A stretch of DNA of 63,816 bases, filler included, from Hausera hauseri (Eukaryota), in NCBI GenBank assembly GCA_046269625.1. It is 9 parts of 9 records of this genome, joined end to end, with 100 filler letters (N's around TTAATTAATTAA, not from the genome) between each part and the next. Parts side by side here need not be neighbours in the genome. Positions count along the whole stretch, not along the records: positions 42,415 to 47,497 come from JBJURY010341490.1; positions 47,598 to 59,483 come from JBJURY010062217.1; 7 more parts are not named here. One strand, given 5' to 3'. Below are positions 1 through 63,816 of this stretch, piece by piece. A model generated the notes under the pieces. It was not told the DNA's origin and ran no database searches. It saw only the letters and a program-made list of their open reading frames with translations. Positions within the stretch are counted from its first letter, which is position 1, and each line of letters begins with the position of its first letter. Made by a program: the position numbers and the translations under genes.

Positions 1-101
1 CTAACAATAATATCTCCATAGAACAAAAACTTAATCAGGTACGTGCTGAAAATATTGCACTTCATGCAACAATCAACAGTCTCAATACTAAAGTAAACGA
101 A

Positions 102-419
102 TTGTCTCTGTCCCGACGAGGGGAGTTTGTCCCTTACCGCGCCCGTTCTGCGTCTAGAAACCGCTCACCATCGCCTGCGCATTCGTCGATCTGCTATTAC
201 CACAGGAGATTTAACACTAATGCTCAGAAATGCTGCCTAGGGTGCAAATTTTATAACAAGAATTTTTCCTCGGACACCGTTGTTTGCATCTACCATGAAA
301 GGTTCAAAAACCAAGCTCGTAAATGTATTCCAGGCCTCACTTTTAAATCAAATACGAACGACGGACGTACTGCTTTTCCTTCTAATAGTCGTCCTAATTC
401 ACCCTTTCAAAAAAACTAA
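102..419 (+). pseudogene. gag: Gag C-terminus with two tandem C-X2-H-X9-C-X3-C zinc fingers (second one degenerate)
   Basis: CYYHRRFNTNAQKCCLGC and CIYHERFKNQARKCIPG after an RS-rich stretch. Confidence 0.85.
410..419 (+). promoter_or_regulatory. -1 ribosomal frameshift site (A AAA AAC TAA) between gag and pol
   Basis: Slippery heptamer directly before the gag stop; the -1 frame is open into the protease motif (…PVDFLNDTGAAISLLP); same AAAAAACTAA at 63409-63418. Confidence 0.7.
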
Positions 420-3400
420 ATTCGCCGCCAGAAGTCACGGCAAACTCTGGCAAAGGAACTACTTCACATTCTGAACGCCGACATGTCTCTTTTGCTGTCA
501 TTACTCTAAAGGCGGCAATCACTGCTTCTACAACGCAACCTGTTGACTTTCTCAACGATACAGGTGCAGCGATTTCTTTATTACCACAAACCTTTCCTCC
601 ACAAAATTCTCGTTTCAAAATCTAGCTTTTATACACTGCTTCTGGCCAACCGCTGCACATTTCTGGCATGGCTAAATTAACTTTCACATTACCAAATTTT
701 CCTTCACCTTTCCACTGGCCGTTCACAGTCGCTAACGTCCAGACGGCAACTCTAGGATCCGACTTCCTCTCACACTATAATTTACTGATTGACTGCAGTC
801 AGCAATGTTTGAGGAACGGCACCATAGGCGACATCTTTGAGCATGTCAATAGCATTTAGGCTACCGCGCAGTCTACTGGGAAGTGAAGGTCAATCTTAAA
901 AAAGCCAATAAATATTCTATTTTTTATAACAATAATTCCATTCGTAAATTTTTAAATAATAATACTGATATACGATCGAGTTTCGATGTCGATAATTGTG
1001 GTACTGCCACCAACTTAATTTATTCGACGAAAATACTTTATCCAACACCATGTTCAATTCGACCATCTTACATCAAATACCACTTGACAGCATATCACCT
1101 AACAACTCACAAATAGCATCCACTACTACTCAAGCCGTTTCACCACTTCCATCAAATCTCTCACAGTTATCTACAACTTTACAGCAATTTGTCAACACAT
1201 CATGTCCACGCGTACTTAAAAAAGACCATACGTTTACTCCCGCAAACAGCACTTTACACCACATAGTCACACAGCATCAACGTCCAATACGCCAAAAGGT
1301 ACGGCCTCTGTCACCTCGTCGTAGACAGGCCGTAGAAGCCGATTTTCTTGAACTAGAACGTTCCGGCATAGTACGCCGTTCCAAATCTCCTTGGTTATCA
1401 CCTTTACACGTTGTACAAAAAGGACGGTACTTTTAGACCATGCGGTGACTACCGACAGCTGAACGACTTGACTGTTATGGACGCGTACCCTTTACCACTC
1501 ATCAAGGATATCTTGCATCGTCTTAATTCAATCACCATCTATTCAACCATTGATTTAGCTAAAGCATACCATCAAATACCGGTAGCACCCGAAGACATAG
1601 AAAAAACCGCAGTAACTACTCTTTTTGGTCTATATGAATACCTGTTTATGCCATTCGGTTTGCGGAATGCCGCACAAACTTTTCGGCGTCACATCGATTC
1701 AATTCTTTCGGATTTCCCGTTTGCACACCATTATATTGATGATATTCTAGTTGTTTCATCTTCGGCCAAACAACACCAGGAATACCTTCGCGCAATATTC
1801 CACCGCATTAATCGCCATAATCTTCAAGTCAGTTTTGACAAATGTCATTTATTTAAGAAGCGCATTAACTTTTTAAGCCACGTTATTACATCAGACAGTC
1901 ATTCGCCCCAATCACACTGAGTCAAAGCTCTTAAAAACATCCAGTTGTCACGTACAACCACCGAAATTCGTAGCTTCCTTGCTACACTACACTTTGTACA
2001 TAAACATGTACCATATTGCTCCGAATTTACAGCACCATTCGCACACCTAAGCAACGGCAAAAAACATCAGTTAATCCAGTGGACACCTGAATTGGTTGAC
2101 AAATTTGATAAGCTACGCGAAAGAATCAAAACCGTCGATATTCTAGCTTTCCCCAAGCCTAAAACCCTTACTTAACTCATCCTTACTATAGACGCATCAA
2201 CCACTGCAGTAGGCGCTGTACTCAACCACATCTACAAGATAGAAAATCAACCACTAGAATTTTTCTCTCGCAAGCTAACAGCACCTGAAACCAGATATTC
2301 CACGTTCGATCGACAACTATTGGCCATCGTTCTTGCTTTAAAGCACTTCTCCCACCTACTTGTCGCTCGTCATTTCACTATACAAACCGGTCACAAACCC
2401 TTACTTAACATCATGGCCATGAAACACACTTCTAAACGCCAAGAACAACAAATATCATAATTATCGACATTTAACTTCGATATTAAACATATTAACGGGG
2501 TTAACAATTTAGTCGCTGATTTTTTATCTAGGACGGTTAGTTCGATTAATTTTTCACCGATCTTTACGCAAGATCAACTTCAACAGAACCAGCCACCTCA
2601 GGACATGCTTAATTCTTTCAAGTCTTGCACAATCGTTGACCGCGTGGCTTTAGATACTCCCAAACCAGGTCATTCCTTAATAATTCTTACACCATAATTG
2701 CAAAGGCAAGCATTCAACAGTGTACATTTGCTAAACCATCCTGATGCTAAAGCCACATTTCGTTTACTCCACCGACAAGTAGTTTGGCCGTCAATGTGTT
2801 CTGATGTGCAGGCATGGGTTAAGGAATGTGTGGCTTGCCAAAAATACAAAACAATTAAGCATTTAAAGCCACCACTATTCCATTTCCCCTGCACATCGCG
2901 TTTTGAATCCGTGCATATTGACATCGTCGGCCCTCTTCCTCTAGACAACTGTCATTAATTAATTCTCACCATGATGGACCGTTTCTCGCGATGGACAGAA
3001 GCCATCCCTCTGCGGAGCAGAAACACCGACACCATAGTTGACGTTTTCATTCGTACATGAGTTAGCGGGTTTGGATCAACTGGCTTCATCATCACGAACC
3101 AGGGTCCACAGTTTAAATCCAACCTGTTTAAATCCCTTGTTAACCGATTAGGGATCCATCACATACATACTACGTCTTATCACTCCCAATCGAATGGCCT
3201 TCAAGAAAGTTCCCACCGCACATTGAAAACGTCTCTAAGAATTCTTGCAGAGTCCAACACATAGTTGGACGAATTTTTTTCCGTTTGTTTTGCTCGGCTG
3301 GCGGAACACTCCGTCCACTTTTACGGGATGCTCACCTACTGAAGCCTTATTCAGAGCTCCTATACGATCACTATTCGAACTAACTGCCCTAGACGACACT

Positions 3401-4212
3401 CCGACAGACGAAATAATACGGGCGGCACAAAGTCATTTCGTTACGGTCAGCAAAGATTCGTTCTGCAGGTTATGTCGTAAAGACAAAACATATTTACCCG
3501 AAGATTTGTATTCGGCAAAATTCGTAAGGCTAAAAAATCAGATTTCGCGCGGTTTTCAGCCGCGGTATCTGGGACCCTATAAACTGACACAGCTGCATCC
3601 ACATAACGCTATTATTTCTAAAGACGTCAAAGAAATCACAGTGCATATCATCAACTTAAAGCCCCCTTCTTTGTCGACGACATTACACGAATCGACACGT
3701 CAACCTCTTTTCTAACTCCTGCACTCCCTGCTATTCCTATATCTATTGCTACACCTGTTCCACCTCCTCTTTGTCCTCCTAATTCCGCTTCATCATTTTA
3801 CACACCTTCTACCCCTATCACTCTTCCTATCTCTACCACTCCCTCTGTTTCATTTTCTACTTCTACTCTTTCGCCCAATACAATTCAACTTTCTACTCCA
3901 ACTTCCGTCTTTCCTTCATCCACCACTACATCTCTTGTCAGCCCTTTGTCTTCTAACACTCTTTTGAATACCTTTAACCATCCGTCTCCACCAGTCTCTC
4001 TTCCTTCTTCACCTTCTTCTTCTCTTCATCCGAACTCGTCTTTGCACGACACAACACTCACAACAAAATCTGACAATTTTTTTCCAAAACTCCATACTCC
4101 GCAAGCAAACACATCGCATACAAACAAAACACGCAGAGTCACATTTAACATGTATAGCAGGGAAAAATCAGTAGAAGGCACCCAACGTCTTGTTCACACT
4201 AAGACCAGCTGA
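410..4212 (+). pseudogene. pol: pol (PR-RT-RH-IN plus Ser/Pro-rich tail), fragmented
   Basis: ORF pieces 668-859, 996-1436, 1411-1920, 1945-2175, 2698-2958, 3245-3715 and 3946-4212 lie in Gypsy domain order. Confidence 0.92.
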
Positions 4213-4277
4213 CACAGACACTTTTCGTTTAGTGATTTTTTCTTTCCGTCTATTTTGATCTTTATAGTTTTCACTTT

Positions 4278-4393
4278 GCCACGGGGGTGATGTGGTGCTC
4301 ACAGCGGCCGGTGCCCTTTGGCCCATTTGGTTGGACACAACCCGGTGTCCGCTATCGCCGCGTCGGATCAGTGGTCGGGTCCGACTCCCCGCT
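4278..4393 (+). repeat. PPT-like tract plus short GC-rich 3' terminal repeat of family A
   Basis: ACGGGGGTGA|TGTGGTGC…CTCCCCGCT; homologous to 45727-45817, with similarity ending after CCCCGCTT. Confidence 0.7.
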
Positions 4394-6880
4394 TTAAGAA
4401 TATAATCCGTCGAATTAGCTGAGAAGATTACCGAGTATATTGTTAATTCAATTACTCCAATAACCACCGATATTAACCCCTTCGGTAAACTGGCTACTGC
4501 TGTTCAATCTAGCAATTCACCAGGTGCAAACAATGCAGTCAGTAAAAGGACCAATGGTATGCAACCTTTCACAAATATGTTGAAGGCGTCTGCTCCATTT
4601 TCATCCCGCCATATATTCAGTCTAACAACGAGCAATTTATTTCAATTATCCGTGATGCCAAGGGAGCTAGAAGAAGTAATTGGAATGAATGCCGTCATAA
4701 ATCTTGCCAAAGAAATTACAAATTGACTAGAGATACAATATCCAAAATATTTCAATCTAATTATGAAGCAGATTTTTGGGAAAATATTTTATTTAATGCC
4801 AACTTCGGCAAATTCGACATTAACAGTCTAGGTAGATGTAATAAAAATCAAAAAGAAATCGGAAAACTTTTATGTATTCAACGTCCGGACACTGATAAAG
4901 GATTAGCATCTGACGGGTAACAAACAAGGAATTACGGATAGTGATAAAAATAAAGAAAAAAGCAATTCTGATGAGTACTCAGATTCTCAACAAGATGACT
5001 TATTTAACTATGTTGTTGAACCATTAACAATGAATTTTGAATCACCCAATAGTTTTTTGTCAATAATTTATCCCAAGTGCCATTCGGATCAACGGCTTTT
5101 TCAGACATTAATTGTGACTCTGGTCCATGATTATCTATTGATTCAGATTAATTTTTGCAAATTTAAGATTTTGATCAAAGTTCGTCAATTTTGAAATTCA
5201 GTACCGCAAAGAGTACTTTGAGCTGCAATGCAGAATCCAAGGAAATGACTTACACAGATAGCGACGTCATACTAAAAGCTCGTCAAAAACGTATAGTCGT
5301 AATTCATGCATTTTGAAAGATAATAGCAATCCTGGCCCACTAAAGCTGGATTCGTGTATCAGTAAATCAGATCGGATTTACCGATCCTTTCTTTTAAGTG
5401 TTATTGGTTGTGACACAATTTTGTTTAAATAATATAGAATTATCTTTTGCAGTGTTCAGTTTGAATTATTTTCACCATCTTGATTTTAATTTAAATTTTC
5501 TAAAATTTGTTCGTCATTAATTGGTGTTGTTAGACTTACAATATTAAATCTATTTATTTATATTAGTGGATTTATTTGTGTTCCATTTATACATATTTCT
5601 TTTTTACATCTGTCTGGTGCAGTTCAACTCAACATTTTAGTGGGCAAATTTAACTTCAAAAAGAAAGTTTTTGCTTGCGATAAGGAACAGAACAGACAAT
5701 GTCCTGGTGCGCCTATTCAGTTATAATGATAAATAATAAATGGTGTCAGAAGAATTTGTGGCACTCCGATATGGATATTTCCAAAAAGGTAATGCTGTTA
5801 TTTCCATCCGTTTCAAATTTTAAAAATTCTAATAATAATAACGGATACATGTTCTGCTCCGTTTTGCAAACGGGTATTGATAATCTGTACATCGATACCA
5901 ACTACTTTCTCGATACAACTAATAACAACCCTCCGCTAACTCTAACCAGATGGGCATTTGTTCCCTCCCAACCAGGTTTACTGACGGCCGCTTACGCACA
6001 CAACAACATACTGTTCTGCTTGGCTGTTGGGCCGGACGGATTTGCCTATCGGGTAGCGGAGAGGCACGGTGGTGCTGGGCCAGTATCACTTGACATGTTT
6101 GACATATCGGTAGCTAGTCTTACCAAAGTTACGGATGCTATCACCTTTCCATAGCGCACAATCAATGACGGAGGTAGTAGCACTTCTACAGTATCTATGA
6201 TCGCTACTTCTGATGGGTTGTACTGGCTACGCGACTCATTCAGAAATTCATATTTACATCATTGTTTGGATCGCGCACCTGTGTTTTAACATATTAACGA
6301 TGGTCCAACAACAACCATTGAGGGTCAACAAAAACAGCACAAGACTCAGGATAGCGTTTTTCTTGATGATGCATTATGTGATCATATTCCCGTTAATTTT
6401 TTTGGAGCACTGTGAACAGACGAACGACGTTTCATTCAGTGGAGATCGGCTGTTGGAATTGTACTCACAGGATGTACTTAATAGTCGTACGACCAATCAG
6501 AAACAGAGTATCACAGTTGTTTGCAAAAAGCCAGTAGCAATAGTCATTAGCAACCGGCGACTGGACTCAGTAATCGTTGTGTACGTATCGGTATCAATTC
6601 TGCTGATTCCAGTAAGGTGCTGAGATATGTTGAGGTATACAGCAGGAAGGCACACATGCCTAATGGATTAACAAAGAGCTGCATTGTTGACAATGGTTTA
6701 TACAAATCAGAAATAGCCCATAACGAAACGTCGCTCACTATCCATGTGGCTACAGTAGGAACACTAACGATATAATCGTTGTCGACTTCAAACAAGCTAA
6801 CAAACAAACGCTACTCAGAGGCAAAGATTTATTTGCTCCGTGCAAACAAAAACCAAGGAAGCCCCCGTCTAATCTGAGAA

Positions 6881-7800
6881 ATGGTTCTAATACGGGTCGT
6901 TTGTGGAAGGGTGGTATTTGGACAAATGTTGAGGATGAAGTTTTTAAATCGACCATCATGAAATACGACACAAATCAGTGGGCCAGAGTGGCCTTATGGT
7001 TACATCATAAATCCGCATAACAGTGCAAATCCCGATGGTACGAATGGTTATCACCGACAGTAAGAAAGGCCGAATGGACGCAAGATGAAAATAAAAAACT
7101 GTTACATTTAGGAAAGGTCTTGCCGATGCAATGGCGAACTATATCAGGTATAATTGGACGTACAGCATCACAATGCGTACAGCAGTACAATTTACTGATC
7201 GATAAAAGTCGTGCTGATAAAGAAGGAATTACGGACATAGATAATATATGGCAAGATGATACCGATATTAGACCAGAGAGTAGACCAGCCAAACCTGATC
7301 CAGTTGACATGGCAGAAAATGACATTGATATGTTAAATGAAGCACGTGATAGGCTGACAAATACACAAGAAAAAGAGGCCAAACGTAAAGGACGAGGAAG
7401 GCAGCTGATAATGGCAAGGAGATTGGCGGCTGTACAGGAAAAACGTGAATTTGCAAGTGAGAATAATCGGAAAACCGATAAACAACAAGAAGAAACCTGG
7501 TATAAACTACAGCGATGAAATTCCATTTTACCAGGCAATTCCATGCGGATTCCACGACACATCCAACGAAGTTTATTAGCCAGTTGAATCGGCTATTGGT
7601 AAAAAAGTGAGCGAATTAGAGTTTGAAAATCGAGAACAACGTGAAAAGCGGGAACGTGTGAAAGACGTAGAATTAAAATGCAAACGAAAAGAAGAGAATC
7701 TCCCAGAAGTACTAAAAAATTCAACGACAAATTCCTCACAACTTAAAAGAACAAAACTCGTTCTACCAGACACGAAAGTGTCTGATGAAGTAATATTTCA
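6881..7800 (+). pseudogene. CDC5L: CDC5L/Cef1 Myb-domain splicing factor, N-terminal part, disrupted
   Basis: KGGIWTNVEDEV…QCKSRWYEWLSP…EWTQDENKKLLHL…QWRTI…GRTASQC…PESRPAKPDPVDM…LNEARDRLTNTQ…KRTKLVLP; in-frame TAA at 7018-7020; truncated by a retroelement at ~7801. Confidence 0.93.
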
Positions 7801-10800
7801 TGTGGGGAACTGGGTCACCCCGAAGTTTGGGATTCGCCGCGGCGAGTCTGAAGTCCCGGCCGCCCACCCTATACCACTGGGTCAGGTGGCACCGTTCGCT
7901 GACGCCCCACGACACGCCCCTGGCTACACGACCTCTCAGTATTCCCTCTTCTTTTTTTTAAATAATAAACATATTTACGCAATTGCATTAACACATTTAA
8001 CACTGCGGTTATCTACAACGTCATCTCCACTTTTCTTCACTCATCTGACTTTTATATCACACACAATGGATCTGCAATACTCATCGCTGGAATCCTACAA
8101 TCTTCTTCAACTTATATCCGCCTCCAGATACACTTCCTCATCCGTGATGGCATGAATTCATCGCTCACCATAGACACCGCAGATAAAACCACCACGAAAC
8201 CAAAATCTATCATACTGCTTCAAAAACAATTCTGCTCCCACCAATAACACTTCACCTACTACCGCTTCCGCTCCTTTCCCTCACTGCACCGAATTCTTCA
8301 TTGACAACCAACGCTCCAGCACAACTTGGTTGCAATTCTATCAACTGTGGCTACAGGCAAACAATATCACCGATTCCTTAACCAAGGCACACAATCTACT
8401 CTTCTTACTCCCTAACAATATCAAAACACGAATTCACAACATCCTTGCAATACCTGAACTTCCTGATCCATATTCACAACTTTCCAAAGCCGTTCTTAAG
8501 ATCACGGAACCTTCCATGGACACGATTATACAATGCTTCTTCCTCGACAATGCTATAGGCACACAACGACCATCAGAATTTTCACGCACTTCTTTGGTAC
8601 ATCTGCACACTCTCGGCGTCACTAAAGAATACAATCCCGAACTACTGCGCCACTACTTTCTCAACGCCTTACCCATTTAAATTCGAACTCTACTTACCGT
8701 GGTGGAGGACTCCACGGCTCTTGAAAAATTGGCCAAATTAGCCGATAAAATACATGATGTCCTACACTTAAATTCCCCACCGCTCCTACAACGCAATCCA
8801 TTAATTTCCTTGTTGATACAGGTGCAGTGATTTCCTTATTACCACAATCTTTCACTGTACAAAATTCACCACTCAGAATTAAACTCTTATACACCGCTTC
8901 AGGTCAACTGCTGCACATTTTTGGCACCGCTAAATTATCTTCCATCTTAGCAAAATTTCCTTCACTTTTTCACAGGATGTTCACAGTTGCTAACGTCCAG
9001 ACGGCAATTCTAAGGTCAGGTTTTCTATCACATTATAATTTATTGGTTGACTGCAGTCAACGATGTTTGAGGAGTGCAATCAATGACAGCATTGCTGAGC
9101 ATGTCAATAGCATTTCGAATACTGTGCAGTCGATCGAGATACGCAGGTCAATTTTGGGAAAATCAATAAATAATTCGAATTTCCATAACAATAAATCAAT
9201 TTGTAAATTTTTAAATAATAATACTGATATTCGATCGAGGTTCTATGTCGACAATTGTGGTACTGTCACCAATGTTCATTCACTTGACGAAATAACTTCA
9301 TCCAACACCATTTTTAATTTGACTATCTTACATCAAATACCACTTGACTGCACATCACAAAACAATTCACAAATTGAATCCGCTACTACTCAACCTCTTT
9401 CACCATCATCATCGAATTTATAACAGTTGCTTACAACTTTACAGCAATTCATTACCACATCATGTCCACGCGTACTTAAAAAAATCGTTCGTTTACCCCT
9501 ACAAATAGCACTGTACATCACATAATTACACAGCATCAACGACCAATACGCCAAAAGGTACGACCACTGTCACCTCGTCGTAGACAGGCTGTAGAAGCTG
9601 AATTTCTTGAATTAGAACGCTCCGGAATTGTACGCCGTTCCAAATGTCCTTGGTCGTCACATTTACACGTTGTACAAAAAAGGACGGTACTTTTAGACCA
9701 TGCGGCGGACTACCGCCAGTTGAACAACTTAACAATCATGGATGCGTACCCCTTACCACTCATCAAGGATATCTTGCATTGCCTTAATTCAACTACCATT
9801 TATTCGACCATCGATTTGGCCAAAGCATACCACCGAATACCGGTGGCACCCGAAGACATAGAAAAAACTGCTGTCACTACTCCTTTTAGCCTCTACGAGT
9901 ACCTGTTTATGCCTTTCGGTTTGCAAAATGCCGCACAGACCTTTCAGCGATATATTAATTTGATTCTCTCAGATTTCCCGTTTGTGCACCCTTACATTGA
10001 TGATATTCTGATCGTTTTGTCTTCAGCCAAATAACACGAGGAATACATTCATGCAATATTCCAACGCATTAACCACCACAATCTCTAAGTCACTTTCGAC
10101 AAATGCTACTTGTTTAAAAAGCGCATCAACTTTTTGGGCCACGTTATTTTACCAGACGGAGACTCTCCTCAGCCAGACTGAGTTGAGGCCCTTAAAATAT
10201 CCAGTTACCACGTACGACCACCGAAATGCGCAGCTTCCTTTGTACACTGCACTTTGTACATAAATATGTACCATATTGCTCAGAGTTGACAGCACCATTT
10301 GCAAATTTAAGCGGTGGCAAAAACATTAGCCAATCCAGTGGACACCTGACTTGGTAGATAAACTTTATAAATTACGCGAAGGAATCAAGACCGTCGACAT
10401 TCTCGCTTTCCCCAAGCCTGATGCGGAACTCATCCTTACCATTGGGTTAATAATTTATTTGTCGATTTTTTATCTAGGTCGGTTGGTTCGATTCATTTTT
10501 CACCGACTTTTACGCAAGCTCAAATTTAACAAAACCAGCCACCTCAAGACATGTTTAATTCTTTCAAGTCTTGCACAGTGGTTGACGGAGTAGCTTTAGA
10601 CACTTACAAACCAGGTCATTCCTTAATAATTCTCGCGCCATCATTGCAAAGGCAAGCATTTAATAGCCATCCCTCTGCGGAGCACAAACACAGACACTAT
10701 AGCTGACGTTTTCATTCCTACATGGATTAGCAAGTTTGGATAACCTCGTTTCATCATCACGGACCAGGGTCCACAGTTTGAATCCAACCTGTTCAAATCC

Positions 10801-10976
10801 CTTGTTACCCGATTAGTGATCCATGACATACATACTACGCCTTACCATCCCCAATCGAATGGCCTCCTAGAACGCTTGTACCGAACATTGAAAACGTCTC
10901 TAAGAATCCTTGCAGAGTCCAACACTAGTTGGACGAATCTTCTTCCGTTTGTTCTGCTTGGCTGGCGGAACACTCC
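7801..10976 (+). mobile_element. Gypsy family A copy 2 (5' terminus present, internal deletions, cut by contig end)
   Basis: Starts TGTGGGG where CDC5L homology stops; Ubl-Gag, LVDTGA protease, RT YIDD, integrase YHPQSNGLLER; clearly homologous to copy 1. Confidence 0.93.
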
Positions 10977-11076
10977 NNNNNNNNNNNNNNNNNNNNNNNN
11001 NNNNNNNNNNNNNNNNNNNNTTAATTAATTAANNNNNNNNNNNNNNNNNNNNNNNNNNNNNNNNNNNNNNNNNNNN
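10977..11076. other. Artificial contig linker N44-TTAATTAATTAA-N44 (also 17817-17916, 24056-24155, 30703-30802, 36762-36861, 42315-42414, 47498-47597, 59484-59583)
   Basis: Eight identical 100-nt spacers with stops in all six frames. Confidence 0.99.
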
Positions 11077-14000
11077 TTGGTGCCATTTTAACTTTTATTC
11101 CTTTAGCGTTATATCGTCTGCATGTCTTGCAATAAGCGTTGTAACTTTTAACCAACTTCCTTAACTTGGGGATCCAATACTTTTGTGAAACCTCAGCTAT
11201 TTGTTGATTTATTCCTCCACAATGCTTTAATTTCATGTGATAGTGTTCCACGATGAGTTTTGCTAATTTTTCCTTGTTTGATAGAATTACTGGGTATTTA
11301 TACTCCCATAGCAAGAATTCACTCGTTACTAATCTACTATTACTCCTAATTAATGCATCTTCTGTAATTACGGGATTAGCTTTTTTTAGTTCTACTCCTC
11401 TTTCCAATGCTTTTAGCTCTTCAGCTAATTTGTTCTTTTGATCCTCCTTCAATAACAGTACTCTAGCTTTTTTGAATAACTGACTTTCATCCTCATCGCT
11501 TTGATCGTCCGTTTGGTTGTTTTTCTATTCTTTAACTTTCATAATTATAAGTTGGCTCCATCTCGAGTTCTCCCGCTCTGTTTCTTCTAAGATAGTTCGT
11601 TCAGTCGAAATATTCGTATGTAACGTTAATTTTTCTTTTCTTTATCGAATCCTTCTTTAATAGTCGGTTGTATAGGCCAACTTCCCTTTGGTTTTACTAA
11701 AAATTCCGGTCCCTGCCACCACAACTGGTTCTTAGCTAGTTGAATTATTGTGGAACCCCTAGTTAAAACGTCTGCAGGGTTAATTTTCGTCGGAATATAC
11801 CTCCATTGAGCTCCTTTTAACTTTTCTTGAATATAACTAATTCTATTCGCTACGAAAGTTTTGTATAGCTTTCCATGTCTCACCCAATGTAGTACGTCCA
11901 TACTGTCGCTCCAATAACACAACTTCTTGTCGTCGTACTCTAATGCCGTCGAAACCTTCTGTCCTACTTTTACTCCTGTCACAGCAACTAATAACTCCAA
12001 TCGCAGTACTGAAACCACTTTTCTTGGTGATATTTTACTTTTCGCTACTATTATGTTGCTAGTTCTTCTATCCCCTGTGGTGACCATGTAAGCGACGGCT
12101 CCATAAGCATCTTTGAACGCATCACAGAATATATGTATTCCATATGGTGACTGATCGGCTATTAGGACACGTCTTATTTGAACATTATCCAAATCTTGTT
12201 GTTCCGATACCCATTCTTTCGCTTGCTTGATTAAGTGGTCTGGGAGTTGTTCGTCCCAATATGCGCCATGCATTCACATTTCTTAAATAATCAATTTTCC
12301 TTTCATTAAATAACTACTGAGAAACCCTAATGGATCAAATATTCTAGCTACTGAGCTCAAAAAATTTCTTTTTGTAGTAATTTCCTCTAATTGGACTCTT
12401 TTATCGAAAAAGAATACATCACTATTAGCGTTCCACCTCATACCTACAGTTTTTGTCTTTGTCTCTTCATCTACAATCTGGTAACACGCTGATATTTCAT
12501 ATTCCGGTATGATTTCTCGTAACCTCTCGGAATTTTAGACCCACTTTCTCGCAGACATACTAGCTTGGCTCCCCATCCATTTCAAATCACAGTACATCTT
12601 CACTGCTTCGTTCTCTGTCTTAACAGACACCAAGCTATCGTCCATATACGTAGCGTTTTTAACAACCCATGCCGCTTCAGGTACACGTTCTGCGTGTTTC
12701 TCGGCGTTTACACGACTTACTAATTGCGCTAGGTATAATGATGTATTCAATCCAAATACTAGTCTCTTAAATTCGTAGACTTTCTCAATATTTCCTTCCT
12801 TCCATAGAAATCTTAAGTATCTTCGGTCTTCCTGTGCCACCCCAATTTGTAGAAACATTTCTGTAATGTCACACACCATAGCAATTTCGTATTTTCTAAA
12901 CCTGATTAATATGTCTACTAAGTCTAATTGCAACTTTGGTCCTTGGTGGATCATATCATTCAAACTAAGACCCATATTTTTTGAGGCTGCATCGAACACT
13001 ATTTTAATTTTCGTCGTTTCTGCATCTCTTCTTACGACCGGAAAATGTGGTAGAATCCAACCCGTTGTATTGGTTTTCAGCACTTCTGTGACGTTCTTAA
13101 TATACCCTTTCCTTTCGTGCTCGACTATTTGATTCTGGTAACCTTCCTTCAAGCTCAAATACTTTTCTAATTTGTTTTCAAACAGCGATAACCGTCTCCT
13201 AGCAATTCTATTATTATCTGGCAACTCTTGTGGGTTTTTCTTCCATGGAATTTTGACTTCGTACCTATGATTAACGTACCTCATATCTCCCTTGGATCTC
13301 TCCATTATTCTCTCTTCTTCCTTTGTCCACTGTTGGTTCTTTTCTAACATATCTTCTAACCTCCATAACCGCTCTAAATCATCCTTTAACGCCTCTTCAC
13401 TTAAGAAGAAACATCTAATAAAGTTGGATCGCTTCTGCCATGGTCTTGTTGATATTGGTCCGATACAGGTCCACTCTAGTGGTGTTAATCGAGTCACGGG
13501 TTCTCATTCTTTCCCGGATATTTCTTTGATCGCTTGGTGAAGCTGACTATAATTTACTCTTATTAAACCCTCAACCTTCCCTGACTTTATAACATTTGGG
13601 AAAGGTATTCCCCTTAAATGGTTCCATTTGTTTCTCGATATATTCCAATTGGTCGCGTTTAAATTACCTACAACGTTTTCGATTGTCATTGCTGAGACTT
13701 TCGCTTCTAACTTTCTATTTAGACTACAGAGGTAAAATTCGACCCTTGCTGCACTTCTCCTCCTCTTTTTTCCGCCTAAGATCTCTACCGAAATCGATTC
13801 TGGCTCTTGTTCTAAACGCAACCTTTCTGCTATTGAAGCACTAATGTAACTGTCAGTGCTAGCATCATCTAATAAAACATTGATCTTTTCTTTATACGTC
13901 CCATGGCGCACAATCACCGGAATTGTCCTCAATGACACTTCATTTTTCTCTTCTGTGCTATATCTTCCTGTTACGTAGCTCTTATTTTGATCACTCCCGA

Positions 14001-14151
14001 GCTTTTCTGATTGACTCGCGTTTCTCTCACTCCCACTCAGTGATGGTTCTCTCAACTTCTCTTATCTGATGTTATCTGTCTTATGTACTCGATTACTAAT
14101 TCGTCCCGCTGGCTTTTCGCTCCTATGTGACTCTGATTCCATTAATGTTCT

Positions 14152-14304
14152 ATGCAAAAACCGACATTTGTCTCCGTTTCTGCAGTTCCCCTGTTGGTAA
14201 TATCTGCAAATTTTGTCCTTGTTTTCATTCTTTTCTTCCTTATTTTCATGGGAGTATTTTCATTTCTTCCCGAAGGTGCAATTTCCCTTTGCGAACGCCC
14301 AACA
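14152..14304 (-). other. Two tandem CCCH (C-X7-C-X5-C-X3-H) zinc fingers in BEL/Pao Gag
   Basis: CWAFAKGNCTFGKK*KYSH (TGA in place of the third Cys) and CRYYQQGNCRNGDKCRFLH, same frame. Confidence 0.85.
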
Positions 14305-15438
14305 CGCTCCTTTAACCATTGAGACCTTCTCTTTAATTTCAGTGAAGTGATTATGATGGTAATTTACCTTTTTCTCTTTCGATCCATGACTTTGGTGGTA
14401 GTCATTGCATTGGAAACACTTAAAGTCATCAGGTCTTCCACCTCTTTGCTCTTTTGTCTCTAATACGTCTATCCCGTGTGCGGATTCCGCTGATACTCGA
14501 CGAATACCGGCTTCTTCCTCCAACCAATATTTTAACTCGCTGACGGTTTCATCTCTTCTACAACTTCTGCGATATCTTTCCCATTGACTGATTAATGTCT
14601 CCAGTAGCTTCTCTAGAACAATTTTATATAGCAGCCCACTATCAAGGTCATTCTCTTTGTTCAGGTTTCTAAGTCGCACCACAACGGCTTCCAGTAGTGA
14701 TACTAAGTTGTTTATCTGCTTGACATTATTCACACTTACTTTCTCGAATTTTTGGATTTCATCTATCAACGCAGCGATTTTTCTTTGCTTTTCACCATAA
14801 AACCTTTCGAGTTTCTGCAGTATTGCTTCGTACGATGTTTCGCTGATTCCAAAATTTGCTACTAACTTCTTTGCTTCACCACTGAGACAAGCCTCTAATT
14901 TTATCTGTTTTTCTACTGCTGATATTAGAGTTCGATGTACACAAACTTCGAACGTTTGCCTCCATTTCTCGTAGACAGCAACGTGTCCGCTAAATTTCGG
15001 CAATTCTATTCTACTCAAGGGAGGACACAAATTATCTGTAACTGAAGTCTATGTGGTTTTTTGTCGACTGCTTTCCTGGTCGCTCCGATTAGCGGCTATA
15101 CCCCGTAATCCTGCCACCACATCAGCATTCAGTTGACTCGGGACCTCTCTATCTTGAATCAGATCTTCTAGCTCATCGGTTCTATTTTGCTGCCTCGCTA
15201 TAATCTGAAGTTCCAGTATTTCCGACACTGTTTGTTCATACGTGTCACAAAATTCGTTGTAGGTCTTTCGCAATTCTTCTCCTGAATTTTCCACGTATAG
15301 TTTCCCGTGCATATTTTCTAATCGTGACTTCATTTTGTCCTTCCTCAGAAATCTCGTTTTAAATTCCTTTGTTAATCGCTTTGCATTCTCTGAGCTCGCC
15401 TTCAGCTTCTTCTCATAATTTTTACTTGACCTTTTGCT

Positions 15439-15659
15439 CCCTCCTTTTAATCCAAGAATTAAATGTATGGTGGTTCCATGAACTAACTCCTCCACATCCT
15501 TGTCGTCCCTATTCTTTTACTTTGATGGAAGAGCTTTAAAGATTCTGCCGATACCTTCAATTTTCCTTCTATTTTGACAATCAATTCATTTACTGATCTG
15601 ATCTTCGCCACATTGATTTGGGTTAATACACCTTCTCGTACTCTTATAAACACTTGTTT
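15439..15659 (-). other. Ubiquitin-like domain ending in LKGG at the N-terminus of BEL/Pao Gag (one frameshift near 15508)
   Basis: KQVFIRVREGVLTQINVAKIRSVNELIVKIEGKLKVSAESLKLFHQSKRI/DDKDVEELVHGTTIHLILGLKGG aligns end to end with ubiquitin. Confidence 0.85.
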
Positions 15660-16050
15660 GACATTTTTCTCATCTTTTCTTTTCATTTGGGAACCGTGAT
15701 CCTCTTCTTTCTGTATCCATTTTCTTTCCGTCTCCTTGATGATTTCCACTTCTCTCTTCTCCGTCATTTTATCATCCGGCTAGGATCTTTTTATACCCAT
15801 GGCCATTTAAAATGATTTTAATTAGCACTCTGCCCAAGAGTGAACCATCTCCCTATTAAGTGGCACTTCAACAATTTCACCGCAACTCACAGAAGCACTT
15901 TTATAACCTTCTCCGACCTGGTCTGTGATTTTCGCTTCTTCAATTTTAAACAAACGGAGTTGAGAAGTACCGAAAGCAAGAAGAAAGACAGAATTTTCTT
16001 AAGACGATCAGAAGTCGTGGTTTACACTCTCGGATTACAAGGGGGAGCGT

Positions 16051-16069
16051 AAACCACGCTCTGCTACCA
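16051..16069 (-). promoter_or_regulatory. Primer-binding site complementary to initiator tRNA-Met
   Basis: Minus strand TGGTAGCAGAGCGTGGTTT upstream of the gag ORF. Confidence 0.85.
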
Positions 16070-16404
16070 TATTGAGAATTTACATAGCTTCTACATTGTA
16101 AAGTTGTTCTAACATTCCACATATCGACCTCAGAATAAAAAATTTTATCCATCAAAATGTTATTCATATTAACATGTAAACCCACATTAACCCATTTTAT
16201 ATTGAGCCCAAATATTTTTAAACTCCAATCGCAAATGTATTTATCTTTAAATAATTTCCCTTTCTCCATTAATTTATTTATGCTTAGATTTAGTTTATTT
16301 CTGTAAACACATACCATAATTTGGGAGGAGTAGCTCTCATTCATCTTATTTTCCAACCCCGCTCTTTCGTCCCCATCGGACAAACAAACAAATCCCCCAC
16401 AACA
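16070..16404 (-). repeat. Putative 5' LTR of the BEL/Pao element
   Basis: Minus strand TGTTG…CAATA abutting the PBS, contains AATAAA; no second copy available to confirm the outer boundary. Confidence 0.4.
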
Positions 16405-16559
16405 CACCCCAAGTTGGCATCCGTGGAATCAAGATATAAACAATAACTAATATTGCTATAATTATCATCACTAACCAAAACTATAAAATCGTTAGTTGAC
16501 CTATTTGCTATCCTAGTATTTTTCCAGAAGTAGCAAGATCCCCGCCAACCTTTTGCCAA

Positions 16560-17010
16560 CGACGTATTAAACTTCTCGTAAGCCACATGTACATCAGCAT
16601 TATTTTTAACGCCTGGCAAACAGACGTTGCCCATACGGAGGATTGTCAAAGTCACCTCTGGATAAATTACTTTATAAATTAATGCGGGAAATCTTTTGGG
16701 ATAAAGAAAACCAAATTCGTTATCTGTCTGACGGGAAAGCATGAGATTTACGGTCCCTCCAACATAACAGCATGCCCTTAAACTGTAAGTTCGGTAGTTA
16801 ATAAGTCGAACATCCAAAGTAAATTTTAAAAAAATCCGAGTAACTCGTCGACAACCCGTTCCACACTCCTTTTCAAGGATAATTCTCACTACGATTGCCC
16901 TGCTTTTATAAATGATTGCAGTTGCATAGGGTTCGCGAGGACGAAATACTAAACCATCAAACCGACATGTATTACGTTCGGAATTGTTGGTTAGTGACTG
17001 TGACTGATGT
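16560..17010 (-). pseudogene. Divergent TATA-binding-protein (TBP/TRF)-like remnant
   Basis: NSERNTCRFDGLVFRPREPYATAIIYKS… and YPKRFPALIYKVIYPEVTLTILRMGNVCLPGVKNNADVHVAYEKF match both TBP repeats. Confidence 0.7.
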
Positions 17011-17085
17011 AACAGTAATTATGATAGGTACTGTGAGAGGAACGATATAACTCAATTCATGTTTAGGAAACATAATGTGTCTGAG

Positions 17086-17210
17086 TCACGAAAGTCGTTG
17101 GCAATCACGGCTTGGCAAGATAATTTTGCCCGAGATAAATCCTATAATATAATGTGATTTTCCAGCTTTTATGACACCACAAATTACGATTCGAATTCCA
17201 CCACTATTTA
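17086..17210 (-). pseudogene. Possible dynamin/mitofusin-like GTPase P-loop fragment
   Basis: IRIVICGVIKAGKSHYIIGFISGKIILPS resembles the G1 motif region; too short to be sure. Confidence 0.35.
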
Positions 17211-18029
17211 AATTAGTTAAGAATTCGTTCCACCCTAACAGTAGGTTAAAGACTGTTATTGCACTGCTTAGAAGGTTCTCGGATTTTTCGAAAGATGTGC
17301 TTAAAAGGTTGCAACTATTCAATATGAATTATTGATAGTGGATCGTCAAAATAAAAATGCTTCTCTGATTTTGATACTTCTCCTTTATACCTTTTTCTCT
17401 AAAACTTCTAGTTCCACGAGTGCCCACAAGGGTTGTGTTGTATTTACATATCAGTCGTCACACAATTTTTCTTACATATTTCCACACCTATTTTACATTT
17501 TCAAGCATGTAGATTTCTTACAAACAAACTCAATTCCACACAAATTTAACATGATAAACCTAAAATATGTGTACAATCTCTATATATAACGTCAACATTC
17601 GCTCACTCCATTCTGTACATATACACACATGCCCACACACATACCTTTATATATACACCATATACATCTTCTTTCTTATCTATGCATCATGTCTTCCGGA
17701 TTACCCAACTAGTCAGTCAGGTTCCAACAAGACATATTCTCATTCCATCGCATGCTTAATTACTATCTACTTGTTATTTTTCACAGTATCATAGGACTAA
17801 ACAGCAATATCTACATNNNNNNNNNNNNNNNNNNNNNNNNNNNNNNNNNNNNNNNNNNNNTTAATTAATTAANNNNNNNNNNNNNNNNNNNNNNNNNNNN
17901 NNNNNNNNNNNNNNNNATGTATTTTGGTAGTTGCACTACCAAAATTATTGACATAAACTATCTCGACATCCTCCTACCACCGAATGGGAATTATTCAGAT
18001 CGAGCTTCGATGTTTTGCTTGCTAATTTG

Positions 18030-21000
18030 GTAGTACGGGTTCAACGTTGCCGGAATCCTCAACGTACCAGGGAATCTCCCGGGTATCATTTCGCAACCCC
18101 TTTCGTTCTTTGTTTTTCACAATAACAAACATGTATACCACATGCATAACACAGAAACTACACATCATTTATTCATCTCTTTCATCCCATCGCAATTCCT
18201 CTGATTTTTATCTGTCATACCACGGGTCAGTTTTACATCCGTCCGACTCACTTTCTCCTCTTTTTGCTCACTTCATCATTCACCTCACTTCATTATCGCG
18301 TCCGGGCGGATCGGATCCCGATCCCTTTTATGCTGAAAATTTCACTAAGACCATATATGGTTGCCGTCCTGCTGACCTCACACCAGCTACATCTCCAAAT
18401 CTCCCTTGCACGGATTTTTTTCTCGACAAAACGAATTCTAGTTGTACCTGGTTACAATTTCATTTGCAATGGTTTAAAGCCAATCATATTGCAGACTCCT
18501 TTTGCGGGCGAACAATTTGTTGCTACTACTTCCAGCTAATATCAAGCAGCAAATCAACAATCTTGCTAACATACTCACTTCTTCAAATTTATGTGATATG
18601 CTTTATGAATCAGTTTTGCATATAACCGACCCTTCCATTGACTGCATTATTCAAAAGTACTTTAATGAACACGTCATCGGAAATCAAGAACCGTCGGATT
18701 TCCTTAAAACTGCAATTTCGCAGTTGAGCTCCTTGGGTCTCATTTCCGTAAACAATGCCGATCTTCTTCGTCGGTATTTTCTTTCATCCTTGCCAACCTC
18801 TATCAGAGCGTTGCTCACGGTAGTAGACGACTCAACGGCCCTTGAAAAGCTTGCCTTATTGGCAGACACAAATTTTGACATTTTGCAATTTAATAGTTCA
18901 CAGTCAGTAGCTGCGGCAACCGCTCACACACCGTCACACACAGATAACACTTTATTTGCACAACAACTGCATATGATGCAGAAGCAATTCGACATACTCC
19001 AAAGGGCAATTTCTGCAATCACGGCCAAACTCAGTGACTTATCCATGCCTCGAGGAAGCGAAAACCGTGTTTCGCGTAATCGTAGCTTTTCCAGGCACTC
19101 TTCTCGGTCTAAATCTCGAGATGGTAGAATAATTTGCTTCTATCACAATAAATTCGGTAGAGAAGCAAGAAAGTGTGTTTTAGGTTGTCAATTCTACAAT
19201 GAACGTTATGCAGTAGACAACCCGATCTGCATCTACCACACAAAGTATCAGTCCAAGGCTAGGTCGTGTGTGCCATAATGCAAATATTATAAAAAGAATT
19301 CTAGTTTTTCTTCATCTTCTTCGCCTCCTCGTACTCATCATTCCTCTTATTTTTACCAACAATCCTCAAAAAGCTAATAATTCCACCAGATGCCACGAGA
19401 CATTCTGGAATAGGCAATATCGCCCAAACTTCTGGCCGTTTCGACACCGCCTCTACAATCTTTGTTGAAAGCTGAAATGTTATTTGGAGACACATCACAA
19501 ATAGACTTCCTTATCGATTCGGGAGCGGCCTTTTCACTTCTTCCTTTGTTTTTCTCTAACCCATCTAACACAGGTTTCACTCCTCCACTCTTCACTGCCT
19601 GTGATCAACCTTTGAACATTGTAGGTACCACAAAACTGACTTTCACATTCTCCAACCTACCAGCGAAGTTCTCCTGAAAATTTCACATAGCCAACATCAG
19701 ATCGCCCATAATAGGGTCCGATTTCCTGGCTGCATACGACTTGTTAGTCGACTGCAAGCATAAATGCCTCCTGCGTAGAAACTTCGTTGCAAATTCTAAC
19801 AAATGCTCACCAAACGACCAGTCGGACACTTTATCTTCCCCTGTTCATTCAAATGTCGATTTGACATGCTCCTTATCGGCCAATAACAGCACGCTTAATA
19901 AATCATCAATATTTTCAATTTCATCAAGTGAGAACAAAGCAATCTTGAAACAACCGATTGAGCCGAATATCATTAACAAAGTGCTCCGTGATTCTGCATC
20001 AATTACAGCCACCGACTCTTCCACTAATGTGCCCTCATCATTCTTATCGCTGGAATCCAATCTTAAATCCTTCCTCAAAACTTCTTGCTTCCGCACTCTT
20101 AAGAAGGACATCAATTTCAAGCCGCATTTTACAACATATCACCACATAGTAACCGAGCACCAAAGACCTATCAGAAAAAAGTAAGGCCACTGTCACCTCT
20201 CAGATGAAAAGCTGTTGAATCAGAGTTCAATGAACTCGAAGGGGCTGGCATAATTCGAAGATCCAAATCACCGTGGACTTCACCATTGCATGTAGTGACA
20301 AATAAGGATGGCACTTAAAGACCATGTGGTGACTATCGTCAGTTAAATAATCTAACAGTCCTCGATGCTTACCATTTACATCTCATAAATAACATCCTGC
20401 ACAGCCTTACCAACACTAACACGTACTCCACAATTGACTTGCATAAAGCATATCATAAAATTCCTGTTGCACCTAATGATATTCCAAAAACTGCTATTAT
20501 TACTCCATTTGGCCTCTACGAATATATCTTTATGCCATTTCGTTTACGTAGTGCTTCTCAAACTTTCCAACGACACATTGATACCGTACTCTCAGGTTTG
20601 ATTTCGCTCATCCATATATTGATGACATATTAGTTGCCTCTACGTCTGTCAAACACCATCAAGAACACCTTCGTATTATCTTTCACAGACTACATCACAG
20701 CAATTTGCAAGTCAACTTCTCAAAGTGTCATTTCTTTCAAAAACGTGTAAATTTCCTAGGTCACGTCATCACTCCTCACGGCCACTCTCCACAACCGGAT
20801 CGACTACAACAATTGAAGAACATAACTCGACCAACGACTACCACGGACATGAGAAGCTTCTTATGCACACTCCACTTCATCCACAAATATATACCTCATT
20901 GTTCTGAGCTCACAGCACCTTTTGCACATTTGTCATCCGGAGAAAAGAGGCAGTTGATTCACTGGATTCCTGATCTAGTCACTAAGTTTGATCACTTATA

Positions 21001-22990
21001 CAATGGCCTAAAATCCGTCGAAATAATGGCCTATCCAAAGCCCAACGCTGATTTTATACTTACCACCGATGCCTCGACCACAGCCACCGGTGCAGCACTA
21101 CACCAAATTTCCAACGAGGTTGATGAACCACTAAAATTTTACTCTAGGAAGCTTACACAACCTGAAAGCCGCTACTTAAGATTTGACCGTGAGTTACTCG
21201 CCATAGTTCTGGCAGTAAAACATTTTAAACATCTACTTCTCTCTCGTCCATTTGTGATTCAAACTGATCACAAGCCTCTGCTGCACATCATGTCGTTAAA
21301 ACAGCCATTACCGAGGCAAGAGAGATATATCATACCTGTCTACGTTCAGCTTTGTTTTGGAATATATTTCAGGCACAGATAATTTGGTAGCAGATTTTCT
21401 ATCGAGGTCGGTTGGCTCCATCACTTTTGAGCCGATTTTTTTTCCAAAGTTTTAAAGGCAAATCTACTGTCTGCTGACTTTCTTAGTTCTTTCAAGTCCT
21501 TCGAAATCATCGATGGCATTGCTTATGATACGTCGAATACCGGGAATAAAAAGATCATTCTAGCACCACCTTTACAAGAACCAGCTTTCGTTCATTGACA
21601 TTTACTCCATCATCCAGGTTCGAGAGCAACCTTTCGCCTGTTACAACGTCATGTAGTTTGGCCATCAATGCGTAAAGATGTACAGGGCTGGATGAAAGAA
21701 TGCATAGCCTGTCAAAAATACAAAATCAACAAACACCTTAAACCGCAGTTGTACCATTTCCCTTGCACATCACGCTTTCACACAGTTCATCTTGATCTCA
21801 TTGGCCGCTTACATGCTGACAACGGATATCAATATATCCTTACTATGATGAATCGTGCTTCTCTCTGGTCTGAAGCCGTTCCTCTTCGTTCAACAAACAC
21901 TGATTCAGTAGCTGTTGCATTTATAAAAACCTGGATCAGTCATTTTGGTTCCCCACTCTATATAATAACAGATCAAGGTCCGCAATTTGAATCGGAACTA
22001 TTCAAATCGCTAGTAAAACACTTGGGGATATCCAATTTCCATACAACTCCATATCGTCCTCAAGCAAATGGCCTTCTTGAAAGGTTCCATCGAACAATGA
22101 AAGTTTCCTTAAAAATCTTGGCTAACACTCATCGCAATTGGACGTCCATTCTACCATTTGTTCTACTAGGGTGCCGCAACACACCTTCGACCACTACCGG
22201 CTGTGTTCCAGCCGAGGTACTCTTTGGGACTCAAATTCGGGCCTTATTTGAACTTCCTGATCTCGACGACAACCCAACAGACGAAAACATTCGTGCAGCA
22301 CAATCTCACTTCGTCAAGGTCAACTTAGATTCATTCTGTCGTCTCTTTAATAGCAATAAATCCTATATTCCAAAGGATTTATACTCCACTAAGTTTGTGT
22401 GGTTGAAGGATCAATCGCCTTCTGGTTTTAGACCTGAATATGTTGGTTCATACAAACTGCTGAATCTTTCTTCTAACACAGCAACCATCTTACGTCAAGA
22501 TAAACCTTATAACGTCCATATTTCGAACTTGAAGCCCGCTTTCTTCATTGACGATATTCCAGATGCCAACTCTACCGCTAATTCAAACTCAACTCCTACT
22601 TCTACCGATTTTCTAAACAACTTTGTGCCGTTGCAGCAATCAATGTTCTGTCACATTCACACATCATCATGTCCTCCATCCGTCTCGCCTCCCTCTAAGT
22701 CATCATGTTCACCATTTTCTTCACCTCTTTACTCACATGGACAATTTCATCATCTCCAATTGCATCGCCCTTTTTGCTTTACTCATCTTTATCATATCCA
22801 TCAGAAAACATCACTCAACATCCTATCATAAATCCATCCGGTAAGGTACGCAGGGTGACATTCAATACCTACAGAAGAGAAAAGTTCTGTGATGATACAC
22901 AACGCCTAACTTATACTAAAACCGAATAGCCGGTAAACACTGTTCTCCTTACATAGTTTCTCTTCTGCCAAGGGGGGGGGGTAATGTGGT
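18030..22990 (+). mobile_element. Gypsy family A copy 3 (divergent subfamily, near-full internal region, decayed)
   Basis: Ubl (…LSRPGG), Gag 18502-19278 with two CHCC fingers, FLIDSGA protease, RT, RNase H (LTTDAS…DRELLAI…TDHKPL), integrase 21668-22831, PPT AAGGGGGGGGGTAA|TGTGG. Confidence 0.95.
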
Positions 22991-24155
22991 ATTTAAATAA
23001 TTCATTTGTCATCGGAGAAGCTCAGACTTTTCTTTCGTAGTACATGTGTTGTCACAATATTGTCGCGTGACACAATTCGCAGCATGCCTGATAATAGTGT
23101 TGATTAATTTGTTCAATTTGTCCTGCTGATCTTGTGGCAGCTTTCAATCACTCGCCAAAGTTAGCCCGCTTCAGTGGCAATGAGACCCCACTGTAGTCCG
23201 TGTGTATTCATTAGACTGCCAATTTAGAGTAAAAGCCAGGATATTGCTGTGTTGGCTGGATTTAAGGGTAGCCTGAATGGGAAAAAAGATGTGGTGAGTA
23301 ATCACACTGGTAGAAAGGCTCTGAATCCGTTTTTCTCTCATTAAGCATTAGCCTGTGTGCATTTTAATTCCCTTTCCTGTGAGGAATCGCAGTAGTTAGC
23401 TGCAGACCAGTTACTCTTAAGGCTAATGACCCTGCATGTTAGCAGCTTAGCTGTGATATTTAACATTTTAGAGTTATGGTATTATCATTTGTTTTCGTGT
23501 TGTGGTGTGCAGAGTAGCTTACAAAGATAAGACCCTTCATCCCACCACCTCACATCTTTTGTGTTTCATTTAACACTATAGCCAGCCTAACCCACTGGAA
23601 ACCATAACTGCTCCTATACATTTGCATATTAAGTACACGACACATCTTTATGTTCTCTGCACTGGCTGAAGGTCTTTATTAGTACAGCAAAGACAATGCA
23701 ATTTTGTATGCAATACTTTAAAATGTTTCATACCCAAAAAATTCTGTTAAAAAAACAAGATTTTTACAAGGCTTTTGTTCAAACGCAAGAGCCAGTAACA
23801 TCAAAGTGCTACGGATCACGTTTTTTCTTTGTTTCATGGTGAAAAGTAAAAGTTTGAGGTCTAGCCACACCCACACCTTATGAAGAAAGCTCATTCTATT
23901 AACTTTTAATTTCCCTGTGCAATGTTAGACTGACTAAATATGATTCTGAGACTCCCAGTGCTCAATGAGATGTGTGTTTAAATCTGACATGAAAAACCCC
24001 AAAATCCAAAATGACAGTTGCTTATGTCCTGTTGGGTTGGGGTCAGATCTCCAGCNNNNNNNNNNNNNNNNNNNNNNNNNNNNNNNNNNNNNNNNNNNNT
24101 TAATTAATTAANNNNNNNNNNNNNNNNNNNNNNNNNNNNNNNNNNNNNNNNNNNN

Positions 24156-27100
24156 AAAAGAATATGAAAAGAAATTACGACTAATGGAAGTCTATCATGG
24201 ATTAAAAGAACCATAAACCAAAGAAGAATGGGCTTTGGCACCAAATAATACTAATATGGCGCGTAAGAAATCTATTTCGCAAGGAATAACTCAATCAGAA
24301 GAACCAACGACATCTCAAAATGTCGATATAGATGAAGAATCCGAAAAGAACCAACCAGACGAAATAAGAGATGAAATAGAAAGTGAATTTATTGGACCCT
24401 TGATCCTCAAACTGACGAAGAATAGAGGTAGAAGCCCATTGCCTAAGAGAAGATCTAAGAACCGCTCACGGTCTCCTATAATAAAAGATTTATATACTGC
24501 TGTGCTAAGAGATGACTCGCCCTCAGATATTTCTATTACGCCTATAGGGATTCTAGAAGAGTTAGAAACTCCCGAGATGATAAATATTAATGACGAAATA
24601 AATGAAATTTATCCGCTCCTCGCTAGTGAAGAAGAGATGGACGATATTAATGATCCTGATGCGAGAAAATGGAAAGGTCGACGTTCATGAAAGAATGCCG
24701 ATGAATTAAAGAAGATGAGAATTAGGTGTCACAATCCAGAAATACTCCGACACAACTTAGAGAGGCTTAAACAGATCAGTAAACAAACAGACATATCTGG
24801 TAAAGAACAACAATTTGCGCAGAAATTATGTAAGATTTTAAAATTACGTCGTGAAGGAAAACTTGATGAAGCAATCGAATTAAGGCAACATGAAGAGGTG
24901 CCACGAGATACGTTGATGAAATGGAACCATGAATTAGAGCTATGGATTAAAAGTGGCGTTGAATTTTCTGAAGGATGAAGTAAAAACGAGGATAGTATTG
25001 ATGTGAAGGTTACTAAGGCTTAGATGCTACTATCTACCTTAGAAATAAATCCAAAAGTGAAGAGAGTAGTCCGTAATTTAGAACGTATAATAAATGAAAT
25101 TCGCTGTGCAATGATTAATCGTCTTAGCGAAAAACCGGTTAGCAATCGAAGTGATACTGATTTAGAAATATTGGCTGTAGACCCGATAGATATTCCGCCC
25201 TTAATGGAGATGATAAAATTTCTTTTGCTAAGCCTAGACGATATACAAACTTAGAGAATCGTATTAAAGTAGAGAATGAAAAAAGATCACAAATCAACAG
25301 TTTAAGAAATCGAATAATGTCCATGAATAATGAAGAAACCGAATACATAATAAAAGCTTGTATCATAGAATTCGACGAATATAAGGATGAGCTCAATTTT
25401 GTTAGCCAATTTATGAATTTCATAAAAGGCCCAGACGATGAATTGAAAGATGCATATAAGATGCTAGACAAAGCAATATTAGCAAAGCCAATAATTGCCA
25501 ACCAGTTATCAGAATGGTTCGAACTAATAACGAGATTAAGCAAATTACTAGAAGACCGTAAGAAAGAATTTCCGGAAAGTGAACCATTTGTAAGAAAACG
25601 ACTAAAAGAAGGAGCATGTAACTTAGATATGATACAAGCAGAGATAAACATCCGAATGCAATTCGCAGCTTTGCGACGATTAAATTTTATGAAGAAGAAG
25701 CAAGAAATGACAATATTGGAAGAAATCTATAAAATGACCGAAGAAACGAACTTTACCGAAAAACGAAATATGACTTGCAATTTTTACTCAAAGTTAAGAA
25801 GCATCCGATGAGAAGGAATCCAACACTTAACAGAGAAACCTATCGACGAGATTTCAATCCAGGACATCGAAAGCCTAGTTATTTGTCCAGAACATAGAGC
25901 AGACCCTATAAAAGCAGTAAGAATCCTGCATAAACCACGACAATGGATGGCCGGTACAGATCAGAATTGTCACACCGAATTGAAGAAAATAAGAAACAAC
26001 CAACGTCTTAGTGTCGAAGAATCTAAGTTCGTTAAGAAATTGCTGGACGCAATGGATCCCGACTCAAAAATTAGAAATGAAATGTACGCATTAGCCTACC
26101 TGTTGGTAAAAATGGCGGAGATTAATGATGAGAAGATGAGACAATTCATGCCCAAATTACAACAAGTTGAAGAAACATGCATCAGAACGAAACAAAGAGC
26201 AATAAGGCTAGTTGAAATAACAAAGGAGTTTGAAGGTTACCGGAATAAATACGCTTTTACCGAATTAGAGATCAAAAATAAGCAAGAAATCGTACAAAGA
26301 TGGCAAAGGGACGTAATTATGGAGCTAACCGATTATCATTAAAAAGGATTCATCAATCATAATGAATTAGGCGAACTACTAAAAATGATTCAATATGCCT
26401 GTGGAAACGGAACAGGTTTCCGAACTACTCAGATAAAAGAAATACAACCGAGACTGAAAGAAATTCGAGAAAATGTCCAAAGAACGAACACAGCTCTAGT
26501 AGACTATGGACTCCCAGATATTGGGAATGAACCTGAATGGGATGCTTATCTAGAAGAAATAACGGCCGAAAATCCGGTAACTGCAGTACACATAGATGAA
26601 ATAGAAATGTATCCGCAGAACAGGGAATTTAATGTGGAGATGCTCCTAGACTCAGCGTTAGCCGAGAAGGACTTAATGAAATCAATTAATGTGGATATGA
26701 CTGAGATTAAGCTCAGGCAGCTCATTCCAACTTTCACTAAATTATCCAGTGAAAACATAATTTACAACACGTTGCCGAAACTTTTAATAAAGAAGTATGC
26801 GAAAATCTTGAAGGATAAACCTGAGGTAACGATGAAAATAATGGTATCATCCGAATGGATGGAAGAAAAAGAATGTGAGCTAACCACTTATTCTTACGTA
26901 AAGGACGTAAGCGAATGGTTATTAAATAATGGTGGAACAAATGGGCTAAATTACAGATTTTACTTTAGAAAAGGAATACTCGACGATTTAGAATAGTTAA
27001 TATGTGTCGGAATTATCCCTGACAAAACAAATCGCATAGTAGTAAAAATAGCCAATGAACAAACGAAAGAAAAAGCCAGACGGAAGGCGAAAACGGAACA

Positions 27101-30100
27101 GTGCGTAGGACAAATCATGGGAGTACGAGATGCGGCAATGTATTTCGAGTATTTACAGACGGACGAAGACAAGGAACAATACGACAGAAATCTAGTACCG
27201 CTAAGTTGAATGTCAACGAATGCTCCAAAACCGAAACGCCCAGTCGGCAGACCTAGGAAGTCCCGAGAAGAAATTGACTATGACGGAGAACTGATGAGAG
27301 AGTTAAGACAGATGTCGATCCCTTCCTTTAATGCCGATAACGAAGAATTAAGTGAGTTAATGAAGAATTTAATACGTGTTGTAAATTATTCAAGTCTCCG
27401 CGGAGAGACATTAGATGACAAAGAAAAGGTGATATTTAGCGCAGCTAGAACAATGAGGAGTTCGCGCTTCAAACTGTCAAACAGCAGCCTAACTGACGAC
27501 GCAGTAGTTGAGAAAATTATGGTGGAAAATACGACAGAAGAGCTAAGGAAAGTATTATTGTACTTGGCTATCAAGACAAATCCAATTCGAGAAAATGAAC
27601 TGAACCGAGCTACGAGCTTGTCACGAAAAGCAGCTAAGAAGCTTCCATGCGAAGTAAATTGGCAAAAATTGTTTGATACGGAAGAAGATAAAAGAATCAG
27701 CAGTAACAACGGACTCGGAGACATTATACGGAAATTGACGACAACGGATAACAACAACCGAAAGAATGAATCTAACTGGTTAATCAGTTTGCTCACTATA
27801 ATGATGCTAATAAAACAGATGGGTGCTGTCACTGTCTACGATTGCGATAGATTTAAGTTAGGACAAAAATACTATTAATGGACTTAGAAGTGTGTGAAGA
27901 TGCTAGACCACATAAATTGGAAACAAAGGAGAAGAGTTATTTCCTATACCAACAAGAAGAGTTGATATTTTTGGATGGCATGGAGTGTATGCTGAGACGA
28001 TCTCGCAGCATTTTCCACTGTGGACTTATGCACGGATACTCTTCAATAATCAAACCAACAACCCCTCCGATTCCAATGAATTTGGAAAGACAGCATTGCA
28101 AGCAGGCCCGAGAGATCGGAAGATTGAAATGCGATAGTATGGAACTAAAAATACAGCCCGAGAAGATAATTAGAGCATACAAAATAGTAGTTGGAAGGTT
28201 CGATATGCATAACGGGCACTGTATTGGAGCAGAATACAACACCAGAAAAGGACTAGAAGCAAACGTAGTAGTAGTGGACTTTTACGAATCGGAAATGCAA
28301 GTCCAGAAAGTGATGTTCCATAGCGTCACTAAGCTGTATACCGAGAATCAAAAATGCCACATGAAAGACGGTACATGCACTTTCAGAAGTTCTGTCGTCA
28401 TATGGGAACCACCCGCATGAAAAGGCTGTAATTTTATTAATATTAAGGAACTAAAATTTAATGAAACTACCGTAAAACGATACGTAGATAAACCCGACAT
28501 CAGTTCAAGGGCACGAGAAAATGTATCAGAACATCATACACCTACGATACTAATTCCTGATCAACATGGATTAAAATTCATAAAAAGGAAATGATTTCAC
28601 GTTGCGAAGTAGTAATGTTCACCACTAACTACAAAGCGTTCTTTGTCGCAGAAACGGATATAAACGCAAAAACATACAACTTAGAAACGCAAGACATTCG
28701 AATCGGAGATTATCTAAAAAACCGAGACGATTGTTTTTATTATAAAGGACAAGTCGGGATAGCCGAGCTATATCACAAAATGATAACTAATGACTGCAAA
28801 TTAGATATAGAAATTATGAGAACAAAATTATCTCTCATTTATGCGAACCCCGAGTTAGCTTCACCGATCATTCCCATGAGAGAAGGAACTTTCGGCCGAG
28901 TTACTGGCGAGGTCCTACTGACCTACGAGTGCGAGAAAAGAGACGTAGCAATTAATGTCGAAGAAAAACGGTGTATACAAGGGCTTCCTGTGATCTATCA
29001 AAACACTCAGCGCTTAGCCATGCCCCTTACTAGAGTGATGCTATACAACGCAACACAACCTACAATACTGAAGGACTGTAAGGCATGTTTGGGTGAACCA
29101 ATCTTTAGGCGTAGCGAAACAGATTGGGTTAGCTTACCTTATGGAGACGTTACTATCATTCCTAAAAGACTAACTGGAACTATTTTAGCGAAAGGAATTA
29201 CTGATGACAAATTTCAGGACATCTCAAAAGGGTATTTACAGGCCCAGAGAGATTGAAGCTTTTCGACAATTTCTCTCTTCCACGGCAACGTACACACGAA
29301 TTAAACCGAGCTATGGCATTAGTAGTAGATGATATTCACTACCAAGCTAAATGGGAATCCCTGCTTGGTGCTAACCATTACCAACGGGTAACCACAGAAG
29401 TACTCTACAAAATATGGAGAAGATTTTTAATTTTTGGACAAGCTGCATCGGGATTCTTAGCAATTTATTTTTTGCTACAGCTAGTAAAAGCGGTAATTTA
29501 AGCGGTCATAAATGGGTACGAAATGTTTACACTAACAGGATTTTCCTGCAAGATCTTAACCGCAATCATTACCCTTCGGCAAAATGCTTAAAGCCTATGA
29601 AGAAAATCGATGGAAAAATGACGTTGTACGCCATGTCGGCTACCATAATTATAAAAGACGAGCCAGACCCACGTTTCTATCGAAACTAAAAGCGAAGAAA
29701 TTAACAACATTGAGAAATGAGTCCGATGATGACGAGCCTAAGGGAGGAGAAGCAATCCTCAGACAAAACAGACATAAAATGTATTCAGTAATTAAGGCAT
29801 CTTTGCTCATCATGCCGCCAACGGCTCCAATATACGAAGATTGCGACAGAACATCTATGATGTCATATAAATCTGAAACTCATCATAAAAGTTCTAGCTA
29901 TGAGGACCCTGACGAAGGAACAAAAGAATATGGAGTATTAAAGAAAATGCAAATCACTAATCAACGACGAGCGGAAGATGACCACAGGATATTGTACTCA
30001 CCGAAAATAGCTCGTAATATAGAGACAAGATCGGCAGTCTGGGGAACACAAGGAATGAAATCGTTCCAAAACCCAATAATACAAGAACCATTAATTAGAA

Positions 30101-30702
30101 ACAACGCAGGTAGCGTAGCAATCAACGACTTGTACCCTAACAAAGAACTGAAACCGTTGACCCAGAATATCATTTCATCACCCGAAATAACGGTAAATGG
30201 ACATAAGATTTTTTTAATTAAACGACCAAAGGACTTGTCAAGTTGTTATGGAACAGTTATGGAAGGGAGACCATTCACAAAGTTACCATTGAAGATTGGG
30301 AAGTCTATGCCTTAATCGACACCGGATCAGAGAAATCGTTTATCAAGTTAGAATCAATACCGCCGACACTGAAAACAACTACAGCCAGCATCGTCGTCAG
30401 ACCCAGGCAGCATAGGAGTCTTCGGGAAAGAATCCAAACCGAAATTTAAATGGAGTCATTTAGTCCAATTAATGGGCCAAATCCTTCGACACGAGTTCGC
30501 CATAATGGACCAACTAACCGATGATGTACTGTTAGGTTGCGACATACTAAAACAATTACCCAATATCGCAATAAACGTACAGACGGGAAAACTACTTGAA
30601 CTCGGATCAGTGAAAGGAATCAAAACAATGAAAGAAAAAAAGCTAGAAGTATAGATTCCCGTCGATGAAAATATTCCGCCCAGAACCGAAATGCTAATTT
30701 AT
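24156..30702 (+). mobile_element. Envelope-bearing Gypsy-like element family B, copy A (partial, decayed)
   Basis: Helical N-terminal region, Ubl (~26832-27050), AT-hook KPKRPVGRPRK, glycoprotein, PPTAPIY, protease ALIDTGSEKSF; collinear with 30803-36761. Confidence 0.88.
27775..29600 (+). pseudogene. Chuvirus (Jingchuvirales)-like glycoprotein, copy A
   Basis: Hydrophobic signal then VYDC…DLEVCE…C…SRSIFHCG.MHGYSS…GHCIGAEY…NVVVV…LY…C…P…GEV…C…LPV…PLTRV…WRRFLIFGQAASGFLAIY TM; the pattern matches chuvirus G proteins as I recall them. Confidence 0.8.
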
Positions 30703-31047
30703 NNNNNNNNNNNNNNNNNNNNNNNNNNNNNNNNNNNNNNNNNNNNTTAATTAATTAANNNNNNNNNNNNNNNNNNNNNNNNNNNNNNNNNNNNNNNNNN
30801 NNATGCGTGTGGAAACGGAGATGGATTTAGTGTATCAGTAATGAAAATATTACAACCGCAACTGAGAGAATTACGTGAAAGAATCCAGGTCGGACAAGCG
30901 GCATTAATGAACTATGACTTACCTGACGCAGAGAACGAAGCCGAGTGGGATGAATATCTCCAAGGTCTAACCGAGCAAAGTCAAAGAACCCCGATACAAA
31001 TTTATGAGTCGCCTACGGGTGCATAAAAGACGAAATTTGATGTCCAA

Positions 31048-32838
31048 ATGTTGCTGGATCCCACAGTAGCTGAAAGGGAACTGAGCAGTATGTTGAAAAT
31101 AAACATAAACGAAGATAAGTTAAGGAAATTGATTCCAACCTTGATTAAACTATCCAGCGAGAATACCGCATACAGCGCCGCACCCAAGCTCTTAATAAGA
31201 GAGTACGCTAAACTATTGAGAAATAAACCGGAAGCGGAAATTAAAGTGAAAGTATCATCTGAAGGAATGGATGACGAGGAATTTGAATGCACCACTATTA
31301 CCACCGTTGCGGACATTAGACAACGAATAATGTACAAGCATGGTAAGGAAGGAGTTAATTATCGGCTCTATTTCAGGGGTAGGATATTAGATGAATTAGA
31401 ATCCCTAATAGACGTAGAGATCATATCACACGAGGAGAATCGAATAATAGCAATAATTGCTAGTGAGCAAACCAAAGACAAAGCCATAAGGAAAGCACAT
31501 ACAGAACACTGCGTTGCAAAAATCATGGGGATTCAGGACGCCGCAATGTACTTTGAATATTTACAGACGGACGACGATAAACAGCAATACGATAAGAATT
31601 TAGTCCCACTAAGCGAAACTTTACCATTAGCAAAACCGAAAAGACCAATCGGAAGACCAAGAAAAATAAAAGAAGTGGACTATAATGCAGACTTAATTAA
31701 GGAACTAAGACAACTATCGGTACCCACTCCGAGCTCAGATAATGAAGAATTAGTTGAGCTGATGAAGGATTTAATAAGAATAGTTAATTATACCGGACTA
31801 CAAGATGACATACTATCCGAAAAGGAAAGACTAATATATAATATAGCACGGACAATGAAAACGTCGCAATTCAAACTATCTAAAAGTACCCTCCCTGATG
31901 AAACAGTAATTGACAGAATTATGGTAGACAATACGACGGAAGAATTAAGAAATGTTTTGATATATTTAGCTGTAAAATCAAATCCTCTCCGAGAAAATAA
32001 GTTCGACAAGACGATCGGGTTAGCTAGGAAGGCGGCGAGAAGGGTACCTAAAGGAATAAAATGGGTTAAACTATTTGAAAAAGAACGCAATGTGAAGAAG
32101 ACCAATAACTTAGAGGACATAGTGCGAAACATCTCTTCGAGTAAAGGGAAAGAATCGAATTGGTTAATCAATCTACTAACAATGTTAGTGAAGCAGATGG
32201 GAGTGGTCACCATATACGATTGTGACAAATTCAAGGTGAGCCAGAAATACTCTTTGATGGACTTAAAAACATGTGAGGACGCGAGGCCCCACAAGCTCCA
32301 GACAATAGAGAAGAAACATATACTATATCAACAAAGTGAGTTAATTGCAATGGATGCAACAGAATGCATGATACGTATATCCCGCAGCGTATTTCATTGT
32401 GGTAATATGCACGGCCATTTTTCAGTAATCAAACCTACCACACAATTGATAACCATGAACGTGGACGGACAACACTGCTTAGGAGCCCGGTCAACCGGTA
32501 AAATGGTTTGGGACGGCATGGAATTGGAAGCCCAAGAAGGAAAAATAATTAGAGCCTACAAAGTGGCAGTGGGAACATTGAACATGCATACCGGTTATTG
32601 TGTCGGAGGAGAATACGACACAGGAAAGGGAATAGAAGAAGAAATAGTAGTCGTAGATTTTTACGAAACCGAGTTAAGATCCTTAAAAGCGATGTTTCAT
32701 AGTGTTACCAAACTATTCACTGAAAATCAGAAATGTCACATTCATGACGGTGCTTGCACGTTCCGAAGTTCGGTTATTGTATGGAATCCACCCTCAAAGA
32801 AAGACTGCAATTTTATCAAAATCAGAGTTAAAATTTAA
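31048..32838 (+). CDS. Open polyprotein segment: Ubl domain + AT-hook + internal signal peptide + N-terminal glycoprotein ectodomain
   Basis: One uninterrupted 596-aa frame: IKVKVSSEG…TVADIRQRI…YRLYFRGRILDELESLIDVEI; KPKRPIGRPRK; WLINLLTMLVKQMGVVTIYDC…. Confidence 0.85.
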   Translation: MLLDPTVAERELSSMLKININEDKLRKLIPTLIKLSSENTAYSAAPKLLIREYAKLLRNKPEAEIKVKVSSEGMDDEEFECTTITTVADIRQRIMYKHGKEGVNYRLYFRGRILDELESLIDVEIISHEENRIIAIIASEQTKDKAIRKAHTEHCVAKIMGIQDAAMYFEYLQTDDDKQQYDKNLVPLSETLPLAKPKRPIGRPRKIKEVDYNADLIKELRQLSVPTPSSDNEELVELMKDLIRIVNYTGLQDDILSEKERLIYNIARTMKTSQFKLSKSTLPDETVIDRIMVDNTTEELRNVLIYLAVKSNPLRENKFDKTIGLARKAARRVPKGIKWVKLFEKERNVKKTNNLEDIVRNISSSKGKESNWLINLLTMLVKQMGVVTIYDCDKFKVSQKYSLMDLKTCEDARPHKLQTIEKKHILYQQSELIAMDATECMIRISRSVFHCGNMHGHFSVIKPTTQLITMNVDGQHCLGARSTGKMVWDGMELEAQEGKIIRAYKVAVGTLNMHTGYCVGGEYDTGKGIEEEIVVVDFYETELRSLKAMFHSVTKLFTENQKCHIHDGACTFRSSVIVWNPPSKKDCNFIKIRVKI

Positions 32839-33960
32839 TGAGACTACCGGAAAGCGTTATTCGAGCAGTTTACAGGCTCACACTAGATCAAGGAAAGATG
32901 TAATAGAACAGTCCACACTAACCATATTAATATCAGATGTACACGGGTTAAAATTTATTAGGAAGGATATGTTATCACGCTGCGATGTAGTTATGTATGC
33001 CACCAACTACGAAGCATTTTTGCAACATAAACAGAAATCGATATGAAAACGTATGACTTAAAACACAAGATGTGCGGATCGAAGATTACCTCAAAAACCG
33101 AGATGACTATTTCTATTACAAAGGGCAGACCGGAATAGCGGAGCTATATCATAAAATGATAACAAATGACTGCAGACTAGATACTGAAGTCATGAGAACC
33201 AAACTGGCTTTAATTTACGCCAATCCAGAATTGGCATCACCAATTATTCCAATGAAAGACGGTGTTTTTGGGCCAGTCACTGGAGAGGTTCTATTAACTT
33301 ACGAATGCGAAAAGAGAGACGTATTAATTAACGTAAAAGAGAAAAGATGCATGCAAGAGTTATTGGTCATCTATGAGAATATGCCAAGTCTGGCGATGCC
33401 GCTCACCAGAGTATTATTGGCAAACTCCACCGAACCAACAATATTGAAGGAATGCAAAACAACCTGAGGCGAACCAATGTTTAGACGTAGTGGAAACGAC
33501 TGGATAAGTTTACCAAATGGAGGTACAGCCGCATCCCCTAGTAAGCTAACGGGGACAAATCTAATCAAAGGATTATCGGAAGATAAATTTGAAGATACAG
33601 CTAATAAAGGAATTTATAGGCCAAAAGACATAGAAGCTTTAGGCAATTTTTAGCATTTCTGCGACAGCGGACTTACGAACTAACTCGGGTCATGTCAATG
33701 GTCATGGACGACACCCGCTTTCAGGCAAAATGGGAATCGTTATTGGGCGCTAATCACTATCAAAGAGTAAGTTCAGAGATATTGTATAAAATTTGGGGAA
33801 GGTTTTTAATTTTCGGACAAACCGCATCTGGATTCTTAGCCATCTACTTCTTAGTCAGGTTAATTAAAGCAGTGATCCAAGCTATTATAAACGGATATGA
33901 AATATTCACATTGAAAGGATTCGCTTGCAAAATCTTGACCGCAATCATCACACCCTTTGA
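32161..33960 (+). pseudogene. Chuvirus-like glycoprotein, copy B
   Basis: Same conserved Cys pattern as copy A, KGIY motif, TM WGRFLIFGQTASGFLAIYFLVRLIK. Confidence 0.8.
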
Positions 33961-34649
33961 AAAAATGCTTAAGGTTTACGAAGAAAATCGCTGGGAAAAT
34001 GATGTAGAACGCCACATCGGATGCTATAACCGCAAACGACGAGGAAGGCCCTCCATTTTGTATAGACATAAAAATACGACAATAGTAACACGAAAGAATG
34101 ATTCAGATGATGACGAGCCTAATGGAGGAGAAGTGAGTTCCAGAAAGAGGATGCACAAGATGTACTCAGTGATTAATGCGCCATTGTCCATCATGCCGCC
34201 AACAGCACCAATATATGAAGACTGCGACCGCAAATTAATCGTATCATGTGGGTCCGAAATCTATCAAAAATCCATTAATTACGAAGATCCTTATGAAAAA
34301 AACAAAACAATACGGAGTACTATGGAAAATGAATGTTATCCACCAAGGACCAACCGAAAACGACCACGGAATATTGTACTCGAAAAGGATACCGCGTCAC
34401 ACAGAATCGAAATCAACAATCTGGGAGAACTCGAAACTGTGTTCGATCTCAAGTTCACTACCCCAGGAACTGCTCATTGATAGTCGCGTTACCGATATAA
34501 CAAAAAAACGACTTGTATCCGAACGGTGAATTACGACAATTAAGGCAAGATATTATTTCATCGCCAGAAATAACGATAAATGGACATAGAATCTCTACTA
34601 TACAACAGTCAAAGGTAGCGTCAAATTGCTACGGAACAGTAGTAGAAGG

Positions 34650-36761
34650 CAGACCTTTCGCTAAAATACACATCGAAGATTAGGAAGTGTATGCATTAAT
34701 AGACACAGGATCAGAAAAATCATTTGTAAAATACGAATCTATACCAACCACATTACGAGACTAACTATGTCCACCCACATCGTCGGACCCAGGTAATGTA
34801 CGAGCATTTGTATCGAAGCCAAAATTTAAATGGACTCCTACCGTCTATATGATGGGCCAGGCACTTCAACATGAATTTGCGATAATGGACCAGTTAACAG
34901 ACGATGTACTACTAAGTTAAGATATATTAAAACAGATACCAGGTATGACAATCGATGTGCACAATAGAAAATTAATTGAGTTCGAACCGATAACAGGGAT
35001 AAAAGTAATAAAAGAAAGGAAATCGGGCGAAGTATGGATTCCAGTAGATGAAGACATTTCGCCCAGAACCGAAATGATAATTTTTGCGCAGATCCGTCAA
35101 GGCGAAGATCTGCCGGTATATTTTGAGCCTCAAGAGAATATCAATTCAAACCTTATGTTTAGCAATATTTTATGTAAAGTAGTAACGGGACGAATACTTA
35201 TTAGATTAGTGAACAATGCGCAAATTCCTGTATTATTGCACGCTAACACTAATCTAGGTAACACTTGTAGAGTATCGGCAATAACAATAGAAGAAAAACT
35301 GTACAAGTGTGCTGAATTTCCACCTTACGTCGAAACCAAATTCTCTCTGGAAGCGTATTGCAAGTTCTACAAATTATTATGTAAATACAGTTCGATAATT
35401 GCACAAAATGAAGAAGACATAGGCAGAGCAAAGGCTATAAGATTAACAATTCCATTGAGGAAGAAACCCAACTCAAATGACGAAATCGACCTAGAATAAC
35501 AGAAAATGCCCAAATAATATCCACCTCCCCATTTATTGAGACCAGAAATAACTAAAGAAGTAGAACAAATGTTAAAGGCCGACATAATTCGACCAAGCTA
35601 CCTAGCATGGTACTCACCTATACTTATAGTTAAAAAGAAAGGAACTACAAAGCATCGATTTTGTATAGATTATCGGGCATTAAATACGCTGATGACAAAA
35701 GATTCGTTCCAACTACCATCAGTAAAAGAAGCATTAGATAGACTATCAGGAGCAAAATGGTTTACCACTCTCGACTTACAATCGGAATACTGGCAAGTGG
35801 AAATCGAAAAAGATCGATATAAGACGGCGTTCAAAACGCACGATGGCGTGTACGAATTTAATGTTATGCCTTTTGGCATCACCACAGGACCTGCTATTTT
35901 TACTAGGATGATGAATAAGATGCTTATGGGACTTGACCATCATTCGCGTACTTAGATGACATAATGATAGCATCAAAAACAGAAGAAGAACACTTAAAGG
36001 ACATCGAAGATACGTTCATGCGACTAGAACAAGCAGGATTGAAACTAAACCCAAAGAAATGTAAATGGGCGCAGAACGCAGTATTATACCTGGGACATAT
36101 AGTTGAAGAAGGAGGGTAAAAACCAGATAAGTCCCTGCTCAATAAAATATCTGATTGCATGGAACCACAGAATCAAAAAGAGTTAAGACATTGGCTAGGC
36201 CTATGTGGGTATTATGCCACTTATGTACCAAATAACTCGAAGATTAACGCACCACTATACCGCCTACTCAAGAAAGAAACTAAATTGAGATGTATAGACG
36301 TTGAGCAAAAAGCATTCGATGAAATGAAAAAAATCCTAACAAGTGAACCGGGCCTAAGATACCCTGATTTTAACTTACCATTCATCATTAAAACAGATGC
36401 AAGTAAAGAGGGCATAGGATATGAATTATCTCAAAAACGGAAAGATGAAAAACTGAAACATCCTATAGCCTATGGAGGACGCTCGTTGAAGAAAGCAGAA
36501 AAGAATTATTCAGTTACCGAACTAGAAACGTTAGTTGTTAAGGAAGCACTTCGACATTTTAAGGTCTATGTCTATGGACAGAAGATTATAATAGTAACCA
36601 ACCATGAAGCAGTTACGACTTTTAAAGGACGAGCTAATAACCCTAAATGTAGATTGAATAGCTGGATTGAATAAATTTCTTGACATAATATTAAATTCCG
36701 ATATAAACCAGGCAATAAGTATGTTGAAGCTGATGCATTGTCCAGACTGAAAACGAAAACA
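34650..36761 (+). pseudogene. pol: pol: protease, dUTPase-like spacer, RT, RNase H (Gypsy type)
   Basis: YALIDTGSEKSF; ILIRLVNNAQIPVLL; WYSPILIVKKK…FTTLDLQSEYWQV…KTAF…YLDD; RNase H. Confidence 0.92.
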
Positions 36762-37479
36762 NNNNNNNNNNNNNNNNNNNNNNNNNNNNNNNNNNNNNNN
36801 NNNNNTTAATTAATTAANNNNNNNNNNNNNNNNNNNNNNNNNNNNNNNNNNNNNNNNNNNNATCACTTGTTCTCCTGACAGTGTTTTGCGTGGTAACATA
36901 AAGCAGCAAGCTGCTTGCGAACGTGCTGGATCGACTTCTGATGAAGTCCTTTGGATGAAACGTCTCAACAAATTCATTCAACCTTTATTAATCCCATTGA
37001 AAACCAAATAAAGAAAACGTCCTGAGGACCTGACTTAACATTTGTTGGATTTTTTTTTATCTGGATTACTGAGCATGAACTTTGATGTAATTTGAACTCT
37101 TTGAAGGTCAGAGAAAAGAAAAAAAAAGTGTCATTTTAGAATAAATTAATTATTTGACGACTCCAACTTATTTTGTTTTTGCACCCTCTGTTGTTGAAAC
37201 TAGAGAAACCCCTGAGCTGAATTAAATGAACACACACCAACAGAAGGATTGCCTCATTCAGTCAACAGAGTACTGGACTTCTGTTGCAGTTTATTTAACA
37301 ATATTGTATACAAGTAAGAAATGAATCTTTTACCAGTTTATACAGTGATTTCATTCTCTCTTCCTTATATTTATAGTATTTTTGCTTAATAGCTTGATTT
37401 ACAATAGGAGAAAAAGGAAACCCCCCCCCAAATTCAAGTGTTTGTGAGAAGGTTGATGACAATTAAGCTTTCCTTACGG

Positions 37480-40400
37480 TGAATCTCAAATGTTGCCCTT
37501 TGACCCCCTTTTTCCGCTTCTTTACTTGGCCACATACGTCTAGGACATATATTTTAGATCTTAACGCTATAAATCACGATATTATTGCCAAATTCACCTC
37601 TTCTTTGAATTTCCCAAGGACATTTTGTTGGCAATTAAATAGTTGGGATGATCCTTCCGATAGTCCGAGGTATCCATGTGTTAAACCAACTGGGAAAAGT
37701 CCTCATAAATGTCCTCTGTATGGATCTGATAGATGAAACTATAAGTATTCAAATACATCAGCTGCATGGACTTGAACTCGGGAACCATGATTTCGTAGTG
37801 GAAATGATACAACAGGGTTTTTGACAGGTCGAGTTTTGCCATACCCACATATATGGGCTTGTTGAATACCAAGGATGTTTTCAGCATATGGATGCTGACC
37901 AAGTTCTCAGCATATATGATGCTGCTGTAGAAGTTAGGCTTGGCAATAAGCTTCTTTGCTCGCTTCCAGTCACATAGCAGTTCGATATTGATCCTGTTGC
38001 GGATATTCTCCATGGTCTTGCCAAAGACCGAGTTGTTGTAAAGCTTGAATTGGTCCTTCTCAAAGTCATTCTTGGCATTTGTCCGCAGCTTCGTATTGAG
38101 ATCTATGTAGGGCTGCAGCCACATGGACTCACTGAACTTGGGGGCTTTACGGATCTTGGTAATACGAAGTCCATGTCTAAGTGCCTGCTGGAGATTGATG
38201 TAGTGAAATACATACCTGTCCCTATTACCCAAATGACAGACAGCTTTCTATGCTTTCCATGGGGCGCAGGCCTGCTCTCAGGGAGGAAACGCAGCTGTTG
38301 ATGCCTTGAGTGGATGGAAGCAGGATATTTCATATCCATCTCCAGTATGTATCCCGTATCTCCAGCGGAATCCAAGTCCAATATAGGGATGGTTTCAGGA
38401 TTCTCGATCCATTTGAAGCTATCATACGGCATGGGGCGCTCATTGCATATCCATAGAAGTTGTTGGCATCCAGGTATGATATATATGAGGATTCCTTGCA
38501 TGAGTCATACTGGGCCATATATACTTGTTGTTGGCGTCACTATACCGATGAAAGACCTGGCATATTCCGCCTCTAATGCCTCTCTCGATCATAAGAATCA
38601 TATCATAATTCTTAATGATCTGCAGCATAATACCAGTATAGCGCAGCATAGGTGCCAAACTCATCCCTGTAGAAGTAAAGAAATGAGCCTGATCCAATGC
38701 ATGGCTCTTCAATGTAGCATCCTTGAAACTCTCAAAGACATCTGTCAGCAGCAGCATGTCCGTCTTGAGGTATTTGTCGCTGTATTCCTCTATTGTTCGG
38801 CATTGGAATGCATGTTAGACGTTCTGGGCATGTTTGTAGTCTGCATCACTGATATCGCAATCAGAGAGGATATGTAAAAGTCCTTGTCCGGCAATGAGAT
38901 CTCATCCTGTGTTTCCCATCAGGTTATGTAGTCATAGTGAAACACTCCTTTCCTTTTAACCAAGTCAAAGGTATTTTGGAAGAATCGCTTCGTTTCCTTG
39001 AGTTCTTCTGCAAGGAAGTTCTTCCCTAAACTATCCAGTGAAGACGAAATGAAGCGAAAACTGTCTATAAATTGAAGCCTGATTTTGCCTATATACTTGG
39101 TAAAAGTGATGTACTTCTCACTATTAGGGATCACCTCAATGTTTCCTTTAATGTTGCCTAATTCTTGGACTGTGAAATGGGAATCATAGCCACTGAGAAT
39201 ATGGAACACTATAGGCACATATCTGTATGTTTTGCAGCGAAGATTGCAGTTATTGCATGATGCCCCTTGATATGCACCTGTAAAATGGCAGTGATCCTTG
39301 ACTTTATGATTCTCCTTGGTGAAGGACTTGTCGCAGAAGTAACATGTTGTTGCTTGTGCCATTCTTTTGCTTATTTCCACGAAATGCTCATATTATCCTT
39401 TTGCTGTTAAAGCAGGTTTTCAAGCTTATGAGCCATATCTTCAAGTCGTTTCATGAAATGAACTGCTGCACCTTGACCTCTAAATAGATATGGTTCACTG
39501 TCCAGTCCTTTGGCATACATTCAATACGATGAGACTTCATGATATTGGTATGTCATTGTGATGCTATGTTGAGGACTGGAAGTGCAGCTGTGAACTAAAC
39601 GCAGGATCGCTTCAAAGTCGCAATAGATAACTATTGGGACATTTAGCTTCTCAAAATCCTTGAATTCAATATAGTCCTCCTTGAGAAATTCTGGCCTTAC
39701 ACAGTAATTGTTGTTGCAGTACATCTTATGCTCTGCAAGCTTGTCCACTTCTGCATCACCACTGAAATGAGACAGGCATCGCTTACATATTTCTATTTGT
39801 CCATGATGTTTCGTAATTTGGGATCTGACTAGACGTTCAAAGTTCTCGATCCAAACATAATGTTTCTTTTCCTCACAAGATCCCTATTGTCTTCCAATTC
39901 AATATCGCATATCTGCAGGGGATGGAATTTGTCCTCCTCGTCCAATCTAATGATATTGATTGATATATTGTTGAGTCGTCCGAATTCTTTGACTTCATCT
40001 ATGGATGATGGGAACTTAATACATTGGAAGTCATAGTTGTGCTGAACATTCTTATATAGCCAAACTCGTGCAGCATTATGTTGATCCCATACCAGGTTTG
40101 ATAGAATGGCATACATGAAACACTTGTTGTCATCATTAAGGACATTGATGCATACCTTTTTCCCTACGATCCATTCCGGAAGCTGAATATAAGAACTTCC
40201 CCGCATTGGAGAGTACTTGTGAACATACATAAGCAATCTCTTGATGGTTGAAGGAGTCCATCCGCACTTCTTATCCTGGCTTTCCTTAGCCTCGTGATCA
40301 GCTTCTCGTGCGCCTCTTGTATCCATTCTGCTATATTGGTGTTTTCCAATATGGATCTATTTTTTGTCTTGAAGGCCTTATTGGATTCTTCGCCATCAGT

Positions 40401-40548
40401 ATTGATGCACGTGGCCTCCACTTTTATATTCACCTTCAGAGCTTTGAGCTCCGCTATGTTGTCCTGGAGAATCCCCTCTGTCTCGTCGTTATTGGAGCGT
40501 TATTTGGCCAGTTGCATCAATAACATATCTGCGGCATTTTCTCTTTAA
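37480..40548 (-). pseudogene. Protein-primed family B DNA polymerase of Polinton/Maverick/adintovirus type, decayed
   Basis: DNKCFMYAI; IVIYCDFEA; KVKDHCHFTG…CNNCNL; FHILSGYDSHF; FIDSFRF; RKGVF; ERGIRGG; YLDANNFYGYAMS; KLYNNSVFGKTMEN; LGKFKEE…ALRSKIY…KGVK. Confidence 0.92.
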
Positions 40549-43094
40549 TGCTGCCTCATCATCTGGCCGTTGTATTTGACTTTTTGTTGGAGTTAGTGTA
40601 TTTGATGTGGCCGTGCTTGATGCTGCTGCTCATGATGTGGCTGCGTCTGATGCGGCTGCGCGTTTCAATTTTCTAAGATGTTTCGCAGCTACTGCACCAG
40701 ATCCGGCAGCATAATGCAAAAAATAATACTGCGAAGCAGATGCACCAATATTATGTTGCTCATTATAGATGGCCTTCTTTGATTTTGATACTAAGTGACT
40801 CAAATGATGTTTGTAATCATAATAAAGCTGTATCTAATTTGCACCCCATACAGTCTCGCATCCCGGACATATATAATATTGGATACTTTTGGAATTGTAT
40901 CCATAATACCGCTTCATCGTTTTATGGCACTGTTGCGAATTATGTGCTTTGGGTGTGCAATAAGCATAGGAATCGCACATCTGATTTGCTTTTGGGACAC
41001 TTGTTGTCACTAGCATATTATTGTTGAATATTGCTTTCTTCGATTTTGTGAACGACTCCCGATGCTGTTTATTCTGGTTGTAAAATTTCTGGTAACCGAT
41101 CCGGCACACTACCTCATATCCAGGACATACATAGTATTGAGTCCTATTATGTTGGTATCCAAAATAATGCTGCATTACACTATGATATTTCTGCTCCTCG
41201 TGTTTCTGCGCCATGCAAAATTTGTAGAAGTTCCAAATCTAAACAAACCAATTATTTGAGGAACACAAATAACAAAACTCACCATTCTTGGAAGTGAATT
41301 TGGAAATAATGAAATATGTAGCAATGTTAACGTGCACTGCCTCGTTTGTGGATTTTTCGAACATTCTAGAACACTTTGTTTTAATGCATCATTTACATGA
41401 ACTTGTTTACATGATGCACTTGACTTACCAATGTCATGCATATATGTACCAAAATTTGTTTTAATGCATCAAATACATAAATTCCTCCGTGCCAAATTTA
41501 AAATTTCATCAAGATTTTCATATATGAGAAATATATTGTGCTAATCAGGTTTTGTGCTCAGTTTTTTTTTCAGTAAATTGTTTAGAAATCCTTTATTATC
41601 GAAATTTGAGTACAACGTTTTATTTTTTTTGTCTGGAATGCAATTCATAGGAATTCGTCCATTTCAATTTAACTAACGAGCGGCCAAGAATGACGCGGTT
41701 TAATTCGAATAACTGTTGAGTCAACTCTTGGCGGTGGAGGGAAACTTTTCTGTCGATGCTCATTAATGCCCAAACATTCAAATGAAGTTGAGCATTAACG
41801 GACAGTCTGCTGTAGTGTTTGCCTCAGGGTTTGGTTATTAGTCAATCGGCAAATGCTTTCTTAATCATGACAACTGCGGCATGAGAACATTTACTCATGG
41901 ATATGAGTTTCTTGATAAGCGGCGACGAAATTTGATACAGCACATTCGTCACGAGTAAATCGAATTTCGGCCAATTTTGCATTTTGATGACATCTTGAGT
42001 AAGGTGCAACGTACGCCGGTGCTCTCTAAATTTCTAATAAAATATTCTCAGGATTCTAAAATTATACGTACGATTCTAGGACTCGTTTCTTTTCAATTCG
42101 GCAATTATCCGATTATCAATTTCATATGCCTTTACTTCTCGTGCTTTTCCATCAATTTCACTGTTAAATTTCCTGTACCTGGGCCGATTTCCATTACGAC
42201 ATCGATTCCTTAATTCCAGCTTTCTCAATCATTGTTTTTACAACTTGTTCATATTTTCAAAATGTGCTAACCTTTGTCTTTCGCAAACTTTATCCCGTGT
42301 CATGGATCTTTAGCNNNNNNNNNNNNNNNNNNNNNNNNNNNNNNNNNNNNNNNNNNNNTTAATTAATTAANNNNNNNNNNNNNNNNNNNNNNNNNNNNNN
42401 NNNNNNNNNNNNNNCATGGATAGGCGGTGGAGGTTTTCATAGACAGAGGCCGGGTTGGACGGCATTTGTTTCGTGATCAACAGCTTCAAGATAATTTACA
42501 ATGTATGCGTAAGATTCGGTCGAAAATATCAATTTGCTATTCAACCGGGATTTTTCAAACTTTTCAATCACTTTACATCGGACGTTGATGTTCGCACATA
42601 CTTGTTTCTCTAATGATGTTAGCTATACATTTGTCTTAATTCAAGGACACCAAATTGAATCTTTTTATTAGACTGTAATTGGAATGATATGTACAAACAA
42701 AGTCAGTCAAACAATTCATTCTAAACTAAATGTTGTGTCAATTTGAATTTTGTAATATTGTAATTGTATATGGTAAAAAATTTTTGTTTGTTAAAAACTA
42801 GCGATAACTAAAGAAAAAAAATTTAGAATTTTTTGAAAGTAATTCAATAAAAAATTTCGTTGTTCTATATAACGTTTTATTTCAATATTTAATGCGAACG
42901 GATAAAGGAAGGGACATATTCTTTTTGACGATGTATTTCCAACCCCTCGATTTATCAAAATACAAAAACACTGTTGGTGCAGAGAAATCCAAAGTGTAAT
43001 ATTTCTATGCACCAACAAAACCGGCTTATGAGTTTGGGGCATTATAAGCTATTTACGTTAAAAGGAACCTACAAAAATTGGACACATTCAGGAC

Positions 43095-45817
43095 AAACCA
43101 CAACACTTTTCGCATTGCTCCACTCTAACCGCTCCATTTGCATCAATAAGTTCTGTCAAGAAAAAACGGCCTATTCAATGGACCGCCAAGCTAGTCAACG
43201 CTTTCGATCACCTCAAAGACAATTTAAAAACTGTAGAATCCTGGCATATCCAGACTCCCATGCAGAGCTCTTCTTAACCACAGACGCATCTACAACAACT
43301 GCAAGTGCTGTCCTTTATCAAGTCAAAAATTGATCCCATTAGCCATTGGAATTCTTCTCTCGAAAATTCACTGCACAAGAGCAAAGATAATCCACCTTTG
43401 ACTGAGAGTTGCTTGCAATGGTCCTTGCCGTGAAACACTTTAAACATTTACTAACTGCACAAACTTTTACAGCACAAACGGACCACAAGCCCTTGTTTTA
43501 AATTCTCACAATGAAATCGCCTTCTCCACGTTAGGAGTGGAAAATATCATATTTGTCCACATTTAATTTTCAAATTAAGCATCTAAACGGAGCTGACAAT
43601 TTATTAGCAGACTTTTTGTCCCGATCGGTCAGCTCGGTTGATTTTACACCAATTTTCCTCAGTCCAAACTTCAACAAAACCAGCCACCTCCTGACATCTT
43701 TAAGTATTTTAAATCGTGCAAAACCATCGATGGTGTGGCCTTTGACACCTCCAAACCTAACAAACCTAAAGTCATCCTCTCTGAATCGCTTCAAAACGAA
43801 GCATTCAACAGCTTCCATTCGTTGCATCATCCCGGTGCCAAGGCCACGTTCCGACTCTTACCACGCAAAGTAGTATGGCTGTCGATAAGCTCTGATGTGC
43901 AGACATGGGTTAGGCAGTGCGTGGCATGCCAAAAATACAAAGTTACTAAGCATTTAAAGCCACCACTATTTCATTTTCCCTGCACGTCTCGTTTCGAATC
44001 TGTTCACATTGACCTTGTAGGCCCACTACCCTTAGACAACGGCCATTAGTTCATCCTTACAATGATGGACCGTTCCTTGCGATGGCCAGAGGCTGTCCCG
44101 CTTCGGAGCACCAACACAGAAACCATAGCAGACGTTTTCATCCGCACTTGGATAAGCAGGTTTGGATCAACTCGCTACATAATTTCGGACCCAGGTCCAC
44201 AGTTCGAATCCAACCTGTTTAAAGATCTTATCAATCGATTGGGAATTAACCACATTCGCACATCACCATATCATCCCCAAGCGAATGGCCTTCTTGAACG
44301 CTTTCACCGAACGATAAAAACGTCTCTCAAAATCCTTGCTGAGTCCAATCGCAGATGGACTTCGTACGTTCTGCTTGGCTGGCGGAACACACCATCTTCT
44401 TCTATAGGATGTTCACCCGCAGAAGCATTATTTGGCACTTCCATCAGATCATTATTCGAACTGACTGAGCTGGACAATACTCCTGCAGACGAAACCATAC
44501 AAGCGGCTCAGAGATACATCGTTGAGATCAGCAAGGACTCATTTTGCAGACTGTTACATGTAAATAAACCCTACATACCCAACGATTTATATATTGTCAA
44601 GTTCGTTTGGCTAAAGAATCAGATGCCGTGTTGTTTTTAACCTCAGTATGTCGGCCATTACAAAGTAATTCACATACACTCCCACAACATCATTATTCTC
44701 AAAGACGACAAAGAAGTAACGGTCCACATCAACAACGCTAAACGGTCTTTCTTCCTTGACAATGCGTCTACCATCGAAACCATTTCTTCACCAACATCTT
44801 TACACGACGCGCAGCAATCCAACAATTTATCTTCCATCTCTGCTCAATTTCTTATTCCACTTTCCCCTACGATTTCTCCCAAAACTTTCATTTCAATTTC
44901 TTCTCACAATTCAGCCTCTTTCTCCCCATCTGATTTTCCACCTTCAAGCCTTCCAACACCTCCTCCATCCCCTGGTAACAACCTGCTTTCTCCTCTTGCA
45001 ATACCTCCTCCATCAAACACCATTTCGACTTATCCAATCTCTCCATCAACACTTTTCATGATTCCAACCTTTTGCGTACCACTTACCAACTACTTACCTT
45101 CGCCTTCTCCATCCGCTTGCTCTCTTTCTCCTTGTACCTGTCCTTATCCTCCCACACCTTCCTCATCTTCGGCGTTTTCTTTTCCTTTTATCCTCACACA
45201 TCGTCTTCTACACTTTTCACTTCCGCTTTACAACTTCCTCCGCTTTCCATTTCTATCCCTATCTCTCTTCCTCTGTCTACCACTACCTCTATTTCATCTT
45301 CCTCTTCCACTTTTTCACACAATTCCATTCCAATTTCTTCTCCAACCTTTCTCTCTATTCCTTTATCCGCCACTATACCTTTTATCATTCCTCCGTCTTC
45401 TAATACCTTCTTGAATACCATTATCCATTTGTCTTCAACAATCTCTCTTCCTCCTTCACCTTCTTCTTTTCTTCATTCTAATTCGTCTTCGCACGATACA
45501 ACACTCACAACAAAATCCGAAAAAATTTTCCCAAACATCAACCTTTGCAGACAAACACATCGCATAAATGCAAAACGCGCAGAGTTATATTTAGCAAGTA
45601 TAGCAGGGGAAAATCGATAGAAGGCACCCAACGTCTTGTTCACACGAAGACCAGCTAACACAGACACTTTTTCGTTTTGCGGTTGTTTTTCTTTCTGTAT
45701 CATTTAACTTTTATAGTTTCCACTTTGCCACAGGGGTGACGTGGTGCCCACAGCGGCCGTGCCTTTTGGCGTCCGTTGCCGCAGCGTCGGGTACATAGTT
45801 GGACTCGATTCCCCGCT
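43095..45817 (+). mobile_element. Gypsy family A copy 4 (RNase H, integrase and 3' end only)
   Basis: LTTDAS, HHPGAKAT…CVACQ, VHIDLVGPLP, YHPQANGLLERFHR, S/P-rich tail, 3' terminus homologous to copy 1. Confidence 0.92.
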
Positions 45818-47623
45818 TCGAAAATTTTACAAGTACTTCAACAAATGTATTAAGTACATCTACTCTTTCTCCTTCCTCAAAATTCTCTACTTCAAGCTCA
45901 ATAACTCCATCGTCAATATCAGTAAGTACTAAAACAAAAGTACATCAACACCAGTACCAGTACCTACAGTCAAATCAAGAACAATGTAAGACTACTCGAA
46001 AGTCACACCTACACTTTGATTGAGCTGTGCTATGAGGCGAACGGATACGGGTAATGATAATTCTGTATCCCATTTAGAAGAAATTTCTTTTGTTGAGTCC
46101 ATCAACACGTCTTCATTTAAAAGTAGCTTAAATTTCAGACTACACAACAAATCATATATAGACTTTAATTGCTTTTTGTAACTTTAGGTCCCATTACAAA
46201 GCTTTACACGATTCTTGTAATACTGATATCAGCTGTCCTCTCGAATCTGGTATTGGAAGCTCTATTAGCTCAATCGATGTCAATTGTGGGATTAATTGTA
46301 CCGCATTGGGCTCCAATAGTAATGTCGATTCCGATTTATCATCTCCAAGCAATCAGTCCGGTCATTGTTTCCGACATGATTGTCATGATTTTCCGCCAGT
46401 AACTGAACAAGATATTCGACCTGTTCTTATTAGCAATTTTACATAGCCCAAATGTATTTGAAAATATTAGAGATGAATAATGATGAGAATTCCAAATCTG
46501 AGAAAAAGTCTTGAACATTACCAGTTCATTGTTAATTACTGTAACGTGCATGAAATGGCTGCCAAACTAATGACCTGGACTTGTAAAAAGACATGGTGAT
46601 GTTGCTGCCATGTAAAATAGACAAGATCCGATGAGAAAGCAAAAACGGGAAACAGTTGTAAATTCAAGAAACTCCTCCCGGACCCCATGTAAGTATATCG
46701 GTTTTGGGATGATGCTTATGAAGAGAAACGAATACAAGGTGAAGCAGACATTTACCGATTTTGGATTAATTATGGATTGACTTTATTGGAGTCCACTTTT
46801 GAGCGACTTTTGCCGGAAGTAGTGTGGAAATGTGCTTTCGGTTCCACCCTCCTCCCTCCCCCTCTCCCAGGGGGTCGATAAATCGATTTTTCACATGTGC
46901 CAATCGATAGTGCACACTGTGTACATCGATTGGTGCAAGTGCAAGTGTGCAGCACATGTGCAAGTGTGCAAAAATCAATAATATTAGATTTCCAATATTT
47001 CAAAAAGTGCTGATTATCACTCGTGACCGGGTGAAATGGGTAGAGCACACGATGGACTGTGTGAATGTGCAGTTAGAATTTAAATCGATTGATTGGTTTT
47101 CAAATGATTCCAATTGGTGTAGAACCGCCACGGGACCGGGTGCAATCGGAAGCAAACATGACGTATTATACAAATGTGCAGTTAGAATTTAAATTTATTG
47201 ATTATTTATTGATTAATATCGATCGAAAGTGCAAATTGGCTATATTTTCTCCATGTTTTTAAGCATCAAGGAAGCAAAAATCGACCCAACATTGAGCGGC
47301 GCCAGAGAGAAAATCGAGTACGCCAAACTCGAATTTTGAGTCGGAAATTCGAAATTCGAAGATTTTCGAGTTCGAAAATCGATGTTCGAACTATTCGAAA
47401 ATTCTAACGGTAGGAATCGATTCGATATATATGAAAACCTCCATGTGCATAAAAATTAGTTCATGAAAATATACTATATAGATACAAAATCAATATTNNN
47501 NNNNNNNNNNNNNNNNNNNNNNNNNNNNNNNNNNNNNNNNNTTAATTAATTAANNNNNNNNNNNNNNNNNNNNNNNNNNNNNNNNNNNNNNNNNNNNGGG
47601 TGGATCCTCGCAGGATTTCGTTA

Positions 47624-47641
47624 TGGCGTCCTTGGGGTCCT
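47624..47641 (+). promoter_or_regulatory. Putative primer-binding site (best fit tRNA-Asn)
   Basis: TGGCGTCCTTGGG matches 12 of the first 13 nt of TGGCGTCCCTGGG, then diverges. Confidence 0.45.
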
Positions 47642-47875
47642 AGGAAGGACCTACCCTAAAGAGAGAGAGAGAGAGAGAGGGTTGGACCCTGAACAGGTCT
47701 GACTTGAAGATAAAAGCAGCAGCTGAGAGCTGACTGCTCAGTGAGCTGGCAGGAGCCCCAGCTCACAACCTTCGCAGGAACCACTCCAGCATTTTTATTT
47801 TTTGATTTTTCACTGGTACGCCAGTGTGTTCCAGCATTTTTATTTTTTCACAGGTTACTTCTTCAAAGAGCAAAA

Positions 47876-49248
47876 ATGGCAGAAACTGCAGATCCTGCAG
47901 ATGAGAAAGGCCCTGAGAAGGCTCTGCAGTGGGAGAAAGGCCCTGAGAAGGCTCTGCAGTGGGGAGAAACCCCTGAGAAGGCTCTGCAGTGGGGAGAAAC
48001 CCCTGAGAAGTCTCTGCAGTGGGGGGAAACATCTGTTACAGCTGCACCCCATGTGTGGTGTTGCTATACGGAAGAGGCCCTGCAACATGGAGAAAAGAGA
48101 CTGAGAGACTCTTCATGTTGCATCACATCGAGGCAGACGAAAAGTTTGCCTTAGCAGAAGTACAGGACCTCGTAGAGAAAGGAGACGAGGTCATCTACTG
48201 CCCAAAGCTTGTAGATGGAGAACGACTGGCCGTGGTGAAACATCCGACAGAAATAAAGAAAAAAGAACAGAAAAGAGACTGGCTCAACTGGTGGGTGTCT
48301 TTGATGAACGACTGGAAAACTGGTGAAGTGGCGTCACTGGTCAGCCCGTCAGGTAAATATGACCCCTTAGTGAAGCTTGTGGCCATGGAACAAGGGATCA
48401 GCTTCATCATGCATGACCCCTCAGTAAAGGCAGTGAACAAATATGATGAATTAAAGGAGCCTCTTCTGGCTCTAAATGTCTGGAAGCAACATCGGGTCTA
48501 CAGCCAGAAGCCTGAGGTTCAGGAGAGTGTGCTCGAGGAACCAGGCACACAAAACAGAGCAACGAGCGAAGAAGGCGAGCAGGATGAGAAACAGCTGGTC
48601 GATGACCAAGCTGAACTCTTCGATGAACAAAATGAAGCAACATCTCTTAATGATAAAACCTCGAGGAAGCAGCACCACATCAACCAGCCCCGCGAGGACT
48701 GGCACACCAACGTAAGCCCCCTTCCAGCAGAGGCCAGCAATTTTCCCATGCTGAATGGGATAATGGTGTGTGAGGCTTATGGGGAACCATGGAGCATCTC
48801 GAGTGAGGGACTGCTGGTGGTCACTGACGGCAGCTACAGGGTCCACAGGATCAAGTTCAGGAAGGCCCTGAAAGAACAGGCCGGATCAGAATGCCTGTTC
48901 GAGGTAAATGATTTAAGGAAAAAAGGAACAGCTCAAAAACCGAAGACTCAGACTGAAGCAGCCTTGAAGGGTCCAGCACCTCAACAACCCAGGCACAACC
49001 AGCGAGAGGGCCAATACAGGAGCAATGGGCCCCCACGGCAACACCAGCCTAACAACCAGGGGCAAAGGTATCAGCGGCCACCACAACACCCGCCAAAACC
49101 GCCCAGGAGAAATCCTACAGCAGGTCCTGGTGCTGGGGCCAAGAAGCCTGGATATCTACCCCGGGAAGAGTACAACAAATTGACTCCTGAGCAGAAAGAT
49201 GCCCTCCGTCAGGCCAGGGAACAAGTGGCCGGGAGGGCTCCGAAGTAA
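47876..49248 (+). pseudogene. gag: gag-like ORF with one frameshift (~48100)
   Basis: ATG 47876; frame changes to ORF 48019-49248; C-terminus rich in Q/P/R/G, no zinc knuckle; lies directly before pol. Confidence 0.7.
47911..48030 (+). repeat. 4 x 30-bp tandem repeat encoding PEKALQW(G/E)(E/K)(T/G)
   Basis: CCCTGAGAAGGCTCTGCAGTGGGGAGAAAC units at 47911, 47941, 47971 and 48001. Confidence 0.97.
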
Positions 49249-52200
49249 TGACCTCCCGGTCCCGGGTCACCCTAGAAAACGTCTACCGAGAGGGGAATGA
49301 CATCTTCATAAAAGTCGATGGTATCCCCTATCTCGTAGATACTGGGGCAGAAGTATCCATGACCCGGAAAGACCTAGAGACCAAAGGATACTTAACGGTG
49401 CAATTGGCAAGCGGAACATTGGAAGAAATGGCCTATGGAATTTGGAAGAATGTAATATGGATAAAAGGCCCAAGTAACTTAATAACTGTTCAAGATTTGG
49501 AGAGTCTGAACAATCCAAAGAAGACTAAAAAATCGACATGGAAAAGACTAGAAGTATTAAAATCAAGATCTTTGAAAATAAGTCCCTCCGCAACACCAAC
49601 CTGGTATAAACCAGTCGAAGTCCCTGAAGTCATGAAACAGAAGGTGGAAGAAAGTGATTTTTCACCAGACGGGAAAATAAGGCTGAAAAGAATAATTGAA
49701 ACAGCCAGAGTCGCCCACTTCAAAAATGATTGTGGGGACCTGGGCACAAGATTTTGTCACCGAATCATAGGAGGAGTCCATCCACCTGTAAAACTGTACC
49801 CACTACACCCAGATGCAGTGGCTGAAATGGACAAAATTGTGAGGGAATTAAATACTTTGGGGATCCTGAGAGAAGAACCAAACCCCATCACAAACAGCCC
49901 CATTCAAGCAGTGAAAAAACCAGAGTCGGCAGGAGGAGGCTGGAGACCAGTCATCAACTTTAAAGCTCTGAACCGGCGCACAGTCGCAAACAGAGCCAGC
50001 CTCATCAACCCCCAAGGAGCCCTGAAAACTCTGAGGGTTAAAAAGTTTAAATCCTGCATTGATCTGGCTAATGGATTTTTCTCACTTCGAATATCTCGAG
50101 AATCTCAAGGGAAAACAGCTTTTACCCATAAAGGGAAAAGCTATGTGTGGCAAAGATTACCCCAAGGATACAAGAATTCTCCCAATGTGTTTCAATCAGC
50201 CGTGCTGGAAATACTTGATGGCCTGGGGGCGGCAGTATACATCGATGATGTATTTATCGCAGATGACACAGAAAAAGAACACCTTCAAAAGCTGGAAAAG
50301 GTAATAAAACGACTTTCTGAGGCAGGACTCAAGCTAAACCTGCCAAAATGTCAGTTTGGAAAGTTTAAAGTTAACTACTTGGGGTTCCAAGTAACTACAG
50401 ACCTGGGGCTTGCAGACGGATACAGAGAGAAAATCCTTCAAATAAAACCCCCCAAGAGTGAAAATGACCTACAGAAGATCTTAGGTCTGTGTAACTATGT
50501 CAGAGACCATGTGCCGGGTTACCAAAAATATGCAAAACCCCTGTACGCCTGCCTGAAGAAAAAAACCACAGAAGAAGGTCGCACAAGGAAAACATGGATA
50601 TGGACTGAAAAGAATCAAAATGAACTGAACAAGTTGAAAGAAGCCATCCAGGAGGCAGTTAGGCTTTAGCCCAGAAACCTAACCTCCAGGTTGGTGGCAG
50701 AAATTCAGTGTGAAGATGAAGACGCTGTGGTCAGGGTAAGCAATGAACATGGAGGCTTGGTCACCCTGTGGAGCACCACACTGCCATCAGTGGAGAGAAA
50801 ATACCCACAGGAGGAAAAAGAACTTGCAGTATTGGCCAAATACTGGAGTCCTTTAAAAGATCTGGCCCAAGGTCAACCCATCAAGGTAATCACCCAGAGC
50901 CAGGTGCATAAATACCTGAGGAAGGGCACCATCGAAAGCACCAAAGCCACTAACACAAGGTGGGGAAGATGGGAAGACATCTTGCTAGACCCAGATCTGG
51001 AGATCGGCCCAGTACAGATTAAAATAAAGAAACAACCAGAAGCTCAAACTGAGGAAAAAATCTATGAATGGGTGCTCTATACCGATGGATCTCGGAAAGG
51101 CCCAGACGAAACAGCCTACTGGGGCTATATCCTGAAACAGAATGGAAAAGAGCGCCATCGAGCCAGAGGAAAAGTGAAAGGAAGCGCTCAAACCGGAGAA
51201 GTAACAGCAGTTCTGGAAGGGTTGCTGGAAATCACCAAAAGGAAGGTTAAAAGGGCAAAAATGGTAACGGATAGTTACTATTGCGCTCAGGCCTTGAAAG
51301 AGGATCTGTCCATCTGGATAGAAAATGGCTTCGAATCAGCAAGAGGGAAGCTTGTGGCCCACAAAGAATTGTGGGAAAAAATAGCCGAGTTACGGACACA
51401 ACTCGACTTAAAGGTGGAACATCAGAAGGCACACACAAAAGAAGGATCCCATTGGAAGGGAAATGATGAAGTGGACAAGTACGTCCAGCAACGCAAAATC
51501 GTCTTGATTGGAGCAGATAAGTGGAACACAGCTCCTAAAGGGAAGGAGGTTCCAAAAGAATACGTGGAGGAGGTTGTGGTGACCGTGCATGAGGCTCTTG
51601 GACATGCCGGGCTGCTTCCCACGCGTAGAGAGCTGGAGAAGCAAGGCTTATGGATTCCAATGAAACAAGTTCGACGCATACTCCAGAACTGCAAAGTATG
51701 TGGGAAATACAACGCAGGAAGGAGAGGGAAAAGAACTGAAGGCCTCACAATCAAAAGCACAGTTCCATGGGGGTCGATCTGCATGGATGTGGCTGGCCCA
51801 ATGGGCACAACAGGGGCAAAAGGTGAGAAGTACCTTATTGTCCTAGTGGACTCCATGTCCGGCTATGTGATTGTGAGACCAGTCAGGAAGGCAAATGGGA
51901 ACAGCGTTGTTTCCATGTTGGATCAGACGTGTTCCTGTTTGGGCTTACCAAAAGAACTGCGGACTGATAATGGCACGCATTTCAAAAATGCACAAGTGGA
52001 TCGGTGGTGTGAACAGTATGGGGTGAGGAGAATATACTCACCGCCATACACACCACAGGCCAACGGGGTAGCGGAACGCACCATCGGATTGGTCAAAAGC
52101 TGGATAGCTAAAAATGCTAACTCCAAGCACTGGAGTCTCAAAGCAATGGAAATTGGCCAGGCCCTGAATGGGCGGGATCGAGCCAGAAGACCGTCCCCCT

Positions 52201-52460
52201 CCGAAGAACTTAACCAACGCCCCTTCATGACAGAAGAGGTGGGGAGGAGCAAGAAGGAGGGTACTGCCTCTTTAGAGGCCTGCCCCATTTCTGAGGGACA
52301 AAAGGTGTGGATAAAAGCCAGAGAACAGCCCAGCTCATCGGCAGTCAAGCCGAAATACGACGAGATTGACATTGTGAAGACTGTGCTGGATCAAAACACA
52401 GTGCTTCTTAAGAAGAGAGGAATCCAAGGAGTTGAACAGCTCAAACCAGTTCTAGATTAA
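49248..52460 (+). pseudogene. pol: pol (PR-RT-connection-RH-IN) with a single in-frame TAG at 50667-50669
   Basis: YLVDTGAEVS; YIDD; LYTDGS…TDSYY…GNDEVD; HEALGH…CKVC; ICMDVAG…RTDNG…NGVAER; both ORF halves are in the same frame. Confidence 0.95.
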
Positions 52461-52476
52461 AGAACCAGAGGTGAAC

Positions 52477-53559
52477 ATGGCTAGTATAATCCTCGATGGC
52501 ACTTTGCCTCCGGCCTACATTCGGCTAGCCACAATTAGAGGCCTTGTGGTCATGAGAAGGAATCCTCTTGGTATATGGGTTGGCAGAGCCCTGAAGAAAC
52601 TAGAGTATGCCAAAGCAGGATATCTGTCCACAGATCAAGAAAACCTGGAATGGGGACCAGGTAGCACAAAATGTGCTATATGCTTGCAAAGCAGTGAATT
52701 AGCACTAACCTGGGCAGGACCAGGAGTGGCTAAACCAAGAAAACCAAAACCTTCTGACATAGAACTCAGAGGGAAGCAACGAGGACCCGTGAAGGTGCTG
52801 GAAGCACTTATCAGCTCGACATGCAGGATCAAAACTCTGCCTCGAGTCACTCTGATTGTGCAATGGGATCACGTCGCAAGGGGACCAAGCAACAGTTGGG
52901 ACGGATACCGCTTGCAGATGTGCCCCAGCTGCATAACATTGTGCCATCATGGGGACCTGATCCAAGCCGCTGAAGCACACGGATGGCAGGTACGGAAATA
53001 CTATTATCCCCTCAGATGCCTCCAATTCGGAGAATTGGCAATTTTTCCGTACGGCTCAGAAGAGACCCAAGGCTGGATAGGCCCGTGGGAGTTAACCACA
53101 TGGGCCACATTGATTAAGGAAGTTGTTGACAACACAGACATCCCCCTCGTGAGTTTTTCCAAAATCCCTAAAGAACCGAGGGTCCGTCAAAATAATCTAT
53201 ACTATTTCACCACTAGTATTGATGCTTGGGCCAGCGCTGGAGCCAAGTCAAAGTACAAAAGGGCCGATTTTCTGGTCACATCTGAAGCTGCAGTCCGTAA
53301 GGGGGTAATGCAAATCCCAATGTCAGTGGCTCATCGTACGGACATGGCCCTTCGTCCTGACTCCACCCAGTGGGTACAAGTGGCAGTCCAGATGGTTGTG
53401 GCACCATTAAAAGGTGTCTACTCGGTGGGAGCAACAATCACGGTATTGAACCCACCCCATGAAGATAACTCAAATCCTATGGGGAAGAAGACATGGCTCC
53501 ACAACACCTTGTCCTGTTTTCCTACCAGGATGAGTAGGGAAAGAACCAACCAGGAGTAA
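52477..53559 (+). CDS. Accessory ORF between pol and env, unknown function
   Basis: Intact ~360-aa ORF starting 17 nt after the pol stop; CAIC and CPSC motifs. Confidence 0.7.
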   Translation: MASIILDGTLPPAYIRLATIRGLVVMRRNPLGIWVGRALKKLEYAKAGYLSTDQENLEWGPGSTKCAICLQSSELALTWAGPGVAKPRKPKPSDIELRGKQRGPVKVLEALISSTCRIKTLPRVTLIVQWDHVARGPSNSWDGYRLQMCPSCITLCHHGDLIQAAEAHGWQVRKYYYPLRCLQFGELAIFPYGSEETQGWIGPWELTTWATLIKEVVDNTDIPLVSFSKIPKEPRVRQNNLYYFTTSIDAWASAGAKSKYKRADFLVTSEAAVRKGVMQIPMSVAHRTDMALRPDSTQWVQVAVQMVVAPLKGVYSVGATITVLNPPHEDNSNPMGKKTWLHNTLSCFPTRMSRERTNQE

Positions 53560-53607
53560 AAAACCGAGGAGAGGGAGAAGAAGAGTCATCGGTTTTGTAC
53601 ACGGTAA

Positions 53608-53913
53608 TTGAAGGGAACAAATCACCAAAGTAACCTTTCACCCAGAGCCACAATGGGAATGGAAATAGTGATCTTCGTGACAGATTACTGGTTTGGAACA
53701 CAAAAAATGGAAATTGTTGTAACACCTCATCCAACAGACAGGTTGGTAATAGATTATCATGTAAGTGGAAATGTAATTAGAAGACGAATTAATTGGGAAG
53801 GGACCCGAGAGGGGTTCTTGGACTTAGTAATTGATCGGATACAACATTACTCAAGAGGAAATCGTTGGGAACATTTGGTAGAAGATTGGAGAGGAGAACA
53901 TTTCCAAAATTAA
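53608..53913 (+). CDS. Small accessory ORF, unknown function
   Basis: ~100-aa sense ORF filling the gap before env, with globular-looking sequence. Confidence 0.45.
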   Translation: MKGTNHQSNLSPRATMGMEIVIFVTDYWFGTQKMEIVVTPHPTDRLVIDYHVSGNVIRRRINWEGTREGFLDLVIDRIQHYSRGNRWEHLVEDWRGEHFQN

Positions 53914-54065
53914 AAGTAGAAGGGAGGGGCACACCTCCACCTTCAAGCCCCTCCCATCAAGAAGATAAAGAGGAGGAACCCATCAGGTTGCAGAACAGTT
54001 CACTCTCAGCAGAGAGATAGAACTTGTCAACTATCCAAATTAAACCCCTGAAGACAAAAGAGAAC

Positions 54066-56444
54066 ATGGACAAGGCCGATGACCCGAAACTCCTCCAAGA
54101 AAACAGCAGCGGCTGCTGCTGCAAGAAAAAGAAAAACTTAAAGATTTGCTCAAGGCTGCTAGCATTATGCATTGCTTCTGCATTAGTTCTGACTATCCTG
54201 TATCAGGCAGGATATGAACCATGGAAGATTACTCATGCTAGAGTATTCCATGCCAACACCAAATATGGGAACCTGACTTGCTGGAACACCAGCTCCCATA
54301 ACATCTTTATACCATGGGATGAAGACAAACCCTTTGACAATCAAGCACGAACCTGGAACCAAATAAAGAAGAAAGGATACAAGGAATGGGAAAAGAATTT
54401 GGCCAACTGGGAGGCATGGGTAAACGAAACGGCTAAACTAAACTGTTCAGCGCATGCACAAACAATCTCGAGCATGCTACCAACAAAAGATGGACTGATC
54501 GTCTGGATCGAAGTGCTGAAACATCAAGAGACTAAAATGACTAAATGCAACTGGATACAACCACATGAAGAACCGCCAGAATGGCACTGTGACTGGAGCT
54601 GCAAACCCCTGTTAGGCCTCAGTTATCAGGGATACTGGCAATACGAGGTTGTCTACCCAGCACCTCACAAGGACATCTTCTGCCATGCCATATTCCCTAA
54701 ATGGGAGTTTTGGGGACACTATGATCTTAAGTGTGACAAGATTCCCCCCAGAAACAAAACTGGGGTAACCAGGCCCAAAAAGAAATACCACCACACTGAA
54801 CCCAAACATACCCATGATCAGATACACCCTAACAGTACTCTAAAACCCATCGTGGAAAAGGTTAAAGTGGATGAAAACTCGAAGACTGAAGAAAGGCAAG
54901 TGTCAATAGAACAGCAACAAGTGGCTGAGCAGTGCCTGAAGTCTATCAGACAACTCGACCCGTGTATTTGGAACATCTGGGTGAAGTGTGTGGGGCAGAA
55001 TTTCATGCCCTTGGGCCCCCTATATTTTCAGTCCTATTATTACACCAACTACAGAGCCGTGTTCAGCCCAACCCGAGCACTCCATGAAGATTGGCTGAAT
55101 TCCACTTTTCCCTGGATTTGGATCAAGAAACAGGTTCTGCACTACGAGGGAGATTTCCCTGAAGGATCAGCCAGAAACCACGAAGGACTTCAAGGACCAT
55201 ACTACTCAGATATGTATGTACAAAGATTACCTACAGTAGAAGAACTGAAATCAGTGCCCAAAAATGATTTTGCCAAAATAGACAGATGTGTAGCTCAAAG
55301 GATCTTCCACAGTCTCAACAATTCTGAGTGGGAGGGTAATGGAGCCTCTCCTAGATGCAGGCTCTGGCAGGTTGATGTCTCCTTCGGATCAACGTGGAGG
55401 TACGATTGTACCAGTGTCCTGCATTATAACAGTACCAAAGAGTTGCTACAAGGATGGATTGAGGGAAAAGGAATCACCAACTGGTTCTGGGACAGGAGAG
55501 ACAAGACACGAACCTGGTGGGGGTTCCAGCGGGAAGAAATGGAACATTGGGTCATTCCCTGTCTGTCCCAGTCCAGCAACTACTGGGTCAAATACCAGTA
55601 CATTGCAACTGTTTATTCGAAGGAGTATGACATCTGGTCTAGCGCCATCTACAGACCAGAAAGATATGTCAGCCCCAGACCATGGAAACTGACATGTGCT
55701 GAATCTGGGGAAACTTGTACGGTGAGTTTGGCAAGAAGACCCTGCAGTGAGCTGCCAAACTGGGAAGGATACTGCCAGAGCTACTACAAGGAAGAGTTCG
55801 AACATCACCTGTCAGCAACGATTTGGACACAGAAAGCCATTCAGGAAAACAGTCCTTACAAGCAATTAATAACTCATTCCCAAAGATCATGGTATCGAGC
55901 CATGGACCTCAGTAATTGTGTGGGAGCCATCATGGGTCCTCACATGAGACATCGTGGGAGTGTGGTTGGAGAAATCATCCCCTCAGTCCCTGACGCCATG
56001 ATCGCTCTGGCTGAAGGCCATGCCTTCAGGAGAGGACTATGTCTGGGGAAGGAAATTGAGGGATTCGAATGGATTGGACCGAACCAGCTCTATTCGAACC
56101 TCACGTGTAAATACCCAGAAGAACAATGGAAAAAGTGCGGGCCGGACACAGATGAGCATACATGTGCATGGTATGAAACTCTGCAAATAACAACTATGAG
56201 AAAAGTAAAAACTCTGGCGAAAGGAGCTATGGAAATTGTTTCTGAAGGAACAGAAGCTGTGGCAGAAGAAACCTTAAAAGTAGTAGAAAAAGTCTGGCCA
56301 TACTGTTTAACAGTTTTGGGGATCCTTATTGCAGCCTACCTCGTCAAATCGGCTCTGACGGAAGTATGTAGCAGAGCCTTGCCCCCAGGAAGGAGGAGGG
56401 GCTACGAGGCCCTCCCCTCGGAGGAGGGCGCTGGCTCCCTATAA
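54066..56444 (+). CDS. env: Putative envelope glycoprotein
   Basis: Intact ~790 aa; N-terminal anchor LLALCIASALVLTIL after a cytosolic leader; many NxS/T sites, Cys/Trp-rich; C-terminal TM YCLTVLGILIAAYLV. Confidence 0.7.
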   Translation: MDKADDPKLLQENSSGCCCKKKKNLKICSRLLALCIASALVLTILYQAGYEPWKITHARVFHANTKYGNLTCWNTSSHNIFIPWDEDKPFDNQARTWNQIKKKGYKEWEKNLANWEAWVNETAKLNCSAHAQTISSMLPTKDGLIVWIEVLKHQETKMTKCNWIQPHEEPPEWHCDWSCKPLLGLSYQGYWQYEVVYPAPHKDIFCHAIFPKWEFWGHYDLKCDKIPPRNKTGVTRPKKKYHHTEPKHTHDQIHPNSTLKPIVEKVKVDENSKTEERQVSIEQQQVAEQCLKSIRQLDPCIWNIWVKCVGQNFMPLGPLYFQSYYYTNYRAVFSPTRALHEDWLNSTFPWIWIKKQVLHYEGDFPEGSARNHEGLQGPYYSDMYVQRLPTVEELKSVPKNDFAKIDRCVAQRIFHSLNNSEWEGNGASPRCRLWQVDVSFGSTWRYDCTSVLHYNSTKELLQGWIEGKGITNWFWDRRDKTRTWWGFQREEMEHWVIPCLSQSSNYWVKYQYIATVYSKEYDIWSSAIYRPERYVSPRPWKLTCAESGETCTVSLARRPCSELPNWEGYCQSYYKEEFEHHLSATIWTQKAIQENSPYKQLITHSQRSWYRAMDLSNCVGAIMGPHMRHRGSVVGEIIPSVPDAMIALAEGHAFRRGLCLGKEIEGFEWIGPNQLYSNLTCKYPEEQWKKCGPDTDEHTCAWYETLQITTMRKVKTLAKGAMEIVSEGTEAVAEETLKVVEKVWPYCLTVLGILIAAYLVKSALTEVCSRALPPGRRRGYEALPSEEGAGSL

Positions 56445-56445
56445 A
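56440..56445 (+). promoter_or_regulatory. Candidate internal-promoter TATA box at the env 3' end
   Basis: TATAAA overlapping the env stop, ~80 nt upstream of the next ATG, in GC-rich context. Confidence 0.4.
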
Positions 56446-56526
56446 GGGAAGCGCGGAGGCGAAAGGAGGAACAACCTCACTGGACATCGAGGAGGACACA
56501 AGACAGCAGAGCAGCTACAAGGAATC

Positions 56527-57492
56527 ATGACCAGCAACCACCCCAAGAACGCCACGCAGGTTATAACAGCAGCACTTTGGCTTCTGCTATACCCTAACAG
56601 TTCAGTTTGGGTATCAGAAGGGGCCCCCGCGCTTGCTCCAATCTACAACATCACGGGAGGAGATGCCATAACGACAACAACAGCCACCCACGCCGAGATC
56701 CAGGAAACCACTGAGTGCTCAACAAAGGCCACGGAGGATTTAACAACAACGATGCAGAACCCCAGCGAGGCAAGACCCTGGGACCCCCCCATAAAGGTCT
56801 CGACAGCAGAGTATTACGCGCTGCTATGTGCCTGGGTTTGCTACTGCATGACTGGAACTTGGAGCACCAAGCAGCCGATGAGAATTCTCATCTTAGCCCT
56901 GTCAATGGGTCAGGTAGCCGTCGGTCGCCTGTTGGGAAGACAAGAGGTGGCCTTATCCCTGTTTGTTTCCTACATCTTAGGGAGAGTCAAACCCCTCACA
57001 CCTAAGTCGACGGTGCTACTTTCCATATGGCTGTTGGTTGAAGGCGTGGTAATGGCTGTAGAATGGCTAAGACGGGTCCCATTTTCTCGGTTCGCACCAG
57101 AAAATATCATCTTGGCTGTCTGGGAAGGACTGCTAGCCATAAGTGTGGTCGTCCTCGTGAGCAAGGAAACCTGTCGTATCACCAGTAGAAAACTAGTCTG
57201 GCTCTGTAGACTCCTCCGCTTACTCCTGTGGGGAGTCGTGTGGGGGGTCTATTCGGCCTTGTACTGGGTTGGGATAATCAGTGAACTGTCTATCATGGTT
57301 TGGTTCATGACCTATGCTGCCCTCCTTCCAGTGAACCAAAAGACCGAAGAAGATCCTTTGGATCAACCTCCTCCTTCACGGAGAAATCCAACGGAGGTCT
57401 GGACAAACAGACCCCGCCCCTTGCACCATTGGGCAAATCCCCCTCCGATCGAAACCCAATTCAATAGGGAACGACCAGAGAGATCAGTCTAA
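56527..57492 (+). CDS. Accessory multi-pass membrane protein
   Basis: Intact 321 aa; N-terminal hydrophobic segment, Thr-rich stalk, about 5-6 hydrophobic helices, Pro-rich tail. Confidence 0.75.
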   Translation: MTSNHPKNATQVITAALWLLLYPNSSVWVSEGAPALAPIYNITGGDAITTTTATHAEIQETTECSTKATEDLTTTMQNPSEARPWDPPIKVSTAEYYALLCAWVCYCMTGTWSTKQPMRILILALSMGQVAVGRLLGRQEVALSLFVSYILGRVKPLTPKSTVLLSIWLLVEGVVMAVEWLRRVPFSRFAPENIILAVWEGLLAISVVVLVSKETCRITSRKLVWLCRLLRLLLWGVVWGVYSALYWVGIISELSIMVWFMTYAALLPVNQKTEEDPLDQPPPSRRNPTEVWTNRPRPLHHWANPPPIETQFNRERPERSV

Positions 57493-57666
57493 AAAGTTTT
57501 TTTTCCCGCTTTGCTTATGCTGCTTACCAAGCCACAAGTTAATTTTGATATTTTTTGTTTTTTGTTTTTCTTTTCCCACCAGTTTATCTGAGCTCTAGCT
57601 CTTTAGATGGTGAAATGTTGCCTTAAGTGTTAAAATATTCATCCTTTGACCCTCTCCCTCTAACAG

Positions 57667-59100
57667 AGACCTCTGTGCCAAAGCTGTGCGAAGACCTTCG
57701 AAGGTATTTCAATCTTCTGGAGATGCCTGGGGGCAAACTAGTGCAACAAGTGCTACCAGGGAACCTTTGAGATCTTGATGGCTATGGCTATCATAGTTCA
57801 AGGTGGGACCCAAAACTGCCCCAGAGCAAGTACTGCGAAGAGCTTTCTCCTTCACAATGATGCACTCATGGTCTGGAGCACCGCTTGGAGGTCTGAAGAC
57901 GCCGCCAACTACGAGGCAGCAGCAGCCCCTCATGGGATTCAATCGATACCTCTCATTCGTAAAGTATGGATGTCAAAATCCACCGATCGTAGGTACATCA
58001 GCCTCCATACACCAGACTATGCTCTGGTAGACCTCCATGTGAAAGAACCCTCTCCAGAACCTCGGGTTGAAGCCACAATGTACCCGCAACCACAGACGTA
58101 TACCATGTTACCAAATGATGGAGGCCCATCAACGCTGACCCGTCAGGTGCTGCCTGAGGGAGCGGCAAATCAACCAGGAAATAACATGGCCACAGATGAT
58201 CTGAATCAAGGGGTTTCTGAGTGGCTGCCCCATAATGTGGAATATGGGAAAACCCTTCTGGGGGGATTGGGGGCTGATGCACCGCTACCCCTCTACGGCA
58301 TAAGTGATCCACCCAACTTGTTCTTGCGTATAGTTCCTGATCCAATAACATCGGAACAAGACGGTCAGCCAATTGACCCGATTGCAAGTGACACGTTATT
58401 CCTGTCTCCAGCGGCTTCTGGGTTCGACGAAGAGCTGGCCTCAAGACGGGCAGACTCTACTGTGGAGACGCCGGTCGAAATGACCCAGGACCCACAAGTG
58501 TCTGATGAACCTCCTCCTCGTGTGGAACACCGCAAAGATCAACGTGTGCAGCGTCATCCCACCCACGAGTCTGGCTCGAGTCCACCAAGAATGGAAGGAT
58601 TTCTAAGGAAATCCCTGGAGGAACCCAACCACTCTACACCCAGAGAGTCCGCTAAAACCAAAGCAGGAGCCAACATTCACGGGGCGGCAAAAAGAAGAGC
58701 CGTAGAGGCATGGGGTCCGATAAACAAACCTCAGAGTTACGACAACCGGTACATGCCAAACAAATTCGTGAAACGAGGAGAGCCATCCAGCTTCGGCCAT
58801 AAACACCGTTCTCGGGATGGGGGCAGTTATCCACCAAAGCATCCAGTCAAGATTCGACCCTGGGAGCATAAAGATCAAAAGCCACAACCTCGCCCTGATT
58901 CCAAGAAGGGGGTGTCAAGTAACTCAGGGGTTAGTGTTGGAATCAGGCCAGAACCCCAGGTCACCGCCCCTCACCCCACAGGACCAAGAAGAGACGACCA
59001 GGTTAAAAGATCAAGAAACAAGGATGACCCTGAAAAGAGGAAGAAGAAAAAAGACAAAAAATGGACTGTTGGAAAGAAATCAAGAAAAGAGAATGAATAA
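57667..59100 (+). CDS. 3' accessory ORF (possibly spliced, transactivator-like), basic C-terminus
   Basis: ORF 57775-59100 extends in frame, past one TAG, to a splice acceptor CCCTCTCCCTCTAACAG|57667; CQSC and CNKC motifs; KRKKKKDKK. Confidence 0.6.
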
Positions 59101-59289
59101 GGCTTTAAACACATATCTGCATCTTAAAATTGCTATATCCTGTAACAGTTTTGCTTGATTATGTAATAACTTTGCTTTACTGTATAACAAGAATTGAATG
59201 ATTTTAAAATGTAATGATCTTTTAGTTAAGTTAGTGAGTCAAGGTTGGAAAGGCAGCAAGTAATTGTGAAATTTGGGCGGCTACGTCCA

Positions 59290-59408
59290 TTTGCAGAAAA
59301 ACAGGAACTGTTTGCAGAAAAACAGGAACTGTTTGCAGAAAAACAGGAACTGTTTGCAGAAAACAGGAACTGTTTGTAGAAAAACAGGAACTGTTTTTCT
59401 ACAAACAG
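59290..59408 (+). repeat. 5 x ~21-bp tandem repeat ending in a perfect 18-bp hairpin
   Basis: TTTGCAGAAAAACAGGAACTG units; CTGTTTGTAGAAAAACAG-GAA-CTGTTTTTCTACAAACAG at 59370-59408. Confidence 0.95.
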
Positions 59409-59583
59409 TAATATGAAACATACTGTGCTAAAAAATTGAATGTATTAAAATGTATGTGTTATTAAAAGGTTTTTGTAAGATGGNNNNNNNNNNNNNNNNN
59501 NNNNNNNNNNNNNNNNNNNNNNNNNNNTTAATTAATTAANNNNNNNNNNNNNNNNNNNNNNNNNNNNNNNNNNNNNNNNNNNN

Positions 59584-59655
<72 letters not shown>
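59584..59655. repeat. (CT)n microsatellite
   Basis: Pure CT dinucleotide run at the contig start. Confidence 0.99.
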
Positions 59656-59659
<4 letters not shown>

Positions 59660-60530
59660 AGTCCTTCGCAAGCAGAATTTCCACCCCACCCCCACCAATC
59701 CCTGTTTTCCTCCGCCTGCATTGTGTCTATACATTGGTGTTGTTTTGAAACAGTCTCGATACGGTTTCATTTGGTTGCGTTTTTGTTCTTGTACTAACTC
59801 AACCATCACCGCCAGAGCGCTCTTCTTAACGGGCTCTCAAAAGGACAGTTGTAGTCCCAGAAGGCTTGTGGAAGGAGGAGGCTGAGCTTTATTTCCCTGC
59901 CGGTGGTGAATATGAGGTGAACCAAGGTCCTCTAGGTGGTAGTGTAATGTTTGACCTCCCAGAAGTGATCAACCACTCTCGAGCCTTCGCTCATTAAATA
60001 TAGGCTTCTCTGCAGTTGCCGTGAGACACGGAGTGGATGTGGGCAAAGATCTTATCTGACCATCATTCATCAACCCTGGCACGGTGTAGCAGGACCTGGC
60101 TATAATTCTCCATGGGGTCCTCATCGACTCCGTTTCCATTCCTTAGTTAAGTGGTTACATTACAATAGAGCGCGTTGATGCCAGAAGCCAACTCTGCTCC
60201 ATTCAAAGAAAATGGCTCAAAAATGGTTTATGCGGTTTAATAAAGTGGAAAATTTTTGTGATCAGAAATATTGTGTATGTTAAAATAACATAAGGAATTA
60301 TTGTTTACGCGCAGGTGTCACTATCTTGCTATCCTTGATGGTTTTTCTACTACTGGTGGCGGAGACGATGCCACCAACATCAGACGCGTTGCCGCTGATA
60401 GGTAAGTCTGTATGGTTTCTTTATAAGCCCCAGTGGTTAGAAGCCACAACAAAACACACAACAATACTGCATGTTTTTTTTCCCTGTCACTTGCTTAAAT
60501 ATGAGCTGACAAACAAACATATTACGGCGA

Positions 60531-61616
60531 ATGAAAACGAAATACAATTGCTTTGCTTTTCCGTGGGAAACCGAACATAAACAATTGTTTGGGAAGAGAG
60601 TATCCGAGAAAAGTCCAGTATCCGGCAGAGGAAAATCCGGTGGGGTAATTATTGTAATCATATGCGATTTGTTCAGCAACCATTTTATTGATATGCCTTT
60701 TTATGAGTCCCATTATCGTGATGTTGATACTGCAATATTTCGAAATAACGGTTATCCATCAGAATTTAATGTGAGTGAGAGAAATCTTTTTATTTACATC
60801 TGTAACTGTTTTTTGCGTTGTAAAAATTCAGTTCCTAACTTACACCGTATTTACTCAGAGTTGGTGCAGACATCAATCATCAATCAAACTTGTTTCTTTA
60901 GTACGAATAAGAGAGAGTTAAAACAGCCTCATTGCTCTGTTGATTTGTCCAATTGCCCTTCACATGACGATCTAGACGCAGAAATATTCGGCTGTTCTGC
61001 CAGTGTTAGTGATCAGTTCATTAAAAAGTTAAGAGAAGACAGGAGTGGTGATAATTTGCTGACGCATTTTTACGATTTTTTCAAACATTTATTGAATGAC
61101 ATTTTTCTTGGCAAAAAGCCGACAGTTTCCAATGCCTTGGGGATGTGGAAAGATCCCTTGCAGACTTTATATCACCCGGAGAGAAATTTGATTGTAAATA
61201 TACTGTCAATTTTTTCACGTATTCCATTGGCATCTGTAATGATTCTCGACTTTTCCCGAGACATCACTTATCACTACATAGATCACGTACGGTGTTTTCT
61301 TGGACGGGTTTTGTGTTCCACTTTTTTCACCGCAAATAAAGACTCTGATCTCCTTATGAATATCTTCACGTGTTCCTTATCAAATACTATCATAAAGATC
61401 CAACTGTTTTCATGGTTTGGCCAACTCCTCCATTATAATTTAGGATCCAACAGACTTGTTCATTTATTACGAAATGTATCGATTGAAGACGGAATTTTCA
61501 CCAGTGATGGGTTTTTGATAAACTTGCAATGTGTACTTCTGCATCTTTCGAGTCCGTTGTTGCTATATACGTTTGATAAGACAATGTTAATCCAACTGGA
61601 ATCCACTAAACATTAG
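60531..61616 (+). pseudogene. UBE4/Ufd2-like ubiquitin conjugation factor E4, N-terminal/core fragment
   Basis: LFSWFGQLLHYN…FTSDGFLINLQCVLLHLSSPLL resembles the Ufd2 core SDGF.LNL..VL..L..P; no U-box seen. Confidence 0.55.
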
Positions 61617-62016
61617 ACGTTTGCCAGAAATTCGAAGACGGCATTGTTTCATCCTATTCTGTTTTTCAAATCATAAAGTTGGAACTCGAATGGTGCAAAA
61701 GAAAAATCTACATACCAAAAAGTGACGGCAAATATTTTCAAATACTCTTTACCGATGTTACACATAAACTCGATAGGCGACTTAATTTATCGGCAGAGGA
61801 AATAACAATTCGGGCAATTCGTACATCATTTAGTCTTGATGGGAAAATTATTTCATTGAGTATTGAACTAGACATTGCCGTAATTGTTGAGACGAATCCA
61901 CTGCGAATGGATAATGAAAACAATTCGTCATTGGTCTGTAAAATAAACCTGCTGTGTAGTAAACACGGAGTGACCAACGAAGAAACATTACGTACAGGGA
62001 ATTCGACTACTCCGAC

Positions 62017-63816
62017 GTGTGGGACTTGCAGCAGCGAGGCGGAATTCTCGGCCGCCCACCATGCGCCATTGGGTCGGACGACGCTGTTCGTTGCCACCCC
62101 ACAATACGCCCCCGGGAATACCACCTGTCCCTACTCAATCTTCTTTTTTTAAATAATGAACATATCCATACACACAGCATTACACTTACATACTGCAGCC
62201 ATTTACACCTGTATCTCTATCTTACCTCACTCCTCTGATTTCTACCTCAAATATAATGGATCTCTAGTACCCCTCGCTGAAACATTACAATCGTCCTCAA
62301 CCCGCATCTGTCTTCACATCTACTTCCGTATCCGTGGTGGCATGGACTCGTCACCCGCAGTTGACACCACGGAGAAACTTACTAGGTCGCAGATCCCCAT
62401 CATCCATTTACCCAAACAAAGCATTTTAAACACTTCAACACAGCACACCCTCCTTACGCATTTACCCTACACCGAATATTTTCTCGACAGCCAAAACTCT
62501 ACTCAAACTTGGCTAAAACTGCATCAATTTTGGCTCCAATCACAAAACGTCGTCGACTCTTTAATCAAAGCCAACAGCCTCTTTTTCCACTTACCAGCCT
62601 TTATCAAAACTAAAATTAACAATATAATCGATATTCTTCAGCACAATGACCCATATACCCAACTCTATAATGCAGTTCTCAAGCTTACTGAGCCTTTAAT
62701 CGATTCAATCATTGAAAGGTTCTTTAACGATAACGCCATTGACCTTCAGAAGCCTTCTGAATTCCTACGCACATCCTTGTCTTACCTCAACACCCTTGGC
62801 GTAATATCTGAACGCAGTCCCGAGCTTATTCGTCGCTACTTTTTAAATGCATTGCCCCTTCAAATAAGAGCTTTGCTTATTGTGATCGAAGACTCCACGG
62901 CTCTGGACAGGCTAACCGGATTGGCAGAAAAAGCATATGAAGTATTGCACTCACACACAACAACAACTATCTCTGAGGCATTGAAAACAGACCAACAACA
63001 ACAAAATGCAATGCTGCAGTAGCAAATAGCACAATTGCGCACGGAAAATAAAAAGTTACAGAACACAATTAACAATATAAGCGAAAAATTAAACGAATTA
63101 ATGCTGCCTCGACGGGGTTTTTCAAGAGCTGCCTCCGCTAATATATTCAGTCAACGTCAAAGACGGTCGCCTTTGCCCGCGCGGTCATCCATTTGCCATT
63201 ATCATAGAAAATTTGGTAATATTGCTCAAAAATGCTGCATCGGTTGCAAATTTCACTCCCCGACTTTAACACAAGAAACATCGTTTGAATCTGAAACTCA
63301 AAATTTGGAACAAAAGCACAAAAATGCCTACATGGCTGTACCTACAACACATAACTAAACTAACACTACTACATTCACACAACACAGTAAACTAAACTCA
63401 CCAACTACAAAAAACTAATTTCGCCACTAGTTCACACAACAAGTCCTAGCAAAGGCAACAACCCTCAAAAGACAGCCGACACATCTCTTTTGCTGTATTC
63501 ACATTGGAAGCAGCAGTCGTCACTCCAACAAAGCAAAACATTAACTTTCTTAGAGACATCGGCGCAGCAATCTCTTTATTGCCATCAACACAACACATCC
63601 AAAACAATTACACTTCAAAAAAGAAACTGTTCACTGCGTCCGGAGAACCCTTACAGATTTTTGGAGTTACCAAATTAACATTCACTCTTCCACACCTCCC
63701 AAACACATTCGCATGGAAATTTACAATAGTCAATGTACGCACACCTATATTGGGTTCAGACTTTCTGTCCTACTACCATTTACTTGTAGATTGCAAACAA
63801 TGTTCATTAAAATGCG
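62017..63816 (+). mobile_element. Gypsy family A copy 5 (5' terminus, Ubl-Gag, protease; runs off window)
   Basis: TGTGGG start, leader homologous to 7801-7960, Gag, CHYHRKFGNIAQKCCIGC, frameshift heptamer, protease ILGSDFL. Confidence 0.93.
62156..63022 (+). CDS. gag: Ubiquitin-like domain (…HIYFRIRGG) fused in frame to Gag
   Basis: DFYLKYNGSLVPLAETLQSSSTRICLHIYFRIRGG|MDSS… followed by Gag (KPSEFLR…RYFLNALPLQIRALL). Confidence 0.8.
   Translation: MNISIHTALHLHTAAIYTCISILPHSSDFYLKYNGSLVPLAETLQSSSTRICLHIYFRIRGGMDSSPAVDTTEKLTRSQIPIIHLPKQSILNTSTQHTLLTHLPYTEYFLDSQNSTQTWLKLHQFWLQSQNVVDSLIKANSLFFHLPAFIKTKINNIIDILQHNDPYTQLYNAVLKLTEPLIDSIIERFFNDNAIDLQKPSEFLRTSLSYLNTLGVISERSPELIRRYFLNALPLQIRALLIVIEDSTALDRLTGLAEKAYEVLHSHTTTTISEALKTDQQQQNAMLQ

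Follow-up and report, generated by a model that had tools for sequence, protein, structure and literature searches.

In two clades of LTR retrotransposons, one of CsRn1-like Gypsy and one of BEL/Pao elements, a ubiquitin-like (Ubl) domain ending in GG stands directly before Gag, where, judged from sequence and from analogous ubiquitin fusions, it probably acts as a spacer for host deubiquitinases (DUBs) that gives Gag a fixed start. The architecture is present across both clades, the GG is kept while the rest of the Ubl drifts, and pieces of host genes are found upstream in sense orientation. Both clades are represented in the window, i.e. the whole stretch of 63,816 nucleotides analysed here, which consists of nine contigs (C1 to C9) joined by artificial spacers, their adjacency being artificial as the initial annotation had stated. 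Translation would often begin far upstream in the variable LTR/leader region, which likely acquires pieces of host mRNA through template switching; cleavage behind GG would fall to a host DUB, and Gag would begin with the same small residue regardless of the sequence upstream. Such a fixed start would let the element tolerate its cargo, and the Ubl itself is likely re-supplied occasionally via recombination with host ubiquitin mRNA. Fixed extra domains are rare in LTR retrotransposons, and N-terminal additions should impair capsid assembly. A host-cut spacer that is fixed in two superfamilies, and of which only the GG is retained, would represent a new route of Gag maturation and would let retroelements bear host sequence without penalty.

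The Gypsy elements of the window (family A) carry the domain in three copies on the + strand. On C9 the Ubl (62129..62341) ends in RIRGG and is followed by Gag (62342..63355), with a Met directly after GG, a DUF7041-like capsid domain and a CHCC knuckle; one stop interrupts the Ubl behind its first predicted strand (62150-62152) and one interrupts Gag (63020-63022). The Ubl of C3 (18095..18310) is an open frame ending in RPGG, and that of the second copy, on C1 (7937..8151), has a frameshift near its start and ends in LIRDG, so that GG is found in C9 (62336-62341) and C3 (18305-18310) and DG in C1 (8146-8151). From these copies alone the Ubl-GG-Gag order proposed for the family was not recovered: they had no match in Pfam or the Atlas, and beyond its GG tail the C9 Ubl did not match ubiquitin (232-394 of 1000 shuffles with the tail kept). 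It was recovered through relatives. A profile of 23 divergent Ubls of the clade, from which the window's own subclade and two near-ubiquitin rows had been removed, gave 20.2 bits for C9, 18.6 for C3 and 51.7 for ubiquitin (0 of 1000 shuffles, tail kept), and searches of the PDB with the family profile returned ubiquitin chains in 60 of the 60 matches listed, of 407. The Ubl has a third-position bias (10, 13 and 22 of 50 codons), and its AlphaFold model, built on an alignment that included two near-ubiquitin rows, shows the order strand-strand-helix-strand-strand over residues 1-70 (pLDDT 69-90 over 11-70) and aligns with FAT10, SUMO, Fubi and ISG15 at Z 4.7-5.1, values of about 5 being middling. 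By way of its relatives, the domain is thus predicted to be a ubiquitin-related beta-grasp domain. Foldseek with the family A model returned capsids as the sole matches, none at E 0.001; for Gag the Atlas yielded DUF7041 leads alone, all under 0.9, and for the leader no match, word-based searches found no relatives of Gag, and the C1 frame 4406-6154 had no useful match in the PDB.

Among 150 matches to the family A profile, 37 have Ubl-GG before Gag, and 35 of these group with the family A copies in a quick Gag tree of about 200 columns (aLRT 85). Within this group Ubl-GG is found in all 35 relatives with an intact N-terminus, while the 12 GG-less members, all predicted proteins, begin at or inside Gag, past the GG position. 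A separate Ubl-GG pair is located among ordinary DUF7041 Gags in a distant Gypsy group, and its sequences suggest a third origin. The CHCC knuckle, matched once each in C1, C3 and C9, occurs once or twice in 28 of the 35 clade relatives, and two copies are present in 26 of the 35 as against 7 of the 115 other matches. A CHCC knuckle (C-x2-H-x9-C-x3-C) and a DUF7041-like Gag are known from the CsRn1 clade of Ty3/Gypsy (PMC2582038), which family A resembles in both features; the Ubl-GG leader and the second CHCC copy of most clade relatives are differences, and the word 'ubiquitin' occurs 0 times in the accessible parts of that paper. Viral contigs scanned for the family A integrase, the BEL RT and the BEL clade yielded one weak locus or none, and 47 metagenome loci related to the family A RT, which are distant (43% or less, full-length best segments) and often short, showed upstream neither a Ubl nor CHCC nor an A-type Gag.

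The BEL/Pao copy lies on the - strand of C2. Its Ubl (15439..15662), with one frameshift near 15512, ends in LKGG and is followed by Gag (DUF1759), protease, RT, Pao peptidase/RNase H and the start of the integrase (11077..15438, several stops), within which the contig terminates. Scored with X placed at the frameshift, the Ubl reached 22.5 bits against the ubiquitin profile and 38.8 bits against the Ubls of six relatives (0 of 1000 shuffles), which bears out the Ubl-GG-Gag order described for this element earlier. DUF1759 Gag, protease, RT and Peptidase_A17 occur in order, and the copy shares the one-frame series Gag-protease-RT-Pao peptidase/RNase H-integrase with known BEL/Pao elements (PMC3118150); its RT nests among BEL relatives of marine invertebrates, with a best identity to relatives of 50%. 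PF00240 was detected in 6 of 120 BEL relatives, and a seventh begins just before GG; the window's copy and exactly the seven relatives with Ubl-GG, out of 118, form one RT clade (SH-aLRT 99), to which Ubl-GG and a long leader before Gag are limited. In the accessible parts of the BEL/Pao survey (PMC3118150) 'ubiquitin' is found 0 times.

In both clades predicted proteins extend far upstream of the Ubl, by 95-874 residues in 21 of 37 A-type proteins and by 149-724 residues in BEL relatives. Pfam names host pieces in four A-type leaders (Rrp44 with CNOT1, histone H2A, SCC3 HEAT, 5'-nucleotidase) and in BEL leaders (kinesin with Sec24, TRAF), and in 30 flank frames the Pfam-named pieces are sense to the element in five of five cases. 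Other pieces in the relatives' leaders, recognised by eye and presumably DnaJ-, Ulp1-, HSP90-, ARP8- and GMF-like, had no Pfam match and were excluded from the counts. Long leaders seen as predicted proteins may be spliced gene models fusing decayed neighbour genes with the element, an artefact which near-gapless coding along the contigs of P0003 (6030 of 6244 nt) and P0012 (7608 of 8172) limits for some relatives only. In the window, an intronless CDC5L piece on C1 (6904..7795, +) is colinear with human residues 6-307, and its last frame stays open as far as the first strand in the Ubl of C1. The piece scores best with the human protein (228 bits) and another animal-type chain (220 bits), fungi reaching at most 180 bits; with myxozoan, microsporidian and flatworm hosts considered, this only leans towards an animal. 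The C9 element is preceded by an intronless Ufd2/UBE4-like piece (60510..61616, +; Ufd2P_core E 9e-7), and an open frame of 180 codons (61610..62152, +), for which a PDB match was sought and none found, is 5' of the Ubl-Gag and in the same frame; for the in-frame continuity in C1 and C9 the chance is about one in nine. An intronless TBP piece (16344..17018, -; TBP E 1e-14) is upstream of the BEL leader, an open, AT-rich frame of 160 codons (15946..16428, -) whose chance of remaining open is about 2e-6 and which spans a primer-binding-site-like motif (16069-16058). LTR-mediated retroposition likewise leaves intronless host pieces inside or between LTR-element sequence by template switching (PMC5131818); in the passages of that work available there is no in-frame leader or spacer, both of which belong to the reading proposed here, and 'ubiquitin' does not occur in the accessible main text.

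How far these leaders are translated bears on the main alternative, which we consider rather unlikely: the Ubl would begin at its own nearby start codon and be cut as in the fusions of ubiquitin to ribosomal proteins, either as a folding aid or to fix the first residue of Gag, and the leaders would be untranslated flank included by gene callers. In C9 and BEL a Met does stand close to where the Ubl begins, yet the first predicted strand of the family A Ubl lies upstream of it, the C9 domain beginning about nine codons 5' of Met across one stop. A primer-binding-site-like 12-mer (5741..5752, +), found again in 12 of 39 leaders of A-type proteins, is read there in all three frames (6, 3 and 3), which favours the alternative; against it, the BEL motif keeps one shared frame in four relatives and in the window's own 160-codon leader (5/5), which is open and AT-rich. 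The 12-mer may be a primer site of tRNA-Leu type, different from the tRNA-Trp site of the CsRn1 clade. The GC-rich segment 5' of the family A Ubl (7793..7925, +; C9 counterpart about 61983-62115) has no codon-position bias (15, 15, 13), which also favours an own start, while the near-gapless coding of P0003 and P0012 argues against it. The mostly small residues after GG would suit it as well, the first residue after cut ubiquitin determining half-life (PMC7047443, in part). In inverted orientation the GC-rich segment repeats the upstream family A copy's 3' end (4278-4404), and it is all that the flanks of different element copies have in common; between different family A copies the ends match in inverted rather than direct orientation, each copy lacks at least one end, and none of the element copies in the window has two LTRs.

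A cut spacer has precedents. In cytopathic pestiviruses (BVDV Osloss, CP1, CP Rit) ubiquitin from host mRNA is inserted into the polyprotein and cut behind by host hydrolases, giving an authentic next start, and CP Rit has a further host piece in front, as here (PMC8310069, in part). Those insertions are sporadic, near-identical to ubiquitin and dead-end variants, and their cleavage is demonstrated, whereas the retrotransposon Ubl is an old, fixed clade trait at about 20% identity, predicted to be cut before a capsid protein. Ubiquitin precursors (polyubiquitin, UbL40, UbS27a, Fubi-S30) have the same N-terminal Ub/Ubl-GG, removed by DUBs, but are host genes with conserved ubiquitin and, in what is available of PMC7047443, are described without a variable leader or mobile element. 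Earlier descriptions of Ubl-Gag fusions were not found in the literature searched, although Repbase, Dfam, GyDB, subscription journals and supplements could contain such domains; the initial annotation likewise knew of no account of a shared system; 'ubiquitin' is also absent from the accessible main text of PMC6338049.

GG is in frame with the next protein and not followed by proline in the C9, C3 and BEL copies and in 44 of the 44 relatives listed, a set partly chosen by a pattern that required an aliphatic residue or Phe two positions ahead of GG. The residue after GG is S in 18, M in 8, G in 5, N in 4, T in 3, A in 2 and V, D, Q and K in one each (proline 0/44), and in an alignment of 41 rows both G71 and G72 reach 90% conservation or more. 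N-terminal processing of Gag fits best among the functions suggested earlier, with the cleavage itself predicted from the kept GG and the missing proline; none of the tests made favours anti-retroelement defence or proteasome shuttling. Median identity over 528 pairs is 19% for the Ubl and 34% for Gag. Against this drift, P0010 matches ubiquitin in 39 of 42 positions of the first half and 21 of 34 of the second, P0012 in 35 of 42 and 10 of 34, and P0152 and P0194, nested among Ubls identical to ubiquitin at 13-17 of 76 positions, in 53 and 56 of 76; by their sequences these four look recently refreshed from host ubiquitin. A natural variant series from 79% to under 20% identity may inform DUB requirements, and the elements would make exon shuffling by retroelements open to direct test. 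That the released Ubl is itself the useful product, its free GG being conjugated to, or jamming, restricting host E1/E3/DUB enzymes, appears unlikely. The cut would expose a conjugatable GG, the position of R72 is R or K in 32 of 44, and the Ubl changes faster than Gag, but BEL Ubls do not retain the L8/I44/V70 patch or K48/K63, and near-native ubiquitin was tolerated in exchange on no fewer than four occasions, as would suit a spacer more than a tuned antagonist.

The Ubl profiles of family A and BEL match each other at 97.5% probability, and both elements occur in the window, as would be expected had a single captured Ubl-GG leader passed between Gypsy and BEL elements sharing hosts. Convergence would then be transfer, which we regard as distinctly unlikely: the two sets score higher with ubiquitin (61.6 and 91.8) than with each other (57.7; hhalign), a further Ubl-GG pair stands in a distant Gypsy group, and primer sites and leaders differ between A and BEL. 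Since each set is nearer to ubiquitin, the independent captures proposed initially are supported for these two, although domains so short and drifted cannot decide between one capture and several.

The third element, family B, which had been grouped with the other two, is best kept apart, for its Ubl lacks GG and resembles neither set (hhalign probability under 4%). On C5 this Ubl (31231..31458, +) lies within a 603-codon frame that extends into an envelope of gB type (PF24664, from about 32164); it was found by Pfam (ubiquitin, E 6e-4), against a viral ubiquitin in the PDB (E 0.017) and at 14.0-19.2 bits (0 of 1000 shuffles). The C4 counterpart (26823..27050, +; one stop at 26994-26996) does not reach significance by itself (154-522 of 1000 shuffles) and is identical to C5 at 35 of 76 positions, so that the internal, GG-less Ubl claimed for the family holds for C5 and for C4 only through C5. 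Both copies end in an aliphatic strand followed by a helix, and a single-sequence fold of the region gave a mean pLDDT of 40.5. PF24664 (E 5e-17), RVP, RVT_1 and RT_RNaseH occur in that order, and about 1000 codons upstream in C4 had no Pfam match and no recognisable Gag motif. A gB-type envelope 5' of protease and RT is shared with GAG-ENV-POL errantiviruses of Nematoda, Bryozoa and Platyhelminthes (PMC13524379), from which family B differs by its Ubl and an AT-hook-like motif, both within the frame that continues into the envelope; the accessible main text of that study has 0 occurrences of 'ubiquitin'. Word-based searches, which covered longer proteins, found no relatives of the family B protein, and viral and metagenome contigs yielded none either, which is weak evidence of absence. 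Such an internal Ubl would escape the cutting and may be a separate capture. More tentatively, at least three LTR-retrotransposon lines of an unsampled animal lineage could each have independently acquired a hypervariable leader that gathers host mRNA pieces into a single translated mosaic, kept apart from Gag by a periodically renewed, DUB-cut ubiquitin spacer, the family B Ubl being a worn relic. If so, these elements would be standing gene-shuffling vectors, expressing chimeric host proteins without cost to the capsid.

The three lineages are distinct, as described before: the RTs of families A and B are identical at 41 of 102 positions, and that of BEL aligns with neither. A common host is partly supported by the co-occurrence of A and B in two sequencing runs: the check covered family B in runs containing the family A contig C1, and family B was present over all 30 bins in both (14,609 and 1,185 contigs). 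These runs, together with CpG ratios of 0.80-1.13 in C1-C5, C7 and C9 (0.44 in C8), are what favours three recent captures, family B included, as one shared system under a pressure peculiar to a single host, a view put forward earlier that is very improbable, as both GG fusions are old clade traits predating this genome and turn up in many other assemblies (ENA, JGI, Logan) with identities no higher than 50-60%, and the family B Ubl has no GG and resembles neither of the other sets. A pressure common to some wider host lineage may or may not be at work. Long-read error was rejected as the origin of the frame breaks, since family B copies differ mostly by transitions. On C6, an intronless, co-oriented DIM1-like piece adjoins a non-LTR pPolB element, so that such pieces may be common in the genome for other reasons.

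The arrangement of a ubiquitin-like domain (Ubl) ending in Gly-Gly directly before Gag is best read as a recurring element design with two or three origins. The initial annotation had ascribed the Ubls of three retroelement families to independent captures under a host-specific pressure, and a pressure of one host is not supported; the presence of Ubls in three lineages of the assembly proved largely real. It holds for the Gypsy family A and for the BEL/Pao element, while family B, a Gypsy family with a gB-type envelope, is a separate and weaker case. Family A, likened to the CsRn1 Gypsy clade by its CHCC knuckle, has two copies in C1 (1-10976) and one each in C3 (17917-24055), C7 (42415-47497) and C9 (59584-63816). 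The element in C2 (11077-17816) has the domain order and the reverse transcriptase (RT) placement of BEL/Pao, and the family B copies in C4 (24156-30702) and C5 (30803-36761), in which the envelope precedes protease and RT, follow GAG-ENV-POL elements in this order, although no Gag was recognised in them. Every copy of the three families in the window is decayed, and its nine contigs are joined by 44 N, a 12-base linker and another 44 N.

When all six frames of the window were scanned with a profile of 96 distinct ubiquitins taken from viral contigs, the top three domain scores were the family B Ubl of C5 and both halves of the BEL Ubl, and the latter, with X at its frameshift, reached 22.5 bits (0 of 1000 shuffles as high). 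With the protease-RT part as query, at least 120 full-length relatives were recovered. Of the 120 listed, six contain PF00240, all within the top 12, and between the GG of their Ubl and the first Gag motif lie 124-149 residues (145 in the window copy); the predicted protein P0016 starts just before the GG. In a quick RT tree of 118 relatives (two left out for short alignments), the seven relatives with Ubl or GG and the window element form one clade with no other member (SH-aLRT 99); its relatives, at best 50% identical to the window element, come from Logan, ENA and JGI assemblies. A primer-site-like motif at 16069-16058, reading GSRAW/C in four relatives, lies upstream of the Ubl and thus places it within the element.

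For family A the window copies alone left the Ubl call unproven, since their leader matches ubiquitin only over the last ten residues. A profile of these copies was run against 1.84 billion representatives and gave 408 matches, 150 of them listed, of which 37 carry a GG-ending segment before Gag; among 59 scanned, 12 matched Pfam ubiquitin with an E-value no higher than 0.01, and in two of these it was 1e-22. In a quick tree on Gag only (148 matches and three window rows, two short ones left out), 35 of the 37 GG-bearing proteins and the window copies fall within a group of 50 (aLRT 85), the other 12 members being predicted proteins without GG that begin at or inside Gag. The remaining two, P0171 and P0225, pair with each other (aLRT 99) among ordinary DUF7041 Gags, at a distance from the main clade; their Ubl-GG likewise precedes Gag and is likely a third origin. 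Scored with a profile built from 23 of the clade's divergent Ubls, from which the window subclade, two near-ubiquitin rows and P0171/P0225 were excluded, C9 reached 20.2, C3 18.6 and ubiquitin 51.7 bits, with 0 of 1000 shuffles as high even when the GG tail was kept. An AlphaFold model of C9 showed the beta-grasp order at residues 1-70 followed by a retroviral capsid fold; its Ubl matches were middling (Z 4.6-5.1), from an input alignment that included two near-ubiquitin rows. With the relatives' profile and this model the family A call stands. The domain starts one strand before the Met, where C9 has a stop and C3 and P0122 are open.

In family B, the internal Ubl that had been reported without GG was recovered, and GG is indeed absent. 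The C5 copy scored 14.6 bits (0 of 1000 shuffles; Pfam E 6e-4, PDB E 0.017), while C4 alone was not significant; the two share 35 of 76 residues, with a third-position bias (30, 17, 48). AT-hook-like motifs were seen 3' of the family B Ubl (~31630-31665) and directly after the GG in the BEL relative P0012 (residues 712-723).

Median pairwise identity was 19% for the Ubl versus 34% for Gag (528 pairs), and both glycines of the GG are at least 90% conserved. Proline after the GG blocks cleavage by deubiquitinases, and S, M, G, T, A and V are stabilising first residues; proline occurred in 0 of 44 proteins at this position and one of these six residues in 37 of 44. Neither the binding patch nor the chain lysines of ubiquitin are kept in the BEL set. 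The Ubl before Gag is likely a spacer cut by a deubiquitinase. Half-life is set by the residue following cut ubiquitin (PMC7047443). Such a spacer would work as host ubiquitin precursors do and as ubiquitin inserted in cytopathic pestiviruses does (PMC8310069), here in combination with LTR-mediated mRNA capture (PMC5131818). No Ubl-Gag fusion was found in the abstracts and passages of article text searched.

Four Ubls (P0010, P0012, P0152, P0194) appear to have been renewed recently. In P0010 and P0012, which each have a drifted sister, near-identity to ubiquitin is confined to the first half, and P0152 and P0194 nest among drifted Ubls. P0010 also has a partial second ubiquitin repeat directly before the Ubl (residues 125-225), resembling polyubiquitin mRNA. 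Its fresh half reads closer to viral-contig ubiquitins than to the human chain, and its host may for this reason differ from that of the others.

Sequence ahead of the Ubl, a candidate host-mRNA cargo, is likely translated in BEL. Among predicted proteins, six BEL relatives have 149-724 residues ahead of the Ubl, and 21 of 37 A-type proteins have 95-874; the leaders of six relatives hold Pfam-named host pieces, two being mosaics of unrelated genes. In the window, the BEL leader stays open for 160 codons and passes through the primer site, using the same frame as its relatives. For family A translation is suggested by an intronless CDC5L piece in C1, colinear with human residues 6-307, whose last frame continues into the first strand of the Ubl, and by a 180-codon frame in C9 in register with Ubl-Gag. 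Among 30 flank frames of the elements, Pfam named five host pieces, and all five are sense to the element. Against translated cargo, however, stand the family A primer site, read in three frames, the GC-rich segment, which shows no codon bias, the lack of a PDB match for the C9 frame, a comparable host piece that accompanies a non-LTR element on C6 (36862-42314), and the lack of paired LTRs in the window.

Regarding a common host, two runs from differently coded organisms, one of which may be the source sample, contain C1 words (shares 0.35 and 0.07), and family B is present in both, in all 30 bins; its C5 copy is at very high copy number in both, with summed depth some 40-170 times higher across bins (X1 versus X2). 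CpG ratios set C1-C5, C7 and C9 apart from C8 (47598-59483), and the host of the elements leans animal. C8 (GC 0.48, CpG ratio 0.44) is probably from another genome; the retrovirus-like element that it holds is close to intact, having RT, integrase and two RNase H domains as well as four more long frames that gave no Pfam match.

The ends of family A match as inverted repeats of ~135 nt (7793-7925 versus 4278-4404 and 45720-45830; scores 48 and 34, 0 of 300 shuffles as high), versus 27 and 18.5 as direct repeats (37 and 213 of 300 shuffles). The match is weaker in C9 (8-11 of 300) and absent from C3. Two structures would account for these ends: a long LTR with inverted repeats at its borders, or a panhandle between the 5' and 3' ends of the RNA.

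The minus strand of C6 carries a decayed protein-primed DNA polymerase with an endonuclease VII domain and, adjoining it, a piece of a DIM1-like rRNA methylase that is likewise decayed and has no introns. The stretch 59584-60500 of C9, either genomic flank or a mis-join, comprises a (CT)n microsatellite and a single acetylcholine-receptor membrane exon between AG and GT, with a CpG ratio of 0.56, ~130 nt upstream of a Ufd2 frame. A KIF1-binding-protein piece (KBP_C, E 9e-10) lies 3' of the C7 element at ~46400-46575, on the element's sense strand.

What the first reader, a model, noticed from the sequence alone, without database searches (positions are those of the whole stretch)
15439..15659. 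Ubiquitin-like domain with a terminal diglycine fused to the N-terminus of BEL/Pao Gag
Seen: joining ORFs 15483-15767 and 15049-15495 across one frameshift gives ~74 residues (KQVFIRV…KIEGK…LKLFHQSKRI.DDKDVEEL..GTTIHLILGLKGG) collinear with ubiquitin (MQIFVK…RLIFAGKQLEDGRTL…STLHLVLRLRGG), followed directly by Gag. The ORF track hides this by splitting it. Established: Ub/Ubl fusions are cut after GG by host proteases (UBA52, RPS27A, FUBI-S30; ubiquitin insertions before NS3 in cytopathic pestiviruses). Inference: the element uses a host DUB to create the Gag N-terminus, or releases a conjugatable Ubl.
Basis: partly seen in the sequence, partly recalled or inferred. Interest (0 to 1): 0.85.

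Follow-up and report, generated by a model that had tools for sequence, protein, structure and literature searches.

The report
Ubiquitin-like domain before retrotransposon Gag
A dead copy of a BEL/Pao retrotransposon from an invertebrate-type genome carries, in frame ahead of its capsid (Gag) gene, a diverged ubiquitin-like domain that ends in the Gly-Gly where cells normally cut ubiquitin fusions; I found no report of this layout, and its function is untested.

Summary
On the minus strand, 15659-15439 encodes 74 residues split by one frame break near 15502-15503.

Evidence that it is ubiquitin-like:
- Read through with X in a script, it aligns end to end (profile 2-76) with a profile of 97 giant-virus ubiquitins. 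The score is 17.9 bits (E 1.4e-7 for one comparison); 0 of 2000 shuffles reach it.
- Each half scores on its own, and these are the only two matches in the six frames of the piece.
- 13 of 14 ubiquitin core positions stay hydrophobic, and the tail ends in Gly-Gly at the profile's last two positions.

Evidence that it belongs to the element:
- Contigs of a public run of the same organism cover the region many times.
- Some of them differ by one base in length at the break, so the break is specific to some copies.
- The part after the break shares its frame with the helical Gag N-terminal region, DUF1759 Gag, protease, RT and Peptidase_A17. This copy has 8 in-frame stops.

A 129-residue helical stretch and a TAG lie between GG and the Gag core. 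The tail has Gly and Lys where ubiquitin has Arg72 and Arg74.

Cleavage by a host protease is plausible but untested. The fold evidence is weak. No intact copies or relatives could be fetched.

The parts
15768..16250 (-). 5' non-coding part of the element (LTR and leader). The outer boundary is approximate.
   Evidence: Summed contig depth in run X1 is over 1000 up to bin 16058-16255 and falls to 75 or less from 16256. There is no second LTR in the piece to fix the ends. Stops lie upstream of the ATG at 15767.
15660..15767 (-). 36-residue Lys/Glu-rich leader, from the first ATG to the start of the Ubl. A second Met lies 9 residues before the domain.
   Evidence: ORF list and translation. 17-22 distinct contigs cover 15746 and 15781.
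15504..15659 (-). Ubl N-terminal part in frame A, 52 residues, matching ubiquitin positions 1-52.
   Evidence: HMM 2-52 in the six-frame scan. 7.8 bits alone. ESM Atlas PF00240 clusters at 0.92. Weak collinear PDB match to a designed ubiquitin, 6l0l, E=1.
15502..15503 (-). Frame break inside the Ubl. This copy, and part of the family, is one base short here.
   Evidence: Frames A and B meet here. Five contigs of run X1 (about a third of the laid depth) have a one-base length difference at 15503/15504 (table 4).
15439..15501 (-). Ubl C-terminal part in frame B, 21 residues, matching ubiquitin positions 54-76. The Gly-Gly codons are at 15444-15439.
   Evidence: The PDB phmmer search returns only ubiquitin, aligned to residues 64-76. 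9.4 bits alone, 0 of 2000 shuffles. HMM 64-76.
15052..15438 (-). 129-residue charged, helical stretch after GG, starting with Ser. It is taken as the N-terminal region of Gag.
   Evidence: Same frame as the Gag core. AF2 predicts four helices at low confidence, pLDDT 60. No family match.
15049..15051 (-). In-frame TAG between the helical stretch and the Gag core.
   Evidence: It is one of 8 in-frame stops in this copy, so it is probably decay. Whether it is ancestral is not known.
14263..15045 (-). Gag core (DUF1759) with remnants of zinc-knuckle-like Cys/His motifs.
   Evidence: Pfam PF03564, E 8.7e-20.
13507..14055 (-). BEL/Pao aspartic protease.
   Evidence: Pfam PF05585 DUF1758, E 1.7e-5.
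12538..13497 (-). Reverse transcriptase.
   Evidence: Pfam PF00078, E 4.8e-9. 153 relatives at 35-57% identity, those named coming from marine invertebrates.
11629..12273 (-). Pao-type 'Peptidase_A17' region (RT / RNase H part of BEL/Pao pol).
   Evidence: Pfam PF05380, E 1.3e-25.
11080..11452 (-). Start of the integrase (zinc-binding domain). It is in another frame and is cut by the edge of the piece.
   Evidence: Pfam PF17921, E 1.9e-10. Frame change shown.

Best explanation
SHOWN: 15439-15659 (-) is a diverged member of the ubiquitin family, about 22% identical to ubiquitin. It has a conserved hydrophobic core and a terminal Gly-Gly. It is encoded inside a multi-copy BEL/Pao LTR retrotransposon. 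It sits downstream of a short leader and in the same reading frame as the helical Gag N-terminal region, the DUF1759 Gag core, protease, RT and Peptidase_A17. This copy is dead: it has one frame break inside the Ubl, 8 in-frame stops, and a second frame change before the integrase.

INFERRED, as the most likely mode of action: in active elements the polyprotein starts leader-Ubl-Gag. A host ubiquitin-type or Ubl-type C-terminal hydrolase cuts after Gly-Gly while or just after the protein is made, before the element's own protease is active. This releases the leader-Ubl and leaves a Gag that begins with Ser. The Ubl would then act as a removable N-terminal folding and expression aid and as a protease-independent way to set the Gag N-terminus. 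Cells do this with UBA52, RPS27A and FAU, and cytopathic pestiviruses do it ahead of NS3.

My odds:
- a real Ubl belonging to the element: about 0.85;
- functional in active copies: about 0.6;
- cut after GG by a host enzyme, given that it is functional: about 0.55.
For: Ubl homology:
- End-to-end HMM alignment of the X-joined 74-mer: 17.9 bits, E 1.4e-7, 0 of 2000 shuffles.
- Both halves contribute. With piece A shuffled and piece B kept, the best score is 17.0, below 17.9.
- These are the only two HMM matches in six frames, and they are collinear across the break.
- The PDB search with the tail returns only ubiquitin.
- ESM Atlas features point to PF00240.
- 13 of 14 core positions are hydrophobic. 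His68, Lys48, Lys29, Lys33 and Gly10 are kept. 7 of the last 11 residues are identical to ubiquitin, against 9 of the other 63. The tail is therefore the best-kept part, as expected if the cut site matters.
- The two halves, given as two chains, dock with ipSAE 0.45 against a best control of 0.02. Partner pLDDT is 62 and the other chain 72, against 41-53 in the controls. The runs agree in at least 90% of contacts. The tool's verdict is 'weak support'.

Belonging to the element:
- The part after the break (frame B) shares its frame with Gag-pol, and the family domains are in BEL/Pao order.
- Contig depth over the Ubl (967-1694) is like that over protease and RT (581-1118).
- 17-22 distinct contigs cover the leader.
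- A one-base length difference sits exactly at the break in 5 contigs.

Cleavage: Ser follows GG. Ubiquitin and Ubl insertions at the N-terminus of pestivirus NS3 are frequent (PMC2850149).
Against: - No complete fold prediction was possible. AF2 on the N-terminal 53 residues alone, without an alignment, gave one long helix at pLDDT 91. The complex test gave only weak support.
- Pfam PF00240 did not report either piece.
- The tail has Gly and Lys at ubiquitin's Arg72 and Arg74, and Arg at Leu8, so ubiquitin-specific enzymes may not accept it.
- The domain is preceded by 36 residues (9 from the second Met), unlike natural N-terminal ubiquitin fusions.
- About two thirds of the laid depth shares the window's length at the break. 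Many copies may therefore carry the broken Ubl.
- Depth over the Gag core is 3-20 times higher than over the Ubl, and three contigs diverge at 15027, just upstream of the Gag core. Ubl-less relatives may exist. The tool warns that depth cannot rank parts of a gene.
- No relative in any database could be checked for a Ubl.
- Conservation of GG among copies was not readable.
Confidence: 0.4

Rival explanations
1. The Ubl is an integral domain that is not cut off, so Gag is in effect 'pre-ubiquitinated'. It would recruit ubiquitin-binding host machinery for particle trafficking or release (ESCRT-I/Tsg101-UEV, ALIX or other ubiquitin receptors), or couple Gag to the proteasome or shuttle factors, as UBL domains of Rad23, Dsk2 and Ddi1 do.
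For: - Direct fusion of ubiquitin to a retroviral Gag promotes ESCRT-dependent budding (Zhadina & Bieniasz 2010, PMC2958808).
- The leader ahead of the domain and the non-ubiquitin tail residues fit an internal domain better than a classical precursor.
- Part of the Ile44 patch is kept: Phe44, His68 and Ile70.
- Ddi1 and Ddi2 combine a UBL with a retropepsin of retroelement origin (PMC7072860).
Against: - By established knowledge, integral UBL domains usually lose the Gly-Gly. Here the tail is the best-conserved part, with 7 of 11 residues identical.
- Leu8 of the recognition patch is Arg.
- The experimental fusion was C-terminal, not N-terminal.
- No env gene and no budding are known for this element, and its 3' part lies outside the piece.
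Confidence: 0.25
2. The Ubl is a passenger. A fragment of a host Ubl-coding mRNA was picked up by template switching in one sublineage. It was carried along for a while without function, and it is seen here only in dead copies.
For: - Retroelements and RNA viruses do pick up host ubiquitin sequences (PMC2850149).
- This copy is heavily decayed.
- Most laid depth shares the break, contigs diverge at 15027, and depth is lower over the Ubl than over the Gag core.
- No relative with a Ubl was found.
Against: - The domain is only about 22% identical to ubiquitin, yet it keeps 13 of 14 core positions and the tail. That pattern points to long evolution under constraint, unless the donor was already a diverged host Ubl.
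- It is in frame with Gag and is followed by 129 open codons in AT-rich DNA.
- It occurs in many distinct contigs.
Confidence: 0.2
3. The released leader-Ubl is itself the active product. It would be a transposon-encoded modifier or decoy that is conjugated to targets, or that titrates host Ubl enzymes.
For: - The terminal Gly-Gly would be exposed after cleavage.
- Lys48, Lys29 and Lys33 are kept.
- Giant viruses and baculoviruses encode their own ubiquitins. 120 matches to the ubiquitin tail pattern were found in viral contigs, and 97 distinct full-length 76-residue sequences came from them.
Against: - Gly at position 72 and Lys at position 74 replace the Arg residues that the ubiquitin E1 needs (established knowledge).
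- The element has no activating enzyme of its own.
- There is no expression evidence: no RNA run holds the sequence.
Confidence: 0.07
4. It is not a Ubl at all, or not part of the element. The match would be a chance resemblance in a Lys/Glu-rich leader, or an exon of a host gene next to the insertion.
For: - Pfam reports nothing for either piece.
- AF2 folds the N-terminal piece as a helix.
- A host TBP-like ORF lies only about 600 bases upstream.
Against: - Shuffle and reverse controls, the six-frame scan and the natural-protein control.
- Two independent pieces hit ubiquitin collinearly.
- High-copy depth continues through the Ubl up to about 16250, whereas the TBP-like ORF lies in low-depth DNA.
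- The part after the break shares its frame with Gag.
Confidence: 0.06

Closest known systems
Ubiquitin/Ubl cellular insertions in cytopathic pestiviruses (e.g. BVDV Osloss, ubiquitin at the N-terminus of NS3)
   Same: A host-type ubiquitin-family module ending in Gly-Gly is encoded inside the polyprotein of a selfish replicon, immediately ahead of a protein whose free N-terminus matters. Processing is by host hydrolases (PMC2850149; the mechanism is established knowledge).
   Different: The pestivirus insertions are recent and near-identical to host genes. They arise sporadically in an RNA virus and change pathogenicity. Here the module is about 22% identical to ubiquitin, is carried by a multi-copy retrotransposon family, and precedes Gag. 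Cleavage is not shown.
Natural ubiquitin/Ubl fusion precursors: UBA52, RPS27A, FAU (FUBI-eS30)
   Same: A Ubl with a terminal Gly-Gly is followed by a very basic protein, and the Ubl is removed by host proteases (established knowledge). FUBI shows that a diverged Ubl can still be processed.
   Different: Those Ubls are at the extreme N-terminus, whereas here 36 residues precede the domain (9 from the second Met). The downstream partner is a retroelement capsid protein, not a ribosomal protein. The tail has Gly and Lys where ubiquitin has Arg72 and Arg74.
Engineered ubiquitin-Gag fusions (Zhadina & Bieniasz 2010, PMC2958808)
   Same: Ubiquitin fused in cis to a retroviral Gag.
   Different: That construct is artificial, C-terminal and non-cleavable, and was tested in foamy-virus Gag. 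Here the fusion is natural and N-terminal, with an intact Gly-Gly.
Ddi1/Ddi2 (UBL + helical domain + retropepsin)
   Same: An N-terminal UBL, then a helical region, then a retroviral-type aspartic protease in one polypeptide. The protease is held to derive from retroelements (PMC7072860).
   Different: Ddi1 is a host gene without Gag, RT or integrase, and its UBL is not cut off. No sequence comparison with Ddi1 was made here.
Canonical BEL/Pao (Belpaoviridae) elements
   Same: DUF1759 Gag, DUF1758 protease, RT, Peptidase_A17 and integrase in one frame and in this order.
   Different: No Ubl is described for them in the papers I could search. The nearest RT relatives are only 35-57% identical, and their gag ends could not be read.

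Membership tests
Ubiquitin family (PF00240-type beta-grasp Ubl) | Full-length sequence match to a ubiquitin-family profile | tested here: met
Ubiquitin family (PF00240-type beta-grasp Ubl) | Pfam PF00240 at its gathering score | tested here: inconclusive
   Only the two pieces could be given by reference, and neither is reported. The joined read has no reference and was not sent to the tool.
Ubiquitin family (PF00240-type beta-grasp Ubl) | Beta-grasp fold | tested here: inconclusive
   AF2 on the N-terminal 53 residues alone gives one helix. ESMFold2 with the two halves as chains gives ipSAE 0.45 against a best control of 0.02, with pLDDT 72 and 62; the verdict is weak support. The whole domain was not folded.
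Ubiquitin family (PF00240-type beta-grasp Ubl) | Hydrophobic core positions (ubiquitin 3, 5, 13, 15, 17, 23, 26, 30, 43, 50, 56, 61, 67, 69) | tested here: met
   13 of 14 are aliphatic. Position 13 is Thr.
Processed (type-1) Ubl / ubiquitin-fusion precursor | Gly-Gly at the exact end of the domain, followed by a residue other than Pro | tested here: met
   Gly-Gly aligns to HMM 75-76, and the next residue is Ser.
Processed (type-1) Ubl / ubiquitin-fusion precursor | Ubl at the extreme N-terminus of the precursor | tested here: not met
   36 residues lie between the first ATG and the domain, and 9 from the second Met.
Processed (type-1) Ubl / ubiquitin-fusion precursor | Ubiquitin-type tail (Arg72, Arg74) and Leu8 used by the ubiquitin E1 and many deubiquitinases | tested here: not met
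   Position 72 is Gly, 74 is Lys and 8 is Arg. Leu71, Leu73, His68 and Ile70 are kept.
Processed (type-1) Ubl / ubiquitin-fusion precursor | Actual cleavage after Gly-Gly | not testable with these tools
   This needs expression or an extract assay.
BEL/Pao LTR retrotransposon | DUF1759 Gag, DUF1758 protease, RT, Peptidase_A17 and integrase, in this order | tested here: met
   Pfam E-values are 8.7e-20, 1.7e-5, 4.8e-9, 1.3e-25 and 1.9e-10. The first four lie in one frame.
BEL/Pao LTR retrotransposon | Two LTRs, a primer-binding site and a target-site duplication | not testable with these tools
   The 3' end lies outside the piece, and there is no LTR pair. Only the drop in depth near 16250 marks the 5' end.
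Pestivirus-like recent cellular insertion | Near-identity to a host ubiquitin/Ubl gene | tested here: not met
   16 of 74 residues are identical to ubiquitin. The host's own Ubl genes were not available for comparison.

The most novel reading that the evidence does not exclude
A family of BEL/Pao retrotransposons has domesticated a ubiquitin-like module as a working part of its Gag. One form would be a host-protease-cleaved N-terminal cassette that sets the Gag N-terminus independently of the element's own protease. The other would be a built-in ubiquitin signal that couples capsid assembly to host ubiquitin-binding machinery. Either would be the first natural Ubl-Gag fusion in a retroelement, and a possible natural model for how UBL-retropepsin proteins such as Ddi1 arose.
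Probability: 0.3. Interest if true: 0.8.

Novelty: new variant of a known kind. Interest (0 to 1): 0.6.

Why it matters
Ubiquitin and retroviral Gag are closely linked: Gag is ubiquitinated, ESCRT recruitment depends on it, and artificial ubiquitin-Gag fusions can drive budding. All of those links are made in trans or by engineering. A retrotransposon that encodes its own Ubl in cis with Gag would be a natural experiment on what a ubiquitin moiety does for a capsid protein.

It would extend the 'host Ubl cassette cut by host proteases' strategy from pestiviruses to reverse-transcribing elements. It would also give a concrete intermediate for the origin of UBL-retropepsin host proteins.

It is directly testable with a cleavage assay and with a survey of copies in one genome. 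If the module proves to be a dead passenger, the finding is a curiosity of gene capture.

Tried and rejected
Searches for relatives, all negative:
- HMMER search of 1.84 billion representative proteins with ORF B. The only hit is a repetitive coiled-coil protein, P0001, at 21% identity, which I take as spurious.
- Word-indexed searches with the Ubl N-terminal piece and with Gag: nothing.
- The search for related loci in metagenome contigs, twice, and in viral contigs, once: nothing.
- Because of these blanks, relatives and GG conservation across species could not be tested.

Family and fold searches on the pieces:
- Pfam on the separate pieces gives no ubiquitin hit.
- AF2 on the N-terminal 53 residues alone gives a single helix at pLDDT 91. 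I treat this as uninformative: it is a truncated domain, folded without an alignment, and the same mode also makes the next 129 residues all-helical. I list it as evidence against all the same.
- ESM Atlas on the post-GG stretch gives no usable hit.
- Complex prediction on the two halves gives 'weak support' only.

Full report
**What is there**

The piece 11077-17816 carries, on the minus strand, a BEL/Pao LTR retrotransposon that runs off the low-coordinate edge. Pfam finds:
- DUF1759 (Gag, 14263-15045, E 8.7e-20);
- DUF1758 (protease, 13507-14055, E 1.7e-5);
- RVT_1 (12538-13497, E 4.8e-9);
- Peptidase_A17 (11629-12273, E 1.3e-25);
- the integrase zinc-binding domain (11080-11452, E 1.9e-10).

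From 15516 down to 11626 everything lies in one reading frame, as expected for a BEL/Pao gag-pol. That frame holds 8 in-frame stops, and the frame changes before the integrase. This is an old, dead copy. The nearest RT relatives in the protein collection are 35-57% identical, and those with a name come from marine invertebrates: Mercenaria, Antedon, Haliotis, Montipora, Solemya and Ptychodera.

**The observation**

The first ATG after upstream stops is at 15767. ORF 15483-15767 (frame A) gives a 36-residue Lys/Glu-rich leader and then, from 15659, 52 residues. Frame B, open from 15516, gives 21 further residues from 15501 that end in Gly-Gly at 15444-15439, followed by Ser.

Frame B is the gag-pol frame. 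After Gly-Gly come 129 open codons (15438-15052), then a TAG (15049-15051), and a few codons later the DUF1759 core. AF2 makes the 129 residues four helices at low confidence, pLDDT 60. I take this stretch as the N-terminal region of Gag. 'Followed directly by Gag' is therefore right in substance, with that correction.

**Is it ubiquitin-like beyond chance?**

The tools take no read through a stop by reference, so the pieces were searched apart.
- The 23-residue C-terminal piece, searched against all PDB sequences, returns 17 sequences. All are ubiquitin, and all align to its last 13 residues (64-76). Two-copy (di-ubiquitin) chains give E 0.16-0.8 and a single-copy chain E 1.5. The very low E-values of longer polyubiquitin chains are sums over repeats.
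- The 52-residue N-terminal piece gives a weak collinear match to a designed ubiquitin, 6l0l, E=1.
- Its protein-language-model features are nearest to PF00240 clusters: score 0.92, 188 of 256 shared features, and all ten best named hits are of one family.

For a joint test I fetched natural ubiquitins by a degenerate DNA pattern for the tail that one search had printed. This gave 120 matches in viral contigs and 97 distinct full-length 76-mers from them. I built an HMM from these in a script. I then scored the two window pieces joined with an X at the break.
- The joined read scores 17.9 bits, E 1.4e-7 for a single comparison, aligned over HMM 2-76 and query 2-74 with one two-residue gap.
- The best of 2000 shuffles is 9.7, and the reversed sequence scores 0.3.
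- Piece A alone scores 7.8 bits (2 of 2000 shuffles reach it), and piece B alone 9.4 bits (0 of 2000).
- With A shuffled and B kept, no shuffle reaches 17.9.
- A six-frame scan of the whole piece gives just two matches, 15656-15504 (HMM 2-52) and 15477-15439 (HMM 64-76).
- 121 unrelated natural proteins score at most 2.0 bits.

Identity to ubiquitin is 16 of 74. It is unevenly spread: 7 of the last 11 residues are identical, against 9 of the other 63. Of the 14 core positions, 13 are aliphatic. Gly10, Lys29, Lys33, Leu43, Lys48 and His68 are kept.

**Fold**

Fold evidence is the weak point.
- AF2 on the N-terminal 53 residues alone, without an alignment, gives one long helix at pLDDT 91. I regard this as an artefact of a truncated, charged fragment, but I cannot dismiss it.
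- I gave the two halves to the complex predictor as two chains (15504-15662 and 15415-15504), a split-domain test. The score is 0.45 against a best control of 0.02. Partner pLDDT is 62 and the other chain 72, against 41-53 in the controls. The runs agree in at least 90% of contacts.
- The tool calls this weak support. At 0.60 or under, the mark was reached by only 5 of 78 solved complexes, and all 4 mismatched pairs that passed scored in that range.
- The whole domain, X-bridged, was not sent to the structure, Pfam or PDB tools, because that string has no reference. This step was left out.

**Part of the element, and in more than one copy?**

One public run of the same organism was found. One of its contigs matches the unique flank 16814-17285 without a difference. 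Its contigs were laid at 80% likeness or more.
- Summed depth is in the hundreds to thousands from 11900 to about 16255, and drops to 75 or less beyond. This places the 5' end of the repeat near 16250.
- Depth over the Ubl bins (967-1694) resembles that over protease and RT (581-1118).
- 17 and 22 distinct contigs carry a variant at 15746 and 15781, in and just upstream of the leader.
- At 15503/15504, exactly where frames A and B meet, five contigs (about a third of the laid depth) differ from the window by one base in length. This puts the two parts in one frame (table 4).

The break is therefore a defect of some copies, not a feature of the gene, and the Ubl is not private to this copy.

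Cautions:
- About two thirds of the laid depth shares the window's length at the break.
- Depth over the Gag core is several-fold higher than over the Ubl.
- Three contigs diverge at 15027, just 5' of the Gag core. Ubl-less relatives may therefore exist. The tool warns that contig depth cannot rank parts of a gene.

**How it most likely works**

Shown: a diverged ubiquitin-family domain with a terminal Gly-Gly lies in frame between a short leader and the gag-pol of a multi-copy BEL/Pao element.

Inferred: in active copies a host Ubl C-terminal hydrolase cuts after Gly-Gly (the next residue is Ser) and frees Gag from leader-Ubl. This parallels UBA52, RPS27A and FAU, and the ubiquitin insertions at the N-terminus of pestivirus NS3 (PMC2850149).

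The selective retention of the tail speaks for this reading. Three things speak against a simple ubiquitin-type reaction: Gly and Lys at ubiquitin's Arg72 and Arg74, Arg at Leu8, and the leader. A dedicated or promiscuous Ubl protease would be needed.

The main rival is an uncut, integral Ubl that acts as a cis ubiquitin signal on Gag. Ubiquitin fused directly to foamy-virus Gag drives ESCRT-dependent release (PMC2958808). Ddi1 and Ddi2 show a UBL working in cis with a retroelement-derived protease (PMC7072860).

A passenger capture without function, and a released modifier or decoy, are less likely but not excluded. Chance or a host exon I put at about 6%.

**Comparison and novelty**

The element is a member of BEL/Pao by domain content and order. 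Its LTRs could not be tested. The domain is a member of the ubiquitin family by sequence. The fold is untested for the whole domain, and the Pfam threshold is untested for the joined read. It fails two features of classical cleaved ubiquitin precursors, namely the N-terminal position and the Arg72/Arg74 tail, so I do not file it as one. It may still work like one.

Nine literature searches found no Ubl-Gag fusion in an LTR retrotransposon. The library is incomplete. I rate the finding a new variant of a known kind.

**Limits**

- No relative of the Ubl, the helical stretch or the Gag core was found in any collection.
The break was bridged with X only, and only in scripts.

Noticed in passing
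window 16344-16889 (-): This 182-residue ORF lies just outside the 5' end of the repeat and matches one repeat of the TATA-binding protein domain (PF00352, E 3.5e-8, residues 39-113). It sits in low-depth DNA (45-75 in run X1). It looks like a fragment or paralogue of a host TBP-like gene next to the insertion.
   Followed up: partly
window 17444-17816: A second high-copy stretch (summed contig depth 1377-8702), separated from the element by low-depth DNA. It was not examined.
   Followed up: no
window 15027 and 14078-15265: Three contigs of run X1 match the Gag core and then diverge at 15027 toward the 5' side. Summed depth over the Gag core is 4222-20993, against 967-1694 over the Ubl. Related subfamilies may share the Gag core but carry a different N-terminal module.
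   Followed up: no
window 15800 and 15928: Four contigs diverge below 15800 and ten above 15928, each group with a consistent alternative sequence (table 7). These may mark the LTR/internal boundary or subfamily junctions. The primer-binding site and the LTR ends were not resolved.
   Followed up: partly
window 11626-15516 (-): The gag-pol frame has 8 in-frame stops (15049, 14260, 14062, 13504, 12535, 12283, 12274, 11626), and the frame changes before the integrase. Differences between copies are mostly transitions (C>T 233, T>C 218, G>A 171, A>G 163 places).
   Followed up: yes
window 14263-14420 (-): The C-terminal part of Gag keeps only remnants of Cys/His zinc-knuckle-like motifs, with a weak zf-CCCH_4 match (E 0.014).
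   Followed up: no
window 13445: Several contigs carry three extra bases behind 13445, of three kinds, inside the RT ORF (table 4). This is an in-frame length polymorphism among copies.
   Followed up: no

What the first reader, a model, noticed from the sequence alone, without database searches (positions are those of the whole stretch)
30803..36761. Retroelement with a chuvirus-like glycoprotein upstream of, and apparently fused to, Pol
Seen: order is Ubl - AT-hook - internal signal peptide - glycoprotein - TM - tail - protease - RT - RH. Ubl to ectodomain is one open frame (31048-32838). The tail-to-protease junction is in frame in copy B (CYGTVVEGRPFAKIHIED*EVYALIDTG), and the tail is open in copy A (29584-30315). 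Lesions fall at different places in the two copies, so the ancestor looks like a single polyprotein. Established: env genes normally lie 3' of pol as separate ORFs; chuvirus G capture is known for mosquito BEL/Pao elements. Inference: an independent capture by a Gypsy-type element in which Pol is membrane-tethered through the envelope tail.
Basis: partly seen in the sequence, partly recalled or inferred. Interest (0 to 1): 0.87.

Follow-up and report, generated by a model that had tools for sequence, protein, structure and literature searches.

The report
Jumping gene with envelope before polymerase
This is a broken copy of a virus-like jumping gene whose membrane-fusion protein sits in front of its copying enzymes, likely made with them as one long protein that would hang the enzymes on the envelope's inner tail; the gene order is already published, but some extra modules may be new.

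The parts
30803..36761 (+). Copy B: decayed internal fragment of a G-before-Pol Ty3/gypsy element; one record, both ends cut
31027..31233 (+). Helical domain conserved in front of the Ubl in relatives; function unknown
   Evidence: Profile of helical+Ubl from 8 relatives hits B at E 3e-21 and A at E 2e-12; model
31234..31473 (+). Ubiquitin/SUMO-like fold
31639..31665 (+). AT-hook-like GRP motif (label recalled)
   Evidence: In both copies, in 5 of 19 relatives and in L001
31720..32100 (+). Helical region at the place where 5 relatives have a Bcl-2-like segment; homology not shown for this copy
   Evidence: inconclusive
32158..32202 (+). Predicted internal signal segment
   Evidence: Hydropathy 1.35 in B and 1.82 in A; a hydrophobic stretch lies at the same place in relatives
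32203..33814 (+). Class III (chuvirus-like, gB-type) ectodomain; broken near 32825, 33020-33060, 33465 and 33640
   Evidence: PF24664; best fold hit a chu-like virus G, E 8e-15; herpesvirus gB, E 2e-4; 14 of 14 conserved cysteine columns present
33815..33877 (+). Predicted transmembrane anchor; a weaker hydrophobic stretch follows at 33917-33958
   Evidence: Hydropathy 2.11 and 1.48
33878..34647 (+). Predicted cytoplasmic tail with PTAP (34199-34210) and a LYP-x3-L motif (34513-34533); frame slips near 34296 and 34502
34648..34990 (+). Aspartic protease, DTG motif near 34702; stops at 34681, 34762 and 34918
35518..36110 (+). Ty3/gypsy-type reverse transcriptase; frame slip near 35940 just before YLDD
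36390..36746 (+). RNase H with two stops; the record ends 15 nt later
24156..30702 (+). Copy A: sister subfamily on a separate record, collinear from 26708 to 30700; about 2.4 kb of extra upstream coding sequence with no detectable capsid or CCHC

Best explanation
The record is a decayed copy of a multi-copy Ty3/gypsy retroelement in which a chuvirus-like class III envelope gene lies upstream of protease-RT-RNase H, and whose active form likely made them as one polyprotein that would leave Pol hanging on the envelope's inner tail. Shown: the domain order, the folds, the scattered breaks, codon constraint across every junction, and intact single-ORF relatives. Inferred working: the N-terminal part (Gag in relatives, then helical-Ubl-AT-hook) stays in the cytosol; the internal signal sends the ectodomain into the ER and is cut by signal peptidase; the anchor stops transfer; tail, protease, RT, RNase H and probably integrase return to the cytosol; the protease frees the enzymes at or after budding. 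Pol would thus reach the budding site on Env rather than only through Gag-Pol, and the PTAP and YP motifs of the tail would recruit the ESCRT budding machinery (motif function recalled from retroviruses). The G was captured long ago by an ancestor of the whole clade. This copy is dead.
For: - A is open where B is broken and the reverse; pN 0.07-0.36 against pS 0.63-0.93 in all 11 in-frame blocks, including three tail blocks and the tail-to-protease block.
- Family contigs cover 30 of 30 bins in two runs; the stop at 34681 is absent from 36,712 of 36,758 depth in X1; one contig spans the tail up to the protease motif.
- G precedes the RT motif in one ORF in 41 of 97 stored proteins, which are 9 distinct representatives plus cluster members, and in L002 (2,693 aa). 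Two clusters have 20 and 21 members, and all 15 listed of each are 3,744-4,029 aa.
- G tree.
- A hydrophobic-YP motif lies 19-78 residues before the protease in 13 of 15 relatives (6.9 against 0.45 per 1,000 residues elsewhere), in both copies, and at the end of 4 of 4 distinct chuvirus-type Gs, so Pol is appended to a whole viral G tail.
- 7 of the 10 relatives have a second signal-ectodomain-anchor unit after integrase, which fits Pol on the cytosolic side.
Against: - No intact copy of this family was seen; the relatives are only about 40% identical in RT-RH, and B is an unresolved long branch in the RT tree.
- The one-ORF rule has exceptions: L001 has an in-frame TGA just before its signal segment; P0003, P0014, P0047 and P0051 start without Gag; P0052 and P0054 look like two halves on one 27,725-nt contig (inferred from equal contig length).
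- The second hydrophobic stretch reaches 1.01-1.57 in 14 relatives and 1.48 in B, so a second membrane pass is not excluded.
- PTAP/PSAP is in only 1 of 15 relatives.
- The length differences at 34296 and 34502 appear in only about half of the X1 depth, and X1 may be the source sample.
- No Gag was found in A's upstream 2.4 kb (best E 0.04).
Confidence: 0.78

Rival explanations
1. The gene order is the same, but in this family the parts are separated by programmed recoding (readthrough or frameshift) or by splicing, so most Pol is not made fused to G and the tether is minor.
For: L001 has an in-frame TGA before the signal segment. Several relatives lack Gag on the same ORF. A strict single ORF would give Gag, Env and Pol in equal amounts, which is unusual for retroelements (established knowledge).
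Against: No break is shared by A and B between Ubl and protease. B's junction stop is not shared by most family contigs. Ten distinct relatives are continuous from G to integrase.
Confidence: 0.14
2. G crosses the membrane twice at its C-terminus, so the fused Pol would face the lumen and functional Pol must come by another route.
For: A conserved second hydrophobic, Cys-containing stretch follows the anchor (1.48 in B, up to 1.57 in relatives). PMC13524379 notes gB-type ectodomains flanked by two TM segments, without saying where the second lies.
Against: The stretch is weaker than the first in 13 of 14 relatives, and a similar stretch follows the anchor of the free viral Gs. The YP motif and the second signal after integrase fit a cytosolic tail.
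Confidence: 0.05
3. A chuvirus G fragment inserted into an ordinary Gypsy copy (nested EVE), or the record is an assembly chimera.
For: Chuvirus G EVEs often lie next to fragmentary Gypsy elements in insects (PMC10084718). The contigs are short and come from a repeat family.
Against: Two independent records share the same joints. G is under codon constraint with its flanks. It is only 18-21% identical to chuvirus-type Gs and 24-31% to G-before-Pol relatives. The Ubl module is shared with those relatives.
Confidence: 0.03

Closest known systems
GAG-ENV-POL Ty3/gypsy errantiviruses with HSV/gB-type Env (Chary & Hayashi, PMC13524379; Nematoda, Bryozoa, Platyhelminthes)
   Same: Ty3/gypsy Pol, class III gB-type Env placed before Pol, multi-copy families.
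   Different: The main text has 0 hits for 'polyprotein', 'fused', 'ubiquitin' and 'late domain'; figures were not visible. The accessory module and the second membrane protein of relatives are not mentioned in what I read. Placement among their clades was not tested.
Nematode endogenous retroviruses (Sacco et al. 2022, doi 10.1099/jgv.0.001739)
   Same: Env and Pol in flipped order (as cited in PMC13524379); RNA-virus glycoprotein captured by a metavirus (title); continuous gag-env-pro-pol ORF (recalled; the paper is not held).
   Different: I recall a nyamivirus-like G there; the best fold hits here are chu-like virus Gs (ranks 1-6), with a nyavirus G at rank 16. The host here is unknown.
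Anakin (mosquito BEL/Pao with chuvirus G; PMC7642597)
   Same: Chuvirus-like glycoprotein carried by an LTR retroelement.
   Different: BEL/Pao Pol, whereas this RT is Ty3-type. Env lies 3' of pol in Roo, Tas and Cer-7.
Jingchuvirales/Monjiviricetes glycoproteins (e.g. Wenzhou crab virus 2 G, P0032)
   Same: PF24664, 14 shared cysteine columns, terminal YP motif.
   Different: Free gene with an N-terminal signal and a stop after the tail; 18-21% identity; separate clade.

Membership tests
Ty3/gypsy (Metaviridae) | Pol order PR-RT-RH with a Ty3-type RT | tested here: met
   Pfam order; best PDB match Ty3 RT, E 4e-28, ahead of the next enzymatic polyprotein (7e-20) and HIV RT (2e-9)
Ty3/gypsy (Metaviridae) | Integrase after RNase H | not testable with these tools
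   The record ends at RNase H; integrase is present in all 10 distinct intact relatives
Ty3/gypsy (Metaviridae) | Gag capsid and nucleocapsid upstream | tested here: inconclusive
   No capsid or CCHC in A's upstream part (best E 0.04); it may lie beyond the contig. Gag traces in P0008, P0022, P0048, P0049, P0050 and L002
Ty3/gypsy (Metaviridae) | LTRs, primer-binding site, target-site duplication | not testable with these tools
   Both records are internal fragments; no genome is held; L002 shows no LTR pair
GAG-ENV-POL gB-type errantiviruses / NERV-like | env upstream of pol | tested here: met
GAG-ENV-POL gB-type errantiviruses / NERV-like | Class III (gB-type) ectodomain between signal and anchor | tested here: met
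   only the N-terminal third of the ectodomain was folded, no trimer
GAG-ENV-POL gB-type errantiviruses / NERV-like | Continuous env-pro-pol ORF (feature recalled from Sacco 2022) | tested here: met
   Indirect for this family (complementary breaks); direct in relatives
GAG-ENV-POL gB-type errantiviruses / NERV-like | Pol falls in one of the published clades | not tested
Anakin (BEL/Pao) | BEL/Pao-type Pol | tested here: not met
   Ty3-type RT and RT_RNaseH; the Pao markers (Peptidase_A17, DUF1758, DUF1759) seen in record 11077-17816 were not hit here
Chuvirus endogenous viral element | G nested among chuvirus Gs, free-standing or with N/L genes | tested here: not met
   G tree separates 18 retroelement Gs from 5 chuvirus-type Gs at 100/100 (small reference set); no N or L hit

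The most novel reading that the evidence does not exclude
These elements form an undescribed lineage of enveloped metaviruses built like an alphavirus or flavivirus polyprotein: Gag and accessory domains (Ubl, AT-hook, in some a Bcl-2-like domain anchored by the Env signal), then a class III fusogen, then Pol packaged on the fusogen's tail, which also supplies the budding late domains, then a second type I membrane protein acting as receptor binder, all from one ORF.
Probability: 0.3. Interest if true: 0.75.

Novelty: new variant of a known kind. Interest (0 to 1): 0.5.

Why it matters
Retroviruses package Pol through Gag and keep env apart at the 3' end. A clade that threads Gag, a class III fusogen, Pol and often a second membrane protein through the ER as one chain is a different design for an enveloped reverse-transcribing particle. 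It makes testable how Pol is packaged and how the ratio of Gag to Pol is set. The gene order is published, so the gain lies in the anatomy (kept viral tail, late-domain-like motifs, accessory module, second glycoprotein), not in the discovery of env before pol. Such Gs can also be mistaken for chuviruses in metagenomes, and one relative is annotated as a bacterial protein.

Tried and rejected
- Own genome: not held.
- Word-indexed search for longer homologues of the 603-aa ORF: none among 7,996 candidates; the HMMER search found them.
- Viral contigs: 0 of 34 and 0 of 100 pattern matches confirmed. GTDB: 0 of 42. JGI metagenomes: 2 of at least 593.
- No RNA holder was listed; this says nothing about expression. 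X2 holds a small share (0.05).
- Single-sequence fold of the N-terminal part failed (pLDDT 36.7). ESM Atlas was blank twice.
- Bcl-2-like domain in copies A and B: profile score below zero in B; hhalign score 17.7, exceeded by 2 of 60 shuffles; no Pfam hit; that region of the model has pLDDT about 40-59 and was barely tested by the fold searches. Not claimed.
- Vertebrate host, suggested by the foamy-like record in the same window: not supported. CpG o/e is 1.13 and 1.06 in A and B against 0.44 in that record, and the records may come from different organisms.
- RT tree (20 rows): does not resolve B; the G label is unknown for P0053-P0057, so monophyly was not tested.
- The 'tail' block was out of frame and was dropped; it was redone. 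P0017 was not parsed.
- Troyka and Pliego virus were considered and rejected: Troyka has no envelope; Pliego is hepadnavirus-like (listing).
- Literature searches: (swamped by 'nerv'). Searches returned 0 papers; 'gag-env-pol' returned only the eLife paper.
- Earlier findings of the scan: nothing.

Full report
Context. The window is nine separate records joined by 100-nt N spacers. The finding is the whole of record 30803-36761 (B). No genome is held, so host, LTRs and flanks are unknown.

Is it one frame? Both copies are dead. B has stops at 31024, 33465, 34681, 34762, 34918, 35497, 35515, 36117, 36672 and 36681, and frame slips near 32825, 33020-33060, 33640, 34296, 34502 and 35940. A is broken elsewhere, for example near 27870, 28580, 29220, 29275, 29570 and 30287. 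Between Ubl and protease I found no break shared by both; the closest pair, at the end of the ectodomain, lies a few codons apart. In 11 in-frame blocks, non-synonymous differences (pN 0.07-0.36) are far below synonymous ones (pS 0.63-0.93), the tail included (one out-of-frame block dropped). Laid on B, runs X1 and X2 give 16,886 and 1,464 contigs over 30 of 30 bins, most under 95% alike, which is what a multi-copy family gives. The stop at 34681 is not shared by 36,712 of 36,758 depth in X1. Length differences at 34296 and 34502 show in about half of the depth. One contig runs from the tail to the protease motif (only part of each table is shown, and X1 may be the source sample).

Intact relatives. 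HMMER over 1.84 billion proteins gave 46 hits. Of 19 scanned, 4 carry G, protease, RT, RNase H and integrase in one ORF, and 4 more carry G then protease. A second search added five more full ORFs of 3,036-4,029 aa among 8 hits, and a metagenome contig, L002, has a 2,693-aa ORF from Gag to beyond integrase. That is 10 distinct continuous ORFs; two clusters hold 20 and 21 members. A helical+Ubl profile built from 8 relatives hits B at E 3e-21 and A at E 2e-12, so the accessory module is also inherited. Against a strict rule: L001 has an in-frame TGA just before the signal, four relatives start without Gag, and P0052/P0054 look like one split element.

Origin of G. In a 23-row tree the 18 retroelement Gs are separated from five chuvirus-type Gs at 100/100, and A and B nest inside them at 97/96. 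Fourteen cysteine columns are invariant in all 23. B is 24-31% identical to the relatives and 18-21% to the chuvirus-type Gs (the reference set is small and only one member is a named virus). This fits an old capture by a shared ancestor, not a new one. The RT tree leaves B unresolved.

How it likely works (inferred). Signal, ectodomain and one anchor put the tail and Pol in the cytosol. The second hydrophobic stretch is weaker (1.01-1.57) but not excluded as a membrane pass. A hydrophobic-YP motif that ends free chuvirus-type Gs (4 of 4 distinct) is kept 19-78 residues before the protease in 13 of 15 relatives and in both copies, about 15 times the background rate; both copies also have PTAP, which only 1 of 15 relatives has. 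Pol was thus appended to a complete viral tail, and these motifs resemble ALIX- and TSG101-binding late domains (recalled). Seven of the 10 relatives continue after integrase into another signal, ectodomain and anchor; P0014 is probable, P0051 lacks it and P0022 is cut short. This alternation fits Pol lying between two lumenal domains. Whether B's family has this last unit cannot be seen. Five relatives have a Bcl-2-like segment just before the signal (Pfam E 0.001 in P0002 and 0.02 in L001, both below the cut-off); for A and B the test was inconclusive.

What is known. Chary & Hayashi (PMC13524379: abstract, section 5 part 1, sections 6, 14 and 22, passages, and search hits in supplementary file 1; passages of the preprint) report GAG-ENV-POL Ty3/gypsy elements with gB-type Env in nematodes, bryozoans and flatworms, 114 arthropod gypsy elements with Anakin-like G, and none in vertebrates. 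Their figures and alignments, which I could not see, may show the fusion or the accessory domains. Sacco et al. 2022 is not held; I saw its title and citation and recall a continuous gag-env-pro-pol ORF. Dezordi 2020 (PMC7642597, passages) describes Anakin; Dezordi 2023 (PMC10084718, passages) found no clear Gypsy capture. Kojima 2025 (PMC12440569, parts 1-3 of 5 and passages) rules out Troyka. Searches combining the accessory features found nothing; the library lacks most subscription papers.

Verdict. The feature is real and the single-polyprotein inference is well supported (0.78). It works like the published GAG-ENV-POL errantiviruses, and no defining feature failed, although clade placement, Gag, integrase and LTRs are untested. 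The accessory module, tail motifs and second membrane protein make it a new variant of a known kind. Interest 0.5.

Noticed in passing
window 47598-59483: Foamy-virus-like endogenous retrovirus: gag, pol with one in-frame stop (best PDB match foamy-type Pol, E 2e-83), an extra 367-aa ORF between pol and an 807-aa env-like ORF, then two more ORFs including a multi-hydrophobic one. CpG-depleted (0.44), so probably from a vertebrate.
   Followed up: partly
P0003, P0008, P0047-P0050, P0053, P0054; L002:7700-8521: Second signal-ectodomain-anchor unit after integrase in the same ORF; no Pfam family; homologous among P0048, P0049, P0050 and P0054, and separately between P0003 and P0047.
   Followed up: partly
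L001:2560-3057; P0001, P0002, P0007, P0023: Bcl-2-like segment ending in a GGW motif directly before the Env signal, which could serve as its tail anchor; sub-threshold Pfam hits and a weak match to a Bcl-x homologue (E 0.66).
   Followed up: partly
L001:3058-3060: In-frame TGA between the Gag/accessory ORF and the Env signal; mutation or readthrough site.
   Followed up: no
P0003, P0005, P0047-P0051, P0054: Two to four protease-like domains per polyprotein, C2H2 zinc fingers in three and ankyrin repeats in P0054.
   Followed up: no
P0008 (HBK71150.1): A 2,627-aa G-before-Pol polyprotein annotated as a Flavobacteriaceae MAG protein; most likely eukaryotic contamination of the bin.
   Followed up: no
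window 11077-17816, minus strand: BEL/Pao element with a divergent TBP-like ORF (16341-17018) upstream of gag.
   Followed up: partly
window 7021-7518 and 60510-61616: Myb-domain ORF and Ufd2P-like ORF lying upstream of gag-like ORFs of Gypsy-type elements; possible captured host genes.
   Followed up: no
window 36862-42314, minus strand: Fragmented family B DNA polymerase with an endonuclease VII domain, Polinton/adintovirus-like (label recalled).
   Followed up: no
window 24156-26600: About 800 codons of charged, helical coding sequence with an RS-rich stretch upstream of copy A's Ubl; no family hit and no clear Gag.
   Followed up: partly

Follow-up and report, generated by a model that had tools for sequence, protein, structure and literature searches.

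A foamy-like fish provirus that has lost the centre of Gag, possibly a member of a helper-dependent family

Does the provirus at positions 47598-59483 of the window (the whole stretch of DNA analysed, 63,816 nucleotides) represent a near-intact foamy-like element with accessory genes of its own? The span is a single whole contig, bounded by N44-TTAATTAATTAA-N44 spacers. Foamy-like fish proviruses with ORFs between pol and env have been in print since 2016-2017 and are little new by themselves; the order gag-pol-acc3-acc4-env-acc1-acc2 is published for the AliFLERV/AciFLERV clade (Aiewsakun 2017; Ruboyianes 2016), AliFLERV being the Austrofundulus limnaeus element (Aiewsakun & Katzourakis 2017, PMC5512871). 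We found the element to be more damaged than a sequence-only reading had it, and its layout is not new.

Results

ORF calls on the contig gave the layout proposed earlier, gag-pol-orfA-orfB-env-orfC-orfD, all on the plus strand, as are all features located below. pol (49248..52460) has its own ATG overlapping the gag stop, as in AliFLERV, and encodes protease (DTGA), reverse transcriptase (RT; YIDD), tether, RNase H, and integrase domains. Against solved structures, the N-terminal half of Pol matched foamy protease-RT at E 2e-58, with the next, non-foamy families at 8e-33 and 4e-24, and the nearest named Pol proteins were from percomorph fish (63-74% identity). In trees built without mammalian foamy or lokiretrovirus rows, both pol halves fell inside a 13-row percomorph clade (support 98/99 and 99/99), and the C-terminal half was sister to Poecilia and Xiphophorus (95/96). 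We therefore have little doubt that the element belongs to the AliFLERV/AciFLERV (percomorph FLERV) clade, and its host is a percomorph fish, probably of killifish type. The view of the locus as a foamy-like, complex, and recently active lineage is supported.

A gene-by-gene comparison with AliFLERV, made by eye, showed likeness in the leader, the N- and C-terminal parts of Gag, pol with its overlapping start, acc3, env, acc1, and acc2, as well as in the TATA box before acc1, the splice acceptor before acc2, the border between polypurine tract (PPT) and LTR, and the overlap of acc2 with the LTR. AliFLERV differs in having a gag of 3.24 kb (3,237 nt) against 1.37 kb here, a longer acc3, about 1.1 kb between env and acc1 that is missing here, and a Lys-type primer-binding site (PBS). 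The contig begins with what resembles by eye the end of the AliFLERV LTR just 5' of the PBS, about 26 nt of 5' LTR (47598..47623). Position and motif identify the next stretch (47624..47641) as PBS-like; it starts with TGGCG, departs from the published Lys-type site, and may be of Asn type, members of the clade being expected to use a tRNA-Lys or tRNA-Asn primer. A purine tract in the integrase region, AGGAGAGGG (51720..51728), is by its motif a candidate central PPT, a role known from foamy virus biology, and has a second copy at 53567. The 3' PPT (58903..58912) has the same border in AliFLERV and AciFLERV, with the GGGTG motif characteristic of the percomorph FLERV clade (PMC5210030) straddling the PPT:LTR border at 58910-58914. 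The contig stops after the first 571 nt of the 3' LTR (U3; 58913..59483), which carries 5.1 copies of a 21-nt repeat unit (59290-59396). Because the contig ends cut off both LTRs and leave no LTR pair, the element is undatable; its proposed youth is favored by near-identical pieces in other runs but cannot be given a date. Ending inside both LTRs, the contig also stops short of the flanks where the 4-nt target-site duplication expected of the clade would lie.

Three point lesions had been proposed, and each proved real. The gag frame (47876..49248, about 1.37 kb) is shifted within a 30-nt tandem repeat (4.2 copies, 47903..48030) whose length varies between copies. Gag homology extends 5' of the first in-frame ATG, which ruled out an unshifted gag starting at ATG 48115, and contigs of three of the four runs compared differ across the repeat array in such a way that their frame is continuous. 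The in-frame TAG in pol (50667-50669) is a lesion, since 17 of the 19 relatives matching both pol halves at >300 bits were collinear across it; programmed readthrough was ruled out because the frame is open there in relatives. The TAG in orfD (57739-57741) was shared by no listed contig in any of the four runs. This copy is dead because of the gag frameshift and the pol stop.

The count of only about three lesions did not hold, however. Approximately 600 central Gag codons are also gone, in frame, near 48930, a loss that was invisible to the earlier reader and that undercuts the description of the element as near-intact. Gag retains its N-terminal domain, the first part of a macrodomain, and a basic Gln/Arg/Gly/Pro tail; its translation lacks a Cys-His box, and both this and the Gly/Gln/Arg-rich tail are features of the percomorph FLERV clade. 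The macrodomain part meets the C-terminal tail at 48915..48940, as placed by alignment to the relative P0143 and by a contig from run X1. In the BLASTP comparison, P0143 residues 371-445 stopped at 48936 and residues 1065-1162 started at 48916. Among the listed pieces (32 of 4687, all four compared runs), one X1 contig crossed the junction (48592-49002, 5 differences). Against a second relative, P0141, matches were restricted to residues 40-216, 350-431, and 1083-1110. The four full-length relatives have Gag proteins of 1120-1166 amino acids. The missing codons had no match elsewhere in the window, and no other ORF there resembled the lost conserved block. The very long Gag typical of the clade (3.2-3.4 kb) is thus replaced here by one of 1.37 kb without the central block, and we therefore file the element as a deletion variant rather than as a typical clade member.

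The lost part includes a conserved block. When P0141 residues 701-1050 were divided into seven intervals, six had 10-20 invariant columns per 50 across the four relatives. Fold comparison of a relative's Gag model (mean pLDDT 44, built from 4 sequences) placed half of the macrodomain in the lost part (Z 10.0, rmsd 3.2 over 155), and UniRef labels one Gag of such relatives "Macro domain-containing." The literature reports that we found on macrodomains in fish ERVs concern epsilon-like elements only. A lost helical block matched the prototype foamy capsid weakly (Z 5.1, rmsd 3.3 over 70, rank 50), within the range of chance matches. Atlas leads for Gag included Retrotrans_gag at 0.87, with all scores below 0.9 and families mixed, and a profile search of solved sequences with the Gag alignment gave 0 matches. 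In the relative's model, the retained N-terminal domain is alpha/beta and not a helical capsid. The lost conserved block is probably the capsid-forming one.

An accessory gene set peculiar to this element had also been proposed, but three of these four ORFs are counterparts of the published Acc3, Acc1, and Acc2, and an order with two ORFs between pol and env has already been published for AciFLERV/AcERV. orfA (52477..53559, 360 aa) is an acc3 homologue, recognized by eye from the Acc3 sequences of the published supplement (465 aa in AciFLERV), and matched Lates P0049 in BLASTP (47% over 128 aa, E 1e-32). orfB (53653..53913, 86 aa) appears by eye to be a homologue of small unannotated AliFLERV ORFs 3' of env, in the env-acc1 stretch; here it sits 5' of env, where AliFLERV has no annotated ORF. 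Its identity as Acc4 was ruled out by its 86-aa length and the lack of a match to the Acc4-like N-terminal part of P0020, and it had no BLASTP match at E 0.1 among the 144 proteins compared, P0020 included. A contig scan with orfB returned two matches of 27 residues, both from very long contigs (L002, L003), which we treated as chance. An acc4 between acc3 and env is absent both here and from AliFLERV, and so is a variable feature of the clade. Strictly taken, AliFLERV is not the near-identical described ERV with a matching ORF set that would have refuted the earlier proposal, since it has diverged and its small ORF lies elsewhere. What sets the accessory ORFs of this element apart is orfB and where it sits.

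At the env stop, 87 nt 5' of the orfC ATG, lies a TATAAA box (56440..56445) that is a candidate internal promoter; by eye, AliFLERV has this box in the same setting ahead of the corresponding part of its acc1. orfC (56527..57492, 321 aa, frame open from 56359) is an acc1 homologue by eye and by BLASTP, with matches to P0078 (E 5e-21) and P0045 (E 4e-11) and no usable Atlas match. Its product has a Thr-rich stalk, at least four hydrophobic segments, and a Pro-rich tail. orfD (57667..59100), an acc2 homologue by eye, opens after a splice-acceptor-like site, encodes two Cys-x-x-Cys pairs, and reaches 188 nt into the 3' LTR; the acceptor and Cys pattern recur by eye in AliFLERV and AciFLERV. orfD had no BLASTP match among the 144 proteins, orfC and orfD had no Pfam or PDB sequence match, Tas and Bet included, and profile searches of solved sequences gave nothing significant for orfA, orfB, or orfD.

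env (54066..56444) is unbroken and encodes 792 amino acids with N- and C-terminal membrane helices, 30 Cys residues, and 11 N-glycan sequons, with a single R-x-x-R at residue 530 and no R-x-K/R-R (furin) site. It matched 94 clusters; of 18 looked up, 14 were named, all of them teleost, and the closest named were Austrofundulus proteins (60-65% identity). The Env model was confident (pLDDT 74) and, searched as a whole protein so that single domains may have been missed, had no Foldseek match in PDB or BFVD at E 0.001. The best VIA-align hits reached Z 5.3 and 4.8, and the RSV F head gave Z 3.5 with rmsd 8.0 over 123. Class II fusion proteins (dengue E, hantavirus Gc) were rejected as weak, with rmsd >20. 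A profile search of solved sequences with the Env alignment gave 0 matches, and none of the 48 Env rows matched PF00523 at E 0.1.

Related copies occurred in 24 runs bearing 24 organism labels, and in the four runs chosen for copy comparison, 692-1984 contigs per run were placed on the element. Internal deletions 53656-56346 and 57677-58872 were common to runs X1, X2, and X3, and one X3 contig covered 53501-55333 (the end of orfA, orfB, and env) with 7 differences. Among the listed differences (40 of 1174 shown), 6 of 10 in pol fell at third codon positions. In orfD, 3 of 16 did so; differences were mostly private to this copy, and these counts are not a test of selection. No related loci were found in viral contigs or in metagenome contigs with pol, and prokaryote genomes yielded one distant RT (28%, L001).

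Discussion

AciFLERV/AcERV-type elements of Midas cichlid, platyfish, Poecilia, and croaker (PMC5512871, PMC5210030) likewise have two ORFs between pol and env, more ORFs 3' of env, the GGGTG border, no Cys-His box, and young insertions, but the second of their two ORFs, Acc4 (334 aa), is no relative of orfB, their gag measures 3.3-3.4 kb in genomes of >17 kb, and AciFLERV acc1 is duplicated. As far as its preprint's description goes (PMC12642411), ERV-foamy-Xeve of swordtail fish is also young and possibly still invading; its Env is intact, and of its three or more extra ORFs one has a membrane domain. It differs, by that description, in being 17 kb long, in having a full Gag, and in its paired LTRs, which are identical. 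Mammalian Spumaretrovirinae (prototype foamy virus) provide the closest solved RT and share the basic Gag tail, the GGGTG border, an Env with two membrane helices, 3' accessory genes preceded by a candidate internal promoter, and what may be a separate Pol start. In contrast, our element has no Pfam match to foamy Gag, Env, Tas, or Bet, lacks their furin-type Env site, and carries ORFs between pol and env; their Env is class I and paramyxovirus-F-like, and the Env model here, searched whole, matched no solved fusion protein. Lokiretroviruses (Wang & Han, PMC7947760) share fish hosts and the tether plus RNase H, but the Env of that group is similar to PF00523 and bears RXKR along with a coiled coil. 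We rejected lokiretrovirus identity on the 0 of 48 PF00523 matches and the absent RXKR motif.

Our favored explanation, held with moderate confidence, is that this locus is a dead copy of a young, multi-copy AliFLERV/AciFLERV-clade family that was probably capsid-less and spread with a helper; for the helper-dependent family itself, our preference is slight. Pol would be made from its own ATG, as in foamy virus, plus-strand synthesis would prime at the PPT with its GGGTG border, and the 3' accessory genes, including one read from a spliced exon, could be under the control of the TATA box where env ends. The lost Gag block would include capsid, leaving the short-Gag form unable to build a core, and this form most likely multiplied by packaging with the Gag of a full-length relative, for which it would have kept its leader, PBS, PPTs, and LTRs as cis elements. 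Several observations weigh against this explanation. The junction appears in only one listed X1 contig, so that shortness across the family is not established, the capsid assignment is weak, and we saw no full-length helper in that genome. A purely intracellular parasite also needs no unbroken env, although youth alone can explain an intact one.

The strongest competitor, unlikely but carrying real weight, is an ordinary autonomous AliFLERV-type family with full-length Gag, in which one copy lost its Gag centre after insertion and the locus is common to the source and X1 by descent. In its favor, just one junction-spanning contig is listed, the deletions common to X1, X2, and X3 imply that deleted loci persist across runs, and all four full-length relatives have long Gag proteins. 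Opposing it are the in-frame nature of the loss and two weak hints: no joint or loose end lay near 48930 among the best 15 of 35 joints and 24 of 579 loose ends, and the bin 48789-49185 was as deeply covered as its neighbours in all four runs. We consider it improbable that the short Gag is functional and naturally compact, in a replication-competent lineage that shed the macrodomain and central block; the junction is in frame, long frames otherwise persist in pol, env, and the accessory genes, and third positions predominate among the listed pol differences, but the retained N-terminal domain is modeled as alpha/beta and not as a helical capsid, a macrodomain cut mid-way is unlikely to fold, and the conserved block that was lost has no match in another ORF. 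Least probable is an assembler mosaic of several copies, with the short gag or the location of orfB as its artefact, since, although this is a multi-copy family and both contig ends lie inside LTRs, the X1 contig crosses the gag junction, the X3 contig crosses from the end of orfA through orfB into env, and the share of words present in a run never exceeds 0.78, so that none looks like the source sample.

If the preferred helper-dependent reading is true, the short-Gag family represents a defective-satellite strategy, of which we found no description in the literature on fish foamy-like ERVs. A macrodomain in the Gag of the clade would explain part of its puzzling size. Because Env is unbroken and confidently modeled, yet shows neither a cleavage site nor a fold match, structural work could directly test which fusogen these viruses use. 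A bolder reading, which we consider unlikely, is of a clade whose original envelope was replaced by an Env of an unsolved, non-class-I fold, whose Gag carries a macrodomain, and which gave rise to a capsid-less satellite family. The macrodomain of the oversized Gag would then possibly counter host ADP-ribosylation, and the satellite family, having kept Env and a movable 86-aa accessory gene, would recently have been carried by a full-length helper into many related fish species.

Setting of the element within the window

The nine contigs of the window are joined by N44-TTAATTAATTAA-N44 spacers, and the element (47598 to 59483; 11,886 nt) coincides exactly with one of them. Since it forms a contig of its own, with a GC content of 0.478 versus 0.378 to 0.409 in the other eight and a CpG observed/expected ratio of 0.44 (depleted) versus 0.66 to 1.13, the flanking contigs are not its genomic context. 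The other eight lack strong CpG depletion, suggesting that DNA of a fish and of a second, likely invertebrate, organism is probably combined in the window.

Several degraded Gypsy-type elements that are related to one another, with repeat families D2 to D10, lie at 1 to 10976, 17917 to 24055, 42415 to 47497, and 62153 to 63816, with RT, RNase H, and integrase detected by Pfam in two contigs, and a decayed BEL/Pao element occupies the minus strand of 11077 to 17816 (DUF1759, RVT_1, and Peptidase_A17). The contigs at 24156 to 30702 and 30803 to 36761, which are related to each other and CpG-unsuppressed, contain three ORF pieces matching Monjiviricetes_fusion, a chuvirus-like glycoprotein (E values of 1e-15 to 5e-17); these are broken endogenous viral glycoprotein genes that a retrotransposon may have carried. 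The stretch from 60284 to 61613 has a 368-codon frame matching Ufd2P_core (E = 9e-7), whose start is overlapped by a ligand-gated ion channel membrane exon (PF02932; E = 1e-7).

Clade placement and lesions

The plus-strand gene order is gag, pol, orfA (ATG at 52477), orfB (ATG at 53653), env (ATG at 54066), orfC, and orfD. Pfam identified RT, tether, RNase H, and integrase domains in Pol and gave no significant match for the remaining ORFs. Among solved structures, the N-terminal half of Pol best matched foamy virus PR-RT (E = 2e-58; next nonfoamy structure, 8e-33). The nearest Pol proteins are 63 to 74% identical, with Siganus, Poecilia, Xiphophorus, Zoarces, Larimichthys, Syngnathus, Anarrhichthys, and Knipowitschia as named sources. 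In trees of each pol half, whose rows exclude mammalian foamy viruses and lokiretroviruses (as defined in PMC7947760), the element fell within a 13-row percomorph clade, and the C-terminal half placed it as sister to Poecilia and Xiphophorus (support of 95/96). Env matched 94 clusters; of the 18 looked up, the 14 with a named species were all from teleosts, and identity was highest (60 to 65%) with Austrofundulus limnaeus, the host of the published element AliFLERV. We infer a killifish-type host.

Some relatives carried unexpected labels. A foamy-like Pol (P0017) is labeled as coming from a Vagococcus MAG, and an integrase fragment with 70% identity to the element (P0133) as "transposase InsO" in JGI/IMG; both are probably fish DNA inside microbial data sets. 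The joining of a foamy-like Pol to an AAA_11/AAA_12 helicase in Knipowitschia (P0015) is probably a gene-model artifact.

All three lesions claimed by the sequence-only reading proved real. Gag homology reaches 5' of the first in-frame ATG, and the frame is continuous across a 30-nt repeat array in differing contigs of three of the four mapped runs, confirming the gag frameshift. The pol TAG at 50667 is a lesion, as 17 of 19 relatives with both pol halves above 300 bits are collinear across it, and the orfD TAG at 57739 is absent from the contigs listed in all four mapped runs.

The PPT:LTR border sets the start of the 3' LTR at 58913. With 571 nt left of the 3' LTR and about 26 nt of the 5' one, dating by LTR divergence is impossible. 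Two repeats vary among copies: in the leader directly 5' of the gag ATG (47797 to 47855), a duplicated acceptor-like stretch rich in pyrimidines, and in U3 (59290 to 59396), a five-copy 21-nt repeat.

Related copies occurred in 24 runs with 24 organism labels (0.15 to 0.78 of sampled words each; half or more in nine). The four mapped runs gave 692 to 1984 contigs each, spread over 30 of 30 bins, although contig depth does not equal copy number. Several env pieces in other runs showed 0 to 2 differences over 290 to 950 nt, and deleted derivatives without env or orfD recurred in three runs. This pattern fits a young multicopy family with many defective forms, in agreement with the youth first proposed. 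Contigs of two to three of the four runs carried internal deletions of 53656 to 56346 (orfB and env), 57677 to 58872 (most of orfD), and 51728 to 52376 (integrase core), and contigs of three runs carried a one-letter insertion early in orfA.

Published descriptions make youth, complexity, and the presence of ORFs between pol and env known traits of the clade (PMC5512871, PMC5210030, and PMC12642411). AciFLERV is ordered gag-pol-acc3-acc4-env-acc1a-acc1b-acc2 and AliFLERV gag-pol-acc3-env-acc1-acc2 (PMC5512871). PMC5210030 describes the same element type, with a 3.3- to 3.4-kb Gag, a GGGTG border, insertion ages of 15,000 to 284,000 years, and purifying selection on the ORFs that separate pol from env, and a swordtail preprint describes an intact, possibly invading 17-kb member (PMC12642411). 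Compared by eye with the AliFLERV supplement (PMC5512871), the element corresponds in its leader, both Gag ends, a pol start overlapping the gag stop, orfA (Acc3), Env, the TATA box 5' of acc1, orfC (Acc1), the Cys pairs and acceptor site for splicing that precede acc2, the start of orfD (Acc2), and the PPT:LTR border.

Accessory genes

The 86-residue orfB product gave nothing significant in Pfam or PDB and matched neither the Acc4-like part of P0020, ruling out its identity as Acc4, nor any of 144 proteins compared. Aligned by eye, its whole length, including the final seven residues, resembles two of the small tandem ORFs (two clear, perhaps a third) at about nt 12,580 to 13,440 of AliFLERV, which the authors left unannotated in the PMC5512871 supplement and which follow a TATA box in the interval from env to acc1. 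This 1.1-kb env-acc1 stretch is missing from the element, where env ends directly at the TATA box. In run X3, orfB and env are joined on one contig, which shows 7 differences over 1833 nt. Together, these likenesses argue that there is a small accessory gene family in the clade, at differing positions. The orfB product is small and soluble, and its gene lies behind a purine tract, so translation from a spliced mRNA is most likely.

orfC encodes at least four hydrophobic segments, suggesting a multipass membrane accessory protein that perhaps acts on host surface proteins, although a search for membrane motifs in accessory genes was negative in PMC5210030.

Loss of the Gag center

The gag gene spans 1.37 kb versus 3,237 nt in AliFLERV. 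Only three parts of four full-length Gag relatives (1120 to 1166 residues) found a match in the element: the N-terminal domain, a short stretch of the middle, and the tail. With P0143, a full-length Gag, that middle stretch runs to 48936 and the tail starts at 48916, and the P0143 residues between them found no match in the window. Among the missing residues is a highly conserved block, 701 to 1050 of another full-length Gag, P0141. In the P0141 model (mean pLDDT of 44), helical block 891 to 1000 weakly resembled prototype foamy capsid (Z = 5.1; rank 50), and Atlas gave Gag-type leads for the lost part, with scores under 0.9 and other families mixed in. The lost block thus likely includes capsid.

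A capsid-less short-Gag family would have multiplied using the Gag of a helper, and we favor, with some reserve, the reading that the element is a dead copy of such a young family. The main rival, a deletion at one locus of a family that is otherwise autonomous, appears less probable. The short-gag junction also lies within at least one contig of run X1 (5 differences over 411 nt), so the short form is present beyond this assembly.

Gag macrodomain and Env

The P0141 model also contains a macrodomain at about residues 358 to 545 (Z = 10.0 to 10.8), of which only the first ~80 residues remain in the window. Pfam Macro was above cutoff in one full-length Gag (P0144), weaker in two, and absent from one. 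The distant fish foamy-like protein P0019 (Coilia) has a Macro domain near the N terminus, in its Gag part (residues 87 to 186; E = 3e-4), and because of its presence there the Gag macrodomain may be widespread among fish foamy-like ERVs. The accessible part of PMC4977317 reports macrodomains for epsilon-like fish ERVs only, and our literature search, mainly of listings and abstract openings in mostly open-access sources, found no Gag macrodomain reported for this clade.

The env gene is unbroken, encoding two membrane helices and 30 cysteines. No R-x-K/R-R site was found in the Env sequence; furin sites were already noted as missing in four related elements (PMC5210030). A confident Env model from 48 sequences (pLDDT of 74; pTM of 0.66) is rich in long beta-hairpins. 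In mammalian foamy viruses, Env is an F-like class I protein that has two cleavage sites (PMC11468914). Searched whole, our model had no significant match in four fold searches, the sole suggestive row being the RSV F head (Z = 3.5), so the Env of this clade may or may not be class I. The same literature search found no report of an Env fold for this clade. As first framed, the finding is modest; the fold of Env and the macrodomain in Gag are of more interest.
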